A DNA stretch of 64,000 nt from a virus: IMG/VR virus record IMGVR_UViG_3300035670_000110, positions 24,609 through 88,608 of that record, one strand, 5' to 3'. Positions 1 through 64,000 of this stretch are shown here, in pieces. The notes beneath the pieces were generated by a model, which saw only the letters and a program-made list of their open reading frames with translations, searched no databases and was not told the origin of the DNA. Both the position numbers and the translations under genes were made by a program. How positions within the stretch are numbered: position 1 is the stretch's first letter; the number at the start of each line of letters is the position of its first letter.

Positions 1-2726
1 GTAACAAACTCTGGAATATTAAGGTACTCATAAAGGTGCTCTCTTTCATTTCCAGTCCTGGGGTTATCGGGAAAAGCGGCTCCACCTATTTTATTCAGGG
101 CATCCACGGCCCTGCTGTTAACCCCAGAACCCTTCTTTGTTGTAAATTGTATAAATTCTTGATAAGAGTTAAACGGTCTAGCCGCGATTATCTTTTTTGC
201 GATTCCCTCTGAAATAAATTTTATGTTTCCTAGACCAAACCTAATCGCATCCCCTTCTAGGGTAAAGTCTTCTCCAGATTCATTAATGTGGGGGAGCCTA
301 ATTTTTATGTTCATTCTTTTTGCTTCAATTAGGTAGTCTGTTCTTTTATCCTTGTCCCCCTCATTTTTCATAAGAGAAAACATAAACTCTACGGGATAAT
401 ATTTCTTTAACCATGCCGTCCAGTAAGAGAGCGTAGAGTATGCGACAGCATGACTCTTATTAAACGAGTAACCTGCATGAGCCTCAAACTGGTGCCATAG
501 ATTTTCTGCGGCTTCCTTTGAAATGTGCCGTGAAGCGCCAGCAATAAATTTATCCTTGAACTGGTCGAATTCTTTTGCATCCTTCTTCTTTCCAATAATT
601 TTACGGACTTTATCCGCCTCAGCCATGGTCATTCCACCAAGACTTACACATGCCTGCATGACTTGCTCTTGGTAAAGAATACATCCATAAGTATCTTCAG
701 TAAACTCTTTCATTATGGGGTGAACATATGATACTGCCTGACGCCCCTTCTTTCTTTTGATATAGTCTGCGCCAATAGTGTTCATTGCTCCCGGTCTTAC
801 TAGAGCATTAGACGCTGCTAATTCATCCATGCTGCTTACACCCATCTTTATCAAAAGATTAGTGTAGGGCACCGCTTCTGCCTGGAATACCCCTTTTGTA
901 AATCCAGCAGATAAATCTGCATAAATCTCTGGATCATCTAACGGAATGGAAGACAGGTCTATATCTATTTCACGCCTTTCTTTTACATTCTTGATGGTAT
1001 CTTGTATTACTGTTAGGGTTTTTAATCCCAAAGCATCAATTTTAATTAGACCAATCTCTGCTGCCTGATCCATGTCCACAGCAACAACAGGAATTCTATT
1101 GTCACTTTGAGTATCTTTTCTAGTTTCCATAGGAGCATATTTAGATATTTCTGTCTTGGACGTTACAATTCCAGCCGCGTGCAGCCCTGTTCCACGGATT
1201 CTTCCCCTAAGCCTATCTGCGTACTCAACAACTTCAGGGTATCTGTCTCTGAATTCTTTGGCCCCAGGGGTTTTAATAAATTCCTCCCAGGTCTCTATAC
1301 CCTTCAGTGCTTTATTTACTTCTGTAAGAGGGATGTTAAAGGCTCTTGCAACGTCTCTTACGACTCCTTTGTCCCGGAATGTATTAAAGGTGGCGATAGA
1401 GGCAACGTGCTTATATTCTTTTACAAGATAGTCTTTCACCTCACCACGGCGGCGGTCCTCATAATCTGTATCGATATCAGGGAAATCGTTTCTCTCAGGG
1501 TTGATGAATCTGAAGAAAAGAAGTCCGTATTTTATTGGGTCTATATCAGTTATCTCAAGTGCGTAGCAGACCAGACTTCCCGCAGCAGAGCCTCTACCTG
1601 GCCCCACCAAAATATTCTGAGATTTTGCCCAAGAAATCATATTCGATACAACAAGAAAGTAAGATGAGAAGTTCTTCTCTTTGATGATCTCTAACTCTTC
1701 TTTTGCTCTCTCCAGATATTCAGGCTTTATGAGATCCCTTTTTCTCAGTCCGTCCATAACCAATTGCTTAAGTTCTGAGTGTGGATCACTGTGGCTTACT
1801 GGTAGTAGATCTACTGCACTTTTAATATCATATCTACCGATCTTTTCAGATATCTCTACGCTATTCTGATAAATATCTTCACGATCTATTCCCTGGGCCA
1901 GCATCCGATCTTTCACATCGGAATAATTCATAAGCCAAATATCTAAATCTTTAAAGGACATTTGCCTATCTCCGTAAAGATAGTCCAGTCTTTCCATCAG
2001 ATCTTTAATCTTTCGGCTTTTACCAAACTCTACTTCTTTAGAAATTTTAGGATGAGTTCCAAGGATAAGCATGATCTCTTCTGCCACCCTATCTTCTGGA
2101 GAAGCATAGTGACAGTCTAGGGTTACTACGGGCTTAATATTTTGACTATCAGCCAAGAGAAGAAGAGAGCGATTGAGGTGTGAAGGATTATGTGGCTGAA
2201 TCTCAATGTAAAAATCTTCTCCGAAAACATCTCTAAACCATCCAGCGTATTGTCTAGCAAGTTCTTCATTACCGTTCTCCAATGCTTTAGCAATTATTCC
2301 ATTCATACATCCAGATAAAACTATAAGTCCCTCTCTGTTTACCTCCAACATCTCAAAGTCGGTTCTTGGCTTTACGAAAAATCCATTTTCCCAGGCATCC
2401 TCAGAGAGTTTATTGAGATTATGAAGACCCGTGTCGTTTTTTGCAAGAACAATCAGGTGATTATAAATCTGATCGTCGGGGGTTCTTTCTTTCTTAGATC
2501 TCTTATCCATTCTATCTGTGGTGAAATAAGCCTCCAGTCCAAGAATGGGCTTTATATTATTTTCATTAGCCGCCTTGACTAGATCTCTATGTCCACTCAG
2601 TGTTCCGTGATCTGTTATAGAAAGTGCAGACATTCCTATCTCTGCTGCTCTTTTAATTAACTCTTCCGGGGAAGAGTATCCATCTAGAAGACTATAATAT
2701 GAATGTGAATGATGATTATGAAACAT
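1..2726 (-). CDS. dnaE: DNA polymerase III alpha subunit (DnaE-type, PHP + Pol3 domains), 3' end truncated by the window edge
   Basis: Not in the ORF track. Reading the minus strand from ATG at 2726 (GGAGAG SD) gives MFHNHHSHSYYSLLDGYSSPEELIKRAAEIGMSALSITDHG. Later motifs are GPGRGSAAGSLVCY, FPDIDTD, KIDALGL, GVFQ, RPG and YSFNKSHAVAY. The same frame reads sensibly at base 1 (HLYEYLNIPEF). Confidence 0.96.
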   Translation of the reverse strand, partial: MFHNHHSHSYYSLLDGYSSPEELIKRAAEIGMSALSITDHGTLSGHRDLVKAANENNIKPILGLEAYFTTDRMDKRSKKERTPDDQIYNHLIVLAKNDTGLHNLNKLSEDAWENGFFVKPRTDFEMLEVNREGLIVLSGCMNGIIAKALENGNEELARQYAGWFRDVFGEDFYIEIQPHNPSHLNRSLLLLADSQNIKPVVTLDCHYASPEDRVAEEIMLILGTHPKISKEVEFGKSRKIKDLMERLDYLYGDRQMSFKDLDIWLMNYSDVKDRMLAQGIDREDIYQNSVEISEKIGRYDIKSAVDLLPVSHSDPHSELKQLVMDGLRKRDLIKPEYLERAKEELEIIKEKNFSSYFLVVSNMISWAKSQNILVGPGRGSAAGSLVCYALEITDIDPIKYGLLFFRFINPERNDFPDIDTDYEDRRRGEVKDYLVKEYKHVASIATFNTFRDKGVVRDVARAFNIPLTEVNKALKGIETWEEFIKTPGAKEFRDRYPEVVEYADRLRGRIRGTGLHAAGIVTSKTEISKYAPMETRKDTQSDNRIPVVAVDMDQAAEIGLIKIDALGLKTLTVIQDTIKNVKERREIDIDLSSIPLDDPEIYADLSAGFTKGVFQAEAVPYTNLLIKMGVSSMDELAASNALVRPGAMNTIGADYIKRKKGRQAVSYVHPIMKEFTEDTYGCILYQEQVMQACVSLGGMTMAEADKVRKIIGKKKDAKEFDQFKDKFIAGASRHISKEAAENLWHQFEAHAGYSFNKSHAVAYSTLSYWTAWLKKYYPVEFMFSLMKNEGDKDKRTDYLIEAKRMNIKIRLPHINESGEDFTLEGDAIRFGLGNIKFISEGIAKKIIAARPFNSYQEFIQFTTKKGSGVNSRAVDALNKIGGAAFPDNPRTGNEREHLYEYLNIPEFV

Positions 2727-2739
2727 TTCTCTCCAATAA

Positions 2740-2776
2740 TGAGTAAGCAGTAGGAGTATATCCTACTGCCCACCCA
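2740..2776 (-). terminator. 16-bp stem hairpin between ssb and dnaE (weak terminator or processing site)
   Basis: Minus strand TGGGTGGGCAGTAGGA-TATAC-TCCTACTGCTTACTCA (some G-U pairs), followed by TTATT and the dnaE SD. Confidence 0.55.
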
Positions 2777-2789
2777 ACAATCAAAATTT

Positions 2790-3443
2790 TTACCAATCTA
2801 CTGAGGTTGATGAAGTTGTATCTACGTCGGCACCCATGTAGAATGCCTCTTGATCTGGATAGGTTACACTGCGAACGGCAACCTTTTCTAGTTCATAAGG
2901 CTCAACACCGGACCAGTCATAATTATCTGTATCTGGTGCTAGGGGGATAAGTGTATAACTTGTCTGAGTCCCCGTGCCAGATCTCTTAAGACGCCATTGT
3001 AGATTTGTTATAGATTGAGTGTCGCCAGCATATTCGATAAGAATGTTCGTGGCTGGTGACTTTTGTCCAACTCCCTGAGACCATACGGCGACATACTGAT
3101 CTGTTCCGTCATCTACTAGAACATTAGTATAGAAACGCAGGCGGGCCTTCCAGCCAGCCTTGGGGTCCTTTCGATGCATCTCACATCCGAAGCATCGGCC
3201 CTCATCATCAAGGCTGCAAAGACCCTTGCGACGGTAATCCTTTGGATTTGTATGTTCTGCTACGACAATAGCAAGCCCACGACTCTTATCATAATGAGGT
3301 GAATCGGGATCTAGTTCATTGACAAATCTAATCTTTACGCTCTGACCATCTTCTAACTTAAGCCAGCGAGCGCGGCTGCCCTCCTCAACTTGGGGGCGCT
3401 CCATCTTACTCTTAATATTCTTTAATCCTGTAATAACTGACAT
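2790..3443 (-). CDS. Single-stranded DNA-binding protein (gp32-like, Zn-binding)
   Basis: WLKLEDGQSVKIRF, an H..C..C..C cluster, LKRSGTGTQTSYTL and an acidic tail ending SVDW; lies between primase and dnaE. Start moved from 3521 to the ATG at 3443, which has an AGGAG SD. Confidence 0.8.
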   Translation of the reverse strand: MSVITGLKNIKSKMERPQVEEGSRARWLKLEDGQSVKIRFVNELDPDSPHYDKSRGLAIVVAEHTNPKDYRRKGLCSLDDEGRCFGCEMHRKDPKAGWKARLRFYTNVLVDDGTDQYVAVWSQGVGQKSPATNILIEYAGDTQSITNLQWRLKRSGTGTQTSYTLIPLAPDTDNYDWSGVEPYELEKVAVRSVTYPDQEAFYMGADVDTTSSTSVDW

Positions 3444-3492
3444 TTTATTTCTCCTAAAAGTATTTAACCCTATAGATGGGCCGATTCTTATA

Positions 3493-4440
3493 TTATACAG
3501 GTAATGTAAACTTATTTCCAATATCTTTAAATATATCCGATAACTCTTCGTCTGAGTGATCGCCTACATCTTTTCCTCCGGGCAATCTTACTACATTTAC
3601 CACCCTATTATCAATATTATCTTTTATTTTATCTTCTAGTCTTTTCCCGGCATCATCATTGTCGGGACAAATGGTTATACTATTTGCATAATTTGATAAA
3701 AGTTTTATCTGGTTCCTGCTAATTGTCGCTCCAAGAGTTGCTACAGAATTAATCCCCAACTGCCATAGCCTTATGGCATCAAACGAGGACTCAACGACGA
3801 CCAAATCTTTTCTCTTTGAATTATTCAGATTGAAAAGAATATGCTTTTTCGGTAGCCCTGTGCTGTTTTTAAAAACCTTACCTTCTACAGATCTTCCTAC
3901 GAACCCAACACAAATATTGTTTACATCAAAAACAGGCACTGTAACCATGTCCTGATTAATTGAATATCCTAGTAAAAGTTCCTTCTGAGCATTATCAAAT
4001 ATGTTTCTGCTATAAAAATATTCTCTTCCCCTGGAACTATTTATAAGATTACTATGAAGGTTATTAATCATCCCCATATCAAACGGTTTAATTTCCTTGG
4101 GCCTATCAACTATTTCAATGATTTGTTTTTCTATATCAACATCTATTTTATAAGAATTAACCAGCCTTACCGCTTCAAAGTACGTTCTATTGGTTATCCT
4201 CATAACCATATCTATGAGGCTACCCGACTCTCCGCAAGAAAAGCATATAAACATGCCACTGCTTTTATCTATTTCACACGCTGGAGTATTGATGTTGTAA
4301 TGAAAGGGGCAGAATAAAAGAAAATGCGAGTCAATCTCTCCGCCTATTTTTACTGAACAATTATTTAGTACTGAGTATATTTGTCCCTCTGTGAATTGTC
4401 CATTGGAATAAGTCTGGTTCCACTTACTGCTAGATAGCAT
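3493..4440 (-). CDS. dnaG: DNA primase (CHC2 zinc finger + TOPRIM)
   Basis: CPFH...CFSC zinc finger, VVVESSFDAI, ATLGA, CPDNDDAG, KDVGD. Confidence 0.92.
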   Translation of the reverse strand: MLSSSKWNQTYSNGQFTEGQIYSVLNNCSVKIGGEIDSHFLLFCPFHYNINTPACEIDKSSGMFICFSCGESGSLIDMVMRITNRTYFEAVRLVNSYKIDVDIEKQIIEIVDRPKEIKPFDMGMINNLHSNLINSSRGREYFYSRNIFDNAQKELLLGYSINQDMVTVPVFDVNNICVGFVGRSVEGKVFKNSTGLPKKHILFNLNNSKRKDLVVVESSFDAIRLWQLGINSVATLGATISRNQIKLLSNYANSITICPDNDDAGKRLEDKIKDNIDNRVVNVVRLPGGKDVGDHSDEELSDIFKDIGNKFTLPV

Positions 4441-4679
4441 TTAGCCTTTGCCTTTCCAATAAAAACACCGTATATGGTCAATAAAAATTTATATTTATCG
4501 TTATCATATTCTAGACTAAATGCGGGATCTATGTCAAGATGCGGGACGTATCCCTGAGATCTCATAAGGTCTACTAAAATAATTTCATATCTTTCTCTTA
4601 CTTTTAAGATTACTGAATCGTCTTCGATGATTCCATCGATATGAAATTCTTTTATTTTTTTATGACCAACATAGTCCAC
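4365..4679 (-). CDS. Hypothetical protein in the replication module
   Basis: 104-aa ORF with GTG start, co-oriented between dnaB and dnaG; TATAAT ends 7 nt upstream of the start. Confidence 0.7.
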   Translation of the reverse strand: MDYVGHKKIKEFHIDGIIEDDSVILKVRERYEIILVDLMRSQGYVPHLDIDPAFSLEYDNDKYKFLLTIYGVFIGKAKAKCYLAVSGTRLIPMDNSQRDKYTQY

Positions 4680-4700
4680 ATAGACTATTATATAAGTTTA

Positions 4701-5924
4701 TCAGTTAACAATATCTATTATTTCTTTAAATATTCCTTTATCAAAATCTATTTCTAGATAGAAGTCTCCATTATAACCGTTCCTATTTTTCCTAAAAGCA
4801 CACTCAAGAACATCTGAGTTTTGCTTCCTACCCATTGCTAAAAGGAAATCTGCGTCATAGGCTATCTGTCTAGACCAGGCGACCTGTCCTAACTGCGGAA
4901 CAGACTCAAGATCTGAAGCATCATCCGGGGTAGCAGAAGCAATAGCAACAATTGGTATTTGCTGAGATATTGCAAGAAGTTTCAATTCTCTAGATAGGTT
5001 TTTAATTTTCACAGTCTCATTAGCAGAAGTTGATGAATTATCTGTCATTAATTGAAGATAGTCTACTATAACTATATCTGGCTTGTACTGATCAATTTTG
5101 GAGCCTATGAGGTTTGGGGTCATTTCTGAACCAGTGTCATTAGAAATAATCTTGAATGGGGGCCTATTGTCTAGGTTCTTCTCAGCCCATAATTTAAATT
5201 CTGAATCATTGATTCTTCCTGCACTGAGCGCTCTATGAGAAAAGAATCCATCAGCAATGATGGTAAAGATTCTATTCCTAACCTCGTGCTCTGTCATCTC
5301 TAGACTAATAATCATTGGCTTATGACCGTTTTTCCATGCTTGTACAGCAAAGTATAATGCTAGCCAAGACTTTCCAATGGCTGGATAGGCAAGAAGAATT
5401 CCCAACTGCCCCTTAGAAATACCCATAGGTAGACAAACGTCGAACGCTGCTATTCCAGTTTTAATTCCAACATTACCATTCTCAGCAGCCTTTCTAGTTT
5501 GTTCAAAATAAGATAATGCATTCTCAACATCGGTGACATCTAGATCTCTTACCCTGGCGCCCACCCTAGAAATCTTCGTTATATCGTAATTTAGATCAGC
5601 CAGCGCCTTTGCAGACTCATTATTATTAATAGTCTGGGCGGCTTTTCTTAAAGCATTTCTTAGCGATTCATCTAAAAATGCTTGACGTAGTTTATTTACA
5701 TGATAAATTGTTGGGCCTGAATCTACTGGATCAAAATCTTTAAATCTAGTAGAGATTAAATCTGAATCGGGAACCTGATGTGTTTGATCATAGTAGTCTT
5801 TGATAAATCCCCATATATCTGAACAGTCTTTTATTAATTCATCTGCGTTATTATCAAACAGGATGTGAATATCCTTATTCTTACAGACAGAAGAAATAAC
5901 CTCTACTTCTTCATTAAATGCCAT
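4701..5924 (-). CDS. dnaB: Replicative DnaB-like helicase
   Basis: Walker A AYPAIGKS, ISLEM, Walker B IVIVDYLQLM, LSRELKLLA, SRQIAYDAD, KNRNG. Confidence 0.95.
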   Translation of the reverse strand: MAFNEEVEVISSVCKNKDIHILFDNNADELIKDCSDIWGFIKDYYDQTHQVPDSDLISTRFKDFDPVDSGPTIYHVNKLRQAFLDESLRNALRKAAQTINNNESAKALADLNYDITKISRVGARVRDLDVTDVENALSYFEQTRKAAENGNVGIKTGIAAFDVCLPMGISKGQLGILLAYPAIGKSWLALYFAVQAWKNGHKPMIISLEMTEHEVRNRIFTIIADGFFSHRALSAGRINDSEFKLWAEKNLDNRPPFKIISNDTGSEMTPNLIGSKIDQYKPDIVIVDYLQLMTDNSSTSANETVKIKNLSRELKLLAISQQIPIVAIASATPDDASDLESVPQLGQVAWSRQIAYDADFLLAMGRKQNSDVLECAFRKNRNGYNGDFYLEIDFDKGIFKEIIDIVN

Positions 5925-6249
5925 TCAAATACTCCGCTCGCAACTCTTGAGTCCTTCTTCTTTGCTCTTCTCTAATCTTAGCATCCTTCTCTGAGTCTAG
6001 TCTAGAAGAATGCAGTGATGAGTAATTGTTGAAAAACCAGTTAAGGGGGTGACCATCTTTAGTTAATCTAAAATAGTATTGAAGGGTTTTATTTACCTCT
6101 TCTTGTCCAAAATCTTCCACCAGGGAAATCATCGCCCACTTTTCTTTATATTTATTAATAAGAGGGGGAATTCCATATCTTTGCTTATATAGGCAGATAT
6201 AGTCTGATATAAGTGTATATGCTGCAGTTTCTGCCTTACTTTTTGCCAC
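5914..6249 (-). CDS. Hypothetical protein (possible helicase-loader-like)
   Basis: 111-aa helical ORF overlapping the dnaB start; function inferred from position only. Confidence 0.65.
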   Translation of the reverse strand: MAKSKAETAAYTLISDYICLYKQRYGIPPLINKYKEKWAMISLVEDFGQEEVNKTLQYYFRLTKDGHPLNWFFNNYSSLHSSRLDSEKDAKIREEQRRRTQELRAEYLNGI

Positions 6250-6454
6250 TTACATCTTCCTCAATAGCCTGGACCTTTTCAATTAGTTTATTCTCCACAA
6301 ACTCATAAACCCTATCCATTGCCTGGGATACACTCTCATCCTTACGAACATAATCTTCAACGCCCAAGTCAACGTGGATCGATTCATAATTACCGATGTT
6401 TCTTACGAATTTTAACCCGACCTTCACTCTGGTCAGGTTCATCTCCTGGCTCAT
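6236..6454 (-). CDS. Hypothetical protein
   Basis: 72 aa, GGAGG SD, RNIGNYESIHVDLG motif typical of small conserved phage proteins. Confidence 0.7.
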   Translation of the reverse strand: MSQEMNLTRVKVGLKFVRNIGNYESIHVDLGVEDYVRKDESVSQAMDRVYEFVENKLIEKVQAIEEDVSGKK

Positions 6455-6731
6455 CTAATACCTCCAATGCTGAAAATCCAAATTGTGATGGCTTTTTCTC
6501 TTCCTCTTCTTCTTCTCCAGATAGAAATCTGGCTAAATCATACCACGCATCAGCAACTTTAAGCAAAAGTTCTGCATCTCCCTTTTCTTTTGCTATATCG
6601 CCAGCACGCAAAAGATTTATTGATGATGCCAAAAGAGCACTTTCACTGCAAATAACCTCACCAATAAAATCAATTAACTCGTCTTCTTCAGTTTTCTTTT
6701 TCTTTGGCATTAGAAATCTATTGTCCTCCAA
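6390..6731 (-). CDS. Hypothetical acidic protein
   Basis: Co-oriented ORF in a tightly packed operon; likely true start is MPKKK at 6710. Confidence 0.55.
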   Translation of the reverse strand: MEDNRFLMPKKKKTEEDELIDFIGEVICSESALLASSINLLRAGDIAKEKGDAELLLKVADAWYDLARFLSGEEEEEEKKPSQFGFSALEVLDEPGDEPDQSEGRVKIRKKHR

Positions 6732-7246
6732 ACGGGAATAAATTCGCCCTTTTCATTTTGCACATAGAGTACGTCTCTTCTTCCAAGTTTAGCGTCAACT
6801 TCTTCTTTTGTCACGGTTCTTTTTTTTAAAGGAGTTATTGACCCGTCTTTTCTTGGTCTACCGTAATGTACATTGGCAAAATAATCCTGTATGTCTAATA
6901 TATCATCTTCATTAAAATAAAATTTTCCATTAGGCCCAGATCTTTGTGGATTTTTTAAATTTCCCTCATTAATTGCAATCCTTATTCTTTCTGGATGCCT
7001 GTTGACCATTTTTGCAACCTCGTTTATAAGATATGCTTTTTGAAAATGTTTTTTCATTGATTTATAAGGATATCTTATAATTTTATCTTGAATATAGTTA
7101 AAGGTAGTGCAAACGTCAGCCGGTTTATTTATATGAACAATATGATGGAGTTCTCCGTTTATGAAAACTTTTCTCCTTGCCCTTGGAGTTTTTAGAACCC
7201 CATATCTTTCCCTGTAAGATAAAGGGTCTCCGTTTTCATTATCCAT
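6710..7246 (-). CDS. DNA-binding protein (MerR/excisionase-like winged HTH)
   Basis: YLINEVAKMVNRHPERIR..I.EG...P.R...FYFNEDDI HTH-wing pattern, followed by GRPRK. Confidence 0.7.
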   Translation of the reverse strand: MDNENGDPLSYRERYGVLKTPRARRKVFINGELHHIVHINKPADVCTTFNYIQDKIIRYPYKSMKKHFQKAYLINEVAKMVNRHPERIRIAINEGNLKNPQRSGPNGKFYFNEDDILDIQDYFANVHYGRPRKDGSITPLKKRTVTKEEVDAKLGRRDVLYVQNEKGEFIPVWRTIDF

Positions 7247-7383
7247 CTTCCAAATCCTCCAAATTTTTCAGGATATCTTAATGGCCATCTTTTACCACAT
7301 CTTAAGCAGTATAATTCTATATGAACATCTGAATTTAATGTTCTATCAACCATCACCTTGCCGCGACATTTTTTACAGTGCAT
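7192..7383 (-). CDS. Small zinc-ribbon protein
   Basis: CKKC...CLRCG. Confidence 0.7.
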   Translation of the reverse strand: MHCKKCRGKVMVDRTLNSDVHIELYCLRCGKRWPLRYPEKFGGFGRWIMKTETLYLTGKDMGF

Positions 7384-8138
7384 TATGCTGTAAAAACCTT
7401 CCCATCAACCACACAAGTGTAGTCGTGGATTTGAATAAGTTGAATATGTGGATAGTCATCTACAACATGGGCAACAGCAAATCCCGCTTGCCAATTCTTT
7501 TGTATAGAGTAATCCATCTTAGACTCATCGCAAAGATGGCCTATCTCATACCCCCTTAGTTCTTGTCCGGTTAAATTATAAGTCTGAAAATATGCGCCCA
7601 TTCTATGTGAATGTCCTCTGACCAAAGAAACACCCCAATTATTCACATCATTTCGGACTGATTCTCCTGAATGCTTAGAGATGGACTCTCCATGATGACC
7701 ATACATGTCTCCAAATCTTTTTATAGGGGGTTCCTGATAAAGATGCCACTCAAAGCCCGAATTAGAATATTCGTACAGTGTGTCTGCCGTCACTAGTTCA
7801 AGGAACTGTGGTGCCTTTTTAGCAAGGTATTCGCCGTGTCTAGTCCAACCGTGATTCCCATCATGAAAATGACAATCAGCGTTAGGTACGATCTTCCTAA
7901 TATCTCTAAGGAACTGTCTTGTTTCACGCACGCCTCCATCTTCTAATGAAATTGACATTTCTAAAGGTTTATCTGCCGCCCACCTACTAGTAGAATCTGC
8001 ATCATCAATGTCCCCAAGCAAATCTACTGCGTCAGGCTTAAACCACTTCATTACTTTAAAAAATAAATCTAACTTTCTTGGATCATGTCTAGGAAAATGC
8101 ACATCAGAGCACATCATCCATTTAAGATCGTTTGTCAT
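7383..8138 (-). CDS. Calcineurin-like metallophosphoesterase
   Basis: SDVH, LGD..D, GNH, HHGE and GHSH motifs in canonical order. Confidence 0.9.
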   Translation of the reverse strand: MTNDLKWMMCSDVHFPRHDPRKLDLFFKVMKWFKPDAVDLLGDIDDADSTSRWAADKPLEMSISLEDGGVRETRQFLRDIRKIVPNADCHFHDGNHGWTRHGEYLAKKAPQFLELVTADTLYEYSNSGFEWHLYQEPPIKRFGDMYGHHGESISKHSGESVRNDVNNWGVSLVRGHSHRMGAYFQTYNLTGQELRGYEIGHLCDESKMDYSIQKNWQAGFAVAHVVDDYPHIQLIQIHDYTCVVDGKVFTA

Positions 8139-8583
8139 TTTTAGCCTTTCTACGGCATTGTTTTGAACAAAAATCCCATAGATGAGATTTTGTTACTGGA
8201 ACAGTATAAATATTACCACACCCGTCGCATATTTTGTCAACCCTTAAGGATTTACAGGTTGAATTACATTTTACTCTTTTTTTAATGATTGATGGAGACC
8301 CATAAAAATTTTTTTTGCAATACTTGCATGTTTTTTTTATCCAATTTGGATGAAGTTTATACATAGAAACATTTTTCATCCCATGCGCTTTATCATGCTC
8401 GCGCCTTGAGCAAATAAATAAATTTTCTATTCTATTATCACTTTTTATTTCATTAATATGATGAACAGTTTCCCAGTTATGTAATAACCTTCCAATATAG
8501 TTCTCCATAATTAAAATGTGTTCGTAATACATTCCATTTATTGCTTTTGGGTGACTGGATTCTATTAATTTGTATCTAGCCAT
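8122..8583 (-). CDS. HNH endonuclease (free-standing homing type) with C-terminal Cys repeats
   Basis: EHILIME..IGR.L...ETVHHINEIKSDNRIENL....EH..H, plus CxxC repeats. Confidence 0.88.
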   Translation of the reverse strand: MARYKLIESSHPKAINGMYYEHILIMENYIGRLLHNWETVHHINEIKSDNRIENLFICSRREHDKAHGMKNVSMYKLHPNWIKKTCKYCKKNFYGSPSIIKKRVKCNSTCKSLRVDKICDGCGNIYTVPVTKSHLWDFCSKQCRRKAKNDKRS

Positions 8584-8588
8584 AATTA

Positions 8589-9038
8589 CTAACTAGATTG
8601 TGGTCCAATCGCAATATAATGTAAACTAATGGCTGTTGGTCTTTCTACAGATCTTAAAAGATCTATTTTAACCGTCATGCCTGTTTTTGTTAAGTTTGTT
8701 ACAGAAACATTGGCGAACTGAATACCTTGACCGGATTTTTCATTTGTTCTTTGATCGACAAGAGTTACACAAACATATGGTGCTATATCAAACCCTACAT
8801 TATTTGGGAAAACAATAGGATCAACCGTAGCGCTATTTGTTTTAACATCGACCCGGACAGAGCCTACGGCTATAACAACCTTATCGTCTTCCTTACGGCC
8901 AATATTATTTCCAAACACCTGAACAATCTGCTTTATCTCATCAGTATAGATGCTGGATGTCGCACGGTTTACTTCACTTATTATTTGATTAAGAAGGTCA
9001 TATGTTATTGGCTGACCATCGCTAATAGGACTAATCAT
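8589..9038 (-). CDS. Putative minor tail protein
   Basis: GQPITYDLLNQI N-terminus and a C-terminal beta module (F..APYV.VT...LHYIAIG) resembling tail-fibre/H-lectin-like domains. Confidence 0.6.
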   Translation of the reverse strand: MISPISDGQPITYDLLNQIISEVNRATSSIYTDEIKQIVQVFGNNIGRKEDDKVVIAVGSVRVDVKTNSATVDPIVFPNNVGFDIAPYVCVTLVDQRTNEKSGQGIQFANVSVTNLTKTGMTVKIDLLRSVERPTAISLHYIAIGPQSS

Positions 9039-9195
9039 CCAACTTGGCCTCTAGTTCAATAATTTTCTTGTCTCTAGCCTGGATTTGCTCAGTCGCCTGA
9101 GCCTTTAAAACGGCCAACTTTGTTTCATAGTCGCTGGTCATCTGACCAATTCTCTGCTGAAGTTCTTGTACTACTAGTTCCAATGTGTTTGACAT
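9031..9195 (-). CDS. 54-aa coiled-coil protein
   Basis: Below the ORF-track cutoff. MSNTLELVVQELQQRIGQMTSDYETKLAVLKAQATEQIQARDKKIIELEAKLDD, with an AGGAGG SD; fills the gap exactly. Confidence 0.8.
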   Translation of the reverse strand: MSNTLELVVQELQQRIGQMTSDYETKLAVLKAQATEQIQARDKKIIELEAKLDD

Positions 9196-10812
9196 TTATC
9201 CTCCTAATTGAGATTCCAATTGTAGCACGCGATTCTTTAGGTCGTCAATACTTTCTTGCTGTTCCTTTACTACCGCTAGCAGAGCAGGAATAATCATTTT
9301 TGAATGATATGATGGAATATCTCCCGAAATAGATGCTATAGGCATAACTTCAGCAATTTGTTCTGCTATGAATCCAAGTTCTGTTCCTCCATCGATCCAA
9401 TCAAATTGGACGGGAGTTAAGTTTAACACATCCTTATAATTAAAATCTATAGATTCTCTACTACCAATTTTATCTTCTGGAATATTTAATGTGTCTAATT
9501 CGATAAGAGGAATAATATTTTCTTTTACCGCAAGAGAAGACGCTACATATCCTATTTTTCCAGTAGAATCTATCTGTAAATCTCTAGCAGATGTTACAGT
9601 GGTATTATATGCATCTGGAAATACTACAGATCCAGTTCCCGCAAAACTATGGATGCTGGCACTTTTTGCCTTCATAAAGCCGTTATTATTTAGCCAGAAT
9701 ACTGAGTCTGATGCATTTGCAAATCCAAACCAAAGTCTTCCCTGACTAAAAGGTAGGGCGGCTAAATACATGGGCGCACCATCTCCTGGATATAACTGTA
9801 TTACTCCGTCATTTCTTAAAATTATCCTATCAGATGGGGCAATTATTGCTGGGGTGCCAAAATAATCTCCAATTTTAAACCCAGCGATTGTTCCAGCACT
9901 GGCGGTAATCACGCCAGTAAATGATCCAGAGGTGGCAGTTATCTGTCCAGTAAATGAACCAAATCCTCCATTAATAAAAGTGCTACTTATACTGCTACTA
10001 TTAAGGTTCGTGCCAAAAATCTCTCCACCAGTAATATATCCACCTACAATTAAGCCACCATAAATATTTCCGGCATAAATATCGACGCTATCTATTGTTC
10101 CACCCTTAATATAACCCCCACCTATATAACCTCCAGAAACACTGGCACCGTATAAATTTCCAACAAATGATCCAGATGTTGCATTAATATTTCCCGTGAA
10201 TGATAAATTTCCAGAAACTGTATCTAAGTTAAAATTATTTAATCCGGCTACCGAATTAATTCCTGATGCAGATAAAATCAAGTATCCATTAGTATTAGAT
10301 GCTGTTAAAGAGCCTCCTAGTGCTAGGTCGCCTAAAATATTGCCAGACGTTGCTTGAATTTCCCCCCGCACAGCAACATTAGAAAATATTGCATTTCCCT
10401 GGCCGCTTAAAAACCATCCAGTATTTCCTATATATTTATCTTCCCAACTTTCATATATAACTGGAAAAAATGATGATGCGCCGAGAACTACAACTTGAGA
10501 TTGACCAATTTCATCTAAATACTCTATTACCGTTGTGCCAATGGCAGACCCAGTAAAAATATCTCCTTCATTCCCCACGGCTACAACGGAATAATAAGTT
10601 TGAGCATCTGTAGACCCAGTAAAAGAAATTTTCATTCCTGGAGTTATTGAAGATGCAGAAATATTATTTAAAACTGATGGAATAACTCCGTCAAAATTAT
10701 AGGATGAAATGTCTGGATTTTTTATTCTGAATGCCCCGTTTGAATCTAAATATCCTGTTAAATTAATAAGAGAGGAGTTACTTTCTTCGGAGCCAAAATT
10801 ATTTGTCGCCAT
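9196..10812 (-). CDS. Tail spike/fibre with C-terminal intramolecular chaperone (peptidase S74-like)
   Basis: GNAIFSNVAVRGEI.ATSG, Gly-rich beta-helix repeats, SS...KENI cleavage motif, LTPVQFDW, GFIAEQI and a terminal coiled coil. Confidence 0.85.
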   Translation of the reverse strand: MATNNFGSEESNSSLINLTGYLDSNGAFRIKNPDISSYNFDGVIPSVLNNISASSITPGMKISFTGSTDAQTYYSVVAVGNEGDIFTGSAIGTTVIEYLDEIGQSQVVVLGASSFFPVIYESWEDKYIGNTGWFLSGQGNAIFSNVAVRGEIQATSGNILGDLALGGSLTASNTNGYLILSASGINSVAGLNNFNLDTVSGNLSFTGNINATSGSFVGNLYGASVSGGYIGGGYIKGGTIDSVDIYAGNIYGGLIVGGYITGGEIFGTNLNSSSISSTFINGGFGSFTGQITATSGSFTGVITASAGTIAGFKIGDYFGTPAIIAPSDRIILRNDGVIQLYPGDGAPMYLAALPFSQGRLWFGFANASDSVFWLNNNGFMKAKSASIHSFAGTGSVVFPDAYNTTVTSARDLQIDSTGKIGYVASSLAVKENIIPLIELDTLNIPEDKIGSRESIDFNYKDVLNLTPVQFDWIDGGTELGFIAEQIAEVMPIASISGDIPSYHSKMIIPALLAVVKEQQESIDDLKNRVLQLESQLGG

Positions 10813-11737
10813 TAAGGGTTGCCCTCCCCCAAATGACTTTTTCGCTTTTATTTATTTGCAACCATTCGCCCCTCCACTTACCATCTCTTAAATAATATCT
10901 TGCTATTGCAACATAAAATAAAAAGTTTGGCTTAGAATCTATATAAAAATTGTTGGTAAATGAAGGTCCATTAGCATATTGTAATAAATTTGTCGAATAG
11001 GCCGGTGGAGTTTTTTCATCGACTATTGTTAAATTTTTATTTCCATTTAACATTAAATATTTTGGAATCTTAGCGGTATTTTCTTTATCATAATTTTTAA
11101 ATGCATAAATTGGAATATCTCTTACGGCTTTAACGGGGGTTCCTGTTACTGGACTTTTTACATTAATTAAATTATCAAACACTTTATCTTTTGATATTTT
11201 AACAGTGAATGAAGATAAAATTCTTTTTGGCTGTACCTCTCTCACAAAAGAATTTTCTGGGTCAACTGAGCCGCTATCTGCACCTAATGCTCTAAAGTTA
11301 GGAACTTCTATATCTAGCACCCAAGTTTTTCCTGTCTGAGATAATCCCGATTGTAAGATTGTATATTCTCTTCCAATCTCAGTACCTTTTAAATTATCTA
11401 ACAAACTGCTAGAAGAAAAAATTCTTACTTTATCTCCCTTTTTTAAATCTTTTCTATCCTTGGCATCTTTTAATAAAATTCTTAATTTATAATATCCAAC
11501 CCTGTTATGAGGCTGTTTAGAAAACTTACTAAACTTAAATTCTCCCCCCACTCCGCCATATTCATCAAAGGGCCTTCCTACAGTTAATTCTATTTCTTCT
11601 TTGCTCATTAATGGGCACGCGGGAGGCACTTTAATCTGAAAACTTTGAGAGACGGCAACCTCCTCATAGGCTTCTCCCTCAATGGCGAATCTTAAATTAT
11701 TATTAGGCCATAAGGTGTTAATGGTTAATTTAGTCAT
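10799..11737 (-). CDS. Putative minor tail protein
   Basis: 312-aa ORF with overlapping stop/start junctions inside the tail operon. Confidence 0.6.
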   Translation of the reverse strand: MTKLTINTLWPNNNLRFAIEGEAYEEVAVSQSFQIKVPPACPLMSKEEIELTVGRPFDEYGGVGGEFKFSKFSKQPHNRVGYYKLRILLKDAKDRKDLKKGDKVRIFSSSSLLDNLKGTEIGREYTILQSGLSQTGKTWVLDIEVPNFRALGADSGSVDPENSFVREVQPKRILSSFTVKISKDKVFDNLINVKSPVTGTPVKAVRDIPIYAFKNYDKENTAKIPKYLMLNGNKNLTIVDEKTPPAYSTNLLQYANGPSFTNNFYIDSKPNFLFYVAIARYYLRDGKWRGEWLQINKSEKVIWGRATLNGDK

Positions 11738-12687
11738 GACACTCCGTAGTTAAATCCTAAAGATAAAGAATATTCTATCGTTAAAGGGATGGACGCTGGC
11801 TTTCTGATAGGAGTCGGCAGGACTGCTCTAGATATTAGGCCATAGTTTGTATCTATAAAATAATTTCCTATATCAATTCTCATTGCATCTAATAATACCG
11901 GCTCCGAAGAATCGTGCCAAATTCTTACAAAATTAATGTCTGACCATTCGGGAAGTCCTGTAACTGTAGCAGCACCCTTTTCTGTGGAAGAAATAAAATA
12001 TCCAGATGCAGCAGGGGTAGTAAAAGCAATGTCATAATAACTATTTTCATCTTTCATAAATCTAAAAAATACATTAGATGAAGCCGTTGATTGATTATAT
12101 CCAGAAAGTATAAAATTATCCTGTGAGGTAAATGTTTCAATATACTGAAAGGCGCCGTCGGTTGACGAATACTGTAAATAATTATTTGCACTTGATGTTG
12201 GAGGTATATTAAATAATTGAGTTCCTATTCTGGCAAACTCTGTACTAATAAGTTCTGCTGCTGATGCTGATCCAAACTTAAGAAATAGGTCAACCCGGTC
12301 AAAGTCGAACAGCAATGATCCATTAAGACCGATCGTAGCATCTGATATTCTAGATGGATAAAGACCTACCTCTCTAATTTCTGATTGAAATGGGTCATCA
12401 ATTACTCCAGAATAAATCAATATATCATTATTATTTTCAAGATTTAAAGTTCCGCCGCGCACAACAGTTCTCCCTGATTCAAACTGCAGAGAGTTATTGG
12501 TAATCAGGGAGGTGGAGGCGGATAATGTATTTGGCTCATTACCTATTCCATAGGCTATACTGTTAGCAAAGTTAGGTATTATTCCAAGCAAAGATTTAAT
12601 AATAATGGAGCGTCCTGCGGTGGTAAGGGCATTCTGCTGCTCATAGATTAATTCATTGTCTAAATAAAATCTATAGATTCCTTTCAC
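11734..12687 (-). CDS. Minor tail/baseplate protein
   Basis: N.LTTAGR..I, GIG, IREVGLY and SRAVL..PI.K....LTIEY motifs typical of tail-collar/baseplate proteins. Confidence 0.7.
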   Translation of the reverse strand: MKGIYRFYLDNELIYEQQNALTTAGRSIIIKSLLGIIPNFANSIAYGIGNEPNTLSASTSLITNNSLQFESGRTVVRGGTLNLENNNDILIYSGVIDDPFQSEIREVGLYPSRISDATIGLNGSLLFDFDRVDLFLKFGSASAAELISTEFARIGTQLFNIPPTSSANNYLQYSSTDGAFQYIETFTSQDNFILSGYNQSTASSNVFFRFMKDENSYYDIAFTTPAASGYFISSTEKGAATVTGLPEWSDINFVRIWHDSSEPVLLDAMRIDIGNYFIDTNYGLISRAVLPTPIRKPASIPLTIEYSLSLGFNYGVS

Positions 12688-14255
12688 TGCTCAACCACCT
12701 CATATCTGGTGCCCAAGGAACTAGAGTCTTCAGTAACGCGGAAAATTCTCACACTAGTAATTATAGCATCGTTAACCTTTATGCTGAATGAATAGTATGG
12801 AGAGCCTCCAGCAGTATAATTTAATTCAAATGCTTCTAAATATTTTTCATAATCGAATTTTGAATTTGAGGGATCTCCATAATCAAGGACTTGAGATTGT
12901 ATTCTTGATACAAAATTTTGCACAATTTCATAAGCAGCCGTGTCAACGTAGGTGTCTGCGGAATTTGTTTGAGAAGGATCATAATACACTAAATCATCTG
13001 AATTAAATCTTTCATACGCTGGAACATAATTAATAGCATCATAGTCTATTCCTGCCTCCAAAAACTCTTTTGTATTTTTAATCAACGAAAGAGTTATTCT
13101 TTCAACCTCTCTTGTGATTCTTCTAGAAATGTTAGGCATAAAAATTCTTTCCGCATCTTTCGGATAAGTAATTTCAGCCCTTTCATTCATAGGGGGTATA
13201 TTTATTTCTGCTTTAGATGATCGTGTTGTTGGTACAAGATCTATAGCGTCAGACTCTTCATCGTATCGTGGAAGCCCCTCGTCCGACGGCTCTTCGATAT
13301 CAAAATCCAGAGATGATTCTTGGAGTGCTTGTATCTGAAGTTCTAAATCTGTAATTCTATCAAGAATTTTCTGTAAATCTTCTTGAGAAATTCCTGATGG
13401 CGTCCCCCCGCCAGGTGGGGGCGGAGGTGGAGGAGGTGGTGGTGGGGGAGGTGGAGGTGGGGTAGGTTCAGGGGGCGCACCTGGCTTGTAATCAAATGCG
13501 GCGTAAAGCGCTTTTTTTTCATCTGGAGTAATGTTACCATTGTCAACCGCTTCGACCAGTGCTTTTTGTTTCGGCACCTGCTTTTCGCCAAAGGCTTTTC
13601 TTCCACCCGATCCGGTGCCGACATTGGGCCATACATTTTTTATAACTGTTTTATCATAGTCTCCTAATACATTGTAATTATCTTTAAATGCACGCCATCT
13701 CTCGTCCTCTTCTTTTTGTCCCTGATTAGTTGGAGGGGGAGTGGTTGTTGACGGCGGCGGAGAGGGAGTCTTGGGCGGAGGAGGGGGCGTTGGCGTTGGG
13801 CCTTCCGTTGGGGGAGGAGTCTTAGGGGGAGGAGGGGTATTGGGTGGACGAGGGGTCGATGTTGGCCTGGGTCTACTTAAAAGATTTTGCATAATTTGCT
13901 TATTATTCTCTACAGTATCGGGGCTAGTGTTTTTAGAAACATTTTTATCCCTTGTAGTCGGAGCAGTTTCTGATTTATTACCTCTTTCAGGCTTAGTTTT
14001 GTCGGGCCGGATAGGGGGCAGGGGAACTGGCTTGTCGGGCCGGATAGGGGGCAGGGGAACTGGCTTGCCTGGTTCTGGCTTAAGTGGCCCTGGAGTAGGT
14101 TTGCCTGGTTCTGGCTTAAGTGGCCCTGGAGTAGGTTTGCCTGGTTCTGGCTTAAGTGGCCCTGGAGTAGGTTTAGATGGCTGCGGCTTAGAAGTACTAG
14201 GCTTAGGTGTTTGTGTTGTTTTTTTGGGTGGTGGTTTCGGGGGAATTTTAGCCAT
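12684..14255 (-). CDS. Proline-rich (extensin-like) tail-associated protein
   Basis: The N-terminal ~285 aa are dominated by Pro repeats, including a 16-Pro run; the C-terminus is globular and acidic; lies in the tail operon. Confidence 0.8.
   Translation of the reverse strand: MAKIPPKPPPKKTTQTPKPSTSKPQPSKPTPGPLKPEPGKPTPGPLKPEPGKPTPGPLKPEPGKPVPLPPIRPDKPVPLPPIRPDKTKPERGNKSETAPTTRDKNVSKNTSPDTVENNKQIMQNLLSRPRPTSTPRPPNTPPPPKTPPPTEGPTPTPPPPPKTPSPPPSTTTPPPTNQGQKEEDERWRAFKDNYNVLGDYDKTVIKNVWPNVGTGSGGRKAFGEKQVPKQKALVEAVDNGNITPDEKKALYAAFDYKPGAPPEPTPPPPPPPPPPPPPPPPGGGTPSGISQEDLQKILDRITDLELQIQALQESSLDFDIEEPSDEGLPRYDEESDAIDLVPTTRSSKAEINIPPMNERAEITYPKDAERIFMPNISRRITREVERITLSLIKNTKEFLEAGIDYDAINYVPAYERFNSDDLVYYDPSQTNSADTYVDTAAYEIVQNFVSRIQSQVLDYGDPSNSKFDYEKYLEAFELNYTAGGSPYYSFSIKVNDAIITSVRIFRVTEDSSSLGTRYEVVEQ
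13999..14172. repeat. Perfect coding tandem repeats: 2 x 33 bp followed by 3 x 36 bp
   Basis: ttgtcgggccggatagggggcaggggaactggc x2 (KPVPLPPIRPD) and ttgcctggttctggcttaagtggccctggagtaggt x3 (KPTPGPLKPEPG). Confidence 0.95.
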
Positions 14256-17200
14256 TATTTACCAACCTCAATTATTTCTATATTCATAGTGGGGCCGGAA
14301 TTATTTACAGAATGAGATATTGCAGATACAATAAACACTCTATCTCCAAAATTTTCATTTTCTAAGGTGTATCCTCTTGTCTTATCATATATTCTTACTT
14401 TGTCCCCTAATTCTATTAATGGGTTTGGAAATATTTCTAAAGACATTTTTAACCTTTGTCTACCACAATATCTAGTTATCCATTTCATCATATTTTTAGC
14501 CTGAGCCATAGTCTGTATGTATTGGCTATCTATAGATACAGATTGAGAGCCATATATTGATAGATTCTGCTCTCTTCTTGTTACTCTAAGTTTATCCTCT
14601 TCGACAATATCATAATAGTCTTTCATATTTATTTGCCCAAAACTTAATTCTTCTAATTGTATTCCCACTATGTATAAAGGCATAAGACTTTCTTCTCCCA
14701 GCGTTATTGGCCCAGAGGATGTATTGACAACAACTAGCCTTGCTCCAAAAGTTGTTGGACTATATTTTTTAATCATATATTCAGGATTAACTTTAGAAAT
14801 ATCTACTAGGGCACTAGAAAATGCTGGTAGGTTATAACGAATATTATATTCTTTTACTTGTCTTACAAGTCTTGCAAAATCATTAAAATAAACTTTTATT
14901 TCTTCATTTTTAAAATAAAAATCTTTGCTTACTGGAAGTATTCCGCTTTGTATCTTTTGATCTAAAAAGTTTGCTGATTTAAAGTATGGATCATTATCTT
15001 TCCCCGCTGGCCTAGCAGCGGCTGCAATATATTCATATATTGCTTGAGAATCATTACGAACAAACATAAATATTCTTTTACTATTAAGTCCAAAGGCCGG
15101 TCCATTTGGTTCAATATAGGAATTAACCTTCCTATTTCCATAATAAACTACATATTTAACAGCATTTTCATATTGTTTAATTCTTATTTCAAGTTCGAAT
15201 ACCGGGTCTGCTGTATTAACATTTTTTATTACCTGAACATCAGTATTAGTTACAGTATTTGCTCCGACCGGGGCTGTAAATAAAAGTTTTGGCTCGTATT
15301 TTGATTTACTATTCAGGCTGACTTTATACATTCTAAGGTTGCCCGCGACGGCTTTTTCAGAAACGGAAGATTTTCCAGATCCTACTGATTCCACTTCAAC
15401 AAAGTATCCTTCATTTTTATCATTCAATCCAAATCCTATACCTGCAATTGAAGAGTTGGTTGACATGATATAAGTATTGGCCTTTCTTTTCTTTAAAGAA
15501 GAGAATAATCTCATTCTTGTTGAAATACTATTAGGAACAAAATCTAAGTCAATATATTGACCGTATATATTTCTTTCTCCAGACATGTACATGTATGGAT
15601 CAAAATCTCCATCTACCGCAGCATCGACCTGAGCGTTCATATCTTTTAATTTCTGAGTCACTATTTGAGTAGGGCCATCTTTATCAAATTGCTCTAAAAT
15701 AGTTATGTCTTCCTGCGGAGATTTTGGTCCAGATAATTTTAAGAATCCCAGGTAAGATTGTAAATCTTCAAACGCAAGGGAACCTATGTTTTCTTTAACA
15801 GACTTATATGTATTTCTATCTATATAATTAAATTTTGTAGTAGCCTTTATATCTCCGGGAACTTTATAATTATTTGTTTCCCCTAGAGTTAATTTAAATG
15901 TTTTATTAATATTTATTCCATCACTGTTTTCTGCTAATGCATAATGTTCTGCAACATCAGAAGAGAACTTCCCTCTCCCGTCTCCAACAACTTTATATGT
16001 ATATTCACCACTATTTTGAGAAATTACTTTAAGTTTAACATCTACAATTAATCCTATTATTGATATAGAACCACCTTTTGGTAAGTATCTTAATTCTTGT
16101 AAAAATTCTTCTTCACTAAATAATATTTTTAATCTGCCATTTATGGAAAATAATTTTCCTTTATATTTTATATATTCATTATCAATTAATATATAACCTT
16201 CATAATCTGAAAAAGTTCTACCTTCTCCTCTATCTATAAAAATTATTAATGATTGTTTTGCAGTTAAAATTTCTGACTGACTATCAAAATATTCAAAACT
16301 ATTAGTGGTTGAATAAATAAATCTGACCGCCTCTTCTTCATTTAAGGCTGTATACTCTTCAGTGAAAACATCTTTCAGTCTGTTAGATTTTAAATTTAGG
16401 ACTAGGTTTGCCGCTCCGAGCGCCGATGAATTGTCATCTCCTGGTTTCCACAACGGCATTGTTTTATAAGTGTAATTAGAAAATGCTAAAGCGGTCGCGG
16501 GGATATCTTCAATGAGATCATTTAAAACTTTTTCTGGAAGAGTGAGAAGCCCTGGCTCTTTTCTAGGGCCATAAGTGTGATAAAAAACTTCTCCATCGGT
16601 TATTGGATTAATTTTTTGTTCACTATAAGAAATTACATTTGATTTGTAATCATTAATATATGCATACTCTGCTACATTTGCGCTTGCTGTTTTTGTATAA
16701 TCTTCATTAAAAATAAACCAAAAATCTGTTTTTGCTATAGCATCATTTTCATTTTGGGATGGTGGAGGATAGTCTTCGTGAACCCAGAATCCAAATGTTG
16801 AAGAATAACTCCATTTTTCTTGTTCGTCCGGTAATGCGTCAGTATTTCCATTATAAAAATACCAATCATTTCTCCACCAAACAAATTTAGTCGGGTCGGG
16901 GTTGGGATTGTATTGACTATCTGAAGCACTTGATGCATCTATTTTTGCTTTTTCTACCAACCTTTCTTTTGTCATAACTTTTAACTTTCCAGTAGCATCG
17001 TAGAACATTGAGCATTGTGTTGCCAGGGCTAATTGTTCTAAAACTTCTGCAACAGTCTGTTCTTTTTTACAAAAGAAATTTCTAATGCTTACATCCTCTC
17101 CAGTGTTACCCAGCCCCGTTCCACTTCTTTCAAACTCCATCCCTGTAATTCCAGCATTATCTAAAACTGTCAAAATTGCGGTAGAGAGTTTTGTTCCAGT

Positions 17201-18418
17201 TTTATATTGCAACATTAGATCTGGAGCAGATTTTTCTCTTAAATATTTAAAGCCATCCTCTATATTAACAGACACCGAATAATCTTCTCCTACATTCCAT
17301 TCATTAGAATACATAACCTTTAAGGGAAATATTGCAGAAGAAGATTCTGTATTAACAATTTGATAAAAGGTAAATTTTGTATCTGGGTTTAACATTTTAA
17401 GATTGCTCAAGGTGCTTGAAAAAAGAAATTGATCCTCTTCATTAGATAGTGAAAGATTTCCATTACTAGACACAATAGATCCAACGGGAAGACCCATGTT
17501 TGCCGAATCTCCTATAGTAGAATTAAAACTAAATGATTCAGTATACGATGTTAGATCTATTTCTAATCTTGGAGAAAGTTCTATAATCTCTAATCCATAT
17601 GATTTTCTGTTTATTTTATACGTCAAGAATCTAATGCCTCTCACCGTTTTAACATTAGTTGAATTTTCATCTGTTAACTCAGTTATATCTGAAAGCCTAT
17701 TAACACTTGCCGACCATTCATTATTAGATAAATATAGTTCAAGGATTCCGTCTGAAAATAAAGAGGCTGCGGAAGATGCAGAAGGAAAGGCAACCTTCCA
17801 TTCTTCCCCCTCCAAATATTCTACCTGAAACTGACTGGGAACAGTCATATGGTTTTGAACCTTTATAGTAATTTTGTTCATGGGAAATTCTTTTTGATAT
17901 ATAACAAATGGGCTGGCGCAAAAAATAAATCTTTCATTATTAGACACTCCCCTTGAATCTGGGTCAGCAGCCATCACTTTTGCACTATTAAAATAATCAT
18001 AGTCCCTGTTATAAGAGAATGGATAGTATCTTGGGGAGTCCGGGCTAATATTATCTACTCTCATTGACGTAGAATTTCTTGTAATTAAATTATTTTTATA
18101 ATGTTGCAGTAAAACTATTCCTGGGTCTGGTCTGTTGGGAAGAAATATTGACGATAAATCAGAGAAGAATTGCGATTCGGGGGAAAGTTTTACCGTTCCA
18201 TCATCGTAAAGGAAATAATTCTTCCCCTCTAAAACATTATTATTACTAATTAAACCTAAAAGAGGTTCGCCCGAATTAACAATTTTTGGATCTTTATAAA
18301 TTCCATATTTGCGAATTTCTTGATACTTATTCATATTCCATTCGCCAATAACAATATGGGTGGAATTCACCCTATCAATGTTTTTGTATAAGTTTCTTAT
18401 ATCACCATAATCCAGCAT
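14255..18418 (-). CDS. Large tail-tip / baseplate hub protein
   Basis: 1387 aa, two genes after the tape measure. TVAEVLEQLALATQCSMFYDATGKL, IDSQYIQT..QA and NPLIELGDKV are hub-like motifs. Confidence 0.8.
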   Translation of the reverse strand: MLDYGDIRNLYKNIDRVNSTHIVIGEWNMNKYQEIRKYGIYKDPKIVNSGEPLLGLISNNNVLEGKNYFLYDDGTVKLSPESQFFSDLSSIFLPNRPDPGIVLLQHYKNNLITRNSTSMRVDNISPDSPRYYPFSYNRDYDYFNSAKVMAADPDSRGVSNNERFIFCASPFVIYQKEFPMNKITIKVQNHMTVPSQFQVEYLEGEEWKVAFPSASSAASLFSDGILELYLSNNEWSASVNRLSDITELTDENSTNVKTVRGIRFLTYKINRKSYGLEIIELSPRLEIDLTSYTESFSFNSTIGDSANMGLPVGSIVSSNGNLSLSNEEDQFLFSSTLSNLKMLNPDTKFTFYQIVNTESSSAIFPLKVMYSNEWNVGEDYSVSVNIEDGFKYLREKSAPDLMLQYKTGTKLSTAILTVLDNAGITGMEFERSGTGLGNTGEDVSIRNFFCKKEQTVAEVLEQLALATQCSMFYDATGKLKVMTKERLVEKAKIDASSASDSQYNPNPDPTKFVWWRNDWYFYNGNTDALPDEQEKWSYSSTFGFWVHEDYPPPSQNENDAIAKTDFWFIFNEDYTKTASANVAEYAYINDYKSNVISYSEQKINPITDGEVFYHTYGPRKEPGLLTLPEKVLNDLIEDIPATALAFSNYTYKTMPLWKPGDDNSSALGAANLVLNLKSNRLKDVFTEEYTALNEEEAVRFIYSTTNSFEYFDSQSEILTAKQSLIIFIDRGEGRTFSDYEGYILIDNEYIKYKGKLFSINGRLKILFSEEEFLQELRYLPKGGSISIIGLIVDVKLKVISQNSGEYTYKVVGDGRGKFSSDVAEHYALAENSDGININKTFKLTLGETNNYKVPGDIKATTKFNYIDRNTYKSVKENIGSLAFEDLQSYLGFLKLSGPKSPQEDITILEQFDKDGPTQIVTQKLKDMNAQVDAAVDGDFDPYMYMSGERNIYGQYIDLDFVPNSISTRMRLFSSLKKRKANTYIMSTNSSIAGIGFGLNDKNEGYFVEVESVGSGKSSVSEKAVAGNLRMYKVSLNSKSKYEPKLLFTAPVGANTVTNTDVQVIKNVNTADPVFELEIRIKQYENAVKYVVYYGNRKVNSYIEPNGPAFGLNSKRIFMFVRNDSQAIYEYIAAAARPAGKDNDPYFKSANFLDQKIQSGILPVSKDFYFKNEEIKVYFNDFARLVRQVKEYNIRYNLPAFSSALVDISKVNPEYMIKKYSPTTFGARLVVVNTSSGPITLGEESLMPLYIVGIQLEELSFGQINMKDYYDIVEEDKLRVTRREQNLSIYGSQSVSIDSQYIQTMAQAKNMMKWITRYCGRQRLKMSLEIFPNPLIELGDKVRIYDKTRGYTLENENFGDRVFIVSAISHSVNNSGPTMNIEIIEVGK

Positions 18419-18957
18419 TAGACCTCCACCAAGGACATGCTAACATCCCAAAGATCGTGAGTAGACCCTCTCTTTTTTACAACATAAGAAAAATCTTCAA
18501 AGAATACGTTATAGGTTTCTAATGAATACTGTAGGGGGACTGACTCTGAGGCAAAAGGAGTGTCATAAACTAAAGTCAAGTAAAAACTTTCTGTGTGACC
18601 TTCATGCCATTTTAGCATTTCTTGGCCGGAGGCCCATCCACTAGGGGCGGTAATGAATCTACTTTCTGATAATTCTCCTTTAACTGATGGTAGGTTTTGC
18701 CAGTCTACAGAAAATATTTTTTTGTCGGCAACGTGATATGATCTCATTCTTCCATTTATCATTCTTTTTTTAAATTCTATTCTTTCTATAGATATTTGTA
18801 ACTCTGATCTATTATCATCAGTAAGGTATATAAAATTAGTTCCGGCTGTGCCTAAATCATACTGGCCCGCAGCAGCATTGACTGGTGTGGGTTGAGCCTC
18901 TGTAAATATCATTAGGGCTGGTCTTGTCCAGACTTTTTGTAATGTTGTTGTAGGCAT
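18418..18957 (-). CDS. Distal tail (Dit-like) minor tail protein
   Basis: Directly after the tape measure; RMINGRMRSYHVADK and WDVSMSLVEV. Confidence 0.72.
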   Translation of the reverse strand: MPTTTLQKVWTRPALMIFTEAQPTPVNAAAGQYDLGTAGTNFIYLTDDNRSELQISIERIEFKKRMINGRMRSYHVADKKIFSVDWQNLPSVKGELSESRFITAPSGWASGQEMLKWHEGHTESFYLTLVYDTPFASESVPLQYSLETYNVFFEDFSYVVKKRGSTHDLWDVSMSLVEV

Positions 18958-18960
18958 TAA

Positions 18961-21900
18961 TTATAAACTCCTGCTATGGTTTCTTCTATTATTTGATGAA
19001 TTAATCATACTAGCAACCTTGTTAGCAATTGCTGTAGCACTCTTTCCACTAGCACCATTGATTATAATTTTAACATTTGATTTGCTTCCGCCATAATTAT
19101 TTGATACACCAGAAACATTTGATGGCATAACAGGAACTGAGAATTTCGGATCTTGCATGGATGACATTCCAAAATTACCAGCGTTAATTTGATCTAACAT
19201 TCCTCTACCGTACTTATTTACCGCACCAGCCTTTACCACATACTCTCCATTGGAGAGCATAGCGGGAATCATATCTGATCTTGGACCACCCCTCCCGGCA
19301 ACAAAACCACCGGAAGCATATTTTGCAATAGGAGTACCTGCTCTGTCGAAGAACATTCTGTGCCAAGGACTGCTTAAAGAAGTATATTTAACCGGACTTC
19401 CCGCTTCAATAACCTGATCGTTTCCGGCATATATTGCAATGTGCCTTCCCGATGGAGCCAGCCCAGTATTACTGTAATATAAAAGATCTCCAATTTTTAA
19501 TGATGAAGATGGAATTGGCGGCTGAGAACCGTCTCCAGGCCGTCCGCTAATTCTTCTTGCAACAATTCTAGAACTATTAATTTGACTTTCTGAATAAGAT
19601 AAAAGACCATATTTTTTATAACCATCGGGAACGCCTAAATTATATGACATTGCTGTCAGACCAGAGCAGCCCCAAGAATCTGGACCATTTACATTAACAA
19701 GACTGTAAGGCTCTCCTAGTTGCTGTTTGGCGAATTCTAATGCTAAAACTCCATCTGGATTTGATCCAGAATCTTGTGATGGGGTAGTTGCCCCCCTATA
19801 TCCCAAGAATGCAGGCCATAGATTGTTTGTGTTTGTTTCTGTTGAAACGCCCCACCAAGGTCTTCCATTATACTCACTCCAATCAAATCCGGCACTTGTA
19901 CCGTTATAGTTTTTCAACATCGCCCATGGTAAAAATGTTTGACCTCTATTAGATACATGCTCGTATGCCATTCTAGAGTTATAATTTCCATCCAATAATT
20001 GAGAAATATTAAACCATGGCTGACTTCCATAAGATCTTTTATTAATTTGGAAAAGACCGTAGTCACCATTTCCTTCAGAATACATTGAAGGATTATTAAT
20101 ATGATCAGAATATTTTCCTGGCTGACCGCCAGACTCTCTCATGGCAATGGTCCAGGCTAATCTATGTAAATCTCTTGGCCAGCCGCCAGCATCTAAATAT
20201 GTTAAAACATTTTGAGCGGTTGTTAATGTGTGACCTAATCCTGCTAGAACAGATTCATTAAATATCGGTGTTCCAGTTGCTCCGCCGTCTCCATATGGTG
20301 TGCTAGGTGGACTTCCTGGCTCACCGGAACCTGCTCCATTATTAGGATCTTCTACAGGAGTCTCTCTTAATTGTCTTCCATATACAAATCTTGGATCGGC
20401 CTGACCGACAAGTCCACCTTCAGCAAACCCTGTTGCTTTTTCATTAATTTCAAGCAGCCTCATTTCCGCATTATCCTCAGACAATGAGGTGATTAATCTA
20501 GATAAAGCAAGTGCCGCGCCTGTTCCTCCTAGTACTGTGCCAGTTCCTACAGCGGTTGTATAATATAAGGCCCCAGTTTCTACTTGATCTTCTGTTAGAG
20601 GGGAAAGACCATTCCTCGCTCTATTTGAATTTATCATTGGAACTATGTTATTACGGTATGGATATTGTATAGTTGATGAACCTAAATCTTTACCAATTCT
20701 TAAAAGGCCAGCAGTTTTTTCTCCAATAGAAAGTTGATCTCCCCAATAAAATGGACTATTTTTATTAAAAGCATGTTTTGCTGAATTATATAAAAATGTT
20801 GCTTTAAATGATGGAGTATTTCCATAAGAGTTTCCTGGTACATATCCTTTAAAATATGGTACTACATTATGAGATCCAGGAGACACCCCAATTTTTGAAA
20901 ATAGTATAGACATCGTTCTTATCCGATTTGCTTCGGCGGCGGCCTCAAGAGATCCGTAGGTTCTTTCACTGGAACTTGCTGGCCATTGTTGAGCACCACG
21001 ACTAAAAAGGTTGTTAAAGTCTAGAGCATGACCACCCTCATGTGCGGTAACACCCATAAGTTCAAAAATGTCTCCTGGGGTGGAATTAATTTGTGTTCCG
21101 GTATAAGGGTTATCGACCCCTCCCTGTAACTGATGTCCATTAAAAATTTGATCAACTACGTTATCCCAGGAAGATTTATTTACTACTGTTCCGGGGGCAG
21201 CAGGACCATAAAGTTGTGAAAGCATTGAATCCATTGAGGGATCTTTTCCAAAAATATAACCTTCTTCTGGAACAAAGTTTTTCATGCTCACTAGATTAGA
21301 GTGAGATCCCCAATATATATCTCTTTTAAGATTTTGCGCTTTATTATCATTATAAATAAAGTGGGACAAATATTTTCTATAAGCAGATTGAATTTCTGGA
21401 GAAATATTAAGTCCGACATAATAAGGATTTATTCCTGGTGGCAATTCTTTTTCTGGAAGACTGTTTAAATAATTTATAAGAACTTCACTTTGATCAACCC
21501 CTTCTTGATACTTTGGATCATTTCTATAAAGAAAGGGTTTTTCTGACTTTACTCCTGAAGAATAATTTCTCATGACCCCGGCTGTTTTAAATCTACTGAG
21601 TAGTCCAGATATTCCTTTAGGGATTGGAATAGGAGCAAAACTAGCAGCAAATAAAGCAGCGTCTAAAGCAGCACGATCTGCGTAATCTCTTTCATATTCT
21701 TCCTGGGTAACTCCCATTACCCAGGATGGAAGGGAGAACTGGGCGCTGGTGTTTGATCTAATTCCATATGGGGTTGGCCTAGTAGATGCTAATGTTCTTA
21801 CTCCCCCCAGACCTAATAAAGATAGAGTTGCTGAAAATCCTTGTCTAAGCCCATTCCACATCTCTCCAAGAATGCTTTCTGCAACAGGGTCTGGCCTAAC

Positions 21901-24900
21901 AATGTTATAATCTAAATTCTGGGGAACTCCATAATTTATGAGTCCGGTTCCAGCAGTAACAGGTTTTGTGGTAGGAGCAGGAGGTGGAGTAGTAGATTTT
22001 GAATACCCATAATATGGTTGACGCATTACTTGTCCGGCATAACCACCTATTTGGTTTGCAGTATTATTAGAAATTTGTCTTTGTTGAGATTGTTGTTCTA
22101 ATCTATCTGCGGATACATATCCACCTTCCGCAAATCTGGCCTGATTGATGGAATTCATCATTCCTACGCCGTACTTTTTAACAGATGATGCTTTTACAAC
22201 ATATTCACCATTAGAAAGTCTGGCTGGGATGGAATCAGATTTAGGACCTCCTGGTCCAGAAACATAACCTCCTGAATTAAATTTTACATCATATCTTTGA
22301 GTCGCGGGGTTCCATATATATCTCTTTCCATCGGGACCTGTAATTTCATTCCCACTATATGTTGTTTGCCAATTTGGAAGGAATCCTGAGCCTCCGCCAG
22401 AAGGAGTATTATTATTATTCTGTCTAGGTGGTGGGGGTGAGTAACCTGGAGGCTGTGTTTGTCCAGGGCTTCTATAATCTTCTGTCTGCGGTGTTGAAAC
22501 AGTTTGTATCCAATTTAAAATAGTTTGTAGAGGATCTTCTCCCGTCCTGGGCCTTCCAGTTACATCTCTTCCTCCCATGAGGGCGAAGTAATCTCCAGAA
22601 ATAAGTGACGCTGCCTCTCTTTGAGCCGCTTCAATATCTACAGTCAATCCGCTTTCTAGTTGCTTTCTTATAGCATCATCAAGGAATCTTTGATATCTAA
22701 GTTTAAGAATAATTGACATTTCTTCCATGTATCTTTTGCCAAATTCTTCCCCTAGTCTTTTAGTGACTTCTTTCGCACTCGTGATTTGCCCAGCATCATT
22801 TTGGCTTTGAATAACGCGGAGGTCAGCCAACTTAGTAGTTTGTTCGTTAATAGTGTCTCTAAAAGATTTTCTCTCTTCTCGCTGCCTTCTCTTAAAATTC
22901 CTTAAACGCCTTTCATATAATTCTTCTGCTTTATCTGCTGCTTCCTGTTCAGCCTCAATTTGATCATTTATTAAATCGATTCTTGTTTGGGTATCTTTTT
23001 CAAATTGTTCTTGTTTTTCTTGCTCTGTTTCTATTGTTTTATCTATAGAATCAATTTCTCTGTCCCGAGCCTCTTCGATACCTTTAATTTGTTCATCGTA
23101 TGCAAATTGTTGAGCATCTTGAGACATTTGTTGTCTATCTTGCAAGAATCCAAAAACATCTCCAGATGCAAGTTTTTCAAGGGCTGATAGAGCAGTTTTT
23201 CTTTGATTAGAATAAAAGTTATCTACTTTCTGTCTCTTTTGAATAGAATTAATATAGTTTTCCGTTGATTCATTTATTCTATCTTTTTCTTCATTTAACC
23301 CTTCGATCTTTTCTTCAAATCTTTCTCTTTCTTCTTCTGCAGCATCAGAGATGGCCTCTTTTTGTTTTTCAAGACTTTCTATTGTTTTTTCACTATCTCT
23401 GACAGATTGATTCCTTAGTCTTCTTTGCTTTCTTTCATATCTTTCATACTGTCTATCTAGTTTTTCTAAACCTTCTTGAGAATTTTGAATTAATTCTTCT
23501 GTGAAACCTATTTGTTTGTCAATTAAACTTCCAGCACTCTCTGTGAGTCCAGCAGCAATATCATTAATTTGATCTTGTAATTCTGCTCTGTTGGTTGTAA
23601 TGACAATTTCTGCTTCTAGTTTTAAGGGTCCTCCAACCATTAAAGCGTCTATAATATCCTGTATACTCATCCCCGCAGATAAAGCCTTTGATACCTGAAG
23701 GGCCAATTCTTCATCCATACCAATCATTGCAGCAAGAATAGCCCCTCTTACAGGATCTATTTCATTAATAAAATCTTTAATTGGCTGTGGGTCAAAGGCC
23801 ATCGCTGTAGATTCTTTTGCTATTTTAATAATTTGATCCATGGCCTCCATGGTTTCTTTGGGAGCCTCTTTAAAGTTTTCAAACATTATTTCTGTAATTT
23901 TTACAATACTTTCTGCGCTAATGTCGGCCATTTCCTCTATATTGGTTTGCATTTGATGGATTTGTCTTGTAACATTGGCAGCATTATCTATAGTCTCTTG
24001 CATTTTATCTTTATCAAAAATGTTTTCAAAGGCTTCGAAGTCAGTTGCTGCTCTAAGAATTTGCAGAGGAATGCTGAGATTAGTTATAAAACTTGTTAAT
24101 CCTGTACTAAGATCTCCAACCGAATTTTCCAGATTTTGAGCAATTACACCAGAAAATCTTTCTGCACCATTGAGAGTATTCTCTAGTTTATCAAGTCCTT
24201 GTTGAGTAACATCTATGGTTAATTTTTGTTTTTCTGGGTCAAACAGGTTAGCCATAGCACTGGCCAACTCTTCCGCTGTTTTTTGTTCAAACAAGCCATT
24301 CTTTAATCCTATTGCGTAGGCTTGTCCTCCAGTATAACCCGCTTCAGCGGCTATCGCCTTTACTGCATCAACAGCCTGCTCTTCTGAGAGTCCGCTTGTA
24401 ATCATTTTATTAAATGCTAGGGCTAATTCTCTAGAACCGGCTTCTGCTCCACCATATTTTATTTTTTCAATCAGGTTTCCGTAATCTTGTTGAACTGCTT
24501 TTTTAAGATTTTCATCTATTTCGCCAATTTCTCCCACCTGACTTGAGGCTTGCTTAAGTTTTTCTGTAACATCAGTTATCTGTATACCAAAAAACTCTGC
24601 TGTTTTTGCAGGATCTTCAAATGATGCAACGGCTCTTTTTCTTGCTTCTTCCGCCGCTTTTTGGTACATCATATAGCCGCCGACAGTGGTTGCGAGCGCT
24701 GCGGCAATTCCTATGCCAATAGGACCGCCAAGCATGGAAACTGCGCCGCCTGCTCTAAAAAGAAGATTTCCTTTTGATGCAGCGCCTGTTGCTAAATTGG
24801 AAGTTGGTCCAATAGCCGCCTTTGATGCTTGCATCTTTGTTCCTAGGCTTCCAAGGCCAAGGAAATTCCCCATCACATTCTTTCCGCTAAACATTTGCAT

Positions 24901-27900
24901 CATAGCGGCTGCGCCCATTACAGCCCCGGAAAGAATTCCTAGTTTCATTGCTAAATCATTTGAAGCCCCACCAGCCATACTCATACTTCCGACAAGCATT
25001 GATGATGCAAAGGCAATGTTCATCAACCCCATGCCTTTCATCATTTGCGGTTGATTTTCAGCGGCCTGGCGGGAGGATGCCAGAGACTCCTGCGGCCCTC
25101 CAGTTTGAGTTGGGCTATTCATTAAAGCGGTCCATCTTTGTTGAAATGCTTGTGATGTAAGGTCTGGAGTTTTTATTTTAATGGGAGAAACAGACCCATC
25201 TCTATTAATCATCGCCCCATTGTCTGCATACATGGGCTTCGGGATCATGACTTCATTGGGCATTACTCTTAGCATTGGGCCGCGAGGAGTCATTACAAAC
25301 GGTCTTGGGCCTGGTCCAGATGGACGCTGCATGGATGGAGGAACTGCACCTGGACCAACAATTCCTGGTCTTCTCCCCGAACTTCTAGCAGGTGGTATTG
25401 GAGTTGTGCCCATTACCTGTGATTCTGTTAACGCTATAGATCTTCTGGCGGCGGCGGGGATATCTCCACCAGCCGCCTTAATCGCTTGAGCAACATTAGT
25501 AGCAATCGGAAGTTCTCTAGGCAAAAGCCTCCCTCCGCCAGTCAGCCTTTCATCTATTATTGCTTTAAACAAAGGTGCCCAAATTCTTTTTGTGGGTCCG
25601 TCTTTACCCCAGATATTTTTGTTATCTGGCTGATCTAGCATAGATCCTATAATTTTTTCCATCAATCTCAACTGTGACGGTGTTTTTGGATGTCTAACTT
25701 CTATATCACCTGTTAGTGGATCTATTTTAAGAAGAGAGGGTCTTGAATCTCCCCTTCTTTGTATTTCTGAAATTATATGTCTCCCGGCATTGCCTCGGGT
25801 CAGATTTTCCAATGCCTGATTTTCTGCGCCAGATGAAAGTAAAAGGTTTGCTGGATCAAAATACTTTACGCCACCACGAATATCTTTTTCATAATGGGCC
25901 AAGTGTACTTTTGTTGCATCTCTTAATTGTGTATCGTTTTCAAAAGAGATTCCTGCTCTTCGTGCAATTTCTTGCACCACCTCTGCCATTCTAATCTTCT
26001 GTGCTTCATGAACTAAGGCGTCTCTCATTTTATCGGGGGTCGATGTTTTATGCCCTCCACGACCAGCGGCAGGTTCGACAATATCTCCAAAGGCATATCC
26101 ACGAACCTCACCACGATTCATTGCTCTTAAAAATTCAACGTTTCCTCTGGCGGCTTCTTTTCTTACAACAAATTCGCCTGGCTCAAGGAGGGCTGGAACT
26201 TTGTCCCCTCCGCCGTAACCGCCTGGAACTTTTTCTGGACTGGTAGACCCCATCTGTCTTCTTATAACAGTCGGTGCCCGTCCAGCGGGAGCAAGTGATC
26301 CGGGCGCAAAGAGACCGGGGTTGGTTTTCATTAAATATCCTAAAGATCCTGAATAAGCAGACATCACACTTACTAATCTTTTAAGGGCAGCCTCTTGTGT
26401 CAGAAATGATGTTGTTAAATTATCAACGCCCAGCCTGGCTGCCATAACGTCGGCGGTAAGTAATTCAAATTTTTCAAATCTCAATCCTGCTATTTTTGCA
26501 CCCATTCTAACTATCATCATGCTGAATTTAATTCCATTAGCAATAAGGTTTCCGAATAAACCGACAAGCATGACTACAGGTCCTGCTAAAGCAGTTAATA
26601 AGATCGCATACTTACTAAAGTTTTTTACCGGCTCTGGAAGTGCCTGAAAGAATTCCATAAAACTCTTAATTCCCCCACCAATACTAGAAAGAACTGGAAT
26701 AAGAGTCTCTGTTAGCAGATTTCCAAGTGGAATTAAAGAGTTTTTCAAATTTTCAATAGTTCTTTGAAATCTCATTGAAGATGATTCTTGTAAAGCCTTT
26801 AATTCTTTATTTGCAATTCCGGCCAATTCTGTACTGCTTGCAGAGGCAAGTTCCATAACAGAAAGAGTTTGAGAACCTTGTCGGCGGAGGTTGGCAAAAA
26901 GAGCCGCCATACGAGCAAATTGATATTTTCCAAAGACTTTTTCAAGAACTTGTGCTCTAGAAAAATCATCAAGTCCTTGCAGGGCATCTTGCAGCCCAAA
27001 AATCATAGGCAGCAATTCCCCTCTACCGTTTTCAATAATATTTTCTAGGGAAACTCCAAATCCTGCTGCTACTTCTTTTGCCTGTTTCGTAGGATTGATT
27101 AATCTACCAAGTCCAGATTTTAGAGCGTTTGCAGCCTCACCCGCAGAAACGCCTCCTTCGCGCATGGCAACAAGCAGGAGTGCCATATCTTTAATGTCTC
27201 CTCCAAGAGCCTGAATGACAGGGCCAACTCTTGGAATGGCTCCTGCTAAATCCTGAAGGTTGGTCGATGTTTGATTTTCTACGGCATTCAAGAAGTCAAT
27301 AGACTCTGCCAATTCATTGGTATTTAGTTTAAATGCATTTTGAATTGACAGGGTGGCACGCATTGCCTCTTGTCTTTCAACTTCACCTAAGACAGATAAT
27401 CTTGTCGTTTGTCTTACAGATGAAAGAAGTTCTTCTCCCTCTTTACCCGTTTGAGCAATATCTGCGGCCAGGGCTGCTGTTTCTTTTGCAGCAATTCCAT
27501 AAGAAGAACTAATTTCATATGCGAGTTGTTGAACACTGTCGCGCATTTTTTTAGTAGAATCTTCTACTGTATTAACAAGATCTGCTCCGTAAACTTTTTC
27601 AAACCTAGTTAATTCTTTATCAATTTCGCGGAATTGTTTTGACACAAGTGCGGTAAACATGACCAACGGAAGGGTGAAGCCTACCATCAACTGGCGACCA
27701 GTCCACTGAGTGTTTTTACCAAAGTTTAGAAGTCTTTCACTTCCCCCGCGAACTAATTCGTTAAAAATAGAGAATTTTTGAGACGCCATAGCAGCAGAAG
27801 TGCCCATTGCTGACAAGGCTGTTGGAGTAAGAAGAGCACCAGTGGCAGCGCCGCCAGCAGTGCCCCCCATAGGAACCAGCATAGATTGTTGCATTCTTAC

Positions 27901-28239
27901 CTGCTGTGCGGCAAGTTGCTTCATCATGCTATTTTGTTTTGTATATCCGGCAATCGCTTCGCGGAAGTACTGCCTCATTGTAAGTTTTTGACGTTGTAGT
28001 GCTTTGCCAAAATCATCTACTGCTGTAGTACTTTTTACCATTTGGGTGGTGAATCCACCAATTTGTCCAACATTTGTCATAAATGTGGACGCCAAAGATG
28101 CTTGCGCCTTTAATGCGCTTTTATCTAAAGTATTAAATGCAGCCGTAAGACCTGCAATATTGCCAGTAAGTGCCTTTATTTGAGCCTGTGCTGGGGAAAG
28201 GTTGGCATTATATGTGATGGTAGAATAAATATTAGCCAA
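18961..28239 (-). CDS. Tape measure protein with cargo domains (HExxH peptidase-like, lysozyme/SLT-like, NlpC/P60)
   Basis: TP901-like TMP core (DFLNAVENQT, GEAANALKS), hydrophobic segments and a long coiled coil. Also AHEGGHALD, IAMRESGG/DYGLFQIN and GCSGLT/GDLLYY/HIAIYAG. Confidence 0.93.
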   Translation of the reverse strand: MANIYSTITYNANLSPAQAQIKALTGNIAGLTAAFNTLDKSALKAQASLASTFMTNVGQIGGFTTQMVKSTTAVDDFGKALQRQKLTMRQYFREAIAGYTKQNSMMKQLAAQQVRMQQSMLVPMGGTAGGAATGALLTPTALSAMGTSAAMASQKFSIFNELVRGGSERLLNFGKNTQWTGRQLMVGFTLPLVMFTALVSKQFREIDKELTRFEKVYGADLVNTVEDSTKKMRDSVQQLAYEISSSYGIAAKETAALAADIAQTGKEGEELLSSVRQTTRLSVLGEVERQEAMRATLSIQNAFKLNTNELAESIDFLNAVENQTSTNLQDLAGAIPRVGPVIQALGGDIKDMALLLVAMREGGVSAGEAANALKSGLGRLINPTKQAKEVAAGFGVSLENIIENGRGELLPMIFGLQDALQGLDDFSRAQVLEKVFGKYQFARMAALFANLRRQGSQTLSVMELASASSTELAGIANKELKALQESSSMRFQRTIENLKNSLIPLGNLLTETLIPVLSSIGGGIKSFMEFFQALPEPVKNFSKYAILLTALAGPVVMLVGLFGNLIANGIKFSMMIVRMGAKIAGLRFEKFELLTADVMAARLGVDNLTTSFLTQEAALKRLVSVMSAYSGSLGYLMKTNPGLFAPGSLAPAGRAPTVIRRQMGSTSPEKVPGGYGGGDKVPALLEPGEFVVRKEAARGNVEFLRAMNRGEVRGYAFGDIVEPAAGRGGHKTSTPDKMRDALVHEAQKIRMAEVVQEIARRAGISFENDTQLRDATKVHLAHYEKDIRGGVKYFDPANLLLSSGAENQALENLTRGNAGRHIISEIQRRGDSRPSLLKIDPLTGDIEVRHPKTPSQLRLMEKIIGSMLDQPDNKNIWGKDGPTKRIWAPLFKAIIDERLTGGGRLLPRELPIATNVAQAIKAAGGDIPAAARRSIALTESQVMGTTPIPPARSSGRRPGIVGPGAVPPSMQRPSGPGPRPFVMTPRGPMLRVMPNEVMIPKPMYADNGAMINRDGSVSPIKIKTPDLTSQAFQQRWTALMNSPTQTGGPQESLASSRQAAENQPQMMKGMGLMNIAFASSMLVGSMSMAGGASNDLAMKLGILSGAVMGAAAMMQMFSGKNVMGNFLGLGSLGTKMQASKAAIGPTSNLATGAASKGNLLFRAGGAVSMLGGPIGIGIAAALATTVGGYMMYQKAAEEARKRAVASFEDPAKTAEFFGIQITDVTEKLKQASSQVGEIGEIDENLKKAVQQDYGNLIEKIKYGGAEAGSRELALAFNKMITSGLSEEQAVDAVKAIAAEAGYTGGQAYAIGLKNGLFEQKTAEELASAMANLFDPEKQKLTIDVTQQGLDKLENTLNGAERFSGVIAQNLENSVGDLSTGLTSFITNLSIPLQILRAATDFEAFENIFDKDKMQETIDNAANVTRQIHQMQTNIEEMADISAESIVKITEIMFENFKEAPKETMEAMDQIIKIAKESTAMAFDPQPIKDFINEIDPVRGAILAAMIGMDEELALQVSKALSAGMSIQDIIDALMVGGPLKLEAEIVITTNRAELQDQINDIAAGLTESAGSLIDKQIGFTEELIQNSQEGLEKLDRQYERYERKQRRLRNQSVRDSEKTIESLEKQKEAISDAAEEERERFEEKIEGLNEEKDRINESTENYINSIQKRQKVDNFYSNQRKTALSALEKLASGDVFGFLQDRQQMSQDAQQFAYDEQIKGIEEARDREIDSIDKTIETEQEKQEQFEKDTQTRIDLINDQIEAEQEAADKAEELYERRLRNFKRRQREERKSFRDTINEQTTKLADLRVIQSQNDAGQITSAKEVTKRLGEEFGKRYMEEMSIILKLRYQRFLDDAIRKQLESGLTVDIEAAQREAASLISGDYFALMGGRDVTGRPRTGEDPLQTILNWIQTVSTPQTEDYRSPGQTQPPGYSPPPPRQNNNNTPSGGGSGFLPNWQTTYSGNEITGPDGKRYIWNPATQRYDVKFNSGGYVSGPGGPKSDSIPARLSNGEYVVKASSVKKYGVGMMNSINQARFAEGGYVSADRLEQQSQQRQISNNTANQIGGYAGQVMRQPYYGYSKSTTPPPAPTTKPVTAGTGLINYGVPQNLDYNIVRPDPVAESILGEMWNGLRQGFSATLSLLGLGGVRTLASTRPTPYGIRSNTSAQFSLPSWVMGVTQEEYERDYADRAALDAALFAASFAPIPIPKGISGLLSRFKTAGVMRNYSSGVKSEKPFLYRNDPKYQEGVDQSEVLINYLNSLPEKELPPGINPYYVGLNISPEIQSAYRKYLSHFIYNDNKAQNLKRDIYWGSHSNLVSMKNFVPEEGYIFGKDPSMDSMLSQLYGPAAPGTVVNKSSWDNVVDQIFNGHQLQGGVDNPYTGTQINSTPGDIFELMGVTAHEGGHALDFNNLFSRGAQQWPASSSERTYGSLEAAAEANRIRTMSILFSKIGVSPGSHNVVPYFKGYVPGNSYGNTPSFKATFLYNSAKHAFNKNSPFYWGDQLSIGEKTAGLLRIGKDLGSSTIQYPYRNNIVPMINSNRARNGLSPLTEDQVETGALYYTTAVGTGTVLGGTGAALALSRLITSLSEDNAEMRLLEINEKATGFAEGGLVGQADPRFVYGRQLRETPVEDPNNGAGSGEPGSPPSTPYGDGGATGTPIFNESVLAGLGHTLTTAQNVLTYLDAGGWPRDLHRLAWTIAMRESGGQPGKYSDHINNPSMYSEGNGDYGLFQINKRSYGSQPWFNISQLLDGNYNSRMAYEHVSNRGQTFLPWAMLKNYNGTSAGFDWSEYNGRPWWGVSTETNTNNLWPAFLGYRGATTPSQDSGSNPDGVLALEFAKQQLGEPYSLVNVNGPDSWGCSGLTAMSYNLGVPDGYKKYGLLSYSESQINSSRIVARRISGRPGDGSQPPIPSSSLKIGDLLYYSNTGLAPSGRHIAIYAGNDQVIEAGSPVKYTSLSSPWHRMFFDRAGTPIAKYASGGFVAGRGGPRSDMIPAMLSNGEYVVKAGAVNKYGRGMLDQINAGNFGMSSMQDPKFSVPVMPSNVSGVSNNYGGSKSNVKIIINGASGKSATAIANKVASMINSSNNRRNHSRSL

Positions 28240-28561
28240 GTTCTGCGCCCTCCACTATTTTATATTCTACCCCCATGTCTGGGGTCAAGCCCTGACCGAC
28301 CGCTCCAGCCAAATTCTTGTCTCCAGTTATACGGGCCATAGCCCTTGCCTGAATTTCTTCAACAGTAGGAATATGCTCCTCTTGCAAAGAATCTTCCCCT
28401 TGATCAAGTGAGATACCCTGTAGAGCAGCCATAAACTTTTGTCGCCTCCGTTCAGATTCATATACTGCTTTTAGTGTTGCAGCAAGTTCTGGCATTGACA
28501 GCGACGACTCTAGTTCTTCATAGTCTTTCCAGTGCCCTAGTAGAAAGACTTCACCTAACAT
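28232..28561 (-). CDS. Tail assembly chaperone, C-terminal (T) segment, expressed by -1 frameshift
   Basis: Directly before the TMP. Its frame is open upstream to the slippery site and there is no obvious SD before 28561. Confidence 0.8.
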   Translation of the reverse strand: MLGEVFLLGHWKDYEELESSLSMPELAATLKAVYESERRRQKFMAALQGISLDQGEDSLQEEHIPTVEEIQARAMARITGDKNLAGAVGQGLTPDMGVEYKIVEGAELG

Positions 28562-28572
28562 AGATGCTAGAT

Positions 28573-28905
28573 CTAGATCCTCCCAGCGAGTTCCTGAGCC
28601 GTCGCTACTAGGTTTGGGTCGTTCAACCTAATATCTGCTGCTACCTCTAAAATCTTGTACATTGTTTGAAGATCTACGGCCTCTTCAATGTCTTCTTTTT
28701 CTGATAAATCTGGAGCAAATTGCCTGAAAGCAATTGTTGTGCAATTAATTAGTACGTCAAGGAACTCATCCTCGCTCTTTACTTCAGCGGCTTTTTGCCA
28801 CTCCTTCATAACCTCTCTTAGGTTTTTGAGGTTTAATGGTTTTACTATAATTACTCTTCCATCTAACAATTCAAGTTCTACTGTCTCATAAACTGTTGTC
28901 GCCAT
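28573..28905 (-). CDS. Tail assembly chaperone (G)
   Basis: Between the major tail gene and the TMP; AAAGGA SD; ends with DPN at the slippery site. Confidence 0.85.
   Translation of the reverse strand: MATTVYETVELELLDGRVIIVKPLNLKNLREVMKEWQKAAEVKSEDEFLDVLINCTTIAFRQFAPDLSEKEDIEEAVDLQTMYKILEVAADIRLNDPNLVATAQELAGRI
28612..28618 (-). other. Programmed -1 ribosomal frameshift heptamer C CCA AAC
   Basis: In-frame X XXY YYZ. The -1 frame reads PSSDGSGTRWEDLDLAS straight into MLGEVF with no stop. Confidence 0.85.
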
Positions 28906-28949
28906 TTAATTAATCCTTTCTTCTTAGTAATATTATATATCATATTAAA

Positions 28950-28985
28950 TAATAAAAGCATGGCATTCCTGCCATGCTTTTATTA
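28950..28985. terminator. Intrinsic terminator after the major tail gene (bidirectional form)
   Basis: Perfect 16-bp inverted repeat taataaaagcatggca-ttcc-tgccatgcttttatta. Confidence 0.88.
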
Positions 28986-28999
28986 CAGTGCTTTTAGAA

Positions 29000-29776
29000 T
29001 CAGAAGATTCTGTCGATGATCTTACCATAAGCGGCATTACCATCGGGGGCAACTAAGCCAGCGCCAGTAGCAGGCATAACTCGGAAGTTAACGGGGAAGA
29101 CGGTAGCATCGTCACGACGAACGCCAACGCCAACTGCCTCTACAGAAACTGCACGATAGAGCATATAAATTCTCTCTGCCTTCTTACCTGCGCCACCAGA
29201 TTCGGCAACTGAGGTTGGAGCAGAACCTACGAAGCAAACGGAGCGCTCTACGGGAGCGATACCCAAAGAACCACCATTTAGATGAAGTAGATTTTGCACC
29301 TGTCCTACTGCTGAACCAGAAGCATAAACTGCTGATGCTCCTGCGGTTCCCAGAACGTTAGTAGCGCCGTCTGCTGATGCAGTAAGGTTGTAGGACTGTC
29401 CAAGATCTGTACTCTGGAAGTCTCCAGTAGCACCTGTGGCTCCACCGATAGCAACATACATATTTTCTAATGTTGCCTCTGTGAGGCTGGTTGCCACTGT
29501 AACTCTTTGAGAAGTCTTGAATAGTCTTGCGGTATCAAGGAGTTGGTCAACCATGACATCATTGAAGGTAGGCTCAATGTTTAGAGTTACACCCTCCATG
29601 GTGTAGCCTAGGTGATACCAGTCACCGTCGGGTACAGAAACTACGTTAGTAGGAATCTGAGCGGAAACTGTTGAAGAACTTACATTAATCTTGGTATTTT
29701 CTTGTCCTGCTTTGCCAGCATATACAACTGCTGCGCCAACGATAATATTTTTTGCATTAAAGTCTCTTGCGGCCAT
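29000..29776 (-). CDS. Major tail (tube) protein
   Basis: KNIIVGAA, LGYTMEGV, VDQLLD, TSLTEATLEN, RRDDATVFPVNFR; strong AAGGAGGT SD; followed by a terminator. Confidence 0.88.
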   Translation of the reverse strand: MAARDFNAKNIIVGAAVVYAGKAGQENTKINVSSSTVSAQIPTNVVSVPDGDWYHLGYTMEGVTLNIEPTFNDVMVDQLLDTARLFKTSQRVTVATSLTEATLENMYVAIGGATGATGDFQSTDLGQSYNLTASADGATNVLGTAGASAVYASGSAVGQVQNLLHLNGGSLGIAPVERSVCFVGSAPTSVAESGGAGKKAERIYMLYRAVSVEAVGVGVRRDDATVFPVNFRVMPATGAGLVAPDGNAAYGKIIDRIF

Positions 29777-29846
29777 TTATTATTTTCACCTCCTTGGAGC
29801 ATTAAAATAAAAACGCTTCCTCACAATTATGTTACCATGTAAGAAA

Positions 29847-30341
29847 TTATTTTGTGTACTCATAAGTTAGTTTTAAACAAGTAATAAACTTGGGTTTAAA
29901 ACTATCTATTCTTTTTTCATCTGCTATATAAGAGTCTTGATCTACTGTAATATATTTAAACTTTATTGTTGGGCTTGATGAAAGAAGATGGTTGTTAACT
30001 TCATTAGCACTTTCATCAAATTTTTCTAGAGCGTCAACAATGTAATTTTTTAGATAAAATATTTGAGGTAAATCTCCGACAATAATATAATCTGCCTCTT
30101 CTTTTTGAAGTGGCCAAAATGTTCCTGCTTTTGGCAAAAACATATAATCATATAGGATAAACGGCATTGTTGCTGAGTCTGGGGCTAGATTTTCACTGAC
30201 CGGGAAAAATGGTTTAAATGTATAGTTAGATGCGTTCCAAACAACACTTGCTGCTGCAGGCTGACCTGAAACAGATCCACTCACTAAATCCCATAAATAA
30301 TTGTTTATGTGAACAATGGCAAGTTCTGTTGGATTAGACAT
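29847..30341 (-). CDS. Tail terminator/completion protein
   Basis: Position just before the tail tube; PFFP and PFILYD motifs. Confidence 0.7.
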   Translation of the reverse strand: MSNPTELAIVHINNYLWDLVSGSVSGQPAAASVVWNASNYTFKPFFPVSENLAPDSATMPFILYDYMFLPKAGTFWPLQKEEADYIIVGDLPQIFYLKNYIVDALEKFDESANEVNNHLLSSSPTIKFKYITVDQDSYIADEKRIDSFKPKFITCLKLTYEYTK

Positions 30342-31035
30342 AATATGTGCTTATACCTCCAGCAATTTGTGATGCATCTCTTCTAGCAGTTGTTAATGAA
30401 TCTCTCACCACTCCAGAGTTAATTCTTGGAATAATTAATCTTCTTCTTTCTAGTATACCTAATTCTATTCTTTTAAAGTATCCAAATTTAGTTAAAACTG
30501 CATTTGCTTGCTTTATCATAAAATTATTGAATGTTTTTTCAAAACTGCCAGCGACCTCTGGTCCTCCAGGATTTCTAACAAAAGATTCTGTAGTAGAAAC
30601 AAATCTACCATCCTTTAACCTAAAGGTTAAATACTTTCGTTCTTTCGGAGTAATGGTGATTGGGTCATTTTTTTCCATTACATCTGCTTTATTGGGAAAA
30701 GCATACCCTTGTCTATTTGGGTTTTTTGCCCGTGTAAATTTAAAATTAATAAAAGAATTCTTTGAATCGCTTGTTACTGTTCCTTTAAACAATCTTGCAT
30801 TCTTATCTCCAGTTTTATCAAACTCATAAACGTGGTGGTACGCAGAGGGGTTTTGTGCTGCCTGAGAATCCACATAGCCCTCAAAATAATTTTTTATTAC
30901 GAAGGCTGCACCTCTATTTATTTTTTCTCTGTTAACAGGGTTTTGATACAGATTGGTTATAATCGAACTATCGTAAGTAGATATTGCCAAAACTTTTTCA
31001 GAAAATTTATCAGTGTTGAATGCTTTTGTGGCCAT
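30334..31035 (-). CDS. Neck / tail completion protein
   Basis: Basic 233-aa protein (HHVYE, ARLF, NPGG) in the head-tail connector block. Confidence 0.65.
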   Translation of the reverse strand: MATKAFNTDKFSEKVLAISTYDSSIITNLYQNPVNREKINRGAAFVIKNYFEGYVDSQAAQNPSAYHHVYEFDKTGDKNARLFKGTVTSDSKNSFINFKFTRAKNPNRQGYAFPNKADVMEKNDPITITPKERKYLTFRLKDGRFVSTTESFVRNPGGPEVAGSFEKTFNNFMIKQANAVLTKFGYFKRIELGILERRRLIIPRINSGVVRDSLTTARRDASQIAGGISTYYV

Positions 31036-31472
31036 TAGGACATCCTCTGCATTTCTTGTCTCATGAGAATAGTTTCGTATTCTATAACTGATCCGTCAAA
31101 GTTTATTAATGGAGTGCTTCCTCTTGGCTCAAAAATGGTAGATCCTTGAAATCCGCCGTCTGTTGATGGGTCTTGATTTTCTAGGTATATTACTCCATTA
31201 GAATTTCTTATCTTTACGACCCTTCTGTCTGAAGGAATAACTTCTGAAGCCCTTAATTTTACTAAAGAATTTAACATATTTAAATAATTATTTATCTCTA
31301 CTGTAGTAGAGTTTTCTCCGACACCTTTTCTGATGACACCCCTGGCAAGACAGTTAATTGTTTTTTCAAACGACCAGGATCTTACTACCGCGCCAGTAGA
31401 ATCCTGAGAAATTGTTGGCTTATATATATCTGCTTGCATTGTGTATGTTGTTGATGTTATACATCCAGTCAT
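31035..31472 (-). CDS. Head closure (stopper) protein
   Basis: M.ADIY....QD..G...RSW pattern and position after the adaptor. Confidence 0.72.
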   Translation of the reverse strand: MTGCITSTTYTMQADIYKPTISQDSTGAVVRSWSFEKTINCLARGVIRKGVGENSTTVEINNYLNMLNSLVKLRASEVIPSDRRVVKIRNSNGVIYLENQDPSTDGGFQGSTIFEPRGSTPLINFDGSVIEYETILMRQEMQRMS

Positions 31473-32378
31473 TTAAATCACCAAGTATCTTGGCTGCTTA
31501 TAAATTGACAATAAATTATCTACGATTAAATTTCCTGTTCCTGTTGCAAAATCTTTTCCATACTTAATATCGTAGGAGTCATTTGATAATTCAGCAATAT
31601 TTTTATTTCTTATATTGGAATCACTGCATAGATAATCTTCTATTAATAATGCTGTTGATTCTTCTATTTCTGCAGGAACATAGTCCCATCCCCACACTCC
31701 ATCAATTTTATACGAATAATCTTTTTTAAATATTCCATCATAATAAAAAACTGAAAACTTTGGAAACTCTAATGTTTCTTTGTTTTCTAGCGAACTATTA
31801 ACAATTTTTATCCTGCTGTCTGATGGACCTATTTCTATCGGGTAATCAAACTGGTAAGTTGAATTATCTCTTTCATAAACTAATAGATCATCTTCATAGA
31901 TTGAGTCAATTCTGTATATTTTTTCTGGCAAAGATAAAATATCTGTATTGTTTCCATAAACAGTCACAGTTCTTTTTTCTTTATTAAAATTAAAACCAAG
32001 ATGAGAGTTTATAATTAATCTTGCTCTTCTTTCTAATCTTCTTAGTTGTTCATCTGTTACTGAATCTTGTATTGTAGCCAACTCTCTGATTCTATCTGGA
32101 GTTGCATATGGCCTAACTAATGAAGCAAATTGAATTTCATTATAGGCCCCAGATCCACTAGTGGTTACATACTCTATTTTTAATTTTCTATCATATTGTG
32201 TTGAGTCTGCGTTAAGAGTAACAGTATATACGGAGGATGCTCCCACAGAGGCTTTACCGCCCTGAATAAATTCTTCAGTATCTAAATCATACACCTCAAA
32301 ATAAACATTCGTTGCGTATGCGCTAGCACTATATAAAATGTTAAGAGGGGCATTGTCTTGTCTTAAATATTCAATCAT
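31473..32378 (-). CDS. Head-to-tail adaptor
   Basis: VRPYA, AR.II..HLG, G.WGWDYVP.EI, TGNLIVD.LL; follows the MCP. Confidence 0.8.
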   Translation of the reverse strand: MIEYLRQDNAPLNILYSASAYATNVYFEVYDLDTEEFIQGGKASVGASSVYTVTLNADSTQYDRKLKIEYVTTSGSGAYNEIQFASLVRPYATPDRIRELATIQDSVTDEQLRRLERRARLIINSHLGFNFNKEKRTVTVYGNNTDILSLPEKIYRIDSIYEDDLLVYERDNSTYQFDYPIEIGPSDSRIKIVNSSLENKETLEFPKFSVFYYDGIFKKDYSYKIDGVWGWDYVPAEIEESTALLIEDYLCSDSNIRNKNIAELSNDSYDIKYGKDFATGTGNLIVDNLLSIYKQPRYLVI

Positions 32379-32429
32379 TGAACACCGCCATATAAATTTA
32401 TATAACTATTTTACTATATATTAAGATAT

Positions 32430-32456
32430 GGAAAGAGGGCCGATTTCTCGGCCCTC
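32430..32456 (-). terminator. Intrinsic terminator after the major capsid gene
   Basis: Minus strand GAGGGCCGA-GAAA-TCGGCCCTC followed by TTTCC. Confidence 0.8.
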
Positions 32457-32477
32457 CAACCACATTATTTAGTTATA

Positions 32478-33596
32478 TCAGCCAGTTACGGCATTGGCCT
32501 TGGCCATTGCAGAGAGTTCTTCGATGTTTAGACCCATTCGGACATAAACGGTGTACTCTACTGTGTCCTTCTTTGGCTTGAACTCACGATGGACAGTAAC
32601 GTCTCTCTGGAAGCCCCAGATTCTGTTCTGTGGGAATGTGAGGTCAACGTAGTGGTCTGGGTATAGTGGAACTTCCATTACGGGAATACCGAAAATGGAG
32701 GTTGTCATACCTGCAGGGCCACCAACGCGGGCGGGGGTGCCACGAAGAATACCGGCAGCGATATCCTCAGGAACACCTCCTGAGCCAATCTGACGTAGAT
32801 CAGTTAGAAGGGTTTGAACGTTCTTTGTGGAAGCATAGAACTTCAACTCTTGACGACGAGCCTTGAACTTACGGGGCAATGCGTTGTAAAGAGACTCAAA
32901 GAAGGCGATTGCTGAACCACTCTTCAGTTGTCCTGAAGTAGTTGCAGCGGTGAAGAATGTGGATGCTGTAGTAAGGGTTGCAGCAGTACCGAAGTGAGTA
33001 CCACCAGCAGCGCCGTCAGCGAGTGCAACGAACCCATCGATTGTGTATGGGTAGGTTGTACCAGCGTAGGAAGCAGTTCCCTGAGCAGCCAGACCATTGA
33101 TGGCGATATCTTCAAGATCGTTACCGAATTGACCAGCCATTAGGCGGACAATGTGATCCTCAAGAGCGGAGCCTTCAATGTTATCCTCAAGTGCCTCAGT
33201 TGAGAGTTCGTAGTCCAAGCGGAACTTAGTTGTGACGATTTCAACCTTGGTAAATTGAGCACCACGGTTTGCATAGCCTGTTTCGCCTGCACCAGCATCA
33301 AAGATGTTCTCACTTGCTTGTGATGCTTTGCGGATCAAACGAGTACCAACCTGAATCTTATCGAATTCAGCGGTGTTGGCTCGCATGATTTGTCTACGAC
33401 CGTCGTTGCCTAATACCATCTGATCAAACACATAGTCTAGGAATTGACGGGATTGTTCTGGAAGTAGCACGCCACCATTTTGAGTCAATGGGTTGCTTGT
33501 CAAGTTCTCCATATCACCGCTAGATGATAGGTCGGAGATGATTGCACCTGTACCAACATTTACTGCGGCAGCGGCCTTATTAATTGCGTCACTCAT
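32478..33596 (-). CDS. Major capsid protein (HK97 fold)
   Basis: GGVLLPEQSRQFLDYV, KFRLDYELSTEALEDNIEG, FGNDLEDIAING, LTFPQNRIWGFQRDVTVHREF; flanked by scaffold and terminator. Confidence 0.93.
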   Translation of the reverse strand: MSDAINKAAAAVNVGTGAIISDLSSSGDMENLTSNPLTQNGGVLLPEQSRQFLDYVFDQMVLGNDGRRQIMRANTAEFDKIQVGTRLIRKASQASENIFDAGAGETGYANRGAQFTKVEIVTTKFRLDYELSTEALEDNIEGSALEDHIVRLMAGQFGNDLEDIAINGLAAQGTASYAGTTYPYTIDGFVALADGAAGGTHFGTAATLTTASTFFTAATTSGQLKSGSAIAFFESLYNALPRKFKARRQELKFYASTKNVQTLLTDLRQIGSGGVPEDIAAGILRGTPARVGGPAGMTTSIFGIPVMEVPLYPDHYVDLTFPQNRIWGFQRDVTVHREFKPKKDTVEYTVYVRMGLNIEELSAMAKANAVTG

Positions 33597-33624
33597 GCTT
33601 TTCTTTACACCTCTCTTTCATATT

Positions 33625-34164
33625 TTAGTTAAATAGATCTGCGGAACTGAGGAAGCGTCCGCCCCATAATGATTTCTTCATTACGGGTTGCTCTGGGATA
33701 CTATTTTCTAGTTCACCAGACTTCTTAATTGCTGTCTCTTCTTCTACAGATTCAACTCTGCTTGCAATTTCTGTAGCAGCGTTATTGAGATCAGCCAAAC
33801 TCTTAGTTACCTCTTCGTATTTTGCTTGAAGTTGCCCAACTTTTTCATCGACAGCCTTTGCCAACTCAAGAACAGCGCTTGTAATTTTATCAAATGACTC
33901 TGTGCTTGACTCAACTGACTTTGTTAGGGCCTCTTCCACAAATGACTTAACTTCGCCTAAAGCCTTTTCCATGTCAAAAACTTCTGAGGAAGTGTCTTCT
34001 GATTCGGCTTCTCCAGCCTCAACAACATCAGATTTAGCCATTGCTAGTGCCTCATTAACAACGTCCTCTATAGTTTCTTCTACTTCAAACTCAACCTCTT
34101 CTGAAGTTTCGTCTACAGCCTGGGCGGTGTCAAGTTCTTCATGGCTTGTTTCGTTGTCAGCCAT
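33625..34164 (-). CDS. Nested in-frame scaffolding protein (179 aa)
   Basis: AAGGAGGT-GTTGAA-ATG at 34164, in frame with the protease; product MADNETSHEE... is an acidic coiled coil. Confidence 0.75.
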   Translation of the reverse strand: MADNETSHEELDTAQAVDETSEEVEFEVEETIEDVVNEALAMAKSDVVEAGEAESEDTSSEVFDMEKALGEVKSFVEEALTKSVESSTESFDKITSAVLELAKAVDEKVGQLQAKYEEVTKSLADLNNAATEIASRVESVEEETAIKKSGELENSIPEQPVMKKSLWGGRFLSSADLFN

Positions 34165-35829
34165 TTCAACACCTCCTTCGTTTTTTTGTAAAGTCTCTAA
34201 GGACTTTTTTGTTGACAAGGGATTTTCCTTTGGCAACAAGTCTGTATCGTAAGAAGTTCTTTTGAACTTTCCTGTTTTTAGCGCGTGCAAAAATCCTTTA
34301 ACTCTGGCCTCAGCCCATTCATTTTCTGAAGAAGAATTATTTTTTGAAGATACTGGATTATTTCTGTAGGACTCTATTCCGCGATTAAAAACCTTTAGTA
34401 ATGTTTCAAAATCGGTTCTCTTAGAATTAACGTTACCATATTTTTCATTATGTTGAGAAACTAGATTTTCTAAATTCTTTTTAATGTTTTCTGGAATAAC
34501 TTTATTAACACTAATAACCTTTAATTTAACAAGTTCTTCTATGCTTTTATAAACAAAATTTTGTGTGGAAAGAAATTTATTTCCAAACTCTTTATACAGT
34601 CTTAATTCGGCAATGTTATCTGAAATAACCTCTACACGGCCCTTATTAATTTTATTGTCTTCTCTATAAGCAACAAAAGATCCTACCTCTATTTCTGTAG
34701 GATCAGACTTATACATTCTTTTCTTCTTTCCATATGCTTTTTTAGGAGACATTGTGGCAGAAGCGGATACAGCACCTGGAAGCCCTTGTTCAGCATTTCT
34801 AGCAGGAGTATTTTCACTTGTGACTGTTTCTTTCTCAATATCTTCTGCTTTGTCTAAGGAGTCTATTGCTCTTAAAGTACTCATTTTATGCCCCACTCTA
34901 GTATCTGTTGCCTCCCAGCCCTCTGATCCTTTTCGATAGACTCTAATTAATACTGCTGGGTCGCCATCTTCTGCATTAACTGTAAAGTCTGAATCAGGAA
35001 CATCGATGCTGCCACTTCTGACCACTCTTTCTACTTTCCCGCGTGCAGTGCCACCAGAAGAATTCCAGGAAACAAATTGTCCTACGCGAACTGAATCTGC
35101 TTTTGCTAAAAAGCCGTCCACTATTTTTCCTATTTCTTGATTTTTGTTAATGTCTGTTGATTCTACCCATCCTATTTCATTCATATTTGTTGAGCAAACT
35201 GGGCATTGGAAGGAATCTGATTTTTCAGTTATTGCGATTTTATCTATTGGACACCAAAAAACATTCTCTGTTGTAAACTCTGTGGCGATACCGCTGGTCA
35301 CTATTTGATCATCGACTTTTTGAATGGAAAAAATATTAGCAAATTGGTTTGCAGGAGAATCAACTAGGGATAACTCCATTAACTCGTATTCTTTTACTAT
35401 TCTTACAGAATTATCATCTTCGTCGTCCATTTTATTTTCATAGTCAACAATTCTTCCACCAATAGAAAATCCTGTTAAAGTTCCATCTAAAACCATTTGC
35501 CAAATGTTTTCTGCGCCTTTTGAAATATAGGCGTCTACAAAAATACCGTTATATGTTTTACCAGTTTCTTTATCAAAGAAGGAGTTTTCTCTAAACGAAA
35601 CAACTTTTCCGGCAGGAATGGGCTGATGCATTAATCTTACATTTCCACGAAAATTCTCAAAAGCCTTTCTTGATGCTTCTGATAGCAAGACATCACCTTG
35701 CCTGTCAACATTATCTAATGTAGCAAACCCGCTAACGATTCTTCTTTCTTCATCCACCTTAGCGATGGGCATTGTTAATCTTAGGCTGTCGCCATCTAAA
35801 TCAAAGTGTGCTTTATTCATATCAACCAT
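33625..35829 (-). CDS. Prohead protease (HK97-type) with inserted accessory domains, fused to scaffold
   Basis: RIVSGFATLDNVDRQGD, RLMHQ, TGFSIGG, ELSLVDSPAN; acidic coiled-coil C-terminus ending KSLWGGRFL. Confidence 0.9.
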   Translation of the reverse strand: MVDMNKAHFDLDGDSLRLTMPIAKVDEERRIVSGFATLDNVDRQGDVLLSEASRKAFENFRGNVRLMHQPIPAGKVVSFRENSFFDKETGKTYNGIFVDAYISKGAENIWQMVLDGTLTGFSIGGRIVDYENKMDDEDDNSVRIVKEYELMELSLVDSPANQFANIFSIQKVDDQIVTSGIATEFTTENVFWCPIDKIAITEKSDSFQCPVCSTNMNEIGWVESTDINKNQEIGKIVDGFLAKADSVRVGQFVSWNSSGGTARGKVERVVRSGSIDVPDSDFTVNAEDGDPAVLIRVYRKGSEGWEATDTRVGHKMSTLRAIDSLDKAEDIEKETVTSENTPARNAEQGLPGAVSASATMSPKKAYGKKKRMYKSDPTEIEVGSFVAYREDNKINKGRVEVISDNIAELRLYKEFGNKFLSTQNFVYKSIEELVKLKVISVNKVIPENIKKNLENLVSQHNEKYGNVNSKRTDFETLLKVFNRGIESYRNNPVSSKNNSSSENEWAEARVKGFLHALKTGKFKRTSYDTDLLPKENPLSTKKSLETLQKNEGGVEMADNETSHEELDTAQAVDETSEEVEFEVEETIEDVVNEALAMAKSDVVEAGEAESEDTSSEVFDMEKALGEVKSFVEEALTKSVESSTESFDKITSAVLELAKAVDEKVGQLQAKYEEVTKSLADLNNAATEIASRVESVEEETAIKKSGELENSIPEQPVMKKSLWGGRFLSSADLFN

Positions 35830-35859
35830 GGTGTTTTAATTATATTATATATAACTTTA

Positions 35860-37485
35860 TTAATTTTGCTGTCTTCCGTCGCCCTGTGTTGCCCTTGGCA
35901 TTTCCGCTGAATCTGATGCATTAGAAGATCTTTCTTGATCTCTTACCCTATTTCTAGTTGCTTGTGCTGTTTGCTCTGATGCTTGTGGGCCAGTTAATAT
36001 TACAGGATTATCCCCATCAGGTAGGCTGGACTTTCCAAGTCTTTCTCTTACCTCATTGGGAACAATAACTCTCATTCTTAAATATCTTTCATCAATTTTT
36101 GATTGAGTTTCTTCGTCAGTCAGGGTTAGTTCATTAAATTCAAATTTAAATATGTCTGTTTTTTCAGCAATAATTTTATTAATTTTCTTTTCAAGCGCGT
36201 CCTGTGCTGGACGGCAGACTTGTTCTTTAAATGTTCTGTCTGACTCTCTTGCCGCAGCCAATCCAATTCCTTCAGTAGATCCTACTTTAGATGCTGGAAC
36301 TCTATGGGCCATTAAGATTTCTTCTTTATTCATTTTTTTATAGTTATTAAATGATGAATCTTGAATGTTTGTTTCAATAGGCTCCATCTTCATTTCCACT
36401 TTAGTTTCTGGGGTATCTCCTGGAATAGGAATGATGGCTGTTCTATGAGACTGACCTCTTAGATTTCCCTGAAAAAATTCAAACAGTCTTTCTTCTGCCT
36501 GACGACTCATCTTTGCGCCCTTTAGCCAGAAAATATATCTTGGAACTGCCTTGTTCTCAAAGTACTCAAGATTAAATCTGGACGCAAACTCATTTCCTGC
36601 CATTGCATTTTTAGCAGCAACAATTGCGGGAAGTCCGTAATAAGTGTTAGTGGGCGTGTAATTCTTAATATGAATTATTTCATTTGGCCTTGGGTCAGTT
36701 GTTATCGGGTTCTTTTCTTTTCCTTCAAAGTTTCTAAAGAACACGGCCTTGCCGTTGACGATTTGTACAAAGCCGTCACGCAATCTACGCACTCGCATTG
36801 TAGAGGCGGGAATATGACCAATGTAACCGATTTCGCCATTAACTTTCCGACCGATTTCAATATACCCATTACCCGTTGCCTCCGCATCTATATAAGATTT
36901 AATTAGTGTCATAGTAAATGTATCATCGTCATTACGGGATTCAAGCCATTCTATTGCCTGCTCTCTTTGTCGGGCAATCTTTCTTCTGGCTCTTGCCAAT
37001 TGGTCTGGGTCATTTATCTCTTCAAGTTTTTGTATTATTTCCAATTTAGGCAATAAATCGTATCCTAGACCAACTATGTTTGCAACCTTTGCATTAATTG
37101 CAGAATAGTTTGGAGCGGAAAGTTCATATATTTTTGCTAAAGCCCCTAAATTATATTGAGGCTCTACAACGTCAAATATTCCATACCCGTACTTATCTGG
37201 AATAATTTGTTTTGAGGTTGCTTCATCTCCAGCATAAACATTATCGTCTGCTGTAACAATTTCTCCCCCGGCAGTTATAAGCGCTTTGCTTAATTTTCTA
37301 CGAGCAGATCTTTTAAAATTTTGAGACAATCCGTTAAGTTGCAAGATGCTATCTGCATCCTGTTTAAAATCATCTTTCTCTGGTTGCATTGGATTGTCTG
37401 ATGATACAGACTTTCCTATGTGAACGCTATCGATCCAAAGATCTTCTTGTTCGTTTTGCATCTCTCCACGCTCCAGTATCTCCAT
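35860..37485 (-). CDS. Portal protein
   Basis: TGNGYIEIGR, HIPASTMR, NEIIH.KNY.P..TYYGLP, YFENKAVP, EILMAHRVP, PNEVRERLG. Confidence 0.93.
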   Translation of the reverse strand: MEILERGEMQNEQEDLWIDSVHIGKSVSSDNPMQPEKDDFKQDADSILQLNGLSQNFKRSARRKLSKALITAGGEIVTADDNVYAGDEATSKQIIPDKYGYGIFDVVEPQYNLGALAKIYELSAPNYSAINAKVANIVGLGYDLLPKLEIIQKLEEINDPDQLARARRKIARQREQAIEWLESRNDDDTFTMTLIKSYIDAEATGNGYIEIGRKVNGEIGYIGHIPASTMRVRRLRDGFVQIVNGKAVFFRNFEGKEKNPITTDPRPNEIIHIKNYTPTNTYYGLPAIVAAKNAMAGNEFASRFNLEYFENKAVPRYIFWLKGAKMSRQAEERLFEFFQGNLRGQSHRTAIIPIPGDTPETKVEMKMEPIETNIQDSSFNNYKKMNKEEILMAHRVPASKVGSTEGIGLAAARESDRTFKEQVCRPAQDALEKKINKIIAEKTDIFKFEFNELTLTDEETQSKIDERYLRMRVIVPNEVRERLGKSSLPDGDNPVILTGPQASEQTAQATRNRVRDQERSSNASDSAEMPRATQGDGRQQN

Positions 37486-37753
37486 ATGTTAGGAGTCCAT
37501 TTTCCATACGATATTTATCCTCTTGGTATTCTTCTTCTGTCACACGACCTATGCCTGGAATAAAAACAGCCTGTCCTTCCGGCTGACCATAATGTGCAGC
37601 AGCCTTTCTAATTTCAGCCATTTTTTCAATGTCTCCACGCATAGAAGGAATGTTTAAAACATTATCATCGTCATCTTTAAAGATTCCACCCTCTGGAAGT
37701 AGCCAAACATATACTCCATAGTTAGACGGATCTTGTACTATTTGTAATCCCAT
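37427..37753 (-). CDS. Hypothetical protein upstream of the portal
   Basis: 108 aa (YGVYVW, NVLNIPSMRGD, AAAHYG); leaderless start 7 nt after TGATATTAT. Confidence 0.75.
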   Translation of the reverse strand: MGLQIVQDPSNYGVYVWLLPEGGIFKDDDDNVLNIPSMRGDIEKMAEIRKAAAHYGQPEGQAVFIPGIGRVTEEEYQEDKYRMENGLLTYGDTGAWRDAKRTRRSLDR

Positions 37754-37771
37754 GTACCAAATAATATCATA

Positions 37772-38620
37772 TTAAGGGTTATTTGTATCGAAAATGTTCA
37801 CAAAAGTAGTAACTTTTTGTACTGCGGGGGTATTTATAAACCCTAAATCTGTTTTTAAAAAGAATGTTGTTCCATATCTAGAGCCAAAAAGAATTCTTAC
37901 AAAATCTCCTACTGAACTACTAATTGGGATAAATTGTGATGATGCACTTAATTCATAAATTTGATTATCAGTTATTGATAAAACTTTATCCCCTTCAGTG
38001 ATATTAAATCCATCGATAAAAAGATCATCATTGATAAGGACAGATGCAGAAACATATTCTAAAAGACTCTCTTCGTTAGCGACACTAACATCGAAAAGGT
38101 ATCTGGACTGATTTTTAATCGGCTGATAAACTATACCACTGGATGCCGAAATAAAATTATCTTCTACATAGTCTATAACATTAATAGAAAATGACGCTGT
38201 ATCTGATACCACTAGTTTTGCTGTTCCAGCACCTGTAAACTCTTCATGTAAATATTGTGGATCTGAGTCCAACAAAGATGAATCCATAATATATAGATTT
38301 TGTATATTAAAATTTGCTCCAGAGTAGTCTCCAAAACGAATGTTAAACGAATCATTGCTGGAAGTTAATAATTTTTCGGGAAAGGTGAAGGTTAAATGAG
38401 ACCATTTACCTTGAGAAATAAAAGATCCTGATTGTCCGTTAACGTAACAATTTACGATACTATCGTCAAATACTAGTTGACCCGTATTATTATTAATACT
38501 GGCAGAAAACAGTAATTTTGAGTTAGAAGATGACGAAAATATATTTAAAAAATTATAAAAAGAATCTGTATCATCATTTAATCTAACAAAACAACCGACT
38601 GAACCAAGATATTTGATCAT
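37772..38620 (-). CDS. Virion structural protein with a ConA/LamG-like beta fragment
   Basis: YVNG.....GKWSHLTFTF LamG-like pattern; rich in SAS motifs. Confidence 0.55.
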   Translation of the reverse strand: MIKYLGSVGCFVRLNDDTDSFYNFLNIFSSSSNSKLLFSASINNNTGQLVFDDSIVNCYVNGQSGSFISQGKWSHLTFTFPEKLLTSSNDSFNIRFGDYSGANFNIQNLYIMDSSLLDSDPQYLHEEFTGAGTAKLVVSDTASFSINVIDYVEDNFISASSGIVYQPIKNQSRYLFDVSVANEESLLEYVSASVLINDDLFIDGFNITEGDKVLSITDNQIYELSASSQFIPISSSVGDFVRILFGSRYGTTFFLKTDLGFINTPAVQKVTTFVNIFDTNNP

Positions 38621-38637
38621 ATTGTTATTATATCCTA

Positions 38638-39387
38638 TTATATGTATCTTCCAGAAGAAAAATATTCTTCTATGTTAAATATAACATTTTTACATAATTC
38701 ATGATCAAGTTCTTCTATAATCTGATTTTTATATAAATATGCTTTATTAGAGAAACCAAATAAATTAATCAAAGACTCCAGATAATTTTTATAAACAAAC
38801 ATTACCTCACTGTTAGGATTTGCCTGAATTGGATCAAATTTATAAGAATCTGACTCTAAAAACATCAATGCGTTAGAAATATATTGTTTATAGCAAATGT
38901 CAAAGTCATACGCTAGTGGTCCGTCGATCAAAGAATTTTTCTCTGCGTACATATTAAAAGAATCTTTATGTGCTATCAAAGATCCGTCTAATGGCCATAC
39001 TTTATAGGACATATGGTAGTCGTAGTAAAAATTTTCTAATATTTCTTCTTTTATCATTGAATCTATAATTTTATTTATCTGACTTTCTTCTTTTATCATA
39101 TACATTTTATTTGATGGTTTTATAAAACATTTATGCTCTTTGCATAACTCTATAGATTGATGTAATGAAAACGGTGGAATTATAATATAATCTATTAAAA
39201 TTAATATTTCTTCATTTTTAATAGTTTCATTGATTAGTTTAATATAATTAATGTCTTTATCGAAATCGTAGGATGCTTTTTTTACATTAAACCCGATATC
39301 ATTATAATATTTTTTATAAAATAAAAATTTTTCTTCTTCATGAAAACCATCTACATAGGGTATATAAACATTATTTGTATACGACAT
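38638..39387 (-). CDS. Degenerate GT-A glycosyltransferase-like protein
   Basis: VYIPY N-terminal strand and ILILIDYIIIP...L.QSIELC resemble a GT2 core, but there is no clear DxD. Confidence 0.4.
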   Translation of the reverse strand: MSYTNNVYIPYVDGFHEEEKFLFYKKYYNDIGFNVKKASYDFDKDINYIKLINETIKNEEILILIDYIIIPPFSLHQSIELCKEHKCFIKPSNKMYMIKEESQINKIIDSMIKEEILENFYYDYHMSYKVWPLDGSLIAHKDSFNMYAEKNSLIDGPLAYDFDICYKQYISNALMFLESDSYKFDPIQANPNSEVMFVYKNYLESLINLFGFSNKAYLYKNQIIEELDHELCKNVIFNIEEYFSSGRYI

Positions 39388-40483
39388 TAAGATTTGGAAC
39401 CTCCCACCATGGTGATGTTTTTTTATCTACAATATTAATTCCAGAGTAAGATAAAAATCCTTGAATTGATCGTGGAAGATATCCAAAAACTTTTTCTTTA
39501 TTTTCTATTAGTTTCATATTTATTAAATCATCTGATAAACAAGAATTTATTTTATTTAAATTATAATCTACTGAGTTTTTTATATAATTGTTATAAAAAT
39601 ATAATTTTTCTTCAAAGGATGTGTAACCTTCTTCATGCTTTTCTTCATATTTTCTAGAATTTACAACATCATATAAATGAAAAAATAATTGTGTTTTAAT
39701 CCATACTAAATTATATCCTCTTGCATAAGAGAGGGCCGATTGATAAAATTCTTCTCCCCAGAATTTAATATCTTTATCTAAATTAATATTATATTTTGTT
39801 AGCCATGGATCTGCTTCTGTAAAATAAAAATGTGCAGCAATTTTTTTTGCTGGTAGGTACTCATTATCTATTATTTTATTTTCAAAGATTTTTATTGATT
39901 CTTTATTCATATCTTTATCGTTGGGAAAGGGAAAAACTGTAGAATTTACTAAATCATGAGATAATTTTTTATAAAAATCAAAGAACTGCCATCTATTGGC
40001 TACGTCTCTTTTAGATTTTATAGTTTTATCTCCATCGAAATATTCACCAACTTCTTCATTAATTTTATAAGAACTTAAATATGTAGTTATTACTCTTCTT
40101 TTACCAAAAATTTTTCTAGAATTTTCATACAGATCTATAAGTTGTTCATCCCATCCCTGTACAAAATCAGTATGCGAGTCTATTGATAAAAAATATTTTT
40201 CATTATTGTAATGTTTTGTTGGAGCAATCCTCCCCTGACCAACACCAGGGTATAAAAACCATGGTTGTATATCATATTTTACTTTTTTAAAATTATTATC
40301 CAAACCATTTTTTATATGATGAAAAAATGGTTTAGAGTTTTCTTTTATATCATTACTCTTCCAAAATATTGTGGTGCCTATAGAAATATCGTCTGGATTA
40401 GACGAATAGTCATATGCCCGCTCAACAGTTGAAAGATATTCATAATCATTCATTGTTGGGACGCACATAAATATTTTATTCAT
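39371..40483 (-). CDS. GT60 / Gnt1-like polypeptide GlcNAc transferase (intact DSH motif)
   Basis: IFMCVPTMND.EY..TV..AY.....PD.I.IG, GVGQGR, EKYFLSIDSHTDFVQGWDEQLI, ITTY, IAAHFYF, FWGEE, RGYNL, HLY. Start moved from 40534 to 40483. Confidence 0.8.
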   Translation of the reverse strand: MNKIFMCVPTMNDYEYLSTVERAYDYSSNPDDISIGTTIFWKSNDIKENSKPFFHHIKNGLDNNFKKVKYDIQPWFLYPGVGQGRIAPTKHYNNEKYFLSIDSHTDFVQGWDEQLIDLYENSRKIFGKRRVITTYLSSYKINEEVGEYFDGDKTIKSKRDVANRWQFFDFYKKLSHDLVNSTVFPFPNDKDMNKESIKIFENKIIDNEYLPAKKIAAHFYFTEADPWLTKYNINLDKDIKFWGEEFYQSALSYARGYNLVWIKTQLFFHLYDVVNSRKYEEKHEEGYTSFEEKLYFYNNYIKNSVDYNLNKINSCLSDDLINMKLIENKEKVFGYLPRSIQGFLSYSGINIVDKKTSPWWEVPNLNVVYK

Positions 40484-41189
40484 AATTTTTTTTGACCCAC
40501 ATATGCTTTCTATATCCTCCATAAAAATGATCAAAAACTCTTTTATGGATTTTCATTCTTTCTTTTTCTATATCTTCATATTTCCTGATCTCTGATTTCC
40601 AATTTTCTCTTTTAAAGAAAAACATTTGATATAAAGGGGTTCCTTTAGGAATAATCCCCTCAAATCCATTTTTTAATAGGAATGGAACACTGCCTCCAAT
40701 CCACCATCTATCAGTATCTATTATTCCATCGATTGTCCTAAATGGAAGATCATATTGATTTAATGGGTGGGTATAGTATGTAGACCATCCTCTTGGAGTT
40801 CTTGGTTCCCAGTGAGTGTACCAATTTAAATGATCATCTGGATTATAGTAATAATTTTTATCCTTTGGGATAATTCTATTAGGACCCCCTCTAGATAGAA
40901 TAATATTTTCTACTTGACTGGAAGCATTAATAGAAATTTTTCCATTGGTATCAAGCCTGACACTTATATCACACCAGGCCTCTTGTATATATCCTGTTGT
41001 AAATGTATCTAAAAGAGGCATACAATTTTTTTCAGTTGAATCTGCTCTCTCACAACTAATTGTTGGAGTATGTCCTCCAGCAAAGGGAGGTAAATTTTTA
41101 TACCATTCAGGAATATAGTTTTTTGCAGGCTTGGGTGGATCTATATAATCTGATGCGTATTGACTCTGGGGAATCCATTCAACTATCAT
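40476..41189 (-). CDS. Conserved phage protein, paralogue 3 of 3 (DUF6065/dUTPase-fold-like)
   Basis: PKPAKNYIPEWYK, KNCMPLLD, TPRGWSTYYTHP.N, GIIDTD, FEGIIPKGTP, FKRENW. Confidence 0.7.
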   Translation of the reverse strand: MIVEWIPQSQYASDYIDPPKPAKNYIPEWYKNLPPFAGGHTPTISCERADSTEKNCMPLLDTFTTGYIQEAWCDISVRLDTNGKISINASSQVENIILSRGGPNRIIPKDKNYYYNPDDHLNWYTHWEPRTPRGWSTYYTHPLNQYDLPFRTIDGIIDTDRWWIGGSVPFLLKNGFEGIIPKGTPLYQMFFFKRENWKSEIRKYEDIEKERMKIHKRVFDHFYGGYRKHMWVKKNYE

Positions 41190-41926
41190 GAGTAATCCTT
41201 TCTACTCCAACATTCTTTTTTATATCCAGAACTTGCGTGTCTTCTTACTTTAGCCTGCAAAACATTATATTCTTTTTCTTCCATAAATCTTTTATCACTA
41301 ACCCAATCTTCTCTCTTAAAAGGAATAATACTCATCATTGGAGTTCCCATTGGGATTATGCCTTCAAACCCCTTTTTAATAAAAAATGGATGGTTCCCTG
41401 TGACCCACCATTTATCCGTGTCCATCACTCCAGATAAGGTATAGAATGGTAATTCTGGCCTATTTATAGGATGTGTATATAAACAACTATACCCCTCTGG
41501 AGTATTTGCCTCCCATGCAGTTTGCCATACAAATTCAATTTGGTAATAATCTTCTGGTACGGGCATTGATAGATGATTAGAAGGACCTCTGCTACCGACT
41601 ATTGAAAAATAGTCATGACTTTTTACGCTAACACTACTTCCATCGAAATTTTTTTCCACAAATACATCGCACGGTAGTGTCATTATATATCCAATCGTCC
41701 AACTATCTAAAAATGGCATACAGTGCTTTAAAGTAGAGTTATGGTTTCCAGACCCCTCAACGAAATGTGGAGATTTCGTAAAGTGAGTTGGAATGTTTTT
41801 GTACCACTCTGGAAGCAATAATTTTGCAGGAACTGGTGCATCAGAAATATCAAAAATCGTTTCATTTCTTGCAACAAAAGATATATCGTTATATTCTTTT
41901 TTTACCTTTTTATTTCTCTTAAACAT
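41186..41926 (-). CDS. Conserved phage protein, paralogue 2 of 3 (DUF6065/dUTPase-fold-like)
   Basis: PVPAKLLLPEWYK, KHCMPFLD, TPEGYSCLYTHP.N, GVMDTD, FEGIIPMGTP, PFKREDW. Confidence 0.7.
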   Translation of the reverse strand: MFKRNKKVKKEYNDISFVARNETIFDISDAPVPAKLLLPEWYKNIPTHFTKSPHFVEGSGNHNSTLKHCMPFLDSWTIGYIMTLPCDVFVEKNFDGSSVSVKSHDYFSIVGSRGPSNHLSMPVPEDYYQIEFVWQTAWEANTPEGYSCLYTHPINRPELPFYTLSGVMDTDKWWVTGNHPFFIKKGFEGIIPMGTPMMSIIPFKREDWVSDKRFMEEKEYNVLQAKVRRHASSGYKKECWSRKDYS

Positions 41927-42621
41927 TATTTAAATTCCTTCCTGTTCCACCAGTTTAATTTATATCTATTAATGAATGTTCTATGATGAAAGTTTTTTAA
42001 TTTTTTATATTCTTTTTCTTTAAATTCTTTTTGATCTGATTTAAAAGAATCTCGTTTAAACGGTATTACTTGAACCATTGGTGTGTTATAAGGTATAACT
42101 CCAGTAAAATTATTATTTAAAAAAAATGGGAAGTTTATTGTTAATGGGAACTCATCTGTGTCAACGATACCCTCTATTATTTTAAATGGTAAATGATGTC
42201 CTATCGGAGTTATAAAAAGACAACTATAACCTTTTGGCGTTTCTATTTTCCATGGATTTGTCCATTTAAACGCTTCTTTTTTATAAAAAGATTGAATTGG
42301 ATAGTATGGTAACTGATCTATTGTATGACCTTCTACTGCAGGTATTCTAGGATCGGTGAGGCTCCATGTAACACTGTTTTCAGAAAAATGAACGTCCGTC
42401 CATGTTTTTATAATATATCCAGTAGACAGTGCGTCTAAAACGGGGATACATTTTTTTATTGTGGCGTTTGCATTTCCAGAAGAATAAGTTTTTTCACCAT
42501 CAACATAGGGGCTAGTTTTTTTATACCATTCTGGTAAATTCTTAATTGCTGGGCTAGGAAATTCTGCTACACCGTTTAAGTCACTCTCTGTTAATATAAA
42601 ATTTATTTTTTTATCTAACAT
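41926..42621 (-). CDS. Conserved phage protein, paralogue 1 of 3 (DUF6065/dUTPase-fold-like)
   Basis: PSPAIKNLPEWYK, KKCIPVLD, TPKGYSCLFITP, GIVDTD, FTGVIPYNTP, PFKRD. Confidence 0.7.
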   Translation of the reverse strand: MLDKKINFILTESDLNGVAEFPSPAIKNLPEWYKKTSPYVDGEKTYSSGNANATIKKCIPVLDALSTGYIIKTWTDVHFSENSVTWSLTDPRIPAVEGHTIDQLPYYPIQSFYKKEAFKWTNPWKIETPKGYSCLFITPIGHHLPFKIIEGIVDTDEFPLTINFPFFLNNNFTGVIPYNTPMVQVIPFKRDSFKSDQKEFKEKEYKKLKNFHHRTFINRYKLNWWNRKEFK

Positions 42622-43844
42622 TTTTTATTCCAATGTAAAGAATTTTCATAGGTTGAAAAATTGTATAACGATATAAAACTATTTACAGCATCTACAAAAG
42701 AGTTGCTGGAAAATATTGACCTAGGTTTAAATTTTAGTTTTTCCCAGTCTATAGATAATAAAATATTAAATTTTTCATCATCATAAACATTTTTTTCTAG
42801 CATTCTTTTTATTTCATTTATTCCTTCTGACTGTAAATAATCTTCTAGATTATATAAATCTGATGGACTTTTTTGATTTTCCCCGGAATATCTAATATCT
42901 TCGTATAATTGATAGACTGGTATGAATCTAAGCGTTATTACATTAAAATCATTAATTATAAAATTAATAAATGAATAAAAATTAAACTGACCTTCATCAA
43001 CTAGTGATTTTGGAAATGAATTATTTTTAATATAATTTTTTGCACTAGTGAAAATAAATTTATAAGATAGTCCAGTACTCAATGCAATATATTCATCTTT
43101 AATAAACTTTCTACTATTAAATCTGGGGAAATGAAATGTTTTTAAAAATTCATCATCTATTTTTACATTTTCTTTTTCTATTAAATACTGACTAATATCA
43201 GAACCGACTTCTTCTTGAGATTGATCAAAGTTTTTATTATTATCATTCACAAACTCTGTATATCCTGATACTGGTATCCTTGACCCATCATATTCTTCTC
43301 TTTGCATAGACATTTTTGTTTTATGGTTTGTAAAATATACAAAACCTTTAACAACATCATCATGCGGTAAATAATTCCTTGGCTCTGCTGTAATCACATT
43401 TTTTGGCCCCATGTTGTTTTCTATTTCTGTAAACTGTTTAATTAATATACTGTCCCAGTGTGGGTCGAACTCGCTTCTTGATGAAACGGACATATAATAA
43501 TCTTCTTTATTATATTTTGAATCGGCAATTTTTTTTAATTGTCCGAAAGTAAGTTTATTACTTAATTCTACTGTTTCTATATCCATGTTATTTTTATTAT
43601 TTTCATAGATATGCATAAGTTCAGTTGCTATATAATCGTAATTTAAATCATTATCAGAAAGTGCGATTGATATGAATATATTGTCTGGCCTTTTTGCATT
43701 TTTAAGAATAGAGTTAACTGTTCTTACAATATACGGATCTTTATAAGAAACTATAGATATAAAGATTGATTTTCTTGAATTTTTATAACCATTTGTATTA
43801 AAAATAGTTCCTTCATATGGCTCATATTTCATTGGTATATTCAT
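42615..43844 (-). CDS. GT60 / Gnt1-like protein, catalytic motif degenerate
   Basis: SIFISIVSYKDPY...TV.SIL.NAKRPDNIFI is the GT60 N-terminus, but EDYYMSVSSRSEFDPHWD replaces IDSH..F...WD. Confidence 0.7.
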   Translation of the reverse strand: MNIPMKYEPYEGTIFNTNGYKNSRKSIFISIVSYKDPYIVRTVNSILKNAKRPDNIFISIALSDNDLNYDYIATELMHIYENNKNNMDIETVELSNKLTFGQLKKIADSKYNKEDYYMSVSSRSEFDPHWDSILIKQFTEIENNMGPKNVITAEPRNYLPHDDVVKGFVYFTNHKTKMSMQREEYDGSRIPVSGYTEFVNDNNKNFDQSQEEVGSDISQYLIEKENVKIDDEFLKTFHFPRFNSRKFIKDEYIALSTGLSYKFIFTSAKNYIKNNSFPKSLVDEGQFNFYSFINFIINDFNVITLRFIPVYQLYEDIRYSGENQKSPSDLYNLEDYLQSEGINEIKRMLEKNVYDDEKFNILLSIDWEKLKFKPRSIFSSNSFVDAVNSFISLYNFSTYENSLHWNKKC

Positions 43845-43846
43845 AA

Positions 43847-44383
43847 TTATTTTATCTCACAATCTAAAAAGAACATGTGGTTTGGCTCAGCAAAGTGCAT
43901 GAATAACATTAAGACTTCATTGCCTTCGGTAAATTCTGGTCTTGAATGAAATTGATCTTCTCCGTAAAAACATAACGCCTGATTATTTTTAAGAATATAT
44001 TCTTTACCCTCTACAATAATCGGCCAAGGTTCTTTTGAAGACAAACAAATGTCAAAGGTATAGGTGCAGGCGTTTTGATCTTTATGATTTTCTAACCTAG
44101 AATTATATTGATTGTAATATGCTAAAAGAGAATATGTATGTAGAAGAGTGTCACTATCAAACTCTTTCCTAGCCCGATCCATATTCAGTAAGCCGATTCT
44201 ATCGCAACAATCATTTTCATTAACATATCTATTATGAAGTGGCTCAAAGTTCCAAAGATTTTTAGGAATAGAGTTTGCTATAGACATTATTTTAGAATAT
44301 TCTTTATCATTAAAGAACTTATCTATTATCCATGGATCTTTTATCTTTGCCAACGATTCACCGCCCAGGGAGGGCCAAACCAA
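43847..44383 (-). CDS. 2OG-Fe(II) oxygenase
   Basis: LENHKD (HxD), WPI, ALCFYGEDQFHSR (distal His), LFMHF. The true start may be slightly downstream of 44383. Confidence 0.8.
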   Translation of the reverse strand: MVWPSLGGESLAKIKDPWIIDKFFNDKEYSKIMSIANSIPKNLWNFEPLHNRYVNENDCCDRIGLLNMDRARKEFDSDTLLHTYSLLAYYNQYNSRLENHKDQNACTYTFDICLSSKEPWPIIVEGKEYILKNNQALCFYGEDQFHSRPEFTEGNEVLMLFMHFAEPNHMFFLDCEIK

Positions 44384-45012
44384 GTAACTATAGCATATTT
44401 ATATCCATCAAAAACTGGCCTAGCGGCATGTCTATAGGCATAATTAGATGGAAAAAGTGCTAATGCTGGAGAATCTGGGTTAACAGTATGGTTAAAATTA
44501 CTAAAATATGTTCCCCCACCCTCATATTCGCCAGGGTTTATATATATAAGTCCAGAAAGAACTCTATGCTCCACCCCAGGTCCATAATCTGTATGAACCT
44601 TGTACTGTCTTCCCGGTGAATATTTTAACACCTGCAACCCCTCATCAAATGCTATTTCTAGGTCATATTTAATACAATAATGTCTGACAAAAAGTGACAA
44701 TTGATCTTTAATAAACTGAACGGCACTATTTATTTGACATAAACATGGATTGTTGTGTATATCGTTATGCTCAAATATCGACATGGTAAGATTAGATCTT
44801 ACACTTCCACCATCATTACCGTCCCCGATTAACGCATTAGAATATTTAATGGGGCAACTGGGGTTATTATTTGCTTCTTCAAATGCTTCAATTAGTTTTT
44901 TAGAAATTTCTTCTGTAAAAATATTTTCATATAAATCTATAGCCCCTGATGATTCTGTCACCTTTATATTTTCAGGTAAAATAATTGTATTTTGAGTTTC
45001 TACTAAGCTCAT
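44341..45012 (-). CDS. Prolyl-4-hydroxylase-like 2OG-Fe(II) oxygenase
   Basis: VRS, QVLKY..G..YKVHTD, RVLSGLIYIN...YEGG.T.F, LFPSNYAYRHAARPV..GYKYAIVTW: complete HxD...H...K set. Confidence 0.88.
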   Translation of the reverse strand: MSLVETQNTIILPENIKVTESSGAIDLYENIFTEEISKKLIEAFEEANNNPSCPIKYSNALIGDGNDGGSVRSNLTMSIFEHNDIHNNPCLCQINSAVQFIKDQLSLFVRHYCIKYDLEIAFDEGLQVLKYSPGRQYKVHTDYGPGVEHRVLSGLIYINPGEYEGGGTYFSNFNHTVNPDSPALALFPSNYAYRHAARPVFDGYKYAIVTWFGPPWAVNRWQR

Positions 45013-45020
45013 TTTTTATC

Positions 45021-45695
45021 CTATCTTAAATAGGAGAACAGTAAATTTGAATTCTCCTCCAGACCATTTTCTTCGGCAAGAAAATCTTTTCCCCCGTTGA
45101 AAAATGTTGTAAGTGCTACTTTTCTACCCCTTATTATAGTATTATGTTTTTTAGAAAACAAATAATTCGCAGGATAGAATAATATAGTTCCTCTAGTCCA
45201 ATCAACATACTTTAAATTATTTAAATATTCCCACTCTATAACCCCGCCAGAATAATCATCATCTATTAAAATTTCTACAGCAACCTGTCTGCTAAAGGGG
45301 GTGTTATTTATATTACCTTCTTCATCCTGGAATGATTTATTAGGATTATAAATAAAAGATTTCTCACCAGACAGTTCTATGTCAATAAATATATTTTCTT
45401 GCCACTGAATACTGTGGATAGTTTCTTCATAAATATCGCAATATTTAGCAAAGTAATACATTATACCTTTTTGTATATTTTCCGCTGTTTCTTTTTTATT
45501 AATTTTGTCTAATCCATAAAAAAAGGTATTTTTGACTTTATCTATTAAATAATATTCTGGGTATTTATTAATATGATTATGAACAGAAACGATATCCTCA
45601 ATGTCATTTATTGATATATCATAAACATTATTATATGCAACAACTCCTGGATATAAAATAGTTTCTTTACTATCCCGTGAAAAAGAATTTATCAT
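45021..45695 (-). CDS. P4H-like 2OG oxygenase paralogue lacking metal ligands
   Basis: RQVAVEILIDDDYSGG.IEW, GTILFYPANYLF and GRKVALTTFF align by eye with its neighbour, but HxD is absent and the distal His position is not conserved. Confidence 0.65.
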   Translation of the reverse strand: MINSFSRDSKETILYPGVVAYNNVYDISINDIEDIVSVHNHINKYPEYYLIDKVKNTFFYGLDKINKKETAENIQKGIMYYFAKYCDIYEETIHSIQWQENIFIDIELSGEKSFIYNPNKSFQDEEGNINNTPFSRQVAVEILIDDDYSGGVIEWEYLNNLKYVDWTRGTILFYPANYLFSKKHNTIIRGRKVALTTFFNGGKDFLAEENGLEENSNLLFSYLR

Positions 45696-46185
45696 CAGCA
45701 GAGTTATCTTCCTTGTATTGTTTATAAATAATTATTCTATCTGTAAACAATATTTTATCTTCTTTATTATTTACAGCAGAAACTATTGTAAATTCATATT
45801 CTCCAAATTTATCTATTGATAAATCTATTTCATAAAAAACTTTATTTATTTTATTCATTTTTTTAGATAAAATAAAATTTTTATTTTTTAAATTATTTTC
45901 ATCTAACTGATAAAGATTTATTGTTAACTCATCATAACCGCTATTGATAGCAAACTCATCAATAAATCTTATTTTAAAATCTTCTGACTCATGAAACACT
46001 AAGAAATCATTATCCAGCATTCTGTATTCTGGTATATTAATTTCCTGAACTGAATCTATATTTTTTATTAGCCCAGAAACTATATCTGACTCCCCATGAA
46101 TAATTTGATGAAAATTATTATGAACGGCAAAATTAATATGTTCATCTAGATCCTCATTTTCTGGAATATAAAGATATCTTAACAT
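45670..46185 (-). CDS. Hypothetical protein (first gene of the modification island)
   Basis: 171-aa AT-rich ORF; the C-terminal half looks like a small beta sandwich (GEYEFTI). Confidence 0.6.
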   Translation of the reverse strand: MLRYLYIPENEDLDEHINFAVHNNFHQIIHGESDIVSGLIKNIDSVQEINIPEYRMLDNDFLVFHESEDFKIRFIDEFAINSGYDELTINLYQLDENNLKNKNFILSKKMNKINKVFYEIDLSIDKFGEYEFTIVSAVNNKEDKILFTDRIIIYKQYKEDNSADDKFFFTG

Positions 46186-46189
46186 TTTA

Positions 46190-46855
46190 TTATACTACAA
46201 ATTGTAGAATTCTCCCATCTTCATATCCAGATACATCAAAATCTATGCCGCTTGGCTTTTCCCTAGAAGAACAATAAATTATAGCACCGCCGCCTGTAGT
46301 ATAAAAAGATCCATTATTAAATCCAGATGCATAAATTGTTCCGTTACCGCTGACTCTCCTTGCCGAAACTATTACAATTCCGCCGCCAGGATTAGTTCCA
46401 TCGCCAGCGCCTCCGGTAACACCCAAAGCAGATTGCTGAGATGCATTTAATATGTATCCATCAACTGCCAGGTTTGGATCATAAAAATATGATGCACTTC
46501 CAAAAGAAGAATCAATTTCTATAGAAGAATAACTGGCACTATCCCCTCCTAAACTATTAGAAACTGATGCTGTCCCGCCGCCAAATATTGAACCTGCCTG
46601 AGACGATCCATTAATTAAACCAACACTTGTATTTGGATCTTGACTAGATGAACCTAGAAAAATCATATTATTTCTTACAAAGATTTTATATCCATTAGTA
46701 TCTATATGTATTCCATTATTTATTTTTAAATTATTCCAATACATATCTCTTGTTAATGAAAAATTTGCCGATGCGGTAAAATTACCGTCTTTTCCAGATC
46801 CATATATAGGGTCTGGAAAAACTCTATCGTCTGATGCATAACTTTTAATTGGCAT
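46190..46855 (-). CDS. Glycine-rich virion protein, short paralogue of 46845..48551
   Basis: YGSGKDGN, LTRDMYWNNL, DTNGYKIFV and GGGIVIVSAR are shared with the neighbour. Confidence 0.72.
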   Translation of the reverse strand: MPIKSYASDDRVFPDPIYGSGKDGNFTASANFSLTRDMYWNNLKINNGIHIDTNGYKIFVRNNMIFLGSSSQDPNTSVGLINGSSQAGSIFGGGTASVSNSLGGDSASYSSIEIDSSFGSASYFYDPNLAVDGYILNASQQSALGVTGGAGDGTNPGGGIVIVSARRVSGNGTIYASGFNNGSFYTTGGGAIIYCSSREKPSGIDFDVSGYEDGRILQFVV

Positions 46856-48551
46856 TATCTATGGCCTCATTCTTAATAATTATTACAGTGCCAGAGGTTG
46901 GTGTTCCAGCATCACCAGTGCCCGCAGCGGCTCGAACCTCTATACTATCTGGAATATTTGACTCTGTTACAACAAGAACAACCCCTCCGCCGCCAGAATA
47001 TCCGTTAAGACCTGGAGAACCTGGAAGACCGGCGCTACCTATTCCTCCTGCACCACCCAACCCACCAGCGCCACCGGCACCTCCTGCAAAATATTCAGCC
47101 GGTTGTATGGAAAACTGATCTGGTTCAAACTCGGTGTTATAGGCGTAAGAAGTATTTCCTGGAACTATTGTATTATATACAGTGTATGAATTTCCAGGTT
47201 GAAAATAATATCCAAATGCTGGAAAATATGCAATATATGCATAGATATTTCCAGCAGTATAGAATGTATTTCCTATTACCTCATAAGATGGTCCGGGGGT
47301 GTAATATACCGTTCCTGGGTTATATCCAAGAAAAGTAAGGAAAAATTGATTTCCCGGAACTGTAAAGGCAGTTCCGGGGTTTTCGTTACTGGGCCTCCAT
47401 CTGACAGATGCTGGACCAGGAGTACGAGGATTAAATGTTGGTCTGTTATATGCAGTTGTTGGACGGTTGTATGCAGGAGTATTGTATATATATGCTGTTG
47501 GACTATTGTATAGAGTTACTCTATTGTAAGAATAAAATGGTCTATTATATGATAAAACTGGACTATTATATGCAAAAGTTCCTTGTGATCCTATAAAATT
47601 ATATCCTGGCTGTGTTGGAGAATTATAAAGAGTAGCCGCATTTCCTCCAGTTGTTGGATTAGTAAAAGAATATTCAACTGAATAATTATATCCTGGAGTT
47701 GAAACGTATAAATATGATGCGCTGTAGAAATCTGGTGCAGGCTCCCCAGGACTTCCTGGGGAGCCTGGTGGACCTGGAAAACCTGGACCTCCTATTCCAC
47801 CAGGATTTCCTGGAGAACCAGATTCTCCATCTGCTCTAATAATTCCAGAGCCAATGATATTTCTTGCTGAAATTATTACGACTCCACCGCCTGCACCACC
47901 GTCTCCTCCTAATCCTCCAGATCCACCTAGCCCAGCAAACCCTGGAGATCCAGCAGATCCTGGAAACCCTGAAGACCCCATGCCACCGGATGCACCAACG
48001 GTATATTCAAATCCCGGCCTAGATCCAGGTGATCCTGGACTTCCCGGACTACCTAATTCCCCTGCAGTAAATGATCCAGACTGTCCCGCAGATCCACTTT
48101 CCCCTATAGCACCGCCAGATCCACCCATAAGAAATCTAAGAGTTCCTTCTACCGCATCAAACTTATAGCCAGCGATTGCTTGAGAGAAATTATAAAATTC
48201 TGCTTCTCCAAAAAAGTTTTCTCCTGGGTTTAAGCCTCCGTCGCCTCCAAGAGTATCGGACGCTTTAATTCCTGATGGAGCGCCACCTAAAATACTTCCC
48301 GCAGAAGTTTTGTCTGACAATCTTCCAATAACAGCAGAAGAATCAGCCATATTTAGGGTATCTTTAACGAAAACCCTATAACCATTTGTATCAAGTTGGG
48401 CGGAACCTAGCACAGTTAGATTGTTGTAATACATGTCTCTGTTAAGTACAACCGTTCCAGTAATAATTACATTTCCGTCAGTCCCTGGGCCATATACCGC
48501 CAACCCTCCGCGACCATTAAAGTTAGTAGGAACAATATCTTGTATCGACAT
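46845..48551 (-). CDS. Glycine-rich fibre/adhesin with Gly-X-X tracts and a YNxP-repeat insertion
   Basis: Same core as 46190..46855 plus GSPGSPGSPG / GFPGPPGSPGSPGEP tracts and a Tyr/Asn/Pro-rich insert. Confidence 0.75.
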   Translation of the reverse strand: MSIQDIVPTNFNGRGGLAVYGPGTDGNVIITGTVVLNRDMYYNNLTVLGSAQLDTNGYRVFVKDTLNMADSSAVIGRLSDKTSAGSILGGAPSGIKASDTLGGDGGLNPGENFFGEAEFYNFSQAIAGYKFDAVEGTLRFLMGGSGGAIGESGSAGQSGSFTAGELGSPGSPGSPGSRPGFEYTVGASGGMGSSGFPGSAGSPGFAGLGGSGGLGGDGGAGGGVVIISARNIIGSGIIRADGESGSPGNPGGIGGPGFPGPPGSPGSPGEPAPDFYSASYLYVSTPGYNYSVEYSFTNPTTGGNAATLYNSPTQPGYNFIGSQGTFAYNSPVLSYNRPFYSYNRVTLYNSPTAYIYNTPAYNRPTTAYNRPTFNPRTPGPASVRWRPSNENPGTAFTVPGNQFFLTFLGYNPGTVYYTPGPSYEVIGNTFYTAGNIYAYIAYFPAFGYYFQPGNSYTVYNTIVPGNTSYAYNTEFEPDQFSIQPAEYFAGGAGGAGGLGGAGGIGSAGLPGSPGLNGYSGGGGVVLVVTESNIPDSIEVRAAAGTGDAGTPTSGTVIIIKNEAIDNAN

Positions 48552-48886
48552 TAAGAAACCTCTACTCCTGAAATATGAATATTTAAGGATGCTGAAGCAC
48601 TTGCGAACCCATGAATAGAAGATCCTGTTGGAAGAACACTTTTAATTTCAATGCTAAGAGTGTTATTTGCTGATACTAATATTTCCGGGAAAATTTTATT
48701 TGAATTTGAGGGTGATCCTGCATTTGGAACAAAATATAATGTAGCATCTAAATCTGCTCCAGTTGTATTTGAAATTAATATTTGCTTTATTATAGATGTT
48801 GTGGAGGCAGGAACGACATATAATGCACTTGCTGTACCTGGAAGATCCCTGGCAGCAACCAGTTCCTTTAAATCAAAAACGGACAT
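48551..48886 (-). CDS. Small virion beta-sandwich protein
   Basis: LYVVPASTTSIIKQILISN...NIHISGVEV pattern common in phage fibre clusters; GGAGGAGG SD. Confidence 0.68.
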   Translation of the reverse strand: MSVFDLKELVAARDLPGTASALYVVPASTTSIIKQILISNTTGADLDATLYFVPNAGSPSNSNKIFPEILVSANNTLSIEIKSVLPTGSSIHGFASASASLNIHISGVEVS

Positions 48887-48926
48887 TTAAACCTCCTCCA
48901 CTTTATTATAGATTATATCATTCATG

Positions 48927-50756
48927 TTAGTAAATTCCCATATGGGTTGCTACCATAAGATTATTAAAATCTTGATTACTTGCATATAAAGATGATGCTG
49001 TGCTTTCTGTTAAGAAACTAGGGGCATCAGTTATTCCGGTCCAATTTATTGATGATGCTGTCTGAGCGTGATTAGCCGTATTATTAATACCTAAATAAAT
49101 ATTTGATGCGTCTGTTTTACTTAAATATATTACTGACGCTGTTTCTGCTGATTGAAAATATTCTGCTTTATATCCATCAAGGAATTCTGCATTTAAATTT
49201 ATTGACTTTGCGCTTGATGATACTTCAATATTATTAACTACTAAAGTTGCAAAAGTAACACTAGGAGAACTAAAATCAAAAATATCGTTTATTGGATGAT
49301 CTGCATTTGCTAATAATTTCCACTTTTTATCCAAATGATCTCTAATTAATCCGGTATGACTATGTTGACCCGCTGCAGATGATGAATTGATATCTCCATA
49401 TGGTGCAATGAATCCTATATCTAAAATATCAGAAGTGTACTGACTTCGACCAAGATATATAACTGGATCATTAACTTCTAATGATGTTGTATTAAGATAT
49501 ACTGTTGATCCAGTAACAAATAGATCATGAGCAAAAAGTACTCCATGTATGTTTAAATTTCCTTCTTTTATTTGAGTAGCAGAAGAAGTGTTTATAAAAT
49601 ATGATGCATGAAATGAATCTAATGTATCTGCATCTATTCCTGACCCTTCTCCGTCAACTTCTTGAATCGCGGCGGCTAAACCTTGATTAGTCCAATAAGA
49701 TGATGATTGACTGTAAGTAATAATATCGTTGTCGGATAATGTTGTGAATTCAACATTGGAGTCTGTTCCGCCCAAAACTGATCCATTATCCATACGAACA
49801 TAAATTCTCCCTGTATTTGCTTCTTGTCTTAAAACAATTGCGAGAGATGTTTTAATTGCTGGAGACGTTGGTTTTGTACTTGTCCACCCACCAGGATTTA
49901 TTGGGTCTGGGTAAAGGATTGTTCCGATAGCATAACTGGCGGTATTAACGTCACGAACAATTCCATCGGTGGTTACCAGACCATATTCTGATCCATCAGG
50001 AATATCTTGGGTGGCTACACCAATAATATATTCTGGACCCACCGTTCCATTTGTTACTGCCTTAGCAATAGTTACTCTATCTCCAATAACCCCTGTAGCC
50101 ATAACAATAGAGCCATGAGGAATTAATACACCAGAATTATTTTTTACAGGAGCAAAGTAAGACTCCATGCCAATAGATTGAACAACACTTCCAGACATTC
50201 CAAGATCTAGAGTTCCTTCTTCAACATTCCACTCTAATTGTCCTGGCTCTAAAAATCCTGGCTCTAATGAGGTATTAAAGTCTATTCTTGTAATATCAAA
50301 TGACTGTTCACCGTCGCGCATAACAATTGCGGAGGCGGTATTGTTCCAAGTAGCATTAGTTGATATGGTTAATTTATCAGCAGAGGCGGTAGCATTAAGA
50401 ATGATTCCATTCTCCGCCGCAAAAGTTAATTCATCGGTAATTAAATCTGCTATAACATCTTCCGTTGGCGGAAGGGTTTTAATAGTGCCAAAATTGTTTA
50501 CACTTGATGATATTCTAAAATATGCTGAGGCTGCTGATTCTTCTGTTAAAAAGTTTCCAGATGGACTAGTACCAGTATTACCATCACCGACTAAATTCCA
50601 TTCTGAACCATTCCAAGCATAAAGGCTAGATGCACTAATCCATAGTTGTCCTATAAACGGATTAGATGGGGATGAAGAGGTATAATTAACAAGATTTGTA
50701 GGACCGCCAACTTGAAGGCCGTTCTTTACCTTAAAATCTTTATCTTGTGTCGCCAA
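48927..50756 (-). CDS. Tail fibre / decoration fibre protein
   Basis: MATQDKDFKVKNG N-terminus, GSGIDADTLD and LNAEFLDG fibre repeats, GNL...G.L.VTG..VYLNT..LEVNDP motif. Confidence 0.75.
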   Translation of the reverse strand: MATQDKDFKVKNGLQVGGPTNLVNYTSSSPSNPFIGQLWISASSLYAWNGSEWNLVGDGNTGTSPSGNFLTEESAASAYFRISSSVNNFGTIKTLPPTEDVIADLITDELTFAAENGIILNATASADKLTISTNATWNNTASAIVMRDGEQSFDITRIDFNTSLEPGFLEPGQLEWNVEEGTLDLGMSGSVVQSIGMESYFAPVKNNSGVLIPHGSIVMATGVIGDRVTIAKAVTNGTVGPEYIIGVATQDIPDGSEYGLVTTDGIVRDVNTASYAIGTILYPDPINPGGWTSTKPTSPAIKTSLAIVLRQEANTGRIYVRMDNGSVLGGTDSNVEFTTLSDNDIITYSQSSSYWTNQGLAAAIQEVDGEGSGIDADTLDSFHASYFINTSSATQIKEGNLNIHGVLFAHDLFVTGSTVYLNTTSLEVNDPVIYLGRSQYTSDILDIGFIAPYGDINSSSAAGQHSHTGLIRDHLDKKWKLLANADHPINDIFDFSSPSVTFATLVVNNIEVSSSAKSINLNAEFLDGYKAEYFQSAETASVIYLSKTDASNIYLGINNTANHAQTASSINWTGITDAPSFLTESTASSLYASNQDFNNLMVATHMGIY

Positions 50757-50784
50757 GGTTCCCTATCCCCTCGTCCTTTTTAAA

Positions 50785-52458
50785 TTAAGAGTCTATCAGT
50801 GTTCTTACCGCCTTGATATCAACATTTGTTGTGGCAGCATCAGGAGATTCCGCTTTAAAGAATAATCCACCGCTGAACGCTGAAGCGGTCAAAATTATGT
50901 TTGCGGCACCATTGGCACTATCTACAATAGCATATTCAGTTATATATGCATTAGTTCCATCCCAAGAGACAAGGACCTTTGAAGAAGTCATTTTAGTACC
51001 TTGTTTTGCTTGTAAAAGATATTCTGCAGTAGTGAATGAGGATACACTGAATGAATCTATGGTTGTTGGAGTATCGTTTGCAGTTACTGTAACAGTAGAA
51101 GTTGTAATTGTAGCATGTGCAAAATCTACACCAGCAAATGTTGGTGTAGATGTGGTTCCTATGCTTTGTGGAAGGCTAAGAACAACTGATGCTGTCTCTC
51201 CACCAGAACCTGCAACAAGAACCTGATCGGCAGTTCCATAAATTCCAGCAACATAGTCTCCAGTGGTATCTGTTCCAAGAGCAATGGAGTCGGCAGCAAT
51301 AGTAAGAGTAATACTTGCACTGTCTAGATTGCTTACTGTTCCTGTTCCTGTGACATCGCCAGTGAATACTAAGTTAAAGTCTTTTTCTACTGTAACTGTA
51401 ATGCTTGCGGAGCCAAGATCTGTTAATGTTGCTCCACCAGAAACATCACCGATTAAAGTAATTGTTGGGTCTGGAATATTAAGAATATTTGACCAGTCTA
51501 CATTGGCATCAATCTCTCCTTTAGTACCGGAAAATACTTCAGCGGAGTTGGTAGCATCTGGAATAAATGTAAATTTTCCGGTGGAGTCATCGAAACCAAA
51601 GAAACCTAATTTAGCAGTTCCGTCGTTCCATTTAAATTCAATACCTCTATCTTTACCGTCATCAATTCCGTCTGTGTCTCCTCCCAATGTAAAGATTGGG
51701 TCGTCGATGGTAACGACTGTGCTATTAATAATGACAGAAGATCCTGTCACAATAAGATTTTCTCCTACTGTAAGGCTCCCTGCAATAGTGACATTATCCG
51801 GTAGGCCAACCTGAATATTTCCGGTAGATGCTGACACTGTAACTTCATTATCAGTTCCAATAACAGACTGTACTCCAGACATTCCAATTAGTTGCTCTAC
51901 TGTATATCCATTTAAATATTGCGAATTAAGGTTATTAACTAAAGCAGAACTTCCTACAGTAAATATATCTGTAATATATAATGCGCCAAAAGTTGGGCTA
52001 GCGCCAGAAGAAATATCTTGAATAGTAGAAATTGTTGGACTAGCACTTTCTCCCGATGTATGGCTAATGACAATGCTATTTCCAGGCTGGATTGACTCTA
52101 CATAATCCCCAAAAGTTTCTACTCCCAAGGTTACTGCATCTAAAGCAACTCCAGCATCCTGAATAACTATTGTTCCATTTTGTAAATCTGTAAATGTTGC
52201 AGAGCCTGTTCCAACAAGGCCGCCAGATAGTTCTACAGTGATGGTGAGGTCTGGCTTATTTGTAGTATTTGACCAATCTAATAGATAAGAAGAGTCTAGA
52301 CCATCAACATAGTCAGCGCTTAAATTAGTGACATTGGCGGAAGAGGTTACTACCAATGGAGGGTTTGATGAAGTAGTGGATATTAGTTGAGTACCTTGTA
52401 CCTCTTCTCCAGCAACTATTCCATTTCTAACAACAAAGTCTTTATTTACAGTAGCCAT
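50785..52458 (-). CDS. Tail fibre protein
   Basis: MATVNKDFVVRNG N-terminus, NLSADYVDG, DDGKDRGIEF, GDVTG repeats, IALGTDTTGDYVA, C-terminal IDSF...TAEY..Q domain. Confidence 0.78.
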   Translation of the reverse strand: MATVNKDFVVRNGIVAGEEVQGTQLISTTSSNPPLVVTSSANVTNLSADYVDGLDSSYLLDWSNTTNKPDLTITVELSGGLVGTGSATFTDLQNGTIVIQDAGVALDAVTLGVETFGDYVESIQPGNSIVISHTSGESASPTISTIQDISSGASPTFGALYITDIFTVGSSALVNNLNSQYLNGYTVEQLIGMSGVQSVIGTDNEVTVSASTGNIQVGLPDNVTIAGSLTVGENLIVTGSSVIINSTVVTIDDPIFTLGGDTDGIDDGKDRGIEFKWNDGTAKLGFFGFDDSTGKFTFIPDATNSAEVFSGTKGEIDANVDWSNILNIPDPTITLIGDVSGGATLTDLGSASITVTVEKDFNLVFTGDVTGTGTVSNLDSASITLTIAADSIALGTDTTGDYVAGIYGTADQVLVAGSGGETASVVLSLPQSIGTTSTPTFAGVDFAHATITTSTVTVTANDTPTTIDSFSVSSFTTAEYLLQAKQGTKMTSSKVLVSWDGTNAYITEYAIVDSANGAANIILTASAFSGGLFFKAESPDAATTNVDIKAVRTLIDS

Positions 52459-52499
52459 AGTGAAACCTCACAAGTATTGGATTTAATTAAATTATAGCA

Positions 52500-52976
52500 T
52501 TATATCTTTATTATTATCTTATACAATTTAACAGTCACACTGGTTACATCACCGTCTGGAACTGTTACTGTAAGGACGAGATTAGCCCCTGAAATATCGG
52601 CGGCGAGTGTGTATGAAATAGATCCGCCTAACTCTATTTTTCCATATTCAGAGATTCCTGCATTTGTATCATCATGAATTATCATACATTTTACTGAAGT
52701 ATATTTAGTTCCCTGATTCATTTGAATTATATATTCAGCAGATCTGTATGAAGATGCTGGAAAAGAATCAAGAATTGTAGATAAATTACTGCTAACGTTA
52801 ATTGTGGATGAACTGTTTATTACCTGGCCAAAATTTACACCAGAAAATTCTGGCTGATCAGTAGTTTTAACACCCTGATCTAAATAAGAGTCATGGGTTG
52901 TTAAGGTAGACCTAATATTATTGTGGTCTTCTAAGTGTCCTGAATTTCCATGTGATCTAATTGGAGGGATGGCCAT
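52500..52976 (-). CDS. Short fibre/adaptor protein sharing the C-terminal domain of 50785..52458
   Basis: GHLEDHN N-terminus; LDSF...YRSAEYIIQ..QGTKY......IHD......SEYG. Confidence 0.7.
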   Translation of the reverse strand: MAIPPIRSHGNSGHLEDHNNIRSTLTTHDSYLDQGVKTTDQPEFSGVNFGQVINSSSTINVSSNLSTILDSFPASSYRSAEYIIQMNQGTKYTSVKCMIIHDDTNAGISEYGKIELGGSISYTLAADISGANLVLTVTVPDGDVTSVTVKLYKIIIKI

Positions 52977-52991
52977 AAAATTTATTATACA

Positions 52992-55900
52992 TTAAGGAAG
53001 ATAATAAAAATCTATTCCTTTGGATAAATTAAAAGATTCATTCAGCCAACTATTAACAAGCAGTACCGTTTGATCATCATGGCTATTGCTAAATAAAACA
53101 ATGGAAGAAATATCTCCATTTAATGATCCTTGAGAACTTTTCCCTAAAATAATACTTTCTATATTTGATTGATTAGATATATTTTCATACAATTTAACAT
53201 TGTTCATATATATAGAACTTGAACCGGAAGAGGCAGTTATGGTATAAATATGAAAACTATTATCATAATTTGATACTGATGCAGAAGTTTCTGCCTGTGC
53301 ATATATATATCCTCCATCAGAATATATGGAAACTGATGCGGACTCAAATATGCCGCCGTCGTTAAATATTCTTCCAACAATATATAATGTATATGGCTGA
53401 TTTGATGAAGCGGAGGATTCCATGAACTGCGTTCCATTAAATTTAACTACTGGCATATCATAATCAGTGGAAAGTGGGAAGACCCAGGACGATGTAATAA
53501 CTGATCCTGTAGAAGGATAAAGACCTAGATTGTCCCAGTAAACAAAGTCATTAATATCATATGAGCCATTATAAAATCTTATTTCTGCGGATATTGCTGA
53601 AGAAGATGTTGTAAATTCTGTGTATAAATCATATATTCCTGTTAAATTATCTGATGCATTTGATGATGCAGAGAATATTAATCCCGATCCCTCATCTACA
53701 TAAACAGATATTGTTCTTGATAAATTATGTAAAAATGAAGCAGATTGAGGTTTAGATAACTTTAAACTCCCGACAACAGAATATTTCTGATTAGGATAAA
53801 TAGAAATAGAGGCAGTGTTATTCATATAAATATATGAATCTATTGATGTTCCATCAGGAATTACCTTTAGGCCTTTTTGTCCAGAAACAGCACCATCTGA
53901 AGAAGATTCTACTGATGAATTAACTGAAATAATATTGGATACGCTTCCAGACTCACCCCCGGCTAACTGTTCATTGGTAAATACATTTTTAGATTGAAGT
54001 CTAAATATTGGAGCAGATGCTGAATCATTCTGAATCGCATGAAATTCATTTCCAGATAAATCATTCCATCGGTTAACATGTGAATCATCTTCCGACTTTA
54101 TTTTATTTAATCCATTAGTAAATCTAGAATCTAGCCATAATATAAGGTTGTTTAAAGATCTTGGGTCTAATGGCTTTGCTGCAAAATCGTCCGTAAATTC
54201 AGATATCGAATTTAACATTTTTATTCCAGAATTTTTTGTCATAAATATGTTAGGGGTTTTCCTTATTTCTGGAAGAAATACATACGATGATGAATTATAC
54301 AATAAATAGTTGTTTCCGTCGTCATGTCTCAGCGAGACTTTATCCGCATCGCCGGAATATGTCTCAAAAGTGAAATATTTAATCCTTGGTGGCAAATAGT
54401 TAGCATCCTCTGAATACATTTCAAAGTCAAAGGTTAGGTATGTTCCAGAAAGATTGTTATTATTTATAAATGGAAATGTGTCATTTTTGTAAAATCTAGT
54501 TTTTGGATATATAACGCTTCCGCTGTAATCGTAGTGGGTCACATAAAAAAGAACTTGCGAAGATGATAAAATATCTGGGTAGCCAACGCTAACAGTATTT
54601 GCAGAAAGTTTTTGATCATCATCATTATTAAATTTACCAATATCAATAGCGTGGAGATTAAAGGTTAAATTACCATAAGTTTGAGTTTTGAATCTTTTTT
54701 GATTGCTATCATATGTGATTTTATATCTATATTTTTTATATGACTCTAAATCTTGAAACGTAGAATAAGAAGCGGAAAAGTCATCTTGAAGAACAGAAAA
54801 TGATTTGAATGTTCCAGAAAATTGATTTACTGACGGTAGATTGGTTGAATAATTATCTTGATCATAAGAAATATTGCTTCCGATCCTAATTATTTTTTGA
54901 TAATCTAATGGGAAATAGTAACTAAGAGGATCTAGTCCATAAAGATTTTCATCGTAGAAAGCAAAAGAAGATGTTTGAACAAAACTTCCTGTTTGAGCAA
55001 AATAAAAGTATGAGTTGTCTAAAAACTTCATACCAATATATGCCTCTGGATTGCTCTCAATATCTACAATATTAAAATCAACAGCATTTCCATTTATTGT
55101 TTCTATTAAAATTTTATATGAGCCAGATTGATTATATAAATTAAATTTTAGTATCTCTTCACTGGGTTCGGAGCCAATGGACATTATCGTTTGCTTTTCA
55201 AAAACCTTGGGTAAATTTCCATCAAATTTTACTTTTACAAAAAATGGATATTGTCCTGAAAGTATTTTTTGATATAAACTTCTTATATCTATATATGCCG
55301 CATTAACAGTAGATCCGCTGCTCGTAATAAAAGATATTTGATTTGATGAAGTCTGAATGTCATTGTTATAAGAATAAAATATTGGTTCATCATAATTTAA
55401 AGGAGATATGCCAGATTGAGTCATTATTAAATCTTTTACTTCCGCCTGACGCCATTCCTGTGGATATCTCCAGTCAATTTTAAATATTTTTTCCGTATCT
55501 ATTGTGGAAAAATTATATAGTGTCCCGCCTCGGGCATGAAATACATCATCCCCAATAGATTTACCCAAACCATATACATAATGTCTTTTAGCATCGAAAG
55601 TGCTTAGGATATTTGAATATAAAGCGACACTATCTATTATCCAATTTTCTGACGGAGGTCCGTAAAAATCTATGTAATCATTTTCTAAATGACTAGGGTC
55701 TAATTCCAAATTAATATAATTATTTTCATTATTTTTAAAAGAATTTCCATTTATCATCAATACCATTGACGATGGATTTTTCCCAATTAATATATGATTA
55801 GGTTCTTCTGGATTTTCAATGTCTCCACGAACTTCCATATAACTTGCACTTGTTCCATATCTAAAAATTAAATAATTATTTTTAATAAATAATCCTACAT

Positions 55901-56249
55901 TATCAGATCCTCTTTTTTTAAAAATGGGATATTCTTCAGAGGACAGGAACTCTGTTTGAAACCAAAATGTCATACAAGAGTTTTTATTTTTATATAGTTC
56001 TGAAAATTGTCCTATTGCTGGCACAGACATGCCAACTGAAGAGGATATGAATCTAAGAGCAGACCCTCCTCCAAAAACTATAGGAGTTTCTGTAACATCA
56101 GTATTATTTATAAAAATGGAGGCACTATTAGAGTAAGCACTATTATTATAAAAATTTATAGCCTTAGACATTGAAGAACTTTGGGTAATATCATCCAGCG
56201 GCCAAACAATATCAGCAGAGTCTTGCAAGATTATCTTGCTGTATGACAT
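52992..56249 (-). CDS. Large virion protein with ConA/LamG-like and carbohydrate-binding-like domains
   Basis: MSYS.IILQD....WPLDD LamG-type start, IDSVALY, LILWLDS...WNDLSGN..HA.Q, YWDNL, LNGDISSIVLF. Confidence 0.75.
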   Translation of the reverse strand: MSYSKIILQDSADIVWPLDDITQSSSMSKAINFYNNSAYSNSASIFINNTDVTETPIVFGGGSALRFISSSVGMSVPAIGQFSELYKNKNSCMTFWFQTEFLSSEEYPIFKKRGSDNVGLFIKNNYLIFRYGTSASYMEVRGDIENPEEPNHILIGKNPSSMVLMINGNSFKNNENNYINLELDPSHLENDYIDFYGPPSENWIIDSVALYSNILSTFDAKRHYVYGLGKSIGDDVFHARGGTLYNFSTIDTEKIFKIDWRYPQEWRQAEVKDLIMTQSGISPLNYDEPIFYSYNNDIQTSSNQISFITSSGSTVNAAYIDIRSLYQKILSGQYPFFVKVKFDGNLPKVFEKQTIMSIGSEPSEEILKFNLYNQSGSYKILIETINGNAVDFNIVDIESNPEAYIGMKFLDNSYFYFAQTGSFVQTSSFAFYDENLYGLDPLSYYFPLDYQKIIRIGSNISYDQDNYSTNLPSVNQFSGTFKSFSVLQDDFSASYSTFQDLESYKKYRYKITYDSNQKRFKTQTYGNLTFNLHAIDIGKFNNDDDQKLSANTVSVGYPDILSSSQVLFYVTHYDYSGSVIYPKTRFYKNDTFPFINNNNLSGTYLTFDFEMYSEDANYLPPRIKYFTFETYSGDADKVSLRHDDGNNYLLYNSSSYVFLPEIRKTPNIFMTKNSGIKMLNSISEFTDDFAAKPLDPRSLNNLILWLDSRFTNGLNKIKSEDDSHVNRWNDLSGNEFHAIQNDSASAPIFRLQSKNVFTNEQLAGGESGSVSNIISVNSSVESSSDGAVSGQKGLKVIPDGTSIDSYIYMNNTASISIYPNQKYSVVGSLKLSKPQSASFLHNLSRTISVYVDEGSGLIFSASSNASDNLTGIYDLYTEFTTSSSAISAEIRFYNGSYDINDFVYWDNLGLYPSTGSVITSSWVFPLSTDYDMPVVKFNGTQFMESSASSNQPYTLYIVGRIFNDGGIFESASVSIYSDGGYIYAQAETSASVSNYDNSFHIYTITASSGSSSIYMNNVKLYENISNQSNIESIILGKSSQGSLNGDISSIVLFSNSHDDQTVLLVNSWLNESFNLSKGIDFYYLP

Positions 56250-56259
56250 TTACACTCCC

Positions 56260-58194
56260 TCATGCGCTATTGATATCGACAACCTCACAGTTACCCGCAG
56301 AACAGGCTAAATCCTGAGTTCCAGTAGTTCCGTCAGATGTCTCATAGTAAGAAAGCCAATTCCAATCTATACTGGACGGCGTTTTTTCTACTAATTCATT
56401 ATACTCTGATTCTGTTATATCCTGGTAGGGCGCTTGCTGATATGTATGCTCGGAATATGGAAGGAATGAAACCCCGGACAATTCATCTATGTGCTTATAT
56501 ACCCAAGATCCTACTTCCATCCACTCATGTTCTTTTACTGAGATTGTGATCGACGGCTTGTGTTCTGTCCAATTTCTTTGATAAGCAAGCCATAGTTCTA
56601 GATGATCGATTGCTGTGAGATCTTTTCTAGTAAGAGCACCTTCTGGAGCCTTTATGGGGAAGGTGAAAACGGTAGTATCTGATGGCTTCATTACATCCGG
56701 CTCATTCATGACTCCAAAATCTCTTAATAATGTCGTAACTGGATCTTTATTATCCGCCCTAATTGTTCGTGCATAAAACTCATTGTGCCATGGATGCATA
56801 CCTGAAGAGCAATTTACTAATTGAGATACTGTTCCAGATGGCTTGACGCAAGTAATTGCTGCTGATTGATTTATTCCTAAATCATTTGCCACAGTTTTAT
56901 TTACCTCTACAGCCTTTTCCCTCATTTTGTTTAACCACTCAGATAGTTTTTCCATACCCTCTGATCCATTAAGTACTTTATGTCCTAATTGACCAGTAAG
57001 TGATACCCCAAGCAATCTTTCTTCTTCAGAATTTTTTTGCCATATTTTTCTTAAGTATTTAAATCTAGTGAATGTTGACTGGAAGGTTCCCAGAATAGTT
57101 GCTATCTCTACTTTTCTTAAAAGATCTTCTAGGGTATCATCTTCTTTTACAACAACTTCTGTTAAATTGCAGAACTGGAACGGTCTAAGAATAATTTCGC
57201 TACAAGGATTGGTTCCAAATTCATGGCCTATATCTCTACGCCCACTAACCGACGCAACTCTTCTAGCAGCATCCCTAGAAAAGATGCCACGCTCTCCAGA
57301 TTTAGAATCATAAAGTGACTTCCATTCCGCCATAAAAACTTCCATGCTTGGCCTTGAGTCGTAGACGGCTGAATTATTTGCTAAGGCTCTCTGCCCATTA
57401 TACTCCCACCATGATCCCGCTTTGGCAGCAGCCATGTTTCTATCTTCTAAATCAGAAAGTGATATCATAGCGGATCTTCTTACTCCACCAACTACTACAA
57501 CTTCTGCAATTTTACACATAATGTCGTGGGCTTCTAGAGGTGTTAGTTTTCTTCCAGAAGCATTTTTTATTGTATCTACCGTGAATTTAAATAATCTTTC
57601 TAGTGGTTCTGGACCAGACGCACGACCGCCAAAAGTTTTAAGTCTAGCACCTGCTGGACGTACGTTAGAAACATCCCATGAGGGAACCTGTCCTTGATAT
57701 AAAAGAGCAATTAACTCTCTAAGAGCCTTAGCCCATCCAGCCTTAGAGTCGTCAACCATAATTATGGTATTTGAATTTTCAAAATGCTCGTTAATAACTG
57801 GAAGTTGATTAACGTATTTAGATTCTACTGAGTATCCAACTCCAGTTCCACACATAAGAATGTACATTGCTTCATCGAATGACCTCAGTGAGTCTACTGG
57901 TAGGTAACTACAGTTATACAAGCATGTACTGTCTCTTTCCAGCGCCGGGCCAGCGGTCATTAGACCTCTCATGGAGGGCATTACATCTGTTTGTAAAATA
58001 GCATCTAGAATTAATTGCTTAGTAAATTCATCTACATGATAGTCATTATGTTTTATTAACGTGTCGCATACATAATTTACATATCGCCCAACTGTTTCAT
58101 GCCAGTCCTCTCTTCTATTCTCTTCTTCTATCCATCTTGCGTATCTTGTTTTATGAATAACTTGCTGATAGGCTGTTGGCAATGAAACTGTCAT
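56260..58194 (-). CDS. nrdJ: Class II (adenosylcobalamin-dependent) ribonucleotide reductase
   Basis: MPSMR, YNCSY, GTGVG, GGRASGP, VVVGGVRRSA, TNPCSEI, CNLTEV, TCVKPSGTVS, EHKPS, terminal CSAGNC; no beta-subunit gene nearby. Start set at 58194 (GGAG SD). Confidence 0.93.
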   Translation of the reverse strand: MTVSLPTAYQQVIHKTRYARWIEEENRREDWHETVGRYVNYVCDTLIKHNDYHVDEFTKQLILDAILQTDVMPSMRGLMTAGPALERDSTCLYNCSYLPVDSLRSFDEAMYILMCGTGVGYSVESKYVNQLPVINEHFENSNTIIMVDDSKAGWAKALRELIALLYQGQVPSWDVSNVRPAGARLKTFGGRASGPEPLERLFKFTVDTIKNASGRKLTPLEAHDIMCKIAEVVVVGGVRRSAMISLSDLEDRNMAAAKAGSWWEYNGQRALANNSAVYDSRPSMEVFMAEWKSLYDSKSGERGIFSRDAARRVASVSGRRDIGHEFGTNPCSEIILRPFQFCNLTEVVVKEDDTLEDLLRKVEIATILGTFQSTFTRFKYLRKIWQKNSEEERLLGVSLTGQLGHKVLNGSEGMEKLSEWLNKMREKAVEVNKTVANDLGINQSAAITCVKPSGTVSQLVNCSSGMHPWHNEFYARTIRADNKDPVTTLLRDFGVMNEPDVMKPSDTTVFTFPIKAPEGALTRKDLTAIDHLELWLAYQRNWTEHKPSITISVKEHEWMEVGSWVYKHIDELSGVSFLPYSEHTYQQAPYQDITESEYNELVEKTPSSIDWNWLSYYETSDGTTGTQDLACSAGNCEVVDINSA

Positions 58195-58311
58195 ATATAT
58201 CCACTCCGTTATATAAATATAATTGGCTACCATCTCTAGATGGTAACCTTAATAATTCTACTACTACTTTCCTTCAAAGTATATGATTTTTATGTGTGAT
58301 ATTATATCGAC

Positions 58312-58524
58312 ATGATCACAATACAAGAACTTCATTTATATAAAAAGATGAGTGATAAAAAATTACTTCCGAGTCTTGTTTGTCCTGTAGATGAACTTCA
58401 TAAAGAAATTTATCCATGGGTAGATGAAAATGAAAAAGTTTGCCTATGGTGTGTTTTTTGTAATTCTAAAGTATATTTAGGTTTAGAAAGAGAAAAGTAT
58501 ATTAAAGAGTTACTTCGTCGGTAA
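58312..58524 (+). CDS. Small Zn-binding protein
   Basis: CPVDELH...CVFC; leaderless start 6 nt after TGATATTAT; divergent from nrdJ. Confidence 0.7.
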   Translation: MITIQELHLYKKMSDKKLLPSLVCPVDELHKEIYPWVDENEKVCLWCVFCNSKVYLGLEREKYIKELLRR

Positions 58525-58843
58525 CAAAAATATTTCCGGTCATCAGAGTGGTCACAACAGACGATGAATTTTCCATTTGAACATCGTAGACCCAGTTTTT
58601 ATTTGCAGCAAGAAGAGATGAATTCTCAGAACTCAGAGTGAACAAAACTTTTCCTGAAGATGCTGAAAGTATTTCTGTATCAAAACTTGACACTGGAGAT
58701 GATGAACCCTTCTGCTTAATTGATCCTGAGAATACTGTTCCCCCTGGGATACTAAATGCACTACCACTTGTCTGTAAAGTAAGGGAAAATCTTAAAGTAT
58801 CTCCCTTATATAATTCAAAAGAGTTATATGCTGGCATAGTCAT
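58502..58843 (-). CDS. BppU-N-like virion protein
   Basis: LYKGDT, GKVLFTLS, WVYDVQM, TLMTGNIFVTDEVT. Confidence 0.72.
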   Translation of the reverse strand: MTMPAYNSFELYKGDTLRFSLTLQTSGSAFSIPGGTVFSGSIKQKGSSSPVSSFDTEILSASSGKVLFTLSSENSSLLAANKNWVYDVQMENSSSVVTTLMTGNIFVTDEVTL

Positions 58844-59208
58844 CGCTGTACAACCACCTTATATCCTGAAAGATCTATTGCTGCTTTAATTGTAACATTA
58901 TTAGAATCTATTATCTCTACATCTGAAAATACTAATTGATTGCCTGGATTATAAAGGAACACTATAGGATTTTCATAATTTAAAGAATGTGTAAATGTAT
59001 GAAAATATATTCCAGCAGAGGATGTTCCAGAGGAAAGAGTCCCATATGAAGTTAAGTTAACATTACCTGTAAGACTATTTACTGAAAAAACACTTTGAGC
59101 AGCATCTCCCACAGATACAATAATGTTATCTATTTCGTTAATATATTGAATATCGATATCTGTTATCTGATTATCATATTCAATAATTATATTGTCTACT
59201 TCGGACAT
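58840..59208 (-). CDS. Small virion protein
   Basis: VFSVNSLTGNVNL fibre repeat and HTFTHSLNY.NP.V module. Confidence 0.65.
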   Translation of the reverse strand: MSEVDNIIIEYDNQITDIDIQYINEIDNIIVSVGDAAQSVFSVNSLTGNVNLTSYGTLSSGTSSAGIYFHTFTHSLNYENPIVFLYNPGNQLVFSDVEIIDSNNVTIKAAIDLSGYKVVVQR

Positions 59209-59209
59209 T

Positions 59210-59563
59210 CTATCCTCCAGACTCTAAAGTTTCTACTCTATCTTCTATTCTATTAATAGCATCTCGTAGGCTGGTTCCTGAATTTGGCTGCAATTCTTTT
59301 TCTATATTTTCAATTTTGTATTCTATTGTTTTAAATCTCAAATCTACATTACTAAGGCAGGATTCCATTTTAGACAAACGCTCTGAGACCCCTGCTCTTC
59401 TTTCAACCCCCGGCCTTTCTTCTTCTCCAAAATAATCATCAAAGAAGTGAACAGTTTTTTTAATAAACTTACTAGTTTTTCTAAAAGCAACAATAAGAAT
59501 TGTTATTGCAGTAATTATTGCAGCCGCTGCAATAATATTTTCAGCCACTATCCAGTTTTCCAT
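59210..59563 (-). CDS. Membrane protein with C-terminal coiled coil (lysis-cassette accessory / holin-like)
   Basis: N-terminal TM helix, GEEERPG, EL.PNSGTSLRDAINRIE; immediately after the endolysin. Confidence 0.68.
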   Translation of the reverse strand: MENWIVAENIIAAAAIITAITILIVAFRKTSKFIKKTVHFFDDYFGEEERPGVERRAGVSERLSKMESCLSNVDLRFKTIEYKIENIEKELQPNSGTSLRDAINRIEDRVETLESGG

Positions 59564-59586
59564 TTTCAGTTGTCTCCCAGATTAAA

Positions 59587-60477
59587 TTAAGGTTTATCCT
59601 TTCCAAATAATTTAATCCAAGTAATCTTATTAGGCATTCCTGATGCGTTTTCTCCTGTTAGCCCAATAGACTTTTGGAATGCTATCATTGCTGTCTTTGG
59701 ATATGGTTGACCGCCAAATCCTTTTGGCTTATGTTTTCTAAAACCTAAATCATATAGTCTACAGACACATCTCCAAGCAGCCTTATTATTAATTTTTTCA
59801 TTTGCGGCTTTAGTTGCAGCCCTTCTTGTTGGGATTGTTCCGTCCCAGGTTTCTACGCCTAATCTATATTTAGATGCTTCTTTACGCCAGAAATTTTGAT
59901 CATAAAATTGTCTTAACGTATCATTTTTTCGATATCTGTAAGGACCATAATTTGTTTCCTTAAGATAAGGTCCAGAGTCGGTCCAGTCTCCGTGTGTTAT
60001 AATGCGAGATCCGTCATCGGGCCACTCGCATAAGTCCCACAGCGCAGCAATTGTTCTTGCTACCTGTTCTATCTGATAACTATTAATGGTATTTGAAACG
60101 CCAGGATCATCTATTTCTATACCCCAGGCCCGCCAATGTAATACATTCCCTACGCCGACTCCTACTGCGGACCAGGGACCACCAAGACCACTATGATAGG
60201 TGCCGCGTCCACAAAGTATCATATTCTCCCCAGCATTTTTACCAACCAATTGATTAGCCACGGCATAGGGGGCGTAAGCATTAACACACCAGTATAAAAT
60301 ATTTTTAAAGTTTCCTAATTTTCCAGAATTTGGATTTGCCGTATGATGAACAACTACAGCCTGTAATCCATTGGTCCAGGCATTTCCTTTAGTATCCCAC
60401 CCAGAATAAAATGATGCATCAACACCGTGATCGATGAATGACTGTCTGATTTCAGCAGGAGTAGGATTTTTAGCCAT
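59587..60477 (-). CDS. Endolysin: N-acetylmuramoyl-L-alanine amidase with C-terminal peptidoglycan-binding domain
   Basis: VVVHHTA, YHSG, GIEI, IITH.DW, RKND; AFQKSIGL....GMPNKITW..L. Start moved from 60528 to 60477 (MAKNP). Confidence 0.88.
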   Translation of the reverse strand: MAKNPTPAEIRQSFIDHGVDASFYSGWDTKGNAWTNGLQAVVVHHTANPNSGKLGNFKNILYWCVNAYAPYAVANQLVGKNAGENMILCGRGTYHSGLGGPWSAVGVGVGNVLHWRAWGIEIDDPGVSNTINSYQIEQVARTIAALWDLCEWPDDGSRIITHGDWTDSGPYLKETNYGPYRYRKNDTLRQFYDQNFWRKEASKYRLGVETWDGTIPTRRAATKAANEKINNKAAWRCVCRLYDLGFRKHKPKGFGGQPYPKTAMIAFQKSIGLTGENASGMPNKITWIKLFGKDKP

Positions 60478-60625
60478 CAGAGTCATCGTCCTTGTCGCTG
60501 GCATCGAATGGCAATTCATCTTCTTCAAAGTTCCATCCTTCAGGGGCTACAAGGTCTGAGTCTAAATCAGCCATATCTAGGAGTCCGCCCTCATCATCAA
60601 TTGGTAGGTTTTCCGTTGATTCCAT
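60470..60625 (-). CDS. 51-aa highly acidic protein between holin and endolysin
   Basis: Not in the track. MESTENLPIDDEGGLLDMADLDSDLVAPEGWNFEEDELPFDASDKDDDSDG; AAGGA upstream; its stop overlaps the endolysin ATG. Confidence 0.65.
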   Translation of the reverse strand: MESTENLPIDDEGGLLDMADLDSDLVAPEGWNFEEDELPFDASDKDDDSDG

Positions 60626-60830
60626 ATCTAGTATCCTTAGGGTTTAAGTAGTTAAAACCGGCAACTAAGACTGATGCAATGGCTGCTCCAGCGATGCCTT
60701 TCCACCCCTCAAGTGTAACATCAAAAATGTTAACACCAAGACCGATAAATGCGGCCAGGGCCGATGAAATAAAAACAGTTAATAACGTTTTGGTAACTTG
60801 TAGTGCTTCTTCTTTATTAAACATGTACAA
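60597..60830 (-). CDS. Holin
   Basis: 77 aa, two TM helices, C-terminal LNPKDTRYG, AGGAG SD, upstream of the endolysin. Confidence 0.8.
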   Translation of the reverse strand: MYMFNKEEALQVTKTLLTVFISSALAAFIGLGVNIFDVTLEGWKGIAGAAIASVLVAGFNYLNPKDTRYGINGKPTN

Positions 60831-60917
60831 TCTCCTATATATATTAAATATTAAAATATATTATATATTCTATATAAGATATTATATCTTTATAATAATT
60901 AAAACTAACGGAGTGTT
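60831..60917. promoter_or_regulatory. Very AT-rich divergent promoter region
   Basis: About 70 nt of almost pure A/T with TATAAT on both strands (plus-strand copy at 60891), between divergent genes. Confidence 0.6.
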
Positions 60918-61862
60918 GTGTCTAGTATCTATGTAGCCATACCAAGTATAAAAGACAGTGAACTGGTAAAAACCATCATTAGGTGCTTAAACAAATCTAG
61001 CAAACTTAATGAAATTAACATAGGGGTGGCTGTCTTTTTATTTGAAGAAGAGTTGAACGACCCACTGTTTGATCTACCATATAAAAATGTAAAAATAAAG
61101 AATTTTGATAGAAACTATTATAAAGGTGTTGGAATAGCCAGAAAAGAATCAATGTCTTTTTATAACGGAGAAGACTACATATTAATGATTGATTCTCATT
61201 GCGAGTTTAAAGAAAACTGGGATTTAATTCTTATAGATAAATTAAAATATCTAAAGGATAAAAAGGGGTTAATAACCTGTTATCCTCCAGAATACAAATA
61301 TATTTACAAAAACTTTACAAATTTAAAAAATGATTGGAAAAATATTTATGTATCTAATTTTGTTGAAGGATATATAAAACAAAAATTTGATCACGAACCT
61401 GATTGTATAGCGTGTAATGAATTTTCACCTGTTCCTTTGTGGGAAGAAAAAAGAATAGAGAATAAAGATAATGATTTTATTTTAAATAAAAAAATATCGG
61501 CTGGAATGTTGTTTGCCGATAAAAGATTTGCAGAAGAATACGAAATAATGATTCCATACAATTACTCATTCTTTGAAGAAGAACTTATTATGTCCATAGA
61601 GGCATTAAATCTTGGATGGACATTTTACGCCCCCACTGATTACGTTCCAATAGCACATCTATATGCAGAAGACATTAATGAGTTTGGTGGAGATAGGTCT
61701 GCTCTAAAAGAGTGTGAAGTGGTAGAACTAAACACTAAACAAAACTATCTAAGTTATGTCCTTGATCCTAATAATAAAGATAAGATTATAAGATTTGAGA
61801 AACATGCTGGAATAGATATACTTAATCGTGCTGAATTCGAAAAGCGAAAAGTCGAAAAATAG
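60918..61862 (+). CDS. GT60 / Gnt1-like GlcNAc transferase, third copy (intact DSH)
   Basis: SIYVAIPSIKD.EL.KTI, GVGIAR, GEDYILMIDSHCEF.ENWD..LI, ITCYPP, ISAGMLF, FFEEE, IAHLY. Confidence 0.82.
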   Translation: MSSIYVAIPSIKDSELVKTIIRCLNKSSKLNEINIGVAVFLFEEELNDPLFDLPYKNVKIKNFDRNYYKGVGIARKESMSFYNGEDYILMIDSHCEFKENWDLILIDKLKYLKDKKGLITCYPPEYKYIYKNFTNLKNDWKNIYVSNFVEGYIKQKFDHEPDCIACNEFSPVPLWEEKRIENKDNDFILNKKISAGMLFADKRFAEEYEIMIPYNYSFFEEELIMSIEALNLGWTFYAPTDYVPIAHLYAEDINEFGGDRSALKECEVVELNTKQNYLSYVLDPNNKDKIIRFEKHAGIDILNRAEFEKRKVEK

Positions 61863-61894
61863 AATGCTACACTACCCCTGACCGAAGGAGAATT

Positions 61895-62578
61895 GTGAAG
61901 ATTTTAGATAAAGGATATATCAATCTTGTTAATGTTATGGGTTCTGATTTAGATGTTGTAAACTCTGCAAGAGTTAGTTTTGATAAATATGTAGATACCT
62001 TAGAAAATAAGGATATTAAACTAATTAATTATCTTATTGAACATAAGCATGATTCCGTTTTGAGACATTGTTCCATGTCCTTTGAAGTCTACGCCCCACT
62101 TTTCGTTGCTCGCCAATGGTGGAAGCACCATGTTTCTAGCACACATGTGGATGATGCGAACGGCTGGAATGAATCTTCTCGCAGATATGTTACCGAAGAG
62201 CCAGAGTTCTACATTCCTGGGGACTGGAGGGGCGCTGCGGAGAATAAAAAACAAGGTAGTAGTGATCCTGTGGACTCACATATTTCCGACAAGCACAACC
62301 GGCTTTTAGAGTATTTTGTAGAAACTGGAATCAGTGCCTATACCGCCGCCATGCAAGACGGAATAGCAGTAGAACAGGCAAGATTATTTCTTCCTGCTTA
62401 TGCTATGTATGTGAGATGGAGATGGACGGCTTCTCTCAATGCACTCCTCCACTTTATTTCATTACGATTAGATAACCATGCACAATGGGAAATACAACAG
62501 TACGCCATCGCGGTGGCGGAAATGGTGAAATCTCATTTCCCTCATACCTATGAAGCATGGGAGACATATCGTGTCTGA
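61895..62578 (+). CDS. thyX: Flavin-dependent thymidylate synthase
   Basis: VVNSARVS, H.SVLRH, APLFVARQW.KH, WNESSRRY, EQARLFLP, LRLD.HAQWEI; GAAGGAG SD. Confidence 0.95.
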   Translation: MKILDKGYINLVNVMGSDLDVVNSARVSFDKYVDTLENKDIKLINYLIEHKHDSVLRHCSMSFEVYAPLFVARQWWKHHVSSTHVDDANGWNESSRRYVTEEPEFYIPGDWRGAAENKKQGSSDPVDSHISDKHNRLLEYFVETGISAYTAAMQDGIAVEQARLFLPAYAMYVRWRWTASLNALLHFISLRLDNHAQWEIQQYAIAVAEMVKSHFPHTYEAWETYRV

Positions 62579-62798
62579 AGGAGTAGATGATATCAATTCA
62601 AATGTTGGTGCCGTAACTTATATTATGCTGGGTCGTATTTATGATATGCTTATTCTTATTGCGGATTCATTAGGCAAGGGAGAAGATGCCTTGCAATTGA
62701 TCCAATTACATAGTCAAGGACAACTTATGTCGCCCCCGCCCAGTTTAGCAATAGATGAGGATGGAAATGAACCTACTGATAGCAATTCTAGTAGTTAG
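62550..62798 (+). CDS. Hypothetical protein
   Basis: YIMLGRIYDML...H.QG.LM.P.P; the true start is probably GTG near 62571. Confidence 0.65.
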   Translation: MKHGRHIVSEGVDDINSNVGAVTYIMLGRIYDMLILIADSLGKGEDALQLIQLHSQGQLMSPPPSLAIDEDGNEPTDSNSSS

Positions 62799-62841
62799 TC
62801 TTATGACTGTATGGTTTATGATTGGACACTATGATGAATGA
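62767..62841 (+). CDS. Possible 24-aa membrane peptide
   Basis: MNLLIAILVVSLMTVWFMIGHYDE with GAGGA upstream, bridging the flanking ORFs. Confidence 0.35.
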   Translation: MNLLIAILVVSLMTVWFMIGHYDE

Positions 62842-63097
62842 TATTAAAAATTTAATGACAATCTATAAAGCGTCTGCAGGTTGCAGACGCTGTGGATACA
62901 ATAAGAATACAAGAGCGCTTCATTTTGCTCATAGAGATCCTAATACCAAATATCGTGATAAGAATGGAAAAGTTGTCGAACCGTCCGATATGATCAAAGG
63001 TAGATACCGTTCCCGTTATGGAATTGAGACAATTATTGCTGAAATAGCCAAATGTGATGTTCTATGTGCTAATTGTCATGCAGAGGATACCTTTTAA
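62822..63097 (+). CDS. Small HNH-family protein with Zn-binding CxxC motifs
   Basis: CRRCGY....ALHFAH.DP..K...EIAKCDVLCANCH. Confidence 0.8.
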   Translation: MDTMMNDIKNLMTIYKASAGCRRCGYNKNTRALHFAHRDPNTKYRDKNGKVVEPSDMIKGRYRSRYGIETIIAEIAKCDVLCANCHAEDTF

Positions 63098-63224
63098 TAT
63101 CCCCCGACCGTTTTGATTTCGTTATCAAATTGTTATATATGAAATTTAAGAAAATGTTAGTAAATTTTATTTATGTATGATGCGCCAAAATAATGTCGCG
63201 CTCAGGCTTTTGAGTAGTGCGCCC

Positions 63225-63510
63225 ATAGTTGTTGTGCCACAACGACTATTTAGCCGACCCCGCAAGGTTAGAAACCCTTGCAACGCAACGTATTTCGCGC
63301 CGACCCGCGATTCGACATAATGCGTTGCGGCGCAACGGGTTTGGGGTGCAGCATAATGCGGATTCTCAGACCTACTTCGGGCGATAGCATAATGCGGAAA
63401 TGTGTTGCGAGACAACAACTTTCGAGATCTAGCATAATGCGTTGCAGCGCAACGGTTTCTCTGATTTAGCACAAGCGTTCGATAAATAAGCAGCTCTTTT
63501 GTGACACAAC
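63225..63510. repeat. Array of GTTGY-N3-RCAAC palindromes interleaved with CATAATGCG direct repeats
   Basis: Palindromes start at 63231, 63277, 63324, 63404, 63441 and 63498; CATAATGCG at 63316, 63352, 63388 and 63433. Confidence 0.8.
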
Positions 63511-63542
63511 CGTGACCTAATGTCTGCCTAATCTGACCGATA

Positions 63543-63600
63543 TTGTCAGACCTGTAAGGCATAATGGTACCTGTCAGACAGACACCAACTAGCCAGGAGG
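63543..63600 (+). promoter_or_regulatory. Putative early promoter and SD
   Basis: TGTCAGAC repeated on both sides of a CATAAT -10-like box (63560), then AGGAGG before the ATG at 63607. Confidence 0.5.
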
Positions 63601-63606
63601 CTGACA

Positions 63607-63780
63607 ATGCTCGAAGGTATCCTGCTCGCCGTAGCAATCTTCGTTGGTATCCCAATGCTCGCCAGCGTTGTGTATTTCGCAATCGAACGCTATTTCGACC
63701 GCCAGATCGAGCGAGAGGCGGAACGGGCATATTGGCGCGCGCGTGGGATCGTTCCTCCCGCGTGGGACATGAGCGCATAG
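63607..63780 (+). CDS. 57-aa single-pass membrane protein (early-type gene)
   Basis: Not in the track. MLEGILLAVAIFVGIPMLASVVYFAIERYFDRQIEREAERAYWRARGIVPPAWDMSA; AGGAGG SD; GC-rich third codon positions. Confidence 0.78.
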   Translation: MLEGILLAVAIFVGIPMLASVVYFAIERYFDRQIEREAERAYWRARGIVPPAWDMSA

Positions 63781-63784
63781 GGGT

Positions 63785-63961
63785 ATGACAATGACCTACT
63801 ACATCGCATCCGACGGCGTTCACGTTGACGTCGAGGCCCCGACGTTTTCCGACCTATACCGCGCCATGGGATACGCCGCTACAGAATGTAGCGGTTTCCC
63901 GTGGTCGATCTATACCCATCCCACAGACGGCGCGTCTGTTGCTACGTTCGACGAGGAGTAG
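63785..63961 (+). CDS. 58-aa hypothetical protein (early-type gene)
   Basis: MTMTYYIASDGVHVDVEAPTFSDLYRAMGYAATECSGFPWSIYTHPTDGASVATFDEE; follows the previous stop by 4 nt. Confidence 0.65.
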   Translation: MTMTYYIASDGVHVDVEAPTFSDLYRAMGYAATECSGFPWSIYTHPTDGASVATFDEE

Positions 63962-63966
63962 AAACT

Positions 63967-64000
63967 ATGTCTATAAATCGCATGATTACCGACGACATCA
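63967..64000 (+). CDS. Start of a further small gene, truncated
   Basis: GAGGAG SD then ATG (MSINRMITDDI). Confidence 0.5.
   Translation, partial: MSINRMITDDI

What the first reader, a model, noticed from the sequence alone, without database searches (positions are those of the whole stretch)
9196..59208. [S/T]-[A/G]-S tripeptide is common in surface virion proteins but rare in internal ones: a candidate glycosylation sequon
Approximate hand counts of SAS/TAS/SGS/TGS: ~18 in the 1085-aa protein, 9 in the 609-aa fibre, 8 in the 557-aa fibre, 6 in the 282-aa protein, 4 in the 221-aa protein and 3 in the MCP, with further copies in the tail tube, adaptor, terminator, spike and BppU-like protein. 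In contrast there are ~3 in the 3092-aa tape measure, 0 in the portal, 0 in NrdJ and about 1 each in DnaB, primase and ThyX. These proteins are not homologous, so the motif appears to have been acquired convergently. Inference: it is a recognition sequon for a phage GT60 (Ser/Thr O-GlcNAc) or another modifier, selected on the exposed virion surface.
Basis: partly seen in the sequence, partly recalled or inferred. Interest (0 to 1): 0.85.

Follow-up and report, generated by a model that had tools for sequence, protein, structure and literature searches.

The report
Ser/Thr-Ala-Ser tag on phage surface proteins
The outward-facing particle proteins of this uncultured long-tailed phage carry the ordered tripeptide Ser/Thr-Ala-Ser about five times more often than chance, and the excess follows one conserved phage sugar-transferase gene rather than the GT60 genes first suspected, so it is probably a sugar-attachment tag, although no chemistry has shown this.

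Summary
All hand counts are exact. The excess survives whole-protein shuffles and 10-residue block shuffles: 50 [ST]AS in 13 virion proteins against 10.4 ± 3.1. In an unbiased scan of all 8000 tripeptides, SAS ranks 2 and TAS ranks 3.

The motif is ordered and specific: [ST]-A-S. S-G-S is weaker, T-G-S is not enriched, and no other residue is tolerated at any of the three positions. Outer virion proteins are 4.8-5.5x enriched, internal ones 0-0.5x, and non-virion proteins about 1x.

The excess is restricted to certain lineages:
- Clades A, B and D of this phage family have it. Clade C, with homologous proteins, does not.
- Motif positions turn over while the density is kept.

The GT60 reading fails:
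- Two clade C genomes carry GT60, one of them the orthologous cassette, and show no excess.
- A complete clade B genome without GT60 has TAS at rank 1.

One gene fits the pattern: a 384-aa GT-B glycosyltransferase lying 13.2-14.4 kb before the window. It is the only one of 97 ORFs found in all five other enriched genomes compared (G006, G007, G008, G014, G019) and in none of the four unenriched genomes.

No modification has been demonstrated. The scan has noted the same tripeptide on other phages before.

The parts
52992..56249 (-). 1085-aa virion-associated protein, the richest carrier. It has 18 [ST][AG]S, of which 11 are [ST]AS.
   Evidence: 18 vs 3.0 expected, p <= 0.001. Block shuffle gives 11 vs 2.0. 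AlphaFold2 model: 13 of 18 motifs in coil, 3 at strand edges, 2 in strands. Motifs at 134, 375, 420 and 576 sit in tight beta-hairpin turns. Only 4 of 18 alignment columns are shared with a 38%-identical orthologue that has 21 motifs.
50785..52458 (-). 557-aa fibre or structural protein with 8 motifs.
   Evidence: 8 vs 2.8, p = 0.011. PHROG 697 structural protein and PHROG 967 fibre connector.
48927..50756 (-). 609-aa tail-fibre-like protein with 9 motifs.
   Evidence: 9 vs 2.4, p = 0.001. Weak tail-fibre PHROG hit.
48551..48886 (-). 111-aa protein with 4 motifs.
   Evidence: 4 vs 0.67, p = 0.005.
46190..46855 (-). 221-aa Gly/Ser-rich protein with 4 [ST]AS.
   Evidence: [ST]AS 4 vs 0.58 under 10-aa block shuffle. 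Its orthologue in the unenriched GT60-positive genome G002 has 0.
37772..38620 (-). 282-aa protein next to the portal, with the highest motif density (6). Two beta-rich domains; the N-terminal one is a lectin-like jelly roll.
   Evidence: 6 vs 0.77, p = 0.001. 32 orthologues carry 3-10 motifs spread over 33 different alignment columns, none universal. AlphaFold2 pLDDT 74.5. Weak fold matches to ConA/LamG-like carbohydrate-binding domains.
32478..33596 (-). Major capsid protein, with TAS174, TAS210 and SGS226 in a variable Ala/Thr-rich segment.
   Evidence: 3 vs 0.67. Clades A and B have 2.0-2.1 [ST]AS per MCP; clade C has 0.21. The alignment shows the sites lie in the segment that differs between clades. 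42% identical to Streptomyces phage capsid proteins.
31473..32378 (-). 301-aa head-tail adaptor-like protein with 2 motifs.
   Evidence: 2 vs 0.38. PHROG 442 head-tail adaptor. Clade A mean 2.36 vs 0.31 expected.
29000..29776 (-). 258-aa tail tube protein, with motifs inside an insertion loop that most clade C homologues lack.
Evidence: 2 vs 0.73. Alignment.
11734..12687 (-). 317-aa tail protein with 3 motifs.
   Evidence: 3 vs 0.97. PHROG 9983 tail protein. Orthologues: 8/0.77 in G014 and 6/0.97 in G019.
9196..10812 (-). 538-aa fibre-like protein with 10 motifs.
   Evidence: 10 vs 2.4, p = 0.001. Orthologues: 16/1.36 in G007 and 22/4.2 in G014.
58502..58843 (-). 113-aa protein with 3 motifs.
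   Evidence: 3 vs 0.75. PHROG 1084, and a weak hit to tail-fibre assembly.
39371..40534 (-). GT60-family glycosyltransferase (PF11397) in the low-GC island. It does not track the motif.
   Evidence: Pfam E = 2e-18. Phyletic mismatch with the motif.
42615..43844 (-). Second GT60-family glycosyltransferase.
   Evidence: Pfam E = 6e-15.
60918..61862 (+). Third GT60-family glycosyltransferase.
   Evidence: PF11397 match, E = 2e-24, in the search of the window's own genome.
44341..45012 (-). P4H-like 2OG-Fe(II) oxygenase in the same island.
   Evidence: PF13640, E = 6e-12.
18961..28239 (-). 3092-aa tape measure protein, an internal control with no excess.
   Evidence: 3 vs 6.6. Six internal virion proteins together: 2 vs 4.3 [ST]AS.
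35860..37485 (-). Portal protein, an internal control with 0 motifs.
   Evidence: 0 vs 0.46. 1 [ST]AS in 61 orthologues.

Best explanation
[ST]-A-S, with S-G-S as a weaker variant, is a short linear motif kept at high density by selection on solvent-exposed loops, hairpin turns, linkers and extensions of the outer virion proteins: fibres, tail tip, tube, adaptor, capsid and the 282-aa lectin-like protein. This holds in clades A, B and D of this phage family.

The most likely reader is a phage-encoded soluble GT-B glycosyltransferase of 384 aa (here called GT384). It lies at G000:10237-11391, that is 13.2-14.4 kb before the window start, and would O-glycosylate one of the motif's hydroxyl residues in the host cytoplasm before or during assembly.

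The variable low-GC island next to the portal would then elaborate or diversify the coat rather than choose the sites. That island holds GT60 and P4H genes here, and sulfotransferase, methyltransferase, GT1 or halogenase genes in relatives. The GDP-6-deoxyhexose genes would also serve elaboration.

Shown: the statistics, the positional specificity, the restriction to outer virion proteins, the lineage restriction, the positional turnover, and the co-occurrence with GT384. Inferred: that the motif is modified at all, that the modification is a glycan, which residue carries it, and that GT384 is the enzyme.
For: Statistics:.

Specificity, each shown in G000, in G006+G007+G008 and in the clade B loci:
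- In xAS only x = S or T is enriched (41/13.5 and 24/8.7 in G000).
- In [ST]xS only A is enriched; G is also enriched, for SxS only, in clade B.
- In [ST]Ax only S is enriched.

Compartment: outer virion [ST]AS is 54/10.1, 62/12.2, 57/11.8, 51/9.3 and 78/16.1 in G000, G008, G006, G007 and G014. Internal virion proteins give 2/4.3, 2/5.2, 1/4.9, 2/4.1 and 0/3.5. Non-virion proteins give 0.6-1.9x.

Lineage:
- The four clade C genomes total 28/27.7, 31/27.0, 32/30.5 and 25/29.7.
- Clade C orthologues of the 1085-aa protein have 0-2 motifs in 15 of 17 sequences, against 1-13 in 14 clade B sequences, fragments included.
- At the same hairpin-turn columns clade C uses N-G, G-D or charged residues.

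Turnover.

Reader:
- Of 97 G000 ORFs, only GT384 has a BLAST hit in all of G006, G007, G008, G014 and G019 and in none of G001-G004.
- The PHROG 7162 HMM finds it in G014 and not in G001-G004.
- In G001 and G003 the genes that flank it in G000 are adjacent or fused, so the absence there is real.
- G019 is more distant than clade C (portal 51-53%, MCP 39% identity). It carries a 49%-identical GT384 and shows SAS 22/8.6, TAS 18/5.4 and SGS 25/9.0 in its structural block, against 2/4.6, 0/3.0 and 3/4.4 in the rest.
- GT384 matches PHROG 7162 'glycosyltransferase' at E = 5e-31.

Against: - No chemical evidence of any modification exists.
- The GT384 correlation rests on few evolutionary events. 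Clades A and B are sisters, clade D adds one event and the loss in clade C adds one.
- Only G014 is complete. The other genomes are 66-90% complete.
- G010, a clade-C-like phage with intermediate enrichment (outer proteins 27/10.6), shows no GT384, but its contig ends just where the gene would lie.
- GT384 scores below Pfam's cut-off for Glyco_trans_1_4 (24.5 vs 27 bits). It has no NCBIfam hit and no solved relative by sequence. Its donor and acceptor are unknown.
- The nearest cultured homologue is in Arthrobacter phage Atuin (30% identity). That phage shows no excess in 22 proteins examined: SAS 15/11.5, TAS 9/12.8.
- In the confidently modelled part of the 1085-aa protein, 4 motifs form tight beta-hairpin turns, which a purely structural reading also predicts.
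- Solvent exposure could not be computed, because the tool returns no coordinates.
- Hosts are unknown, so a difference in host between clades cannot be excluded.
Confidence: 0.45

Rival explanations
1. The motif is a real modification or recognition tag, but it is read by something other than GT384. Candidates are a host enzyme (for example a general O-glycosylation or O-mannosylation system of the unknown, possibly actinobacterial, host), another phage enzyme, or a host receptor or defence factor. Clade C would lack the motif because it infects a different host.
For: - The lineage restriction and turnover require a reader but do not identify it.
- Hosts are unknown.
- The GT384 correlation rests on few events.
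- G010 is moderately enriched with no GT384 seen on its 54%-complete contig.
- Weak hints of an actinobacterial host: MCP 42% identical to Streptomyces phage capsids, a DUF732 domain, and atlas neighbours.
Against: GT384 is the only ORF whose presence matches the enrichment in all nine other genomes compared, including the distant clade D. Virion proteins are made and assembled in the cytoplasm, which favours a soluble enzyme over periplasmic or extracellular host systems. That last point is an inference.
Confidence: 0.2
2. There is no modification. [ST]-[AG]-S is a lineage-specific structural habit: small residues favoured at exposed beta-hairpin turns and loops of beta-rich virion proteins. 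It would spread by drift, recombination between fibre modules, or selection for solubility or flexibility.
For: - In the AlphaFold2 model of the 1085-aa protein, motifs at 134, 375, 420 and 576 sit in 3-4-residue turns between two strands. 13 of 18 motifs are in coil.
- Residues after the motif are depleted in charge, 0.22-0.52x at +1 to +4, and rich in hydrophobic residues, as at the start of a strand.
- About ten columns of the 282-aa protein are semi-conserved.
Against: - Homologous proteins of clade C fill the same turn columns with N-G, G-D or charged residues and show no excess genome-wide, so the folds do not require the motif.
- Strict order and identity at all three positions is not expected of a turn preference. 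SAT, GAS, NAS and DAS are at expectation, and Ala is preferred over Gly.
- The motif also fills low-confidence linkers (residues 141 and 158 of the 282-aa protein), a tail-tube insertion and a C-terminal capsid extension carrying three TAS in G019.
- The motif's coil share, 13 of 18, is close to that of all Ser, 106 of 158. It is therefore not tied to one structural element.
Confidence: 0.2
3. One reading: the tripeptide is the sequon of the phage's GT60 (PF11397) Ser/Thr O-GlcNAc transferases.
For: Three PF11397 genes are present. Two lie in an island between the fibre genes and the motif-rich 282-aa protein. Enriched genomes G000 and G008 carry GT60.
Against: - G002 and G004 carry GT60 and are not enriched. 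G002's orthologues of the cassette-linked 221-, 568- and 111-aa proteins have 0 [ST]AS.
- G014, which is complete, has no PF11397 hit and the strongest signal: TAS 46/12.4, rank 1.
- G006, G007 and G019 are enriched with no hit.
- The 282-aa orthologues keep 6-9 [ST]AS whichever island type sits beside them.
Confidence: 0.05
4. The excess is an artefact of Ser/Ala/Thr-rich composition, of low-complexity segments, or of choosing the motif after looking at the data.
For: Some sites lie in Ala/Ser/Thr-rich variable loops of the tube and capsid. The motif was chosen by eye.
Against: - 10-aa block shuffles give 10.4 ± 3.1 against 50 observed, and the highest of 2000 shuffles is 22.
- In blind scans of all 8000 tripeptides, SAS and TAS rank 2 and 3 in the window, 1 and 2 in G008, and TAS ranks 1 in G014.
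- Composition-matched permutations such as SAT and TAT are not enriched; of those tested only ASS is (26/10.4, rank 4; other positions).
Confidence: 0.02

Closest known systems
Virion glycosylation of mycobacteriophages by phage-encoded glycosyltransferases (Freeman et al. 2023, Cell Host Microbe; PMC10527164). The paper is not held. I saw it only through a citing passage in PMC12619734.
   Same: Tailed phages, probably of actinobacterial lineage, that encode their own glycosyltransferases. The capsid and tail tube are among the candidate targets. A surface sugar coat is the proposed outcome.
   Different: According to the citing passage, the glycans there sit at the C-termini of the capsid and tail-tube subunits. 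Here the candidate sites are an internal tripeptide scattered over at least 12 virion proteins, and no glycan has been shown. Two sequence observations bear on this. Che8's capsid protein ends in T-G-S and its major tail protein in D-G-S. The G019 capsid has a C-terminal extension with three TAS. My searches found no printed sequon for phage virions.
[quoted passage not shown]
   Same: Serines in an S-A-S context are the glycosylated residues. The targets are surface proteins.
   Different: There it is one contiguous low-complexity stretch per protein, and the review suggests glycosylation happens extracellularly. Here the tripeptides are isolated in ordinary sequence, in many proteins, and the presumed enzyme is soluble and phage-encoded.
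[quoted passage not shown]
   Same: A three-residue O-glycosylation sequon in which Ser/Thr is followed by a small methyl-bearing residue. It marks hundreds of exposed proteins.
   Different: That sequon requires Asp before the Ser/Thr. Here charged residues are depleted at -1 (0.67x) and the commonest residues there are S, V, N and L. Here Ser is required at the third position.
GT60 family (Pfam PF11397 'GlcNAc'): polypeptide Ser/Thr or hydroxyproline alpha-GlcNAc transferases of Dictyostelium and trypanosomes. The family description is recalled, not taken from a call.
   Same: Three family members are encoded here beside a P4H-like oxygenase. A Pro/Thr-rich tail-protein arm (12684-14255) would be a conventional kind of substrate for such a pair.
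   Different: Their presence or absence does not follow the [ST]AS excess.

Membership tests
Phage virion O-glycosylation by phage-encoded glycosyltransferases (mycobacteriophage type) | The phage genome encodes glycosyltransferases. | tested here: met
   GT384 matches PHROG 7162 at E = 5e-31. Three PF11397 genes. Gmd, an epimerase and a DegT-family enzyme.
Phage virion O-glycosylation by phage-encoded glycosyltransferases (mycobacteriophage type) | Glycans are demonstrably attached to virion proteins (mass spectrometry or glycan staining). | not testable with these tools
   This is an uncultured metagenomic phage, and I have no proteomic data.
Phage virion O-glycosylation by phage-encoded glycosyltransferases (mycobacteriophage type) | The sites lie at the C-termini of the capsid and tail-tube subunits (as stated in the citing passage). 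| tested here: not met
   In the window's capsid and tube proteins the motifs are internal, at residues 174, 210 and 226 and at 132 and 153. Only the distant relative G019 has a C-terminal capsid extension with three TAS.
GT60 (PF11397) sequon | A PF11397 catalytic domain is present. | tested here: met
   three genes above the curated cut-off.
GT60 (PF11397) sequon | The motif excess co-occurs with the enzyme across relatives. | tested here: not met
   GT60 present without excess: G002, G004. Excess without a PF11397 hit: G014 (complete), G006, G007, G019.
GT384 (PHROG 7162-like GT-B) sequon, the proposal made here | The motif excess co-occurs with the enzyme across relatives. | tested here: met
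   Present in 6 of 6 enriched genomes (G000, G006, G007, G008, G014, G019) and in 0 of 4 unenriched genomes (G001-G004). G010 is uninformative because its contig ends at the locus.
GT384 (PHROG 7162-like GT-B) sequon, the proposal made here | The enzyme transfers a sugar to Ser/Thr of [ST]AS peptides. | not testable with these tools
   This needs an enzyme assay or co-expression followed by mass spectrometry.
Serine-rich-repeat / S-layer S-A-S O-glycosylation of Firmicutes | The acceptor is a contiguous low-complexity run of S-A-S-type repeats. | tested here: not met
   The sites are isolated tripeptides in ordinary sequence. 10-aa block shuffles do not reproduce the counts.
Serine-rich-repeat / S-layer S-A-S O-glycosylation of Firmicutes | A GT4-type (GT-B) priming transferase, for SRR proteins paired with a GtfB-like partner. 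This feature is recalled, not taken from a call. | tested here: inconclusive
   GT384 gives a sub-threshold Glyco_trans_1_4 match, 24.5 vs 27 bits. Its 215-aa neighbour looks lysozyme- or transglycosylase-like in the protein atlas, not GT-like.
Bacteroidota D-(S/T)-(A/I/L/M/T/V) sequon | Asp immediately before the glycosylated Ser/Thr. | tested here: not met
   At -1, charged residues are at 0.67x and the top residues are S, V, N and L, in 255 non-redundant sites.

The most novel reading that the evidence does not exclude
A family of freshwater long-tailed phages coats its virion exterior by O-glycosylation at a defined three-residue sequon, [ST]-A-S. A conserved, phage-specific GT-B transferase primes the sites. 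Swappable islands of tailoring enzymes (GT60/P4H, sulfotransferase, methyltransferase, GT1, flavin halogenases, GDP-deoxyhexose synthesis) then diversify the coat between close relatives. The sequon is gained and lost at exposed loops much as N-glycan sequons are on the envelope proteins of animal viruses. If the same tripeptide noted by this scan on unrelated T4-like and SPbeta-like phages (AI notes) has the same meaning, this would be a general sequon for phage virion glycosylation.
Probability: 0.3. Interest if true: 0.9.

Novelty: new variant of a known kind. Interest (0 to 1): 0.72.

Why it matters
Virion glycosylation by phage-encoded enzymes is known from a few mycobacteriophages. My searches found no printed sequence rule for where sugars go on phage particles. 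Those searches were 'virion glycosylation' + bacteriophage + glycosyltransferase, GT60 + phage, mycobacteriophage glycosylation terms, and O-glycosylation + sequon + Ser-Ala-Ser.

A three-residue tag that can be read from sequence, paired with a candidate enzyme, would do three things:
- Make virion glycosylation predictable from metagenomes.
- Show which surfaces of uncultured phages are exposed.
- Provide a compact acceptor-enzyme pair to test for glyco-engineering of phage particles.

The hypothesis can be tested directly by co-expressing two genes and running one mass-spectrometry experiment.

The comparative result also corrects an attractive but wrong assignment. The GT60/P4H island does not choose these sites. 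Its conventional substrate may instead be the Pro/Thr-rich arm of the 523-aa tail protein.

Tried and rejected
DNA-level motif: rejected. The codons used at the sites are diverse.

Local low-complexity explanation: rejected by block shuffles.

Near relatives among cultured phages: none found by megablast.

Solved homologues of the capsid protein, the tube protein or GT384 by sequence: none.

Fold search of the 282-aa model: only weak matches (TM about 0.3) to generic lectin-like jelly rolls. I use this only as 'lectin-like fold'.

Arthrobacter phage Atuin, which has the closest cultured GT384 homologue at 30% identity: no [ST]AS excess in 22 proteins from its first 100 kb. At this distance the result is uninformative, and I did not examine the other 94 kb.

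GT384 in five clade B or C-like fragments (G009-G013, 18-54% complete): no hit, uninformative.

G020 and G021, which have GT384 homologues on 35% and 29% complete contigs: they hold no virion genes, and [ST]AS is 6/7.4 and 1/5.8. This fits the picture of non-virion proteins at expectation but does not test the link.

The 215-aa neighbour of GT384 as a partner subunit: the atlas suggests a lysozyme- or transglycosylase-like protein, so I dropped the idea.

Solvent accessibility: could not be computed, because structure prediction returns no coordinates. I used secondary structure and pLDDT instead.

Rows dropped:
- In one search, orthologues shorter than the stated length cut-offs and exact duplicates were left out.
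- In one search, duplicates were left out.
- ORF sets are longest ORFs of at least 70-100 aa, with overlapping shorter ORFs removed, so small genes are missing.

The Poisson p-values treat sites as independent. Pooled counts over orthologues are not phylogenetically independent.

Full report
WHAT THE WINDOW IS. The window is bases 24609-88608 of an 88.6-kb single-contig virus record, CheckV 72% complete. GC content is about 36% and nearly all genes are on the minus strand.

It encodes replication genes: the DNA polymerase III alpha subunit, primase, DnaB, ThyX and NrdJ. It also encodes a siphovirus-type structural module with a 3092-aa tape measure. The capsid protein is 42% identical to those of large Streptomyces phages. 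Megablast against the cultured-phage collection found no match.

THE OBSERVATION. Every hand count of [ST][AG]S is exact: 18, 9, 8, 6, 4 and 3 in the 1085-, 609-, 557-, 282- and 221-aa proteins and the capsid. The tape measure has 3, the portal and NrdJ have 0, and primase, DnaB and ThyX have 1 each.
- Composition-preserving shuffles give p <= 0.001 for four proteins.
- Shuffling within blocks of only 10 residues, which keeps local composition, gives 10.4 ± 3.1 [ST]AS over 13 virion proteins against 50 observed.
- To guard against choosing the motif after seeing the data, I scanned all 8000 tripeptides against per-protein composition. PPP is first, and it comes almost entirely from one poly-proline tail protein (23 of 27 PPP). 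SAS is second (36 vs 10.4, p = 4e-10), TAS third and ASS fourth. SGS is 1.8x. TGS, SAT and TAT are not enriched.
- The codons are diverse.

Substituting each position in turn shows that only S or T is tolerated at the first position. Only A is tolerated at the second, with G as well, for SxS, in clade B and in G019's structural block. Only S is tolerated at the third. Flanking positions have no strong residue preference. Charged residues are depleted for four positions after the motif (0.22-0.52x) and Pro is 2.1x at -2, in 255 non-redundant sites.

WHERE IT SITS. I sorted ORFs into outer virion, internal virion (tape measure, chaperones, portal, protease-scaffold and a 108-aa protein) and the rest. 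The sorting is my own, based on PHROG labels and gene position.
- [ST]AS is 54/10.1 in outer proteins, 2/4.3 in internal ones and 9/7.7 in the rest. Four relatives give the same picture.
- In the AlphaFold2 model of the 282-aa protein (pLDDT 74.5), one motif is in a strand, three are in loops and two are in a low-confidence linker.
- In the model of the 1085-aa protein (pLDDT 67.5), 13 of 18 motifs are in coil, 3 at strand edges and 2 in strands. Four motifs in the well-modelled part form tight beta-hairpin turns.
- In the tube and capsid proteins the motifs lie in segments that are inserted or divergent relative to clade C homologues.

This fits exposure but does not prove it, because no coordinates were available.

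RELATIVES AS A NATURAL EXPERIMENT. A portal-based scan of IMG/VR returned 80 of 150 related loci. Gene order and portal identity define three groups:
- Clade A, portal 82% identity or more: a variable low-GC island lies between the fibre genes and the 282-aa gene.
- Clade B, 71-76%: no island at that site.
- Clade C, 62-69%: no 282-aa gene.

Orthologues of the 1085-aa protein carry 1-13 [ST]AS in the 14 clade B sequences, fragments included. They carry 0-2 in 15 of 17 clade-C-range sequences. The exceptions are L064 (12/2.2) and L060 (6/2.8). Capsid proteins have 2.0-2.1 motifs in clades A and B and 0.21 in clade C.

Whole-record scans give these counts:

| Record | Clade | SAS | TAS |
|---|---|---|---|
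| G000 | A | 41/13.5 | 24/8.7 |
| G008 | A | 51/18.0 (rank 1) | 34/13.7 (rank 2) |
| G006 | A | 41/16.9 | 34/13.6 |
| G007 | A | 31/13.2 | 31/10.9 |
| G014 | B, complete, terminal repeats | 37/18.1 (rank 5) | 46/12.4 (rank 1) |

The four clade C records have [ST]AS totals of 28/27.7, 31/27.0, 32/30.5 and 25/29.7.

At the hairpin-turn columns where this phage has SAS, SGS or TGS, clade C homologues have N-G, G-D or charged residues. The folds therefore do not demand the motif.

TURNOVER. The window's 1085-aa protein has 18 motifs and a 38%-identical clade B orthologue has 21. They share only 4 motif columns. In 33 orthologues of the 282-aa protein the motifs occupy 33 different columns. About ten columns are occupied in 10-26 sequences and none is universal. 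Density is therefore maintained while positions change. That is how sequons and other short linear motifs behave, not position-locked structural residues.

PF11397 is found three times in G000, and also in G008, G002 and G004.
- G002 carries the orthologous cassette, including orthologues of the 221-, 568- and 111-aa proteins. Those orthologues have 0 [ST]AS and the genome shows no excess.
- G014 is complete, has no PF11397 hit and gives the strongest signal.
- G006, G007 and G019 have no hit and are enriched, though they are 66-76% complete.
- The 282-aa orthologues keep 6-9 [ST]AS whichever island sits beside them.

A BETTER CANDIDATE. I asked which G000 ORFs occur in every enriched genome and in no unenriched one. 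With G006, G007, G008 and G014 as the enriched set, six ORFs had hits in at least three of the four, G014 included: a 384-aa glycosyltransferase, a SpoU-like methylase, two tail proteins, the 282-aa protein and a 122-aa protein. Four further ORFs, with hits in only two or three of the four, also passed that filter.

The glycosyltransferase (GT384, G000:10237-11391) matches PHROG 7162 at E = 5e-31. It gives a sub-threshold Glyco_trans_1_4 match. In clade C its flanking genes are adjacent or fused, so the gene is truly absent there. The PHROG HMM finds nothing in G001-G004.

A database search found more distant homologues. One, 49% identical, lies in an 82-kb record, G019. G019's portal (51-53%) and capsid (39%) are more distant from the window than clade C's are.
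- Its structural block shows SAS 22/8.6, TAS 18/5.4 and SGS 25/9.0. The rest of the genome shows 2/4.6, 0/3.0 and 3/4.4.
- Its capsid motifs are at new positions, including three TAS in a C-terminal extension.

With G019 added, GT384 is the only one of 97 ORFs that fits the pattern.

This is correlation over few evolutionary events and mostly incomplete genomes, not proof. G010 is intermediate in enrichment and uninformative on GT384. Atuin, with a 30%-identical homologue, shows no excess.

CONTEXT. The phage also encodes Gmd, an epimerase/reductase and a DegT-family enzyme, plus a carbamoyltransferase. The island locus in relatives holds a sulfotransferase, a methyltransferase and a GT1 enzyme (L034), or one or two tryptophan-halogenase homologues with P4H-like oxygenases (L014, L021). 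I read these as tailoring functions layered on a conserved priming step. That is inference.

WHAT IS KNOWN.
- Mycobacteriophage virion glycosylation (Freeman 2023) could not be read. A citing passage places the glycans at the C-termini of the capsid and tail tube. In Che8 those termini read ...KTGS and ...SDGS.
- My four searches turned up no printed phage-virion sequon and nothing relevant on GT60 in phages.

EARLIER NOTES OF THIS SCAN. The same tripeptide, [S/T]-[G/A]-S, has been noted on many other phage genomes, mostly marine T4-like. In one freshwater actinophage, [S/T]-A-S was reported to track a phage glycosyltransferase family. These are unchecked AI notes on other DNA. I reached GT384 from my own comparisons before seeing that note. 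I did not test whether the enzymes are related.

VERDICT. The GT60 assignment is contradicted. A conserved GT-B transferase outside the window is the best candidate reader. No modification has been shown.

Noticed in passing
window 38638-46185; L034:4137-8468; L014:3478-8364; L021:5236-8097: The same locus, between the fibre genes and the 282-aa gene, is a swappable island of tailoring enzymes. Here it holds two GT60 genes and a P4H-like oxygenase. In L034 it holds a sulfotransferase (PF13469), a methyltransferase and a GT1-family transferase. In L014 it holds two tryptophan-halogenase homologues (PF04820, E = 3e-85 and 1e-101) and in L021 one, each with a P4H-like gene.
   Followed up: partly
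window 12684-14255: A 523-aa tail protein has a Pro/Thr-rich arm (TPPPPKTPPPT..., SPPPSTTTPPPT) and a run of 16 prolines. It accounts for 23 of the 27 PPP that make PPP the top tripeptide. This is a more conventional candidate substrate for the P4H-like oxygenase and the GT60 enzymes than [ST]AS.
   Followed up: partly
L176 (Mycobacterium phage Che8) 5051-5872 and 7613-8422: In Che8, reported to have a glycosylated virion, the capsid protein ends in ...FNKTGS and the major tail protein in ...QYSDGS. Both C-termini, where a citing passage places the glycans, end in G-S.
   Followed up: no
G019:7031-8287 (locus L182): The capsid protein of the distant relative has a roughly 60-residue Gly/Ala/Ser/Thr-rich C-terminal extension with three TAS, and a SAS in an inserted loop. 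The window's capsid has neither.
   Followed up: partly
L017:1391-4612 and L034:38-4120: Clade A genomes G006 and G007 show about 30 occurrences each of tripeptides such as GLW, LWI, WIA, AYG, YGN, NFG and RTS (WIA 34 vs 1.9 expected), which points to a tandem-repeat protein. I suspect the large protein (1074 and 1361 aa) at these coordinates but did not locate the repeats. Function unknown.
   Followed up: no
clade B loci (e.g. L035-L054): TQS (34/12.7) and TAQ (30/11.5) are also over-represented in clade B proteins. In clade B, SGS is as enriched as SAS (123/37.6).
   Followed up: no
G004 (loci L130-L134): This clade C genome carries GT60 and has no [ST]AS excess, but TTT is 77 vs 20.8 and SGS is 29 vs 13.0. 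Thr tracts are a classical mucin-type target and might be what GT60 acts on there.
   Followed up: no
window 37772-38620: The N-terminal domain of the 282-aa protein models as a lectin-like (ConA/LamG-type) jelly roll, with weak fold matches to carbohydrate-binding domains. The gene is present in clades A and B and absent from clade C.
   Followed up: partly
G000:14197-14592 (L135); window 32478-33596: Hints of an actinobacterial host: a DUF732 domain, a capsid protein closest to Streptomyces phages, GT384 closest to Arthrobacter and Streptomyces phage genes, and atlas neighbours from Actinomycetota. The host was not determined.
   Followed up: no
G003:31202-31948 (locus L126): The 160-aa and 126-aa genes that flank GT384 and its neighbours in G000 both hit a single 248-aa ORF in clade C genome G003, as if the intervening 5 kb were an insertion or a deletion.
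   Followed up: partly

Follow-up and report, generated by a model that had tools for sequence, protein, structure and literature searches.

Skp1 of Dictyostelium and Toxoplasma is hydroxylated by the prolyl 4-hydroxylase PhyA, after which Gnt1, an enzyme of CAZy family GT60, glycosylates the hydroxyproline. Virus particles can be glycosylated too. In PBCV-1, for example, GMD and GMER supply fucose and rhamnose for the capsid glycans (excerpt of a chlorovirus review), and in Mycobacterium phages glycans have been reported on capsid and tail-tube subunits (Freeman et al. 2023, as cited in another publication). There are also phage GT-A enzymes that glycosylate DNA, for which an excerpted preprint gives the motifs R...DDD...EDY/F and reports TarP as a solved neighbour.

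Here we describe a gene block from an uncultured lake phage that probably has an actinobacterial host. The window, i.e. the whole stretch of DNA that was analysed, is 64,000 nucleotides long. The original prediction for this DNA held that the phage hydroxylates and then glycosylates its own virion proteins. The enzyme families (GT60 and P4H) and a linkage to fibre genes speak for this idea, while a PhyA-type P4H and a simple two-step path did not hold up. We propose that the block is a late-operon cassette for cytoplasmic protein tailoring, with the adjacent repeat-bearing putative virion proteins as its likeliest target. Judging from the sequences and structure models, we rate the chance that this proposal is correct as about even.

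Gene content and genomic setting

The block (38638-46185) consists of ten co-directional minus-strand ORFs, listed below as g1 to g10. With the start of g2 set at 40483, neighbouring ORFs all overlap or are separated by no more than 17 nt. Names such as L002 denote viral loci used for comparison.

38638..39387, minus strand: g1, 249 aa, no family, conserved at 26-45% identity in L001-L006
39371..40534, minus strand: g2, GT60 glycosyltransferase (PF11397), likely start ATG 40483 (370 aa)
40476..41189, minus strand: g3, 237 aa, paralogue of g5 (phrog_7084 at 3e-35, alignment)
41186..41926, minus strand: g4, 246 aa, paralogue of g5 (phrog_7084 at 3e-41, alignment)
41926..42621, minus strand: g5, 231 aa, predicted dUTPase/dCTP-deaminase-fold protein (phrog_7084 at 2e-46, AF2 model)
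42615..43844, minus strand: g6, 409 aa, GT60-like GT-A protein (PF11397) with DxH replaced by SSR
43847..44383, minus strand: g7, small protein of ~168-178 aa, putative second oxygenase (invariant H-x-D...H)
44341..45012, minus strand: g8, 223 aa, P4H-like 2OG-Fe(II) oxygenase (PF13640, PDB profile matches, H-x-D...H...K intact)
45021..45695, minus strand: g9, 224 aa, degenerate P4H paralogue (hhalign against g8)
45670..46185, minus strand: g10, 171 aa, conserved in L002, L004, L006 and L011

On one side lie fibre-like genes (46190-56249) that match tail-fibre/structural PHROGs, and on the other a portal gene (35860-37485) with 51% identity to Streptomyces phage portals; the block shares its direction with the portal and capsid genes. 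Per-gene GC is 0.23-0.35, and the picture of ten tightly coupled, AT-rich genes between a fibre cluster and the portal is borne out. The AT-richness has its source in K/N/I/Y/F-rich proteins. It is not a signal of foreign DNA, because GC3 of the block genes (0.16-0.28) is like that of most other genes of the genome (0.17-0.29). The phage also encodes a WhiB protein, which together with the kinship of the portal points to an actinobacterial host. Elsewhere in the genome are gmd, an fcl-like epimerase, a DegT aminotransferase, a GT10 fragment, a GT4-like protein and a carbamoyltransferase.

Neither g1 nor g10 matches a Pfam, PHROG or NCBIfam family. The suggestion that g1 is a degenerate GT-A protein found no support, as hhalign against g2 and g6 and the PDB profile search also gave no match. 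The Atlas model of g10 (pTM 0.52) has weak structural neighbours, and with this low-confidence model the protein is possibly a small beta-sandwich.

Glycosyltransferases and oxygenases

Both g2 and g6 match PF11397 (67.4 and 56 bits, cut-off 21), in line with the two GT60/Gnt1-like proteins that had been proposed for the island, although the metal motif is kept in g2 only. The alignment of g2 retains DSH (i.e. DxH) and WGEE. The two proteins are related by hhalign (E 4e-10), and when g6 was aligned with 21 relatives, DxH was absent from g6 and its orthologues (6/6), which have SSR, SPS or GSD instead. A third GT60 is likewise confirmed at a distance from the block:

60918..61862, plus strand: third GT60, 314 aa, DSH kept (PF11397 at 92.9 bits)

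It is on the opposite strand to the block, and the gene after it (61895-62578, phrog_85 at 1e-61) encodes a thymidylate synthase of the ThyX type.

The AF2 model of g2 (pLDDT 81) most resembles polypeptide GalNAc-transferases. VIA places GalNAc-T1 at Z 19.8 (rmsd 3.6, 276 residues) and Toxoplasma GalNAc-T3 at Z 18.7, ahead of the next fold neighbour at Z 15.1, and Foldseek gives E 2.4e-8 to the same class of enzymes. We regard g2 as likely to be the one catalytically plausible glycosyltransferase of the island.

The clearest of the oxygenases is g8, whose match to PF13640 scores 46.7 bits (cut-off 27) and whose H140, D142, H195 and K205 are invariant in 10/10 sequences. When its profile was compared with the PDB, prolyl 4-hydroxylases matched at 8.8e-15 to 2.5e-5. 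The B. anthracis P4H is the best (8.8e-15), the second-best distinct solved relative is 5c5t (5.5e-9), which we take to be the PBCV-1 enzyme, and a Chlamydomonas P4H matches at 1e-6. By its sequence, g8 is a relative of the collagen-type prolyl 4-hydroxylases, in keeping with the earlier P4H-like assignment. A PhyA/PHD type, as in the Skp1 pathway, is contradicted by HIF-PHD, which matches at E 0.26 only.

The evidence for the remaining oxygenase-like genes is mixed. By hhalign, g9 is related to g8 (E 4.5e-5 across 88 columns), but across an alignment of 5 orthologues neither HxD nor the distal His is conserved. Given this loss of the HxD iron ligands, g9 is probably a pseudo-enzyme. For g7, the pattern behind its proposed role as a second HxD..H oxygenase is invariant (H90, D92 and H136 in 6/6 sequences), while the fold is unsupported, with no match in Pfam or the PDB. 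The only family matches of g7 are phrog_2954 (8e-11) and phrog_3531 (2e-3), both named 'ferrochelatase'; phrog_3531 also matches g8, via a different stretch of its profile. The absence of catalytic residues from g6 and g9, like the location of the third GT60 by ThyX and outside the late operon, counts against the protein-tailoring proposal.

Could DNA or nucleotides be modified instead of protein? In such a scheme the dUTPase-fold proteins would shift the balance of the pyrimidine pools, an oxygenase would hydroxylate a base and the glycosyltransferase would then glycosylate it (cf. base J and the glycosylated 5hmC/5hoC phages). DNA-glycosylating phage GT-A enzymes do exist, according to the preprint excerpt, but g2 carries DxH...WGEE rather than the motifs given there, and its model is nearer to polypeptide GalNAc-transferases than to TarP (Z 19.8 vs 14.1). 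A DNA-modifying or LPS-type identity of the glycosyltransferases is also at odds with the Pfam assignment to GT60. The g8 profile points the same way, since it found P4Hs and no TET/JBP or AlkB chains in the PDB at E<=1.

The dUTPase-fold paralogues

Part of the case for the scheme just described comes from g3, g4 and g5. These had been noted as three paralogues of unknown function. The paralogy stands (28-35% identity across paralogue groups, all matching phrog_7084), and to it we can add a predicted dUTPase/dCTP-deaminase fold. For the g5 model (AF2, pLDDT 68.6), the top Foldseek rows are all dUTPases and the best 22 rows from VIA all fall in the dUTPase/dCTP-deaminase fold class (Z 10.4-6.6). 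The trio is also homologous to DUF6065-bearing proteins, as relatives of g3-g5, Atlas clusters among them, carry PF19541. The window's proteins gave no match to the Pfam dUTPase and DUF6065 models at E<=10, and the g3-g5 family has no sequence-level match in the PDB.

A G-x-x-D-T-D motif, which we take to resemble dUTPase motif III, is invariant in 15/15 sequences. HF2 and S-RIM4 each have a solitary homologue, encoded next to genes for ribonucleotide reductase. The predicted fold, the motif and this neighbourhood all favour nucleotide chemistry; the fold and the neighbourhood also count against the protein-tailoring proposal.

Linkage across viral loci

All ten genes are syntenic in four related viral contigs (L002, L004, L006 and, up to the contig end, L005), and L011 retains the set with two dUTPase-fold genes. 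In three distant contigs (L012, L013 and L023) there is a reduced form, made up of a 221-aa fibre-like protein, GT60, two dUTPase-fold genes and P4H. For linkage counts we used 80 viral loci seeded with GT60 and 80 seeded with the dUTPase-fold family. A dUTPase-fold gene is present in 40/80 GT60-seeded loci, on the same strand in 37 of these 40 and within 1 kb of GT60 in 37 of 40, and P4H-like genes are present in 13/80. The dUTPase-fold genes are the most constant partners of GT60, so a plain succession of P4H and Gnt1 does not describe the pathway.

These counts also bear on DNA as a target. A PF01555 DNA methylase shares the module with GT60 in 14 of the 80 loci, and in this phage ThyX adjoins the third GT60. 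Against this, ThyX is near GT60 in 0/80 other GT60-seeded loci and RNR in 5/80. The dUTPase-fold family is nearly confined to viruses and is found among fibre genes, with fibre-like clusters within 5 kb in 69/80 loci seeded with it; representatives of these clusters match the Phage Tail Collar domain as well as PHROGs for tail fibres or virion structure. Searches of the record, which is 72% complete, found no Tet_JBP or ThyA-type homologue, and the Pfam dUTPase model has no match in the genome at E<=10. We consider DNA or nucleotide modification quite improbable, and the evidence favours protein over DNA, as the original prediction did.

The fibre linkage raises another possibility, that the trio is not enzymatic and forms trimers serving the fibres in a structural or assembly role (e.g. 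as knobs or chaperones), the proteins perhaps being glycosylated acceptors themselves. In most loci the genes lie on the 3' side of fibre genes, with the small c3 (22/80) and the fibre-like c1 (18/80) as the commonest immediate neighbours, and their copy number varies between 1 and 3, as that of fibre genes does. The proteins are stand-alone (1 longer relative was found), and the VIA list for g5 includes the non-enzymatic viral proteins HCMV pp71 and TLP20. Yet despite 28-35% identity across paralogues the family has 37 invariant columns, many of them polar (C58, D63, D76, T128, S133, D154, T155, D156, K189 and R190), as would be expected of an active site. A purely structural trio seems very unlikely to us.

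Candidate substrates

If the target of the cassette is a virion protein, then the neighbouring fibre-like genes and one tail-region gene are of most interest:

46190..46855, minus strand: short paralogue (221 aa) of the 568-aa fibre-like protein, adjoining the cassette on its upstream side
46845..48551, minus strand: 568-aa fibre-like protein (weak tail-fibre match to phrog_5073 at 2e-4, motif counts)
12684..14255, minus strand: protein of 523 aa from the tail region, Pro-rich in its N-terminal half

The 568-aa protein is our prime candidate substrate. Its Gly-rich scaffold holds inserted Gly-X-Y tracts, with 17 G.P triplets, as well as 7 copies of a YN.P repeat. L002, L004, L006, L011 and L012 encode homologues with differing Asn/Pro-containing repeats at the corresponding place, just upstream of their cassettes, and L013 has a partial copy. 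In the L012 homologue the collagen-like tract is poor in prolines, therefore Gly-X-Pro cannot be the conserved target. The 221-aa protein corresponds to the same scaffold without repeat inserts (~33% identity between the N-terminal parts) and its family, which has 43 members, is lineage-restricted and lacks a Pfam match. A second candidate P4H substrate is the 523-aa protein, which is 18.7% Pro overall and includes a run of 17 Pro.

The 221-aa protein is directly upstream of the cassette in 7/7 loci showing that side (L002, L004, L006, L011, L012, L013 and L023). The 221/568-aa family is present in 4/80 dUTPase-fold-seeded loci, and GT60 and P4H accompany it in 4/4. In other lineages a low-complexity Cys/Asn/Ser/Thr/Pro repeat-insert protein is just upstream of the enzymes (27/80 loci). 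This conserved linkage to repeat proteins and fibre genes favours a virion protein as the target.

That said, fibre linkage is no proof of a fibre target, because the ends of fibre modules commonly hold accessory cargo. The enzymes might tailor something outside the virion, e.g. a host cytoplasmic protein (as Skp1 is), a cell-wall polymer or a non-structural phage protein, as a means of taking over the host or excluding superinfection. Such a role would fit many of the 80 loci seeded with GT60, where the gene occurs in an auxiliary-gene neighbourhood without fibre or dUTPase-fold genes and adjoins a pyrimidine-dimer glycosylase (13 loci) or shares the methylase module mentioned above; DenV-GT60-...-GT4-GT47 is an example. 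The third GT60 and the GDP-sugar genes, both far from the island, fit it too, as does an unpublished amino-acid analysis, given in the reference list of the excerpted chlorovirus review, that did not detect hydroxyproline in PBCV-1 particles. The position of the cassette within the late structural operon and the repeat proteins ahead of the enzymes in independent lineages argue against a non-virion target, as does the lack of a membrane-anchored component: none of the island proteins shows a transmembrane-like stretch (highest KD19 1.55). On balance we find this alternative unlikely.

Proposed mechanism

Returning to the tailoring of virion proteins, we propose that g8, perhaps with the help of g7, would hydroxylate prolines in the repeat inserts of the upstream fibre-like proteins. 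In the 568-aa protein the sites would be the tracts of YN.P and Gly-X-Pro, and the poly-Pro tail protein may be hydroxylated too. As a retaining GT60 of the polypeptide type, g2 would then put HexNAc on hydroxyproline or Ser/Thr, with the degenerate g6 and g9 as non-catalytic partners. The dUTPase-fold trio may provide a third activity, probably nucleotide- or nucleotide-sugar-dependent, that travels with GT60 in many phages, and the GDP-sugar genes of the phage could provide further sugars. The sequences and models themselves show the families and folds, the catalytic motifs that are kept or lost, and the conserved linkage of the genes; that the target is protein, which protein it is, the choice of hydroxyproline and GlcNAc as acceptor and sugar, and whatever the trio does are inferred.

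Comparison with known systems

In its predicted fold g5 is like the trimeric dUTPase/dCTP deaminase superfamily, and the relatives of the trio tie it to DUF6065. Unlike dUTPases, g3-g5 are ~100 residues longer, near-exclusive to viruses and linked to GT60 and fibre genes.

As in PBCV-1, the phage carries gmd, an epimerase/reductase and P4H. It differs in being a bacteriophage, in using another type of glycosyltransferase (GT60) and in clustering the enzymes beside a putative substrate. To our knowledge, no hydroxylase or dUTPase-fold partner has been described for virion glycosylation in mycobacteriophages. The likeness to these phages, as far as the cited account goes, is in actinophage-encoded glycosyltransferases near structural genes.

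Mimivirus L230 and animal LH3 share the logic of hydroxylating and then glycosylating collagen-like repeats, in the viral case of the virus's own fibre proteins. The similarity is distant: the mimivirus and human collagen lysyl hydroxylase-glycosyltransferases are weak matches to the g8 profile (0.005-0.012), and LH3/ColGalT1 is among the fold neighbours of g2. L230 and LH3 are fused, bifunctional enzymes acting on lysine rather than proline, unlike the separate genes of the phage cassette.

Finally, as in the Skp1 system, a prolyl-hydroxylase-type 2OG-Fe(II) enzyme and a PF11397/GT60 protein are encoded together, both soluble and cytoplasmic. Unlike that system, the phage g8 is collagen-type and not PHD/PhyA-type (8.8e-15 vs 0.26), repeat tracts in phage proteins take the place of Skp1 as candidate targets, and the cassette adds three proteins of predicted dUTPase fold and degenerate enzyme copies.

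Genomic setting of the cassette

The source record is linear, 88,608 bp long and 72% complete according to CheckV, and the window is its final 64 kb. Nearly all genes of the window lie on the minus strand and are transcribed in the order listed here.

Gene order in the window, from first to last transcribed
56260-58233: class II ribonucleotide reductase (RNR)
56249-46190: six fibre-like or structural genes with PHROG tail-fibre, baseplate-connector and virion-structural matches, preceding the block
46185-38638 (minus strand): ten-gene block, between the fibre-like genes and a 282-aa gene
Between block and portal: the 282-aa gene, then a 108-aa gene
Downstream of the block: portal, 51% identical to the portals of ~133-kb Streptomyces phages
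After the portal: protease-scaffold gene and capsid protein (phrog_1623)
After the capsid: 3092-aa ORF, taken as the tape measure, then distal tail genes

The large terminase is found in the part of the record that precedes the window. There is also a WhiB-family gene, a hallmark of actinobacteriophages, at positions 8086-8262 (minus strand) of the full record (G000:C1), with a score of 50.9 bits, above the Pfam cut-off. The G+C content of the genome is ~0.3-0.45. From the WhiB gene, the kinship of the portal and relatives in lake metagenomes (by their MAG titles) we infer that the host is a low-G+C freshwater actinobacterium.

The genes of the block, numbered g1 to g10 with g10 transcribed first, are tightly coupled: neighbouring genes overlap or are separated by no more than 17 nt. 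None of the ten products has a transmembrane-like segment, matches to NCBIfam models are all sub-threshold, and a megablast of positions 38000-47000 against phage records returned no close DNA relatives. Between 37000 and 49000 there are 73 promoter-like sites (66.0 +/- 8.8 in shuffled sequences) and 11 terminator-like sites (5.8 +/- 2.8), neither clearly above the shuffles. The genes had been described as AT-rich, which is true of their overall G+C content (0.23-0.35), but their GC3 (0.16-0.28) is no different from that of most of the genome. The AT-richness is therefore that of proteins rich in K, N, I, Y and F, not that of foreign DNA, and this rules out inferring horizontal acquisition from it.

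The 282-aa gene (37772-38620, minus strand), found between cassette and portal, is as AT-rich as the cassette. It encodes a Ser/Thr-rich protein with no family match and 50-56% identity across all related contigs. This gene may be part of the block.

Glycosyltransferases

The original prediction listed two GT60-like proteins in the block and a third at 60918-61862 (plus strand). Membership of the family stands for all three: against PF11397 (GlcNAc transferase, CAZy GT60; gathering cut-off 21 bits) g2 (39371-40534) scores 67.4 bits, g6 (42615-43844) 56 bits and the third protein 92.9 bits. The DxH metal-binding motif that defines GT27/GT60 retaining GT-A enzymes does not extend to all of them. 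In an alignment of 22 PF11397-type proteins, D-[SA]-H and a downstream WGEE-like motif are kept in g2, the third GT60 (both DSH) and most relatives, but g6 and its orthologues carry SSR, SPS or GSD instead (6/6).

The predicted model of g2 (pLDDT 81) matches polypeptide GalNAc-transferases best. With VIA, GalNAc-T1 reaches Z 19.8 and TgGalNAc-T3 Z 18.7, and the generic GT-A background starts from 15.1; with Foldseek (E 2.4e-8) the top 39 rows listed are all ppGalNAc-Ts. The modelled GT-A fold is thus closest to these enzymes among the matches listed, in which no solved GT60 chain occurs for either program. DNA-glycosylating phage glycosyltransferases are known (PMC13326640), and the DNA-modifying GT-A type (JGT/TarP-like) bears R...DDD...EDY/F motifs, as described in a preprint. 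A match to such families was not what we found: TarP scores only Z 14.1 with the g2 model, and the motifs present are DxH and WGEE.

Sequence searches added little. A tblastn search of g2 against phage records returned just two Xanthomonas jumbo-phage glycosyltransferases (23-26% identity), a PDB sequence search with the glycosyltransferase profile (A2) gave nothing useful, and a single-sequence scan found no close relatives of the third GT60.

A ThyX-type thymidylate synthase gene (61895-62578, plus strand; phrog_85, 1e-61) directly follows that of the third GT60, and its translation shows an RH.S..S-like signature. No ThyX gene occurs near the GT60 gene in any of 80 GT60-seeded loci (of at least 565 relatives), so the pairing is not conserved and we rejected it as a clue to DNA modification.

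Oxygenase-type genes

The prediction of a P4H-like 2OG-Fe(II) oxygenase is borne out. The g8 product (44341-45012) scores 46.7 bits against PF13640 (cut-off 27), and H140, D142, H195 and K205, i.e. the H-x-D...H iron triad and the basic 2OG-binding residue, are invariant in 10/10 sequences. A profile of ten g8 orthologues (A5) finds solved prolyl 4-hydroxylases first in the PDB: that of Bacillus anthracis (8.8e-15), 5c5t, which we take to be the chlorovirus enzyme (5.5e-9), Chlamydomonas P4H (1e-6) and human C-P4H alpha-2 (2.5e-5). The profile also matches P3H1 and PiuC-type hydroxylases; its matches to the collagen lysyl hydroxylase-glycosyltransferases of mimivirus and human are weak. On this evidence g8 is a collagen-type prolyl 4-hydroxylase-like protein and a putative peptidyl-proline hydroxylase. 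A hydroxylase of the Skp1 type (PHD/PhyA clade) is contradicted by the E-values of 0.26 for HIF prolyl hydroxylase and 0.13 for the Pseudomonas PHD-like protein 4iw3, compared with 8.8e-15 for the collagen type. Nor do the oxygenases group with DNA-acting families: TET/JBP and AlkB chains are absent from the 25 PDB matches of the g8 profile at E<=1, the block oxygenases have no TET/JBP or AlkB match in Pfam, and the 72% complete record holds no Tet_JBP homologue.

By hhalign (E 4.5e-5), the g9 gene (45021-45695) is paralogous to g8. Its HxD position is not conserved and the iron-triad residues of g8 are absent, making it a likely pseudo-enzyme. In g7 an H-x-D...H pattern is invariant among orthologues, and its only family matches are a pair of PHROGs wrongly named 'ferrochelatase'. 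In phrog_3531, one of this pair, another stretch of the profile matches g8, a hint that some phages encode g7-like and g8-like parts in one fused protein. Pfam gave no match to g7, a PDB search with its profile gave nothing useful, and hhalign found no relation between g7 and g8 or between g9 and g7.

In the remaining two genes we could assign no family. The proposal that g1 is a degenerate GT-A protein is not supported: hhalign shows no relation to g2 or g6, and Pfam, PHROG, NCBIfam and a PDB search with the g1 profile assign no fold. Likewise g10 has no match in Pfam, PHROG or NCBIfam and no hhalign relation to g9.

A family with a predicted dUTPase fold

The three paralogues g3-g5 (40476-42621) all match phrog_7084. 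A predicted model of g5, for which 15 sequences were used, has a pLDDT of 68.6. Every top Foldseek match of this model is a trimeric dUTPase (E from 1.4e-3). In VIA, a search independent of Foldseek, the top 22 rows consist of dUTPases, dCTP deaminases and viral proteins sharing that fold (Z 10.4-6.6, rmsd 3.0-5.7, 96-128 residues aligned); the next unrelated fold has Z <=4.2. The family is thus predicted to have the dUTPase/dCTP-deaminase beta-barrel fold. Sequence methods did not retrieve dUTPases: PF00692 (Pfam dUTPase) has 0 matches in the genome and the profile of the dUTPase-fold alignment (A1) finds no dUTPase chain in the PDB, both at E<=10. Modelling three copies of g5 as a homotrimer with alignment A1 gave a score of 0.02, with the mark at 0.42, which speaks neither for nor against a trimer.

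The paralogues are only 28-35% identical, yet share 37 invariant columns, including C58, D63, D76, T128, S133, D154-T155-D156 and K189-R190. Judged by sequence, these polar columns read like an active site. Canonical dUTPases have five conserved motifs, of which motif V is C-terminal and P-loop-like. By eye, the invariant segments K.C.P..D, TP.G.S, G..DTD and FKR fall in the order of motifs I-IV, which they may resemble, and a motif-V-like Gly-rich tail is absent.

At E<=1e-3 the family has 6153 relatives in the protein database. The DUF6065 model (PF19541) matches no block protein at E<=1 and nothing in the genome at E<=10, and is carried by 4 of 120 relatives listed for the A1 profile (E 1e-67 to 1e-72) and by 12-21% of the members of the nearest Atlas clusters. 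We consider g3-g5 to be homologues of DUF6065 proteins that lie beyond the reach of this model. The family is nearly confined to viruses, with 16 loci in 185,579 species genomes, mostly on short MAG contigs. It is otherwise stand-alone, the one longer protein found being without a Pfam domain.

Single phrog_7084 genes occur in 50-52 records of cultured viruses; one to three of these are cyanophages and nearly all are haloarchaeal myoviruses. In Halorubrum phage HF2 (locus L007) and Cyanophage S-RIM4 (L008) the lone dUTPase-fold gene adjoins ribonucleotide reductase genes, and in HF2 it also borders the baseplate/fibre module.

The fold and these RNR neighbours hint at nucleotides, which raises the alternative that the cassette modifies DNA. 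We rate this as quite unlikely, as the modelled g2 transferase is of the polypeptide type and the g8 oxygenase of the P4H type, neither Tet_JBP nor ThyA homologues were seen in the incomplete record, and the ThyX adjacency of the third GT60 is not conserved.

Conservation of the cassette

The whole ten-gene block is syntenic in four related contigs, with 26-77% amino-acid identity (portal 83-89%). Reduced forms occur in contigs at a greater distance: L011 keeps the set with two dUTPase-fold genes, and in L012, L013 and L023 the cassette comprises a 221-aa protein, a GT60 with DxH, two dUTPase-fold genes and the P4H.

Two independent censuses of IMG/VR place these genes in a wider context. The first was seeded with the dUTPase-fold profile and kept 80 loci of at least 578 relatives. 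Fibre-like gene clusters lie within 5 kb in 69/80 of these, and the cluster representatives have hits to the Phage Tail Collar domain and to PHROGs of tail-fibre or virion-structural type. Among the same 80 loci, 19 have a GT-A gene, 8 a P4H-like gene, and 4 the family of the 221- and 568-aa fibre-like proteins, all 4 together with GT60 and P4H.

The second census took a GT60 profile as its seed and covered 80 loci out of at least 565 relatives. Half of the loci (40/80) contain between one and three dUTPase-fold genes, which share the strand of GT60 in 37/40 and lie at most 100 bp from it in 19/40 and at most 1 kb in 37/40. P4H-like genes occur in 13/80 loci, 12 of the 13 with dUTPase-fold genes, and an RNR lies near GT60 in 5/80. 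Given the numbers of IMG/VR relatives of the two families, the cassette is common.

In other lineages a recurrent order is seen: a fibre C-terminal domain, a 343-367-aa repeat-insert protein, two dUTPase-fold genes and GT60, sometimes followed by a PF01555 methylase and then another dUTPase-fold gene. The 343-367-aa protein is present in 27 of the 80 GT60-seeded loci (of at least 565 relatives; e.g. L057, L107, L111 and L112), always directly upstream of the dUTPase-fold and GT60 genes. A hypervariable Cys/Asn/Ser/Thr/Pro-rich insert, with C-N-x-S/T-C, RNPSTCNQ or SPSYPC repeats and many N-x-S/T triplets, separates its lectin-like N- and C-terminal parts, and the protein has no Pfam or PHROG match. 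From the two censuses and this order we derive a core of GT60 and dUTPase-fold genes behind the repeat-insert protein, to which P4H, methylase and extra glycosyltransferases are optional additions.

Two further arrangements were noted. A gene of PF01555, an N6/N4 DNA methylase family, sits between GT60 and a further dUTPase-fold gene in 14/80 loci (of at least 565 relatives), including L134-L137 and L151-L153; its product may methylate either DNA or a portion of what the cassette makes. In census-1 cluster 25 (L012, L023, L030, L031 and L061) a small CxxCxxCC-type Cys-rich protein adjoins the P4H-like genes on the opposite strand.

Candidate substrates and sugar genes

The fibre-like proteins upstream of the block, of 221 aa (46190-46855) and 568 aa (46845-48551), have a common N- and C-terminal Gly-rich scaffold. 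The inserts of the longer one contain 7 YN.P motifs along with 17 G.P triplets. In the L011-L013 homologues of this longer protein the repeats differ, again combining Asn and Pro, and the L012 homologue has few prolines in its Gly-X-Y tract. A PDB sequence search with the 221-aa protein gave nothing useful. A 523-aa tail-region protein (12684-14255) is 18.7% proline, with a run of 17 prolines.

Ahead of the window, positions 1-13809 of G000:C1 (loci L009 and L010) hold a set of sugar-nucleotide and glycan genes, which could extend or decorate a glycan.

Sugar-nucleotide and glycan genes, G000:C1 1-13809
GDP-mannose 4,6-dehydratase (PF16363, 1e-151)
fcl-like epimerase/reductase, DegT/EryC1 aminotransferase and GMP reductase/IMPDH-like gene
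GT10 fragment (contig end), GT4-like gene and NodU/CmcH-type carbamoyltransferase

Discussion

The best-supported reading, to which we give an even chance, is a protein-tailoring cassette that acts on adjacent repeat-bearing, probably virion-surface, proteins. In this scheme g8 would hydroxylate proline in the repeat-bearing proteins, g2 would O-glycosylate them and the g3-g5 trio would supply a nucleotide-linked step. Several observations count against it. The ends of fibre genes also serve as cargo sites, half of the GT60-seeded loci (80 of at least 565 relatives) are without dUTPase-fold genes, and in some the neighbours of GT60 are DNA-repair or methylase genes. Nucleotides are hinted at by the dUTPase fold and by the RNR contexts of HF2 and S-RIM4, and a review of chloroviruses cites an analysis in which hydroxyproline was not detected in PBCV-1 particles.

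A bolder version of the protein-tailoring reading, which we offer tentatively and think rather doubtful, is that the dUTPase-fold (DUF6065-related) proteins are new nucleotide- or nucleotide-sugar-dependent protein modifiers. With GT60 and the optional P4H, methylase and glycosyltransferases they would jointly produce a composite post-translational modification of the hypervariable Asn/Pro/Cys-rich repeat inserts in fibre proteins. Aquatic phages would thereby adjust or protect their receptor-binding surfaces by a means that is widespread and has gone unrecognised.

If the cassette does decorate fibre proteins, host recognition and resistance to proteases or defence would be affected, and this would bear on how fibre hypervariability in environmental phages is read. 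A large virus-specific family with the fold of a nucleotide enzyme would also gain its first assigned function. What the window contributes is an expanded version of the cassette, with ten genes and degenerate copies of the enzymes, in a siphovirus-like actinophage. It offers explicit, directly testable candidate substrates: the YN.P/Gly-X-Pro repeats and the 17-proline run.

In the limited collection of literature searched, we found no description of a hydroxylate-then-glycosylate system in tailed phages, nor of GT60 enzymes, DUF6065 or a P4H/collagen-like pairing in them. Glycosylation of the particle by virus-encoded enzymes is established for chloroviruses and mimivirus, and the mimivirus modification of collagen is a known relative of the protein-tailoring idea. 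Chlorovirus self-glycosylation is another, and virion glycosylation has been reported for a few mycobacteriophages. The original prediction drew on the Skp1 pathway (PhyA and Gnt1), and its Hyp-GlcNAc chemistry can serve here as an analogy only. The hydroxylase of that pathway is of the PHD/PhyA type, whereas g8 is of the collagen type, and the substrate there is of the Skp1 single-site type, whereas here repeat tracts are the candidate substrates.
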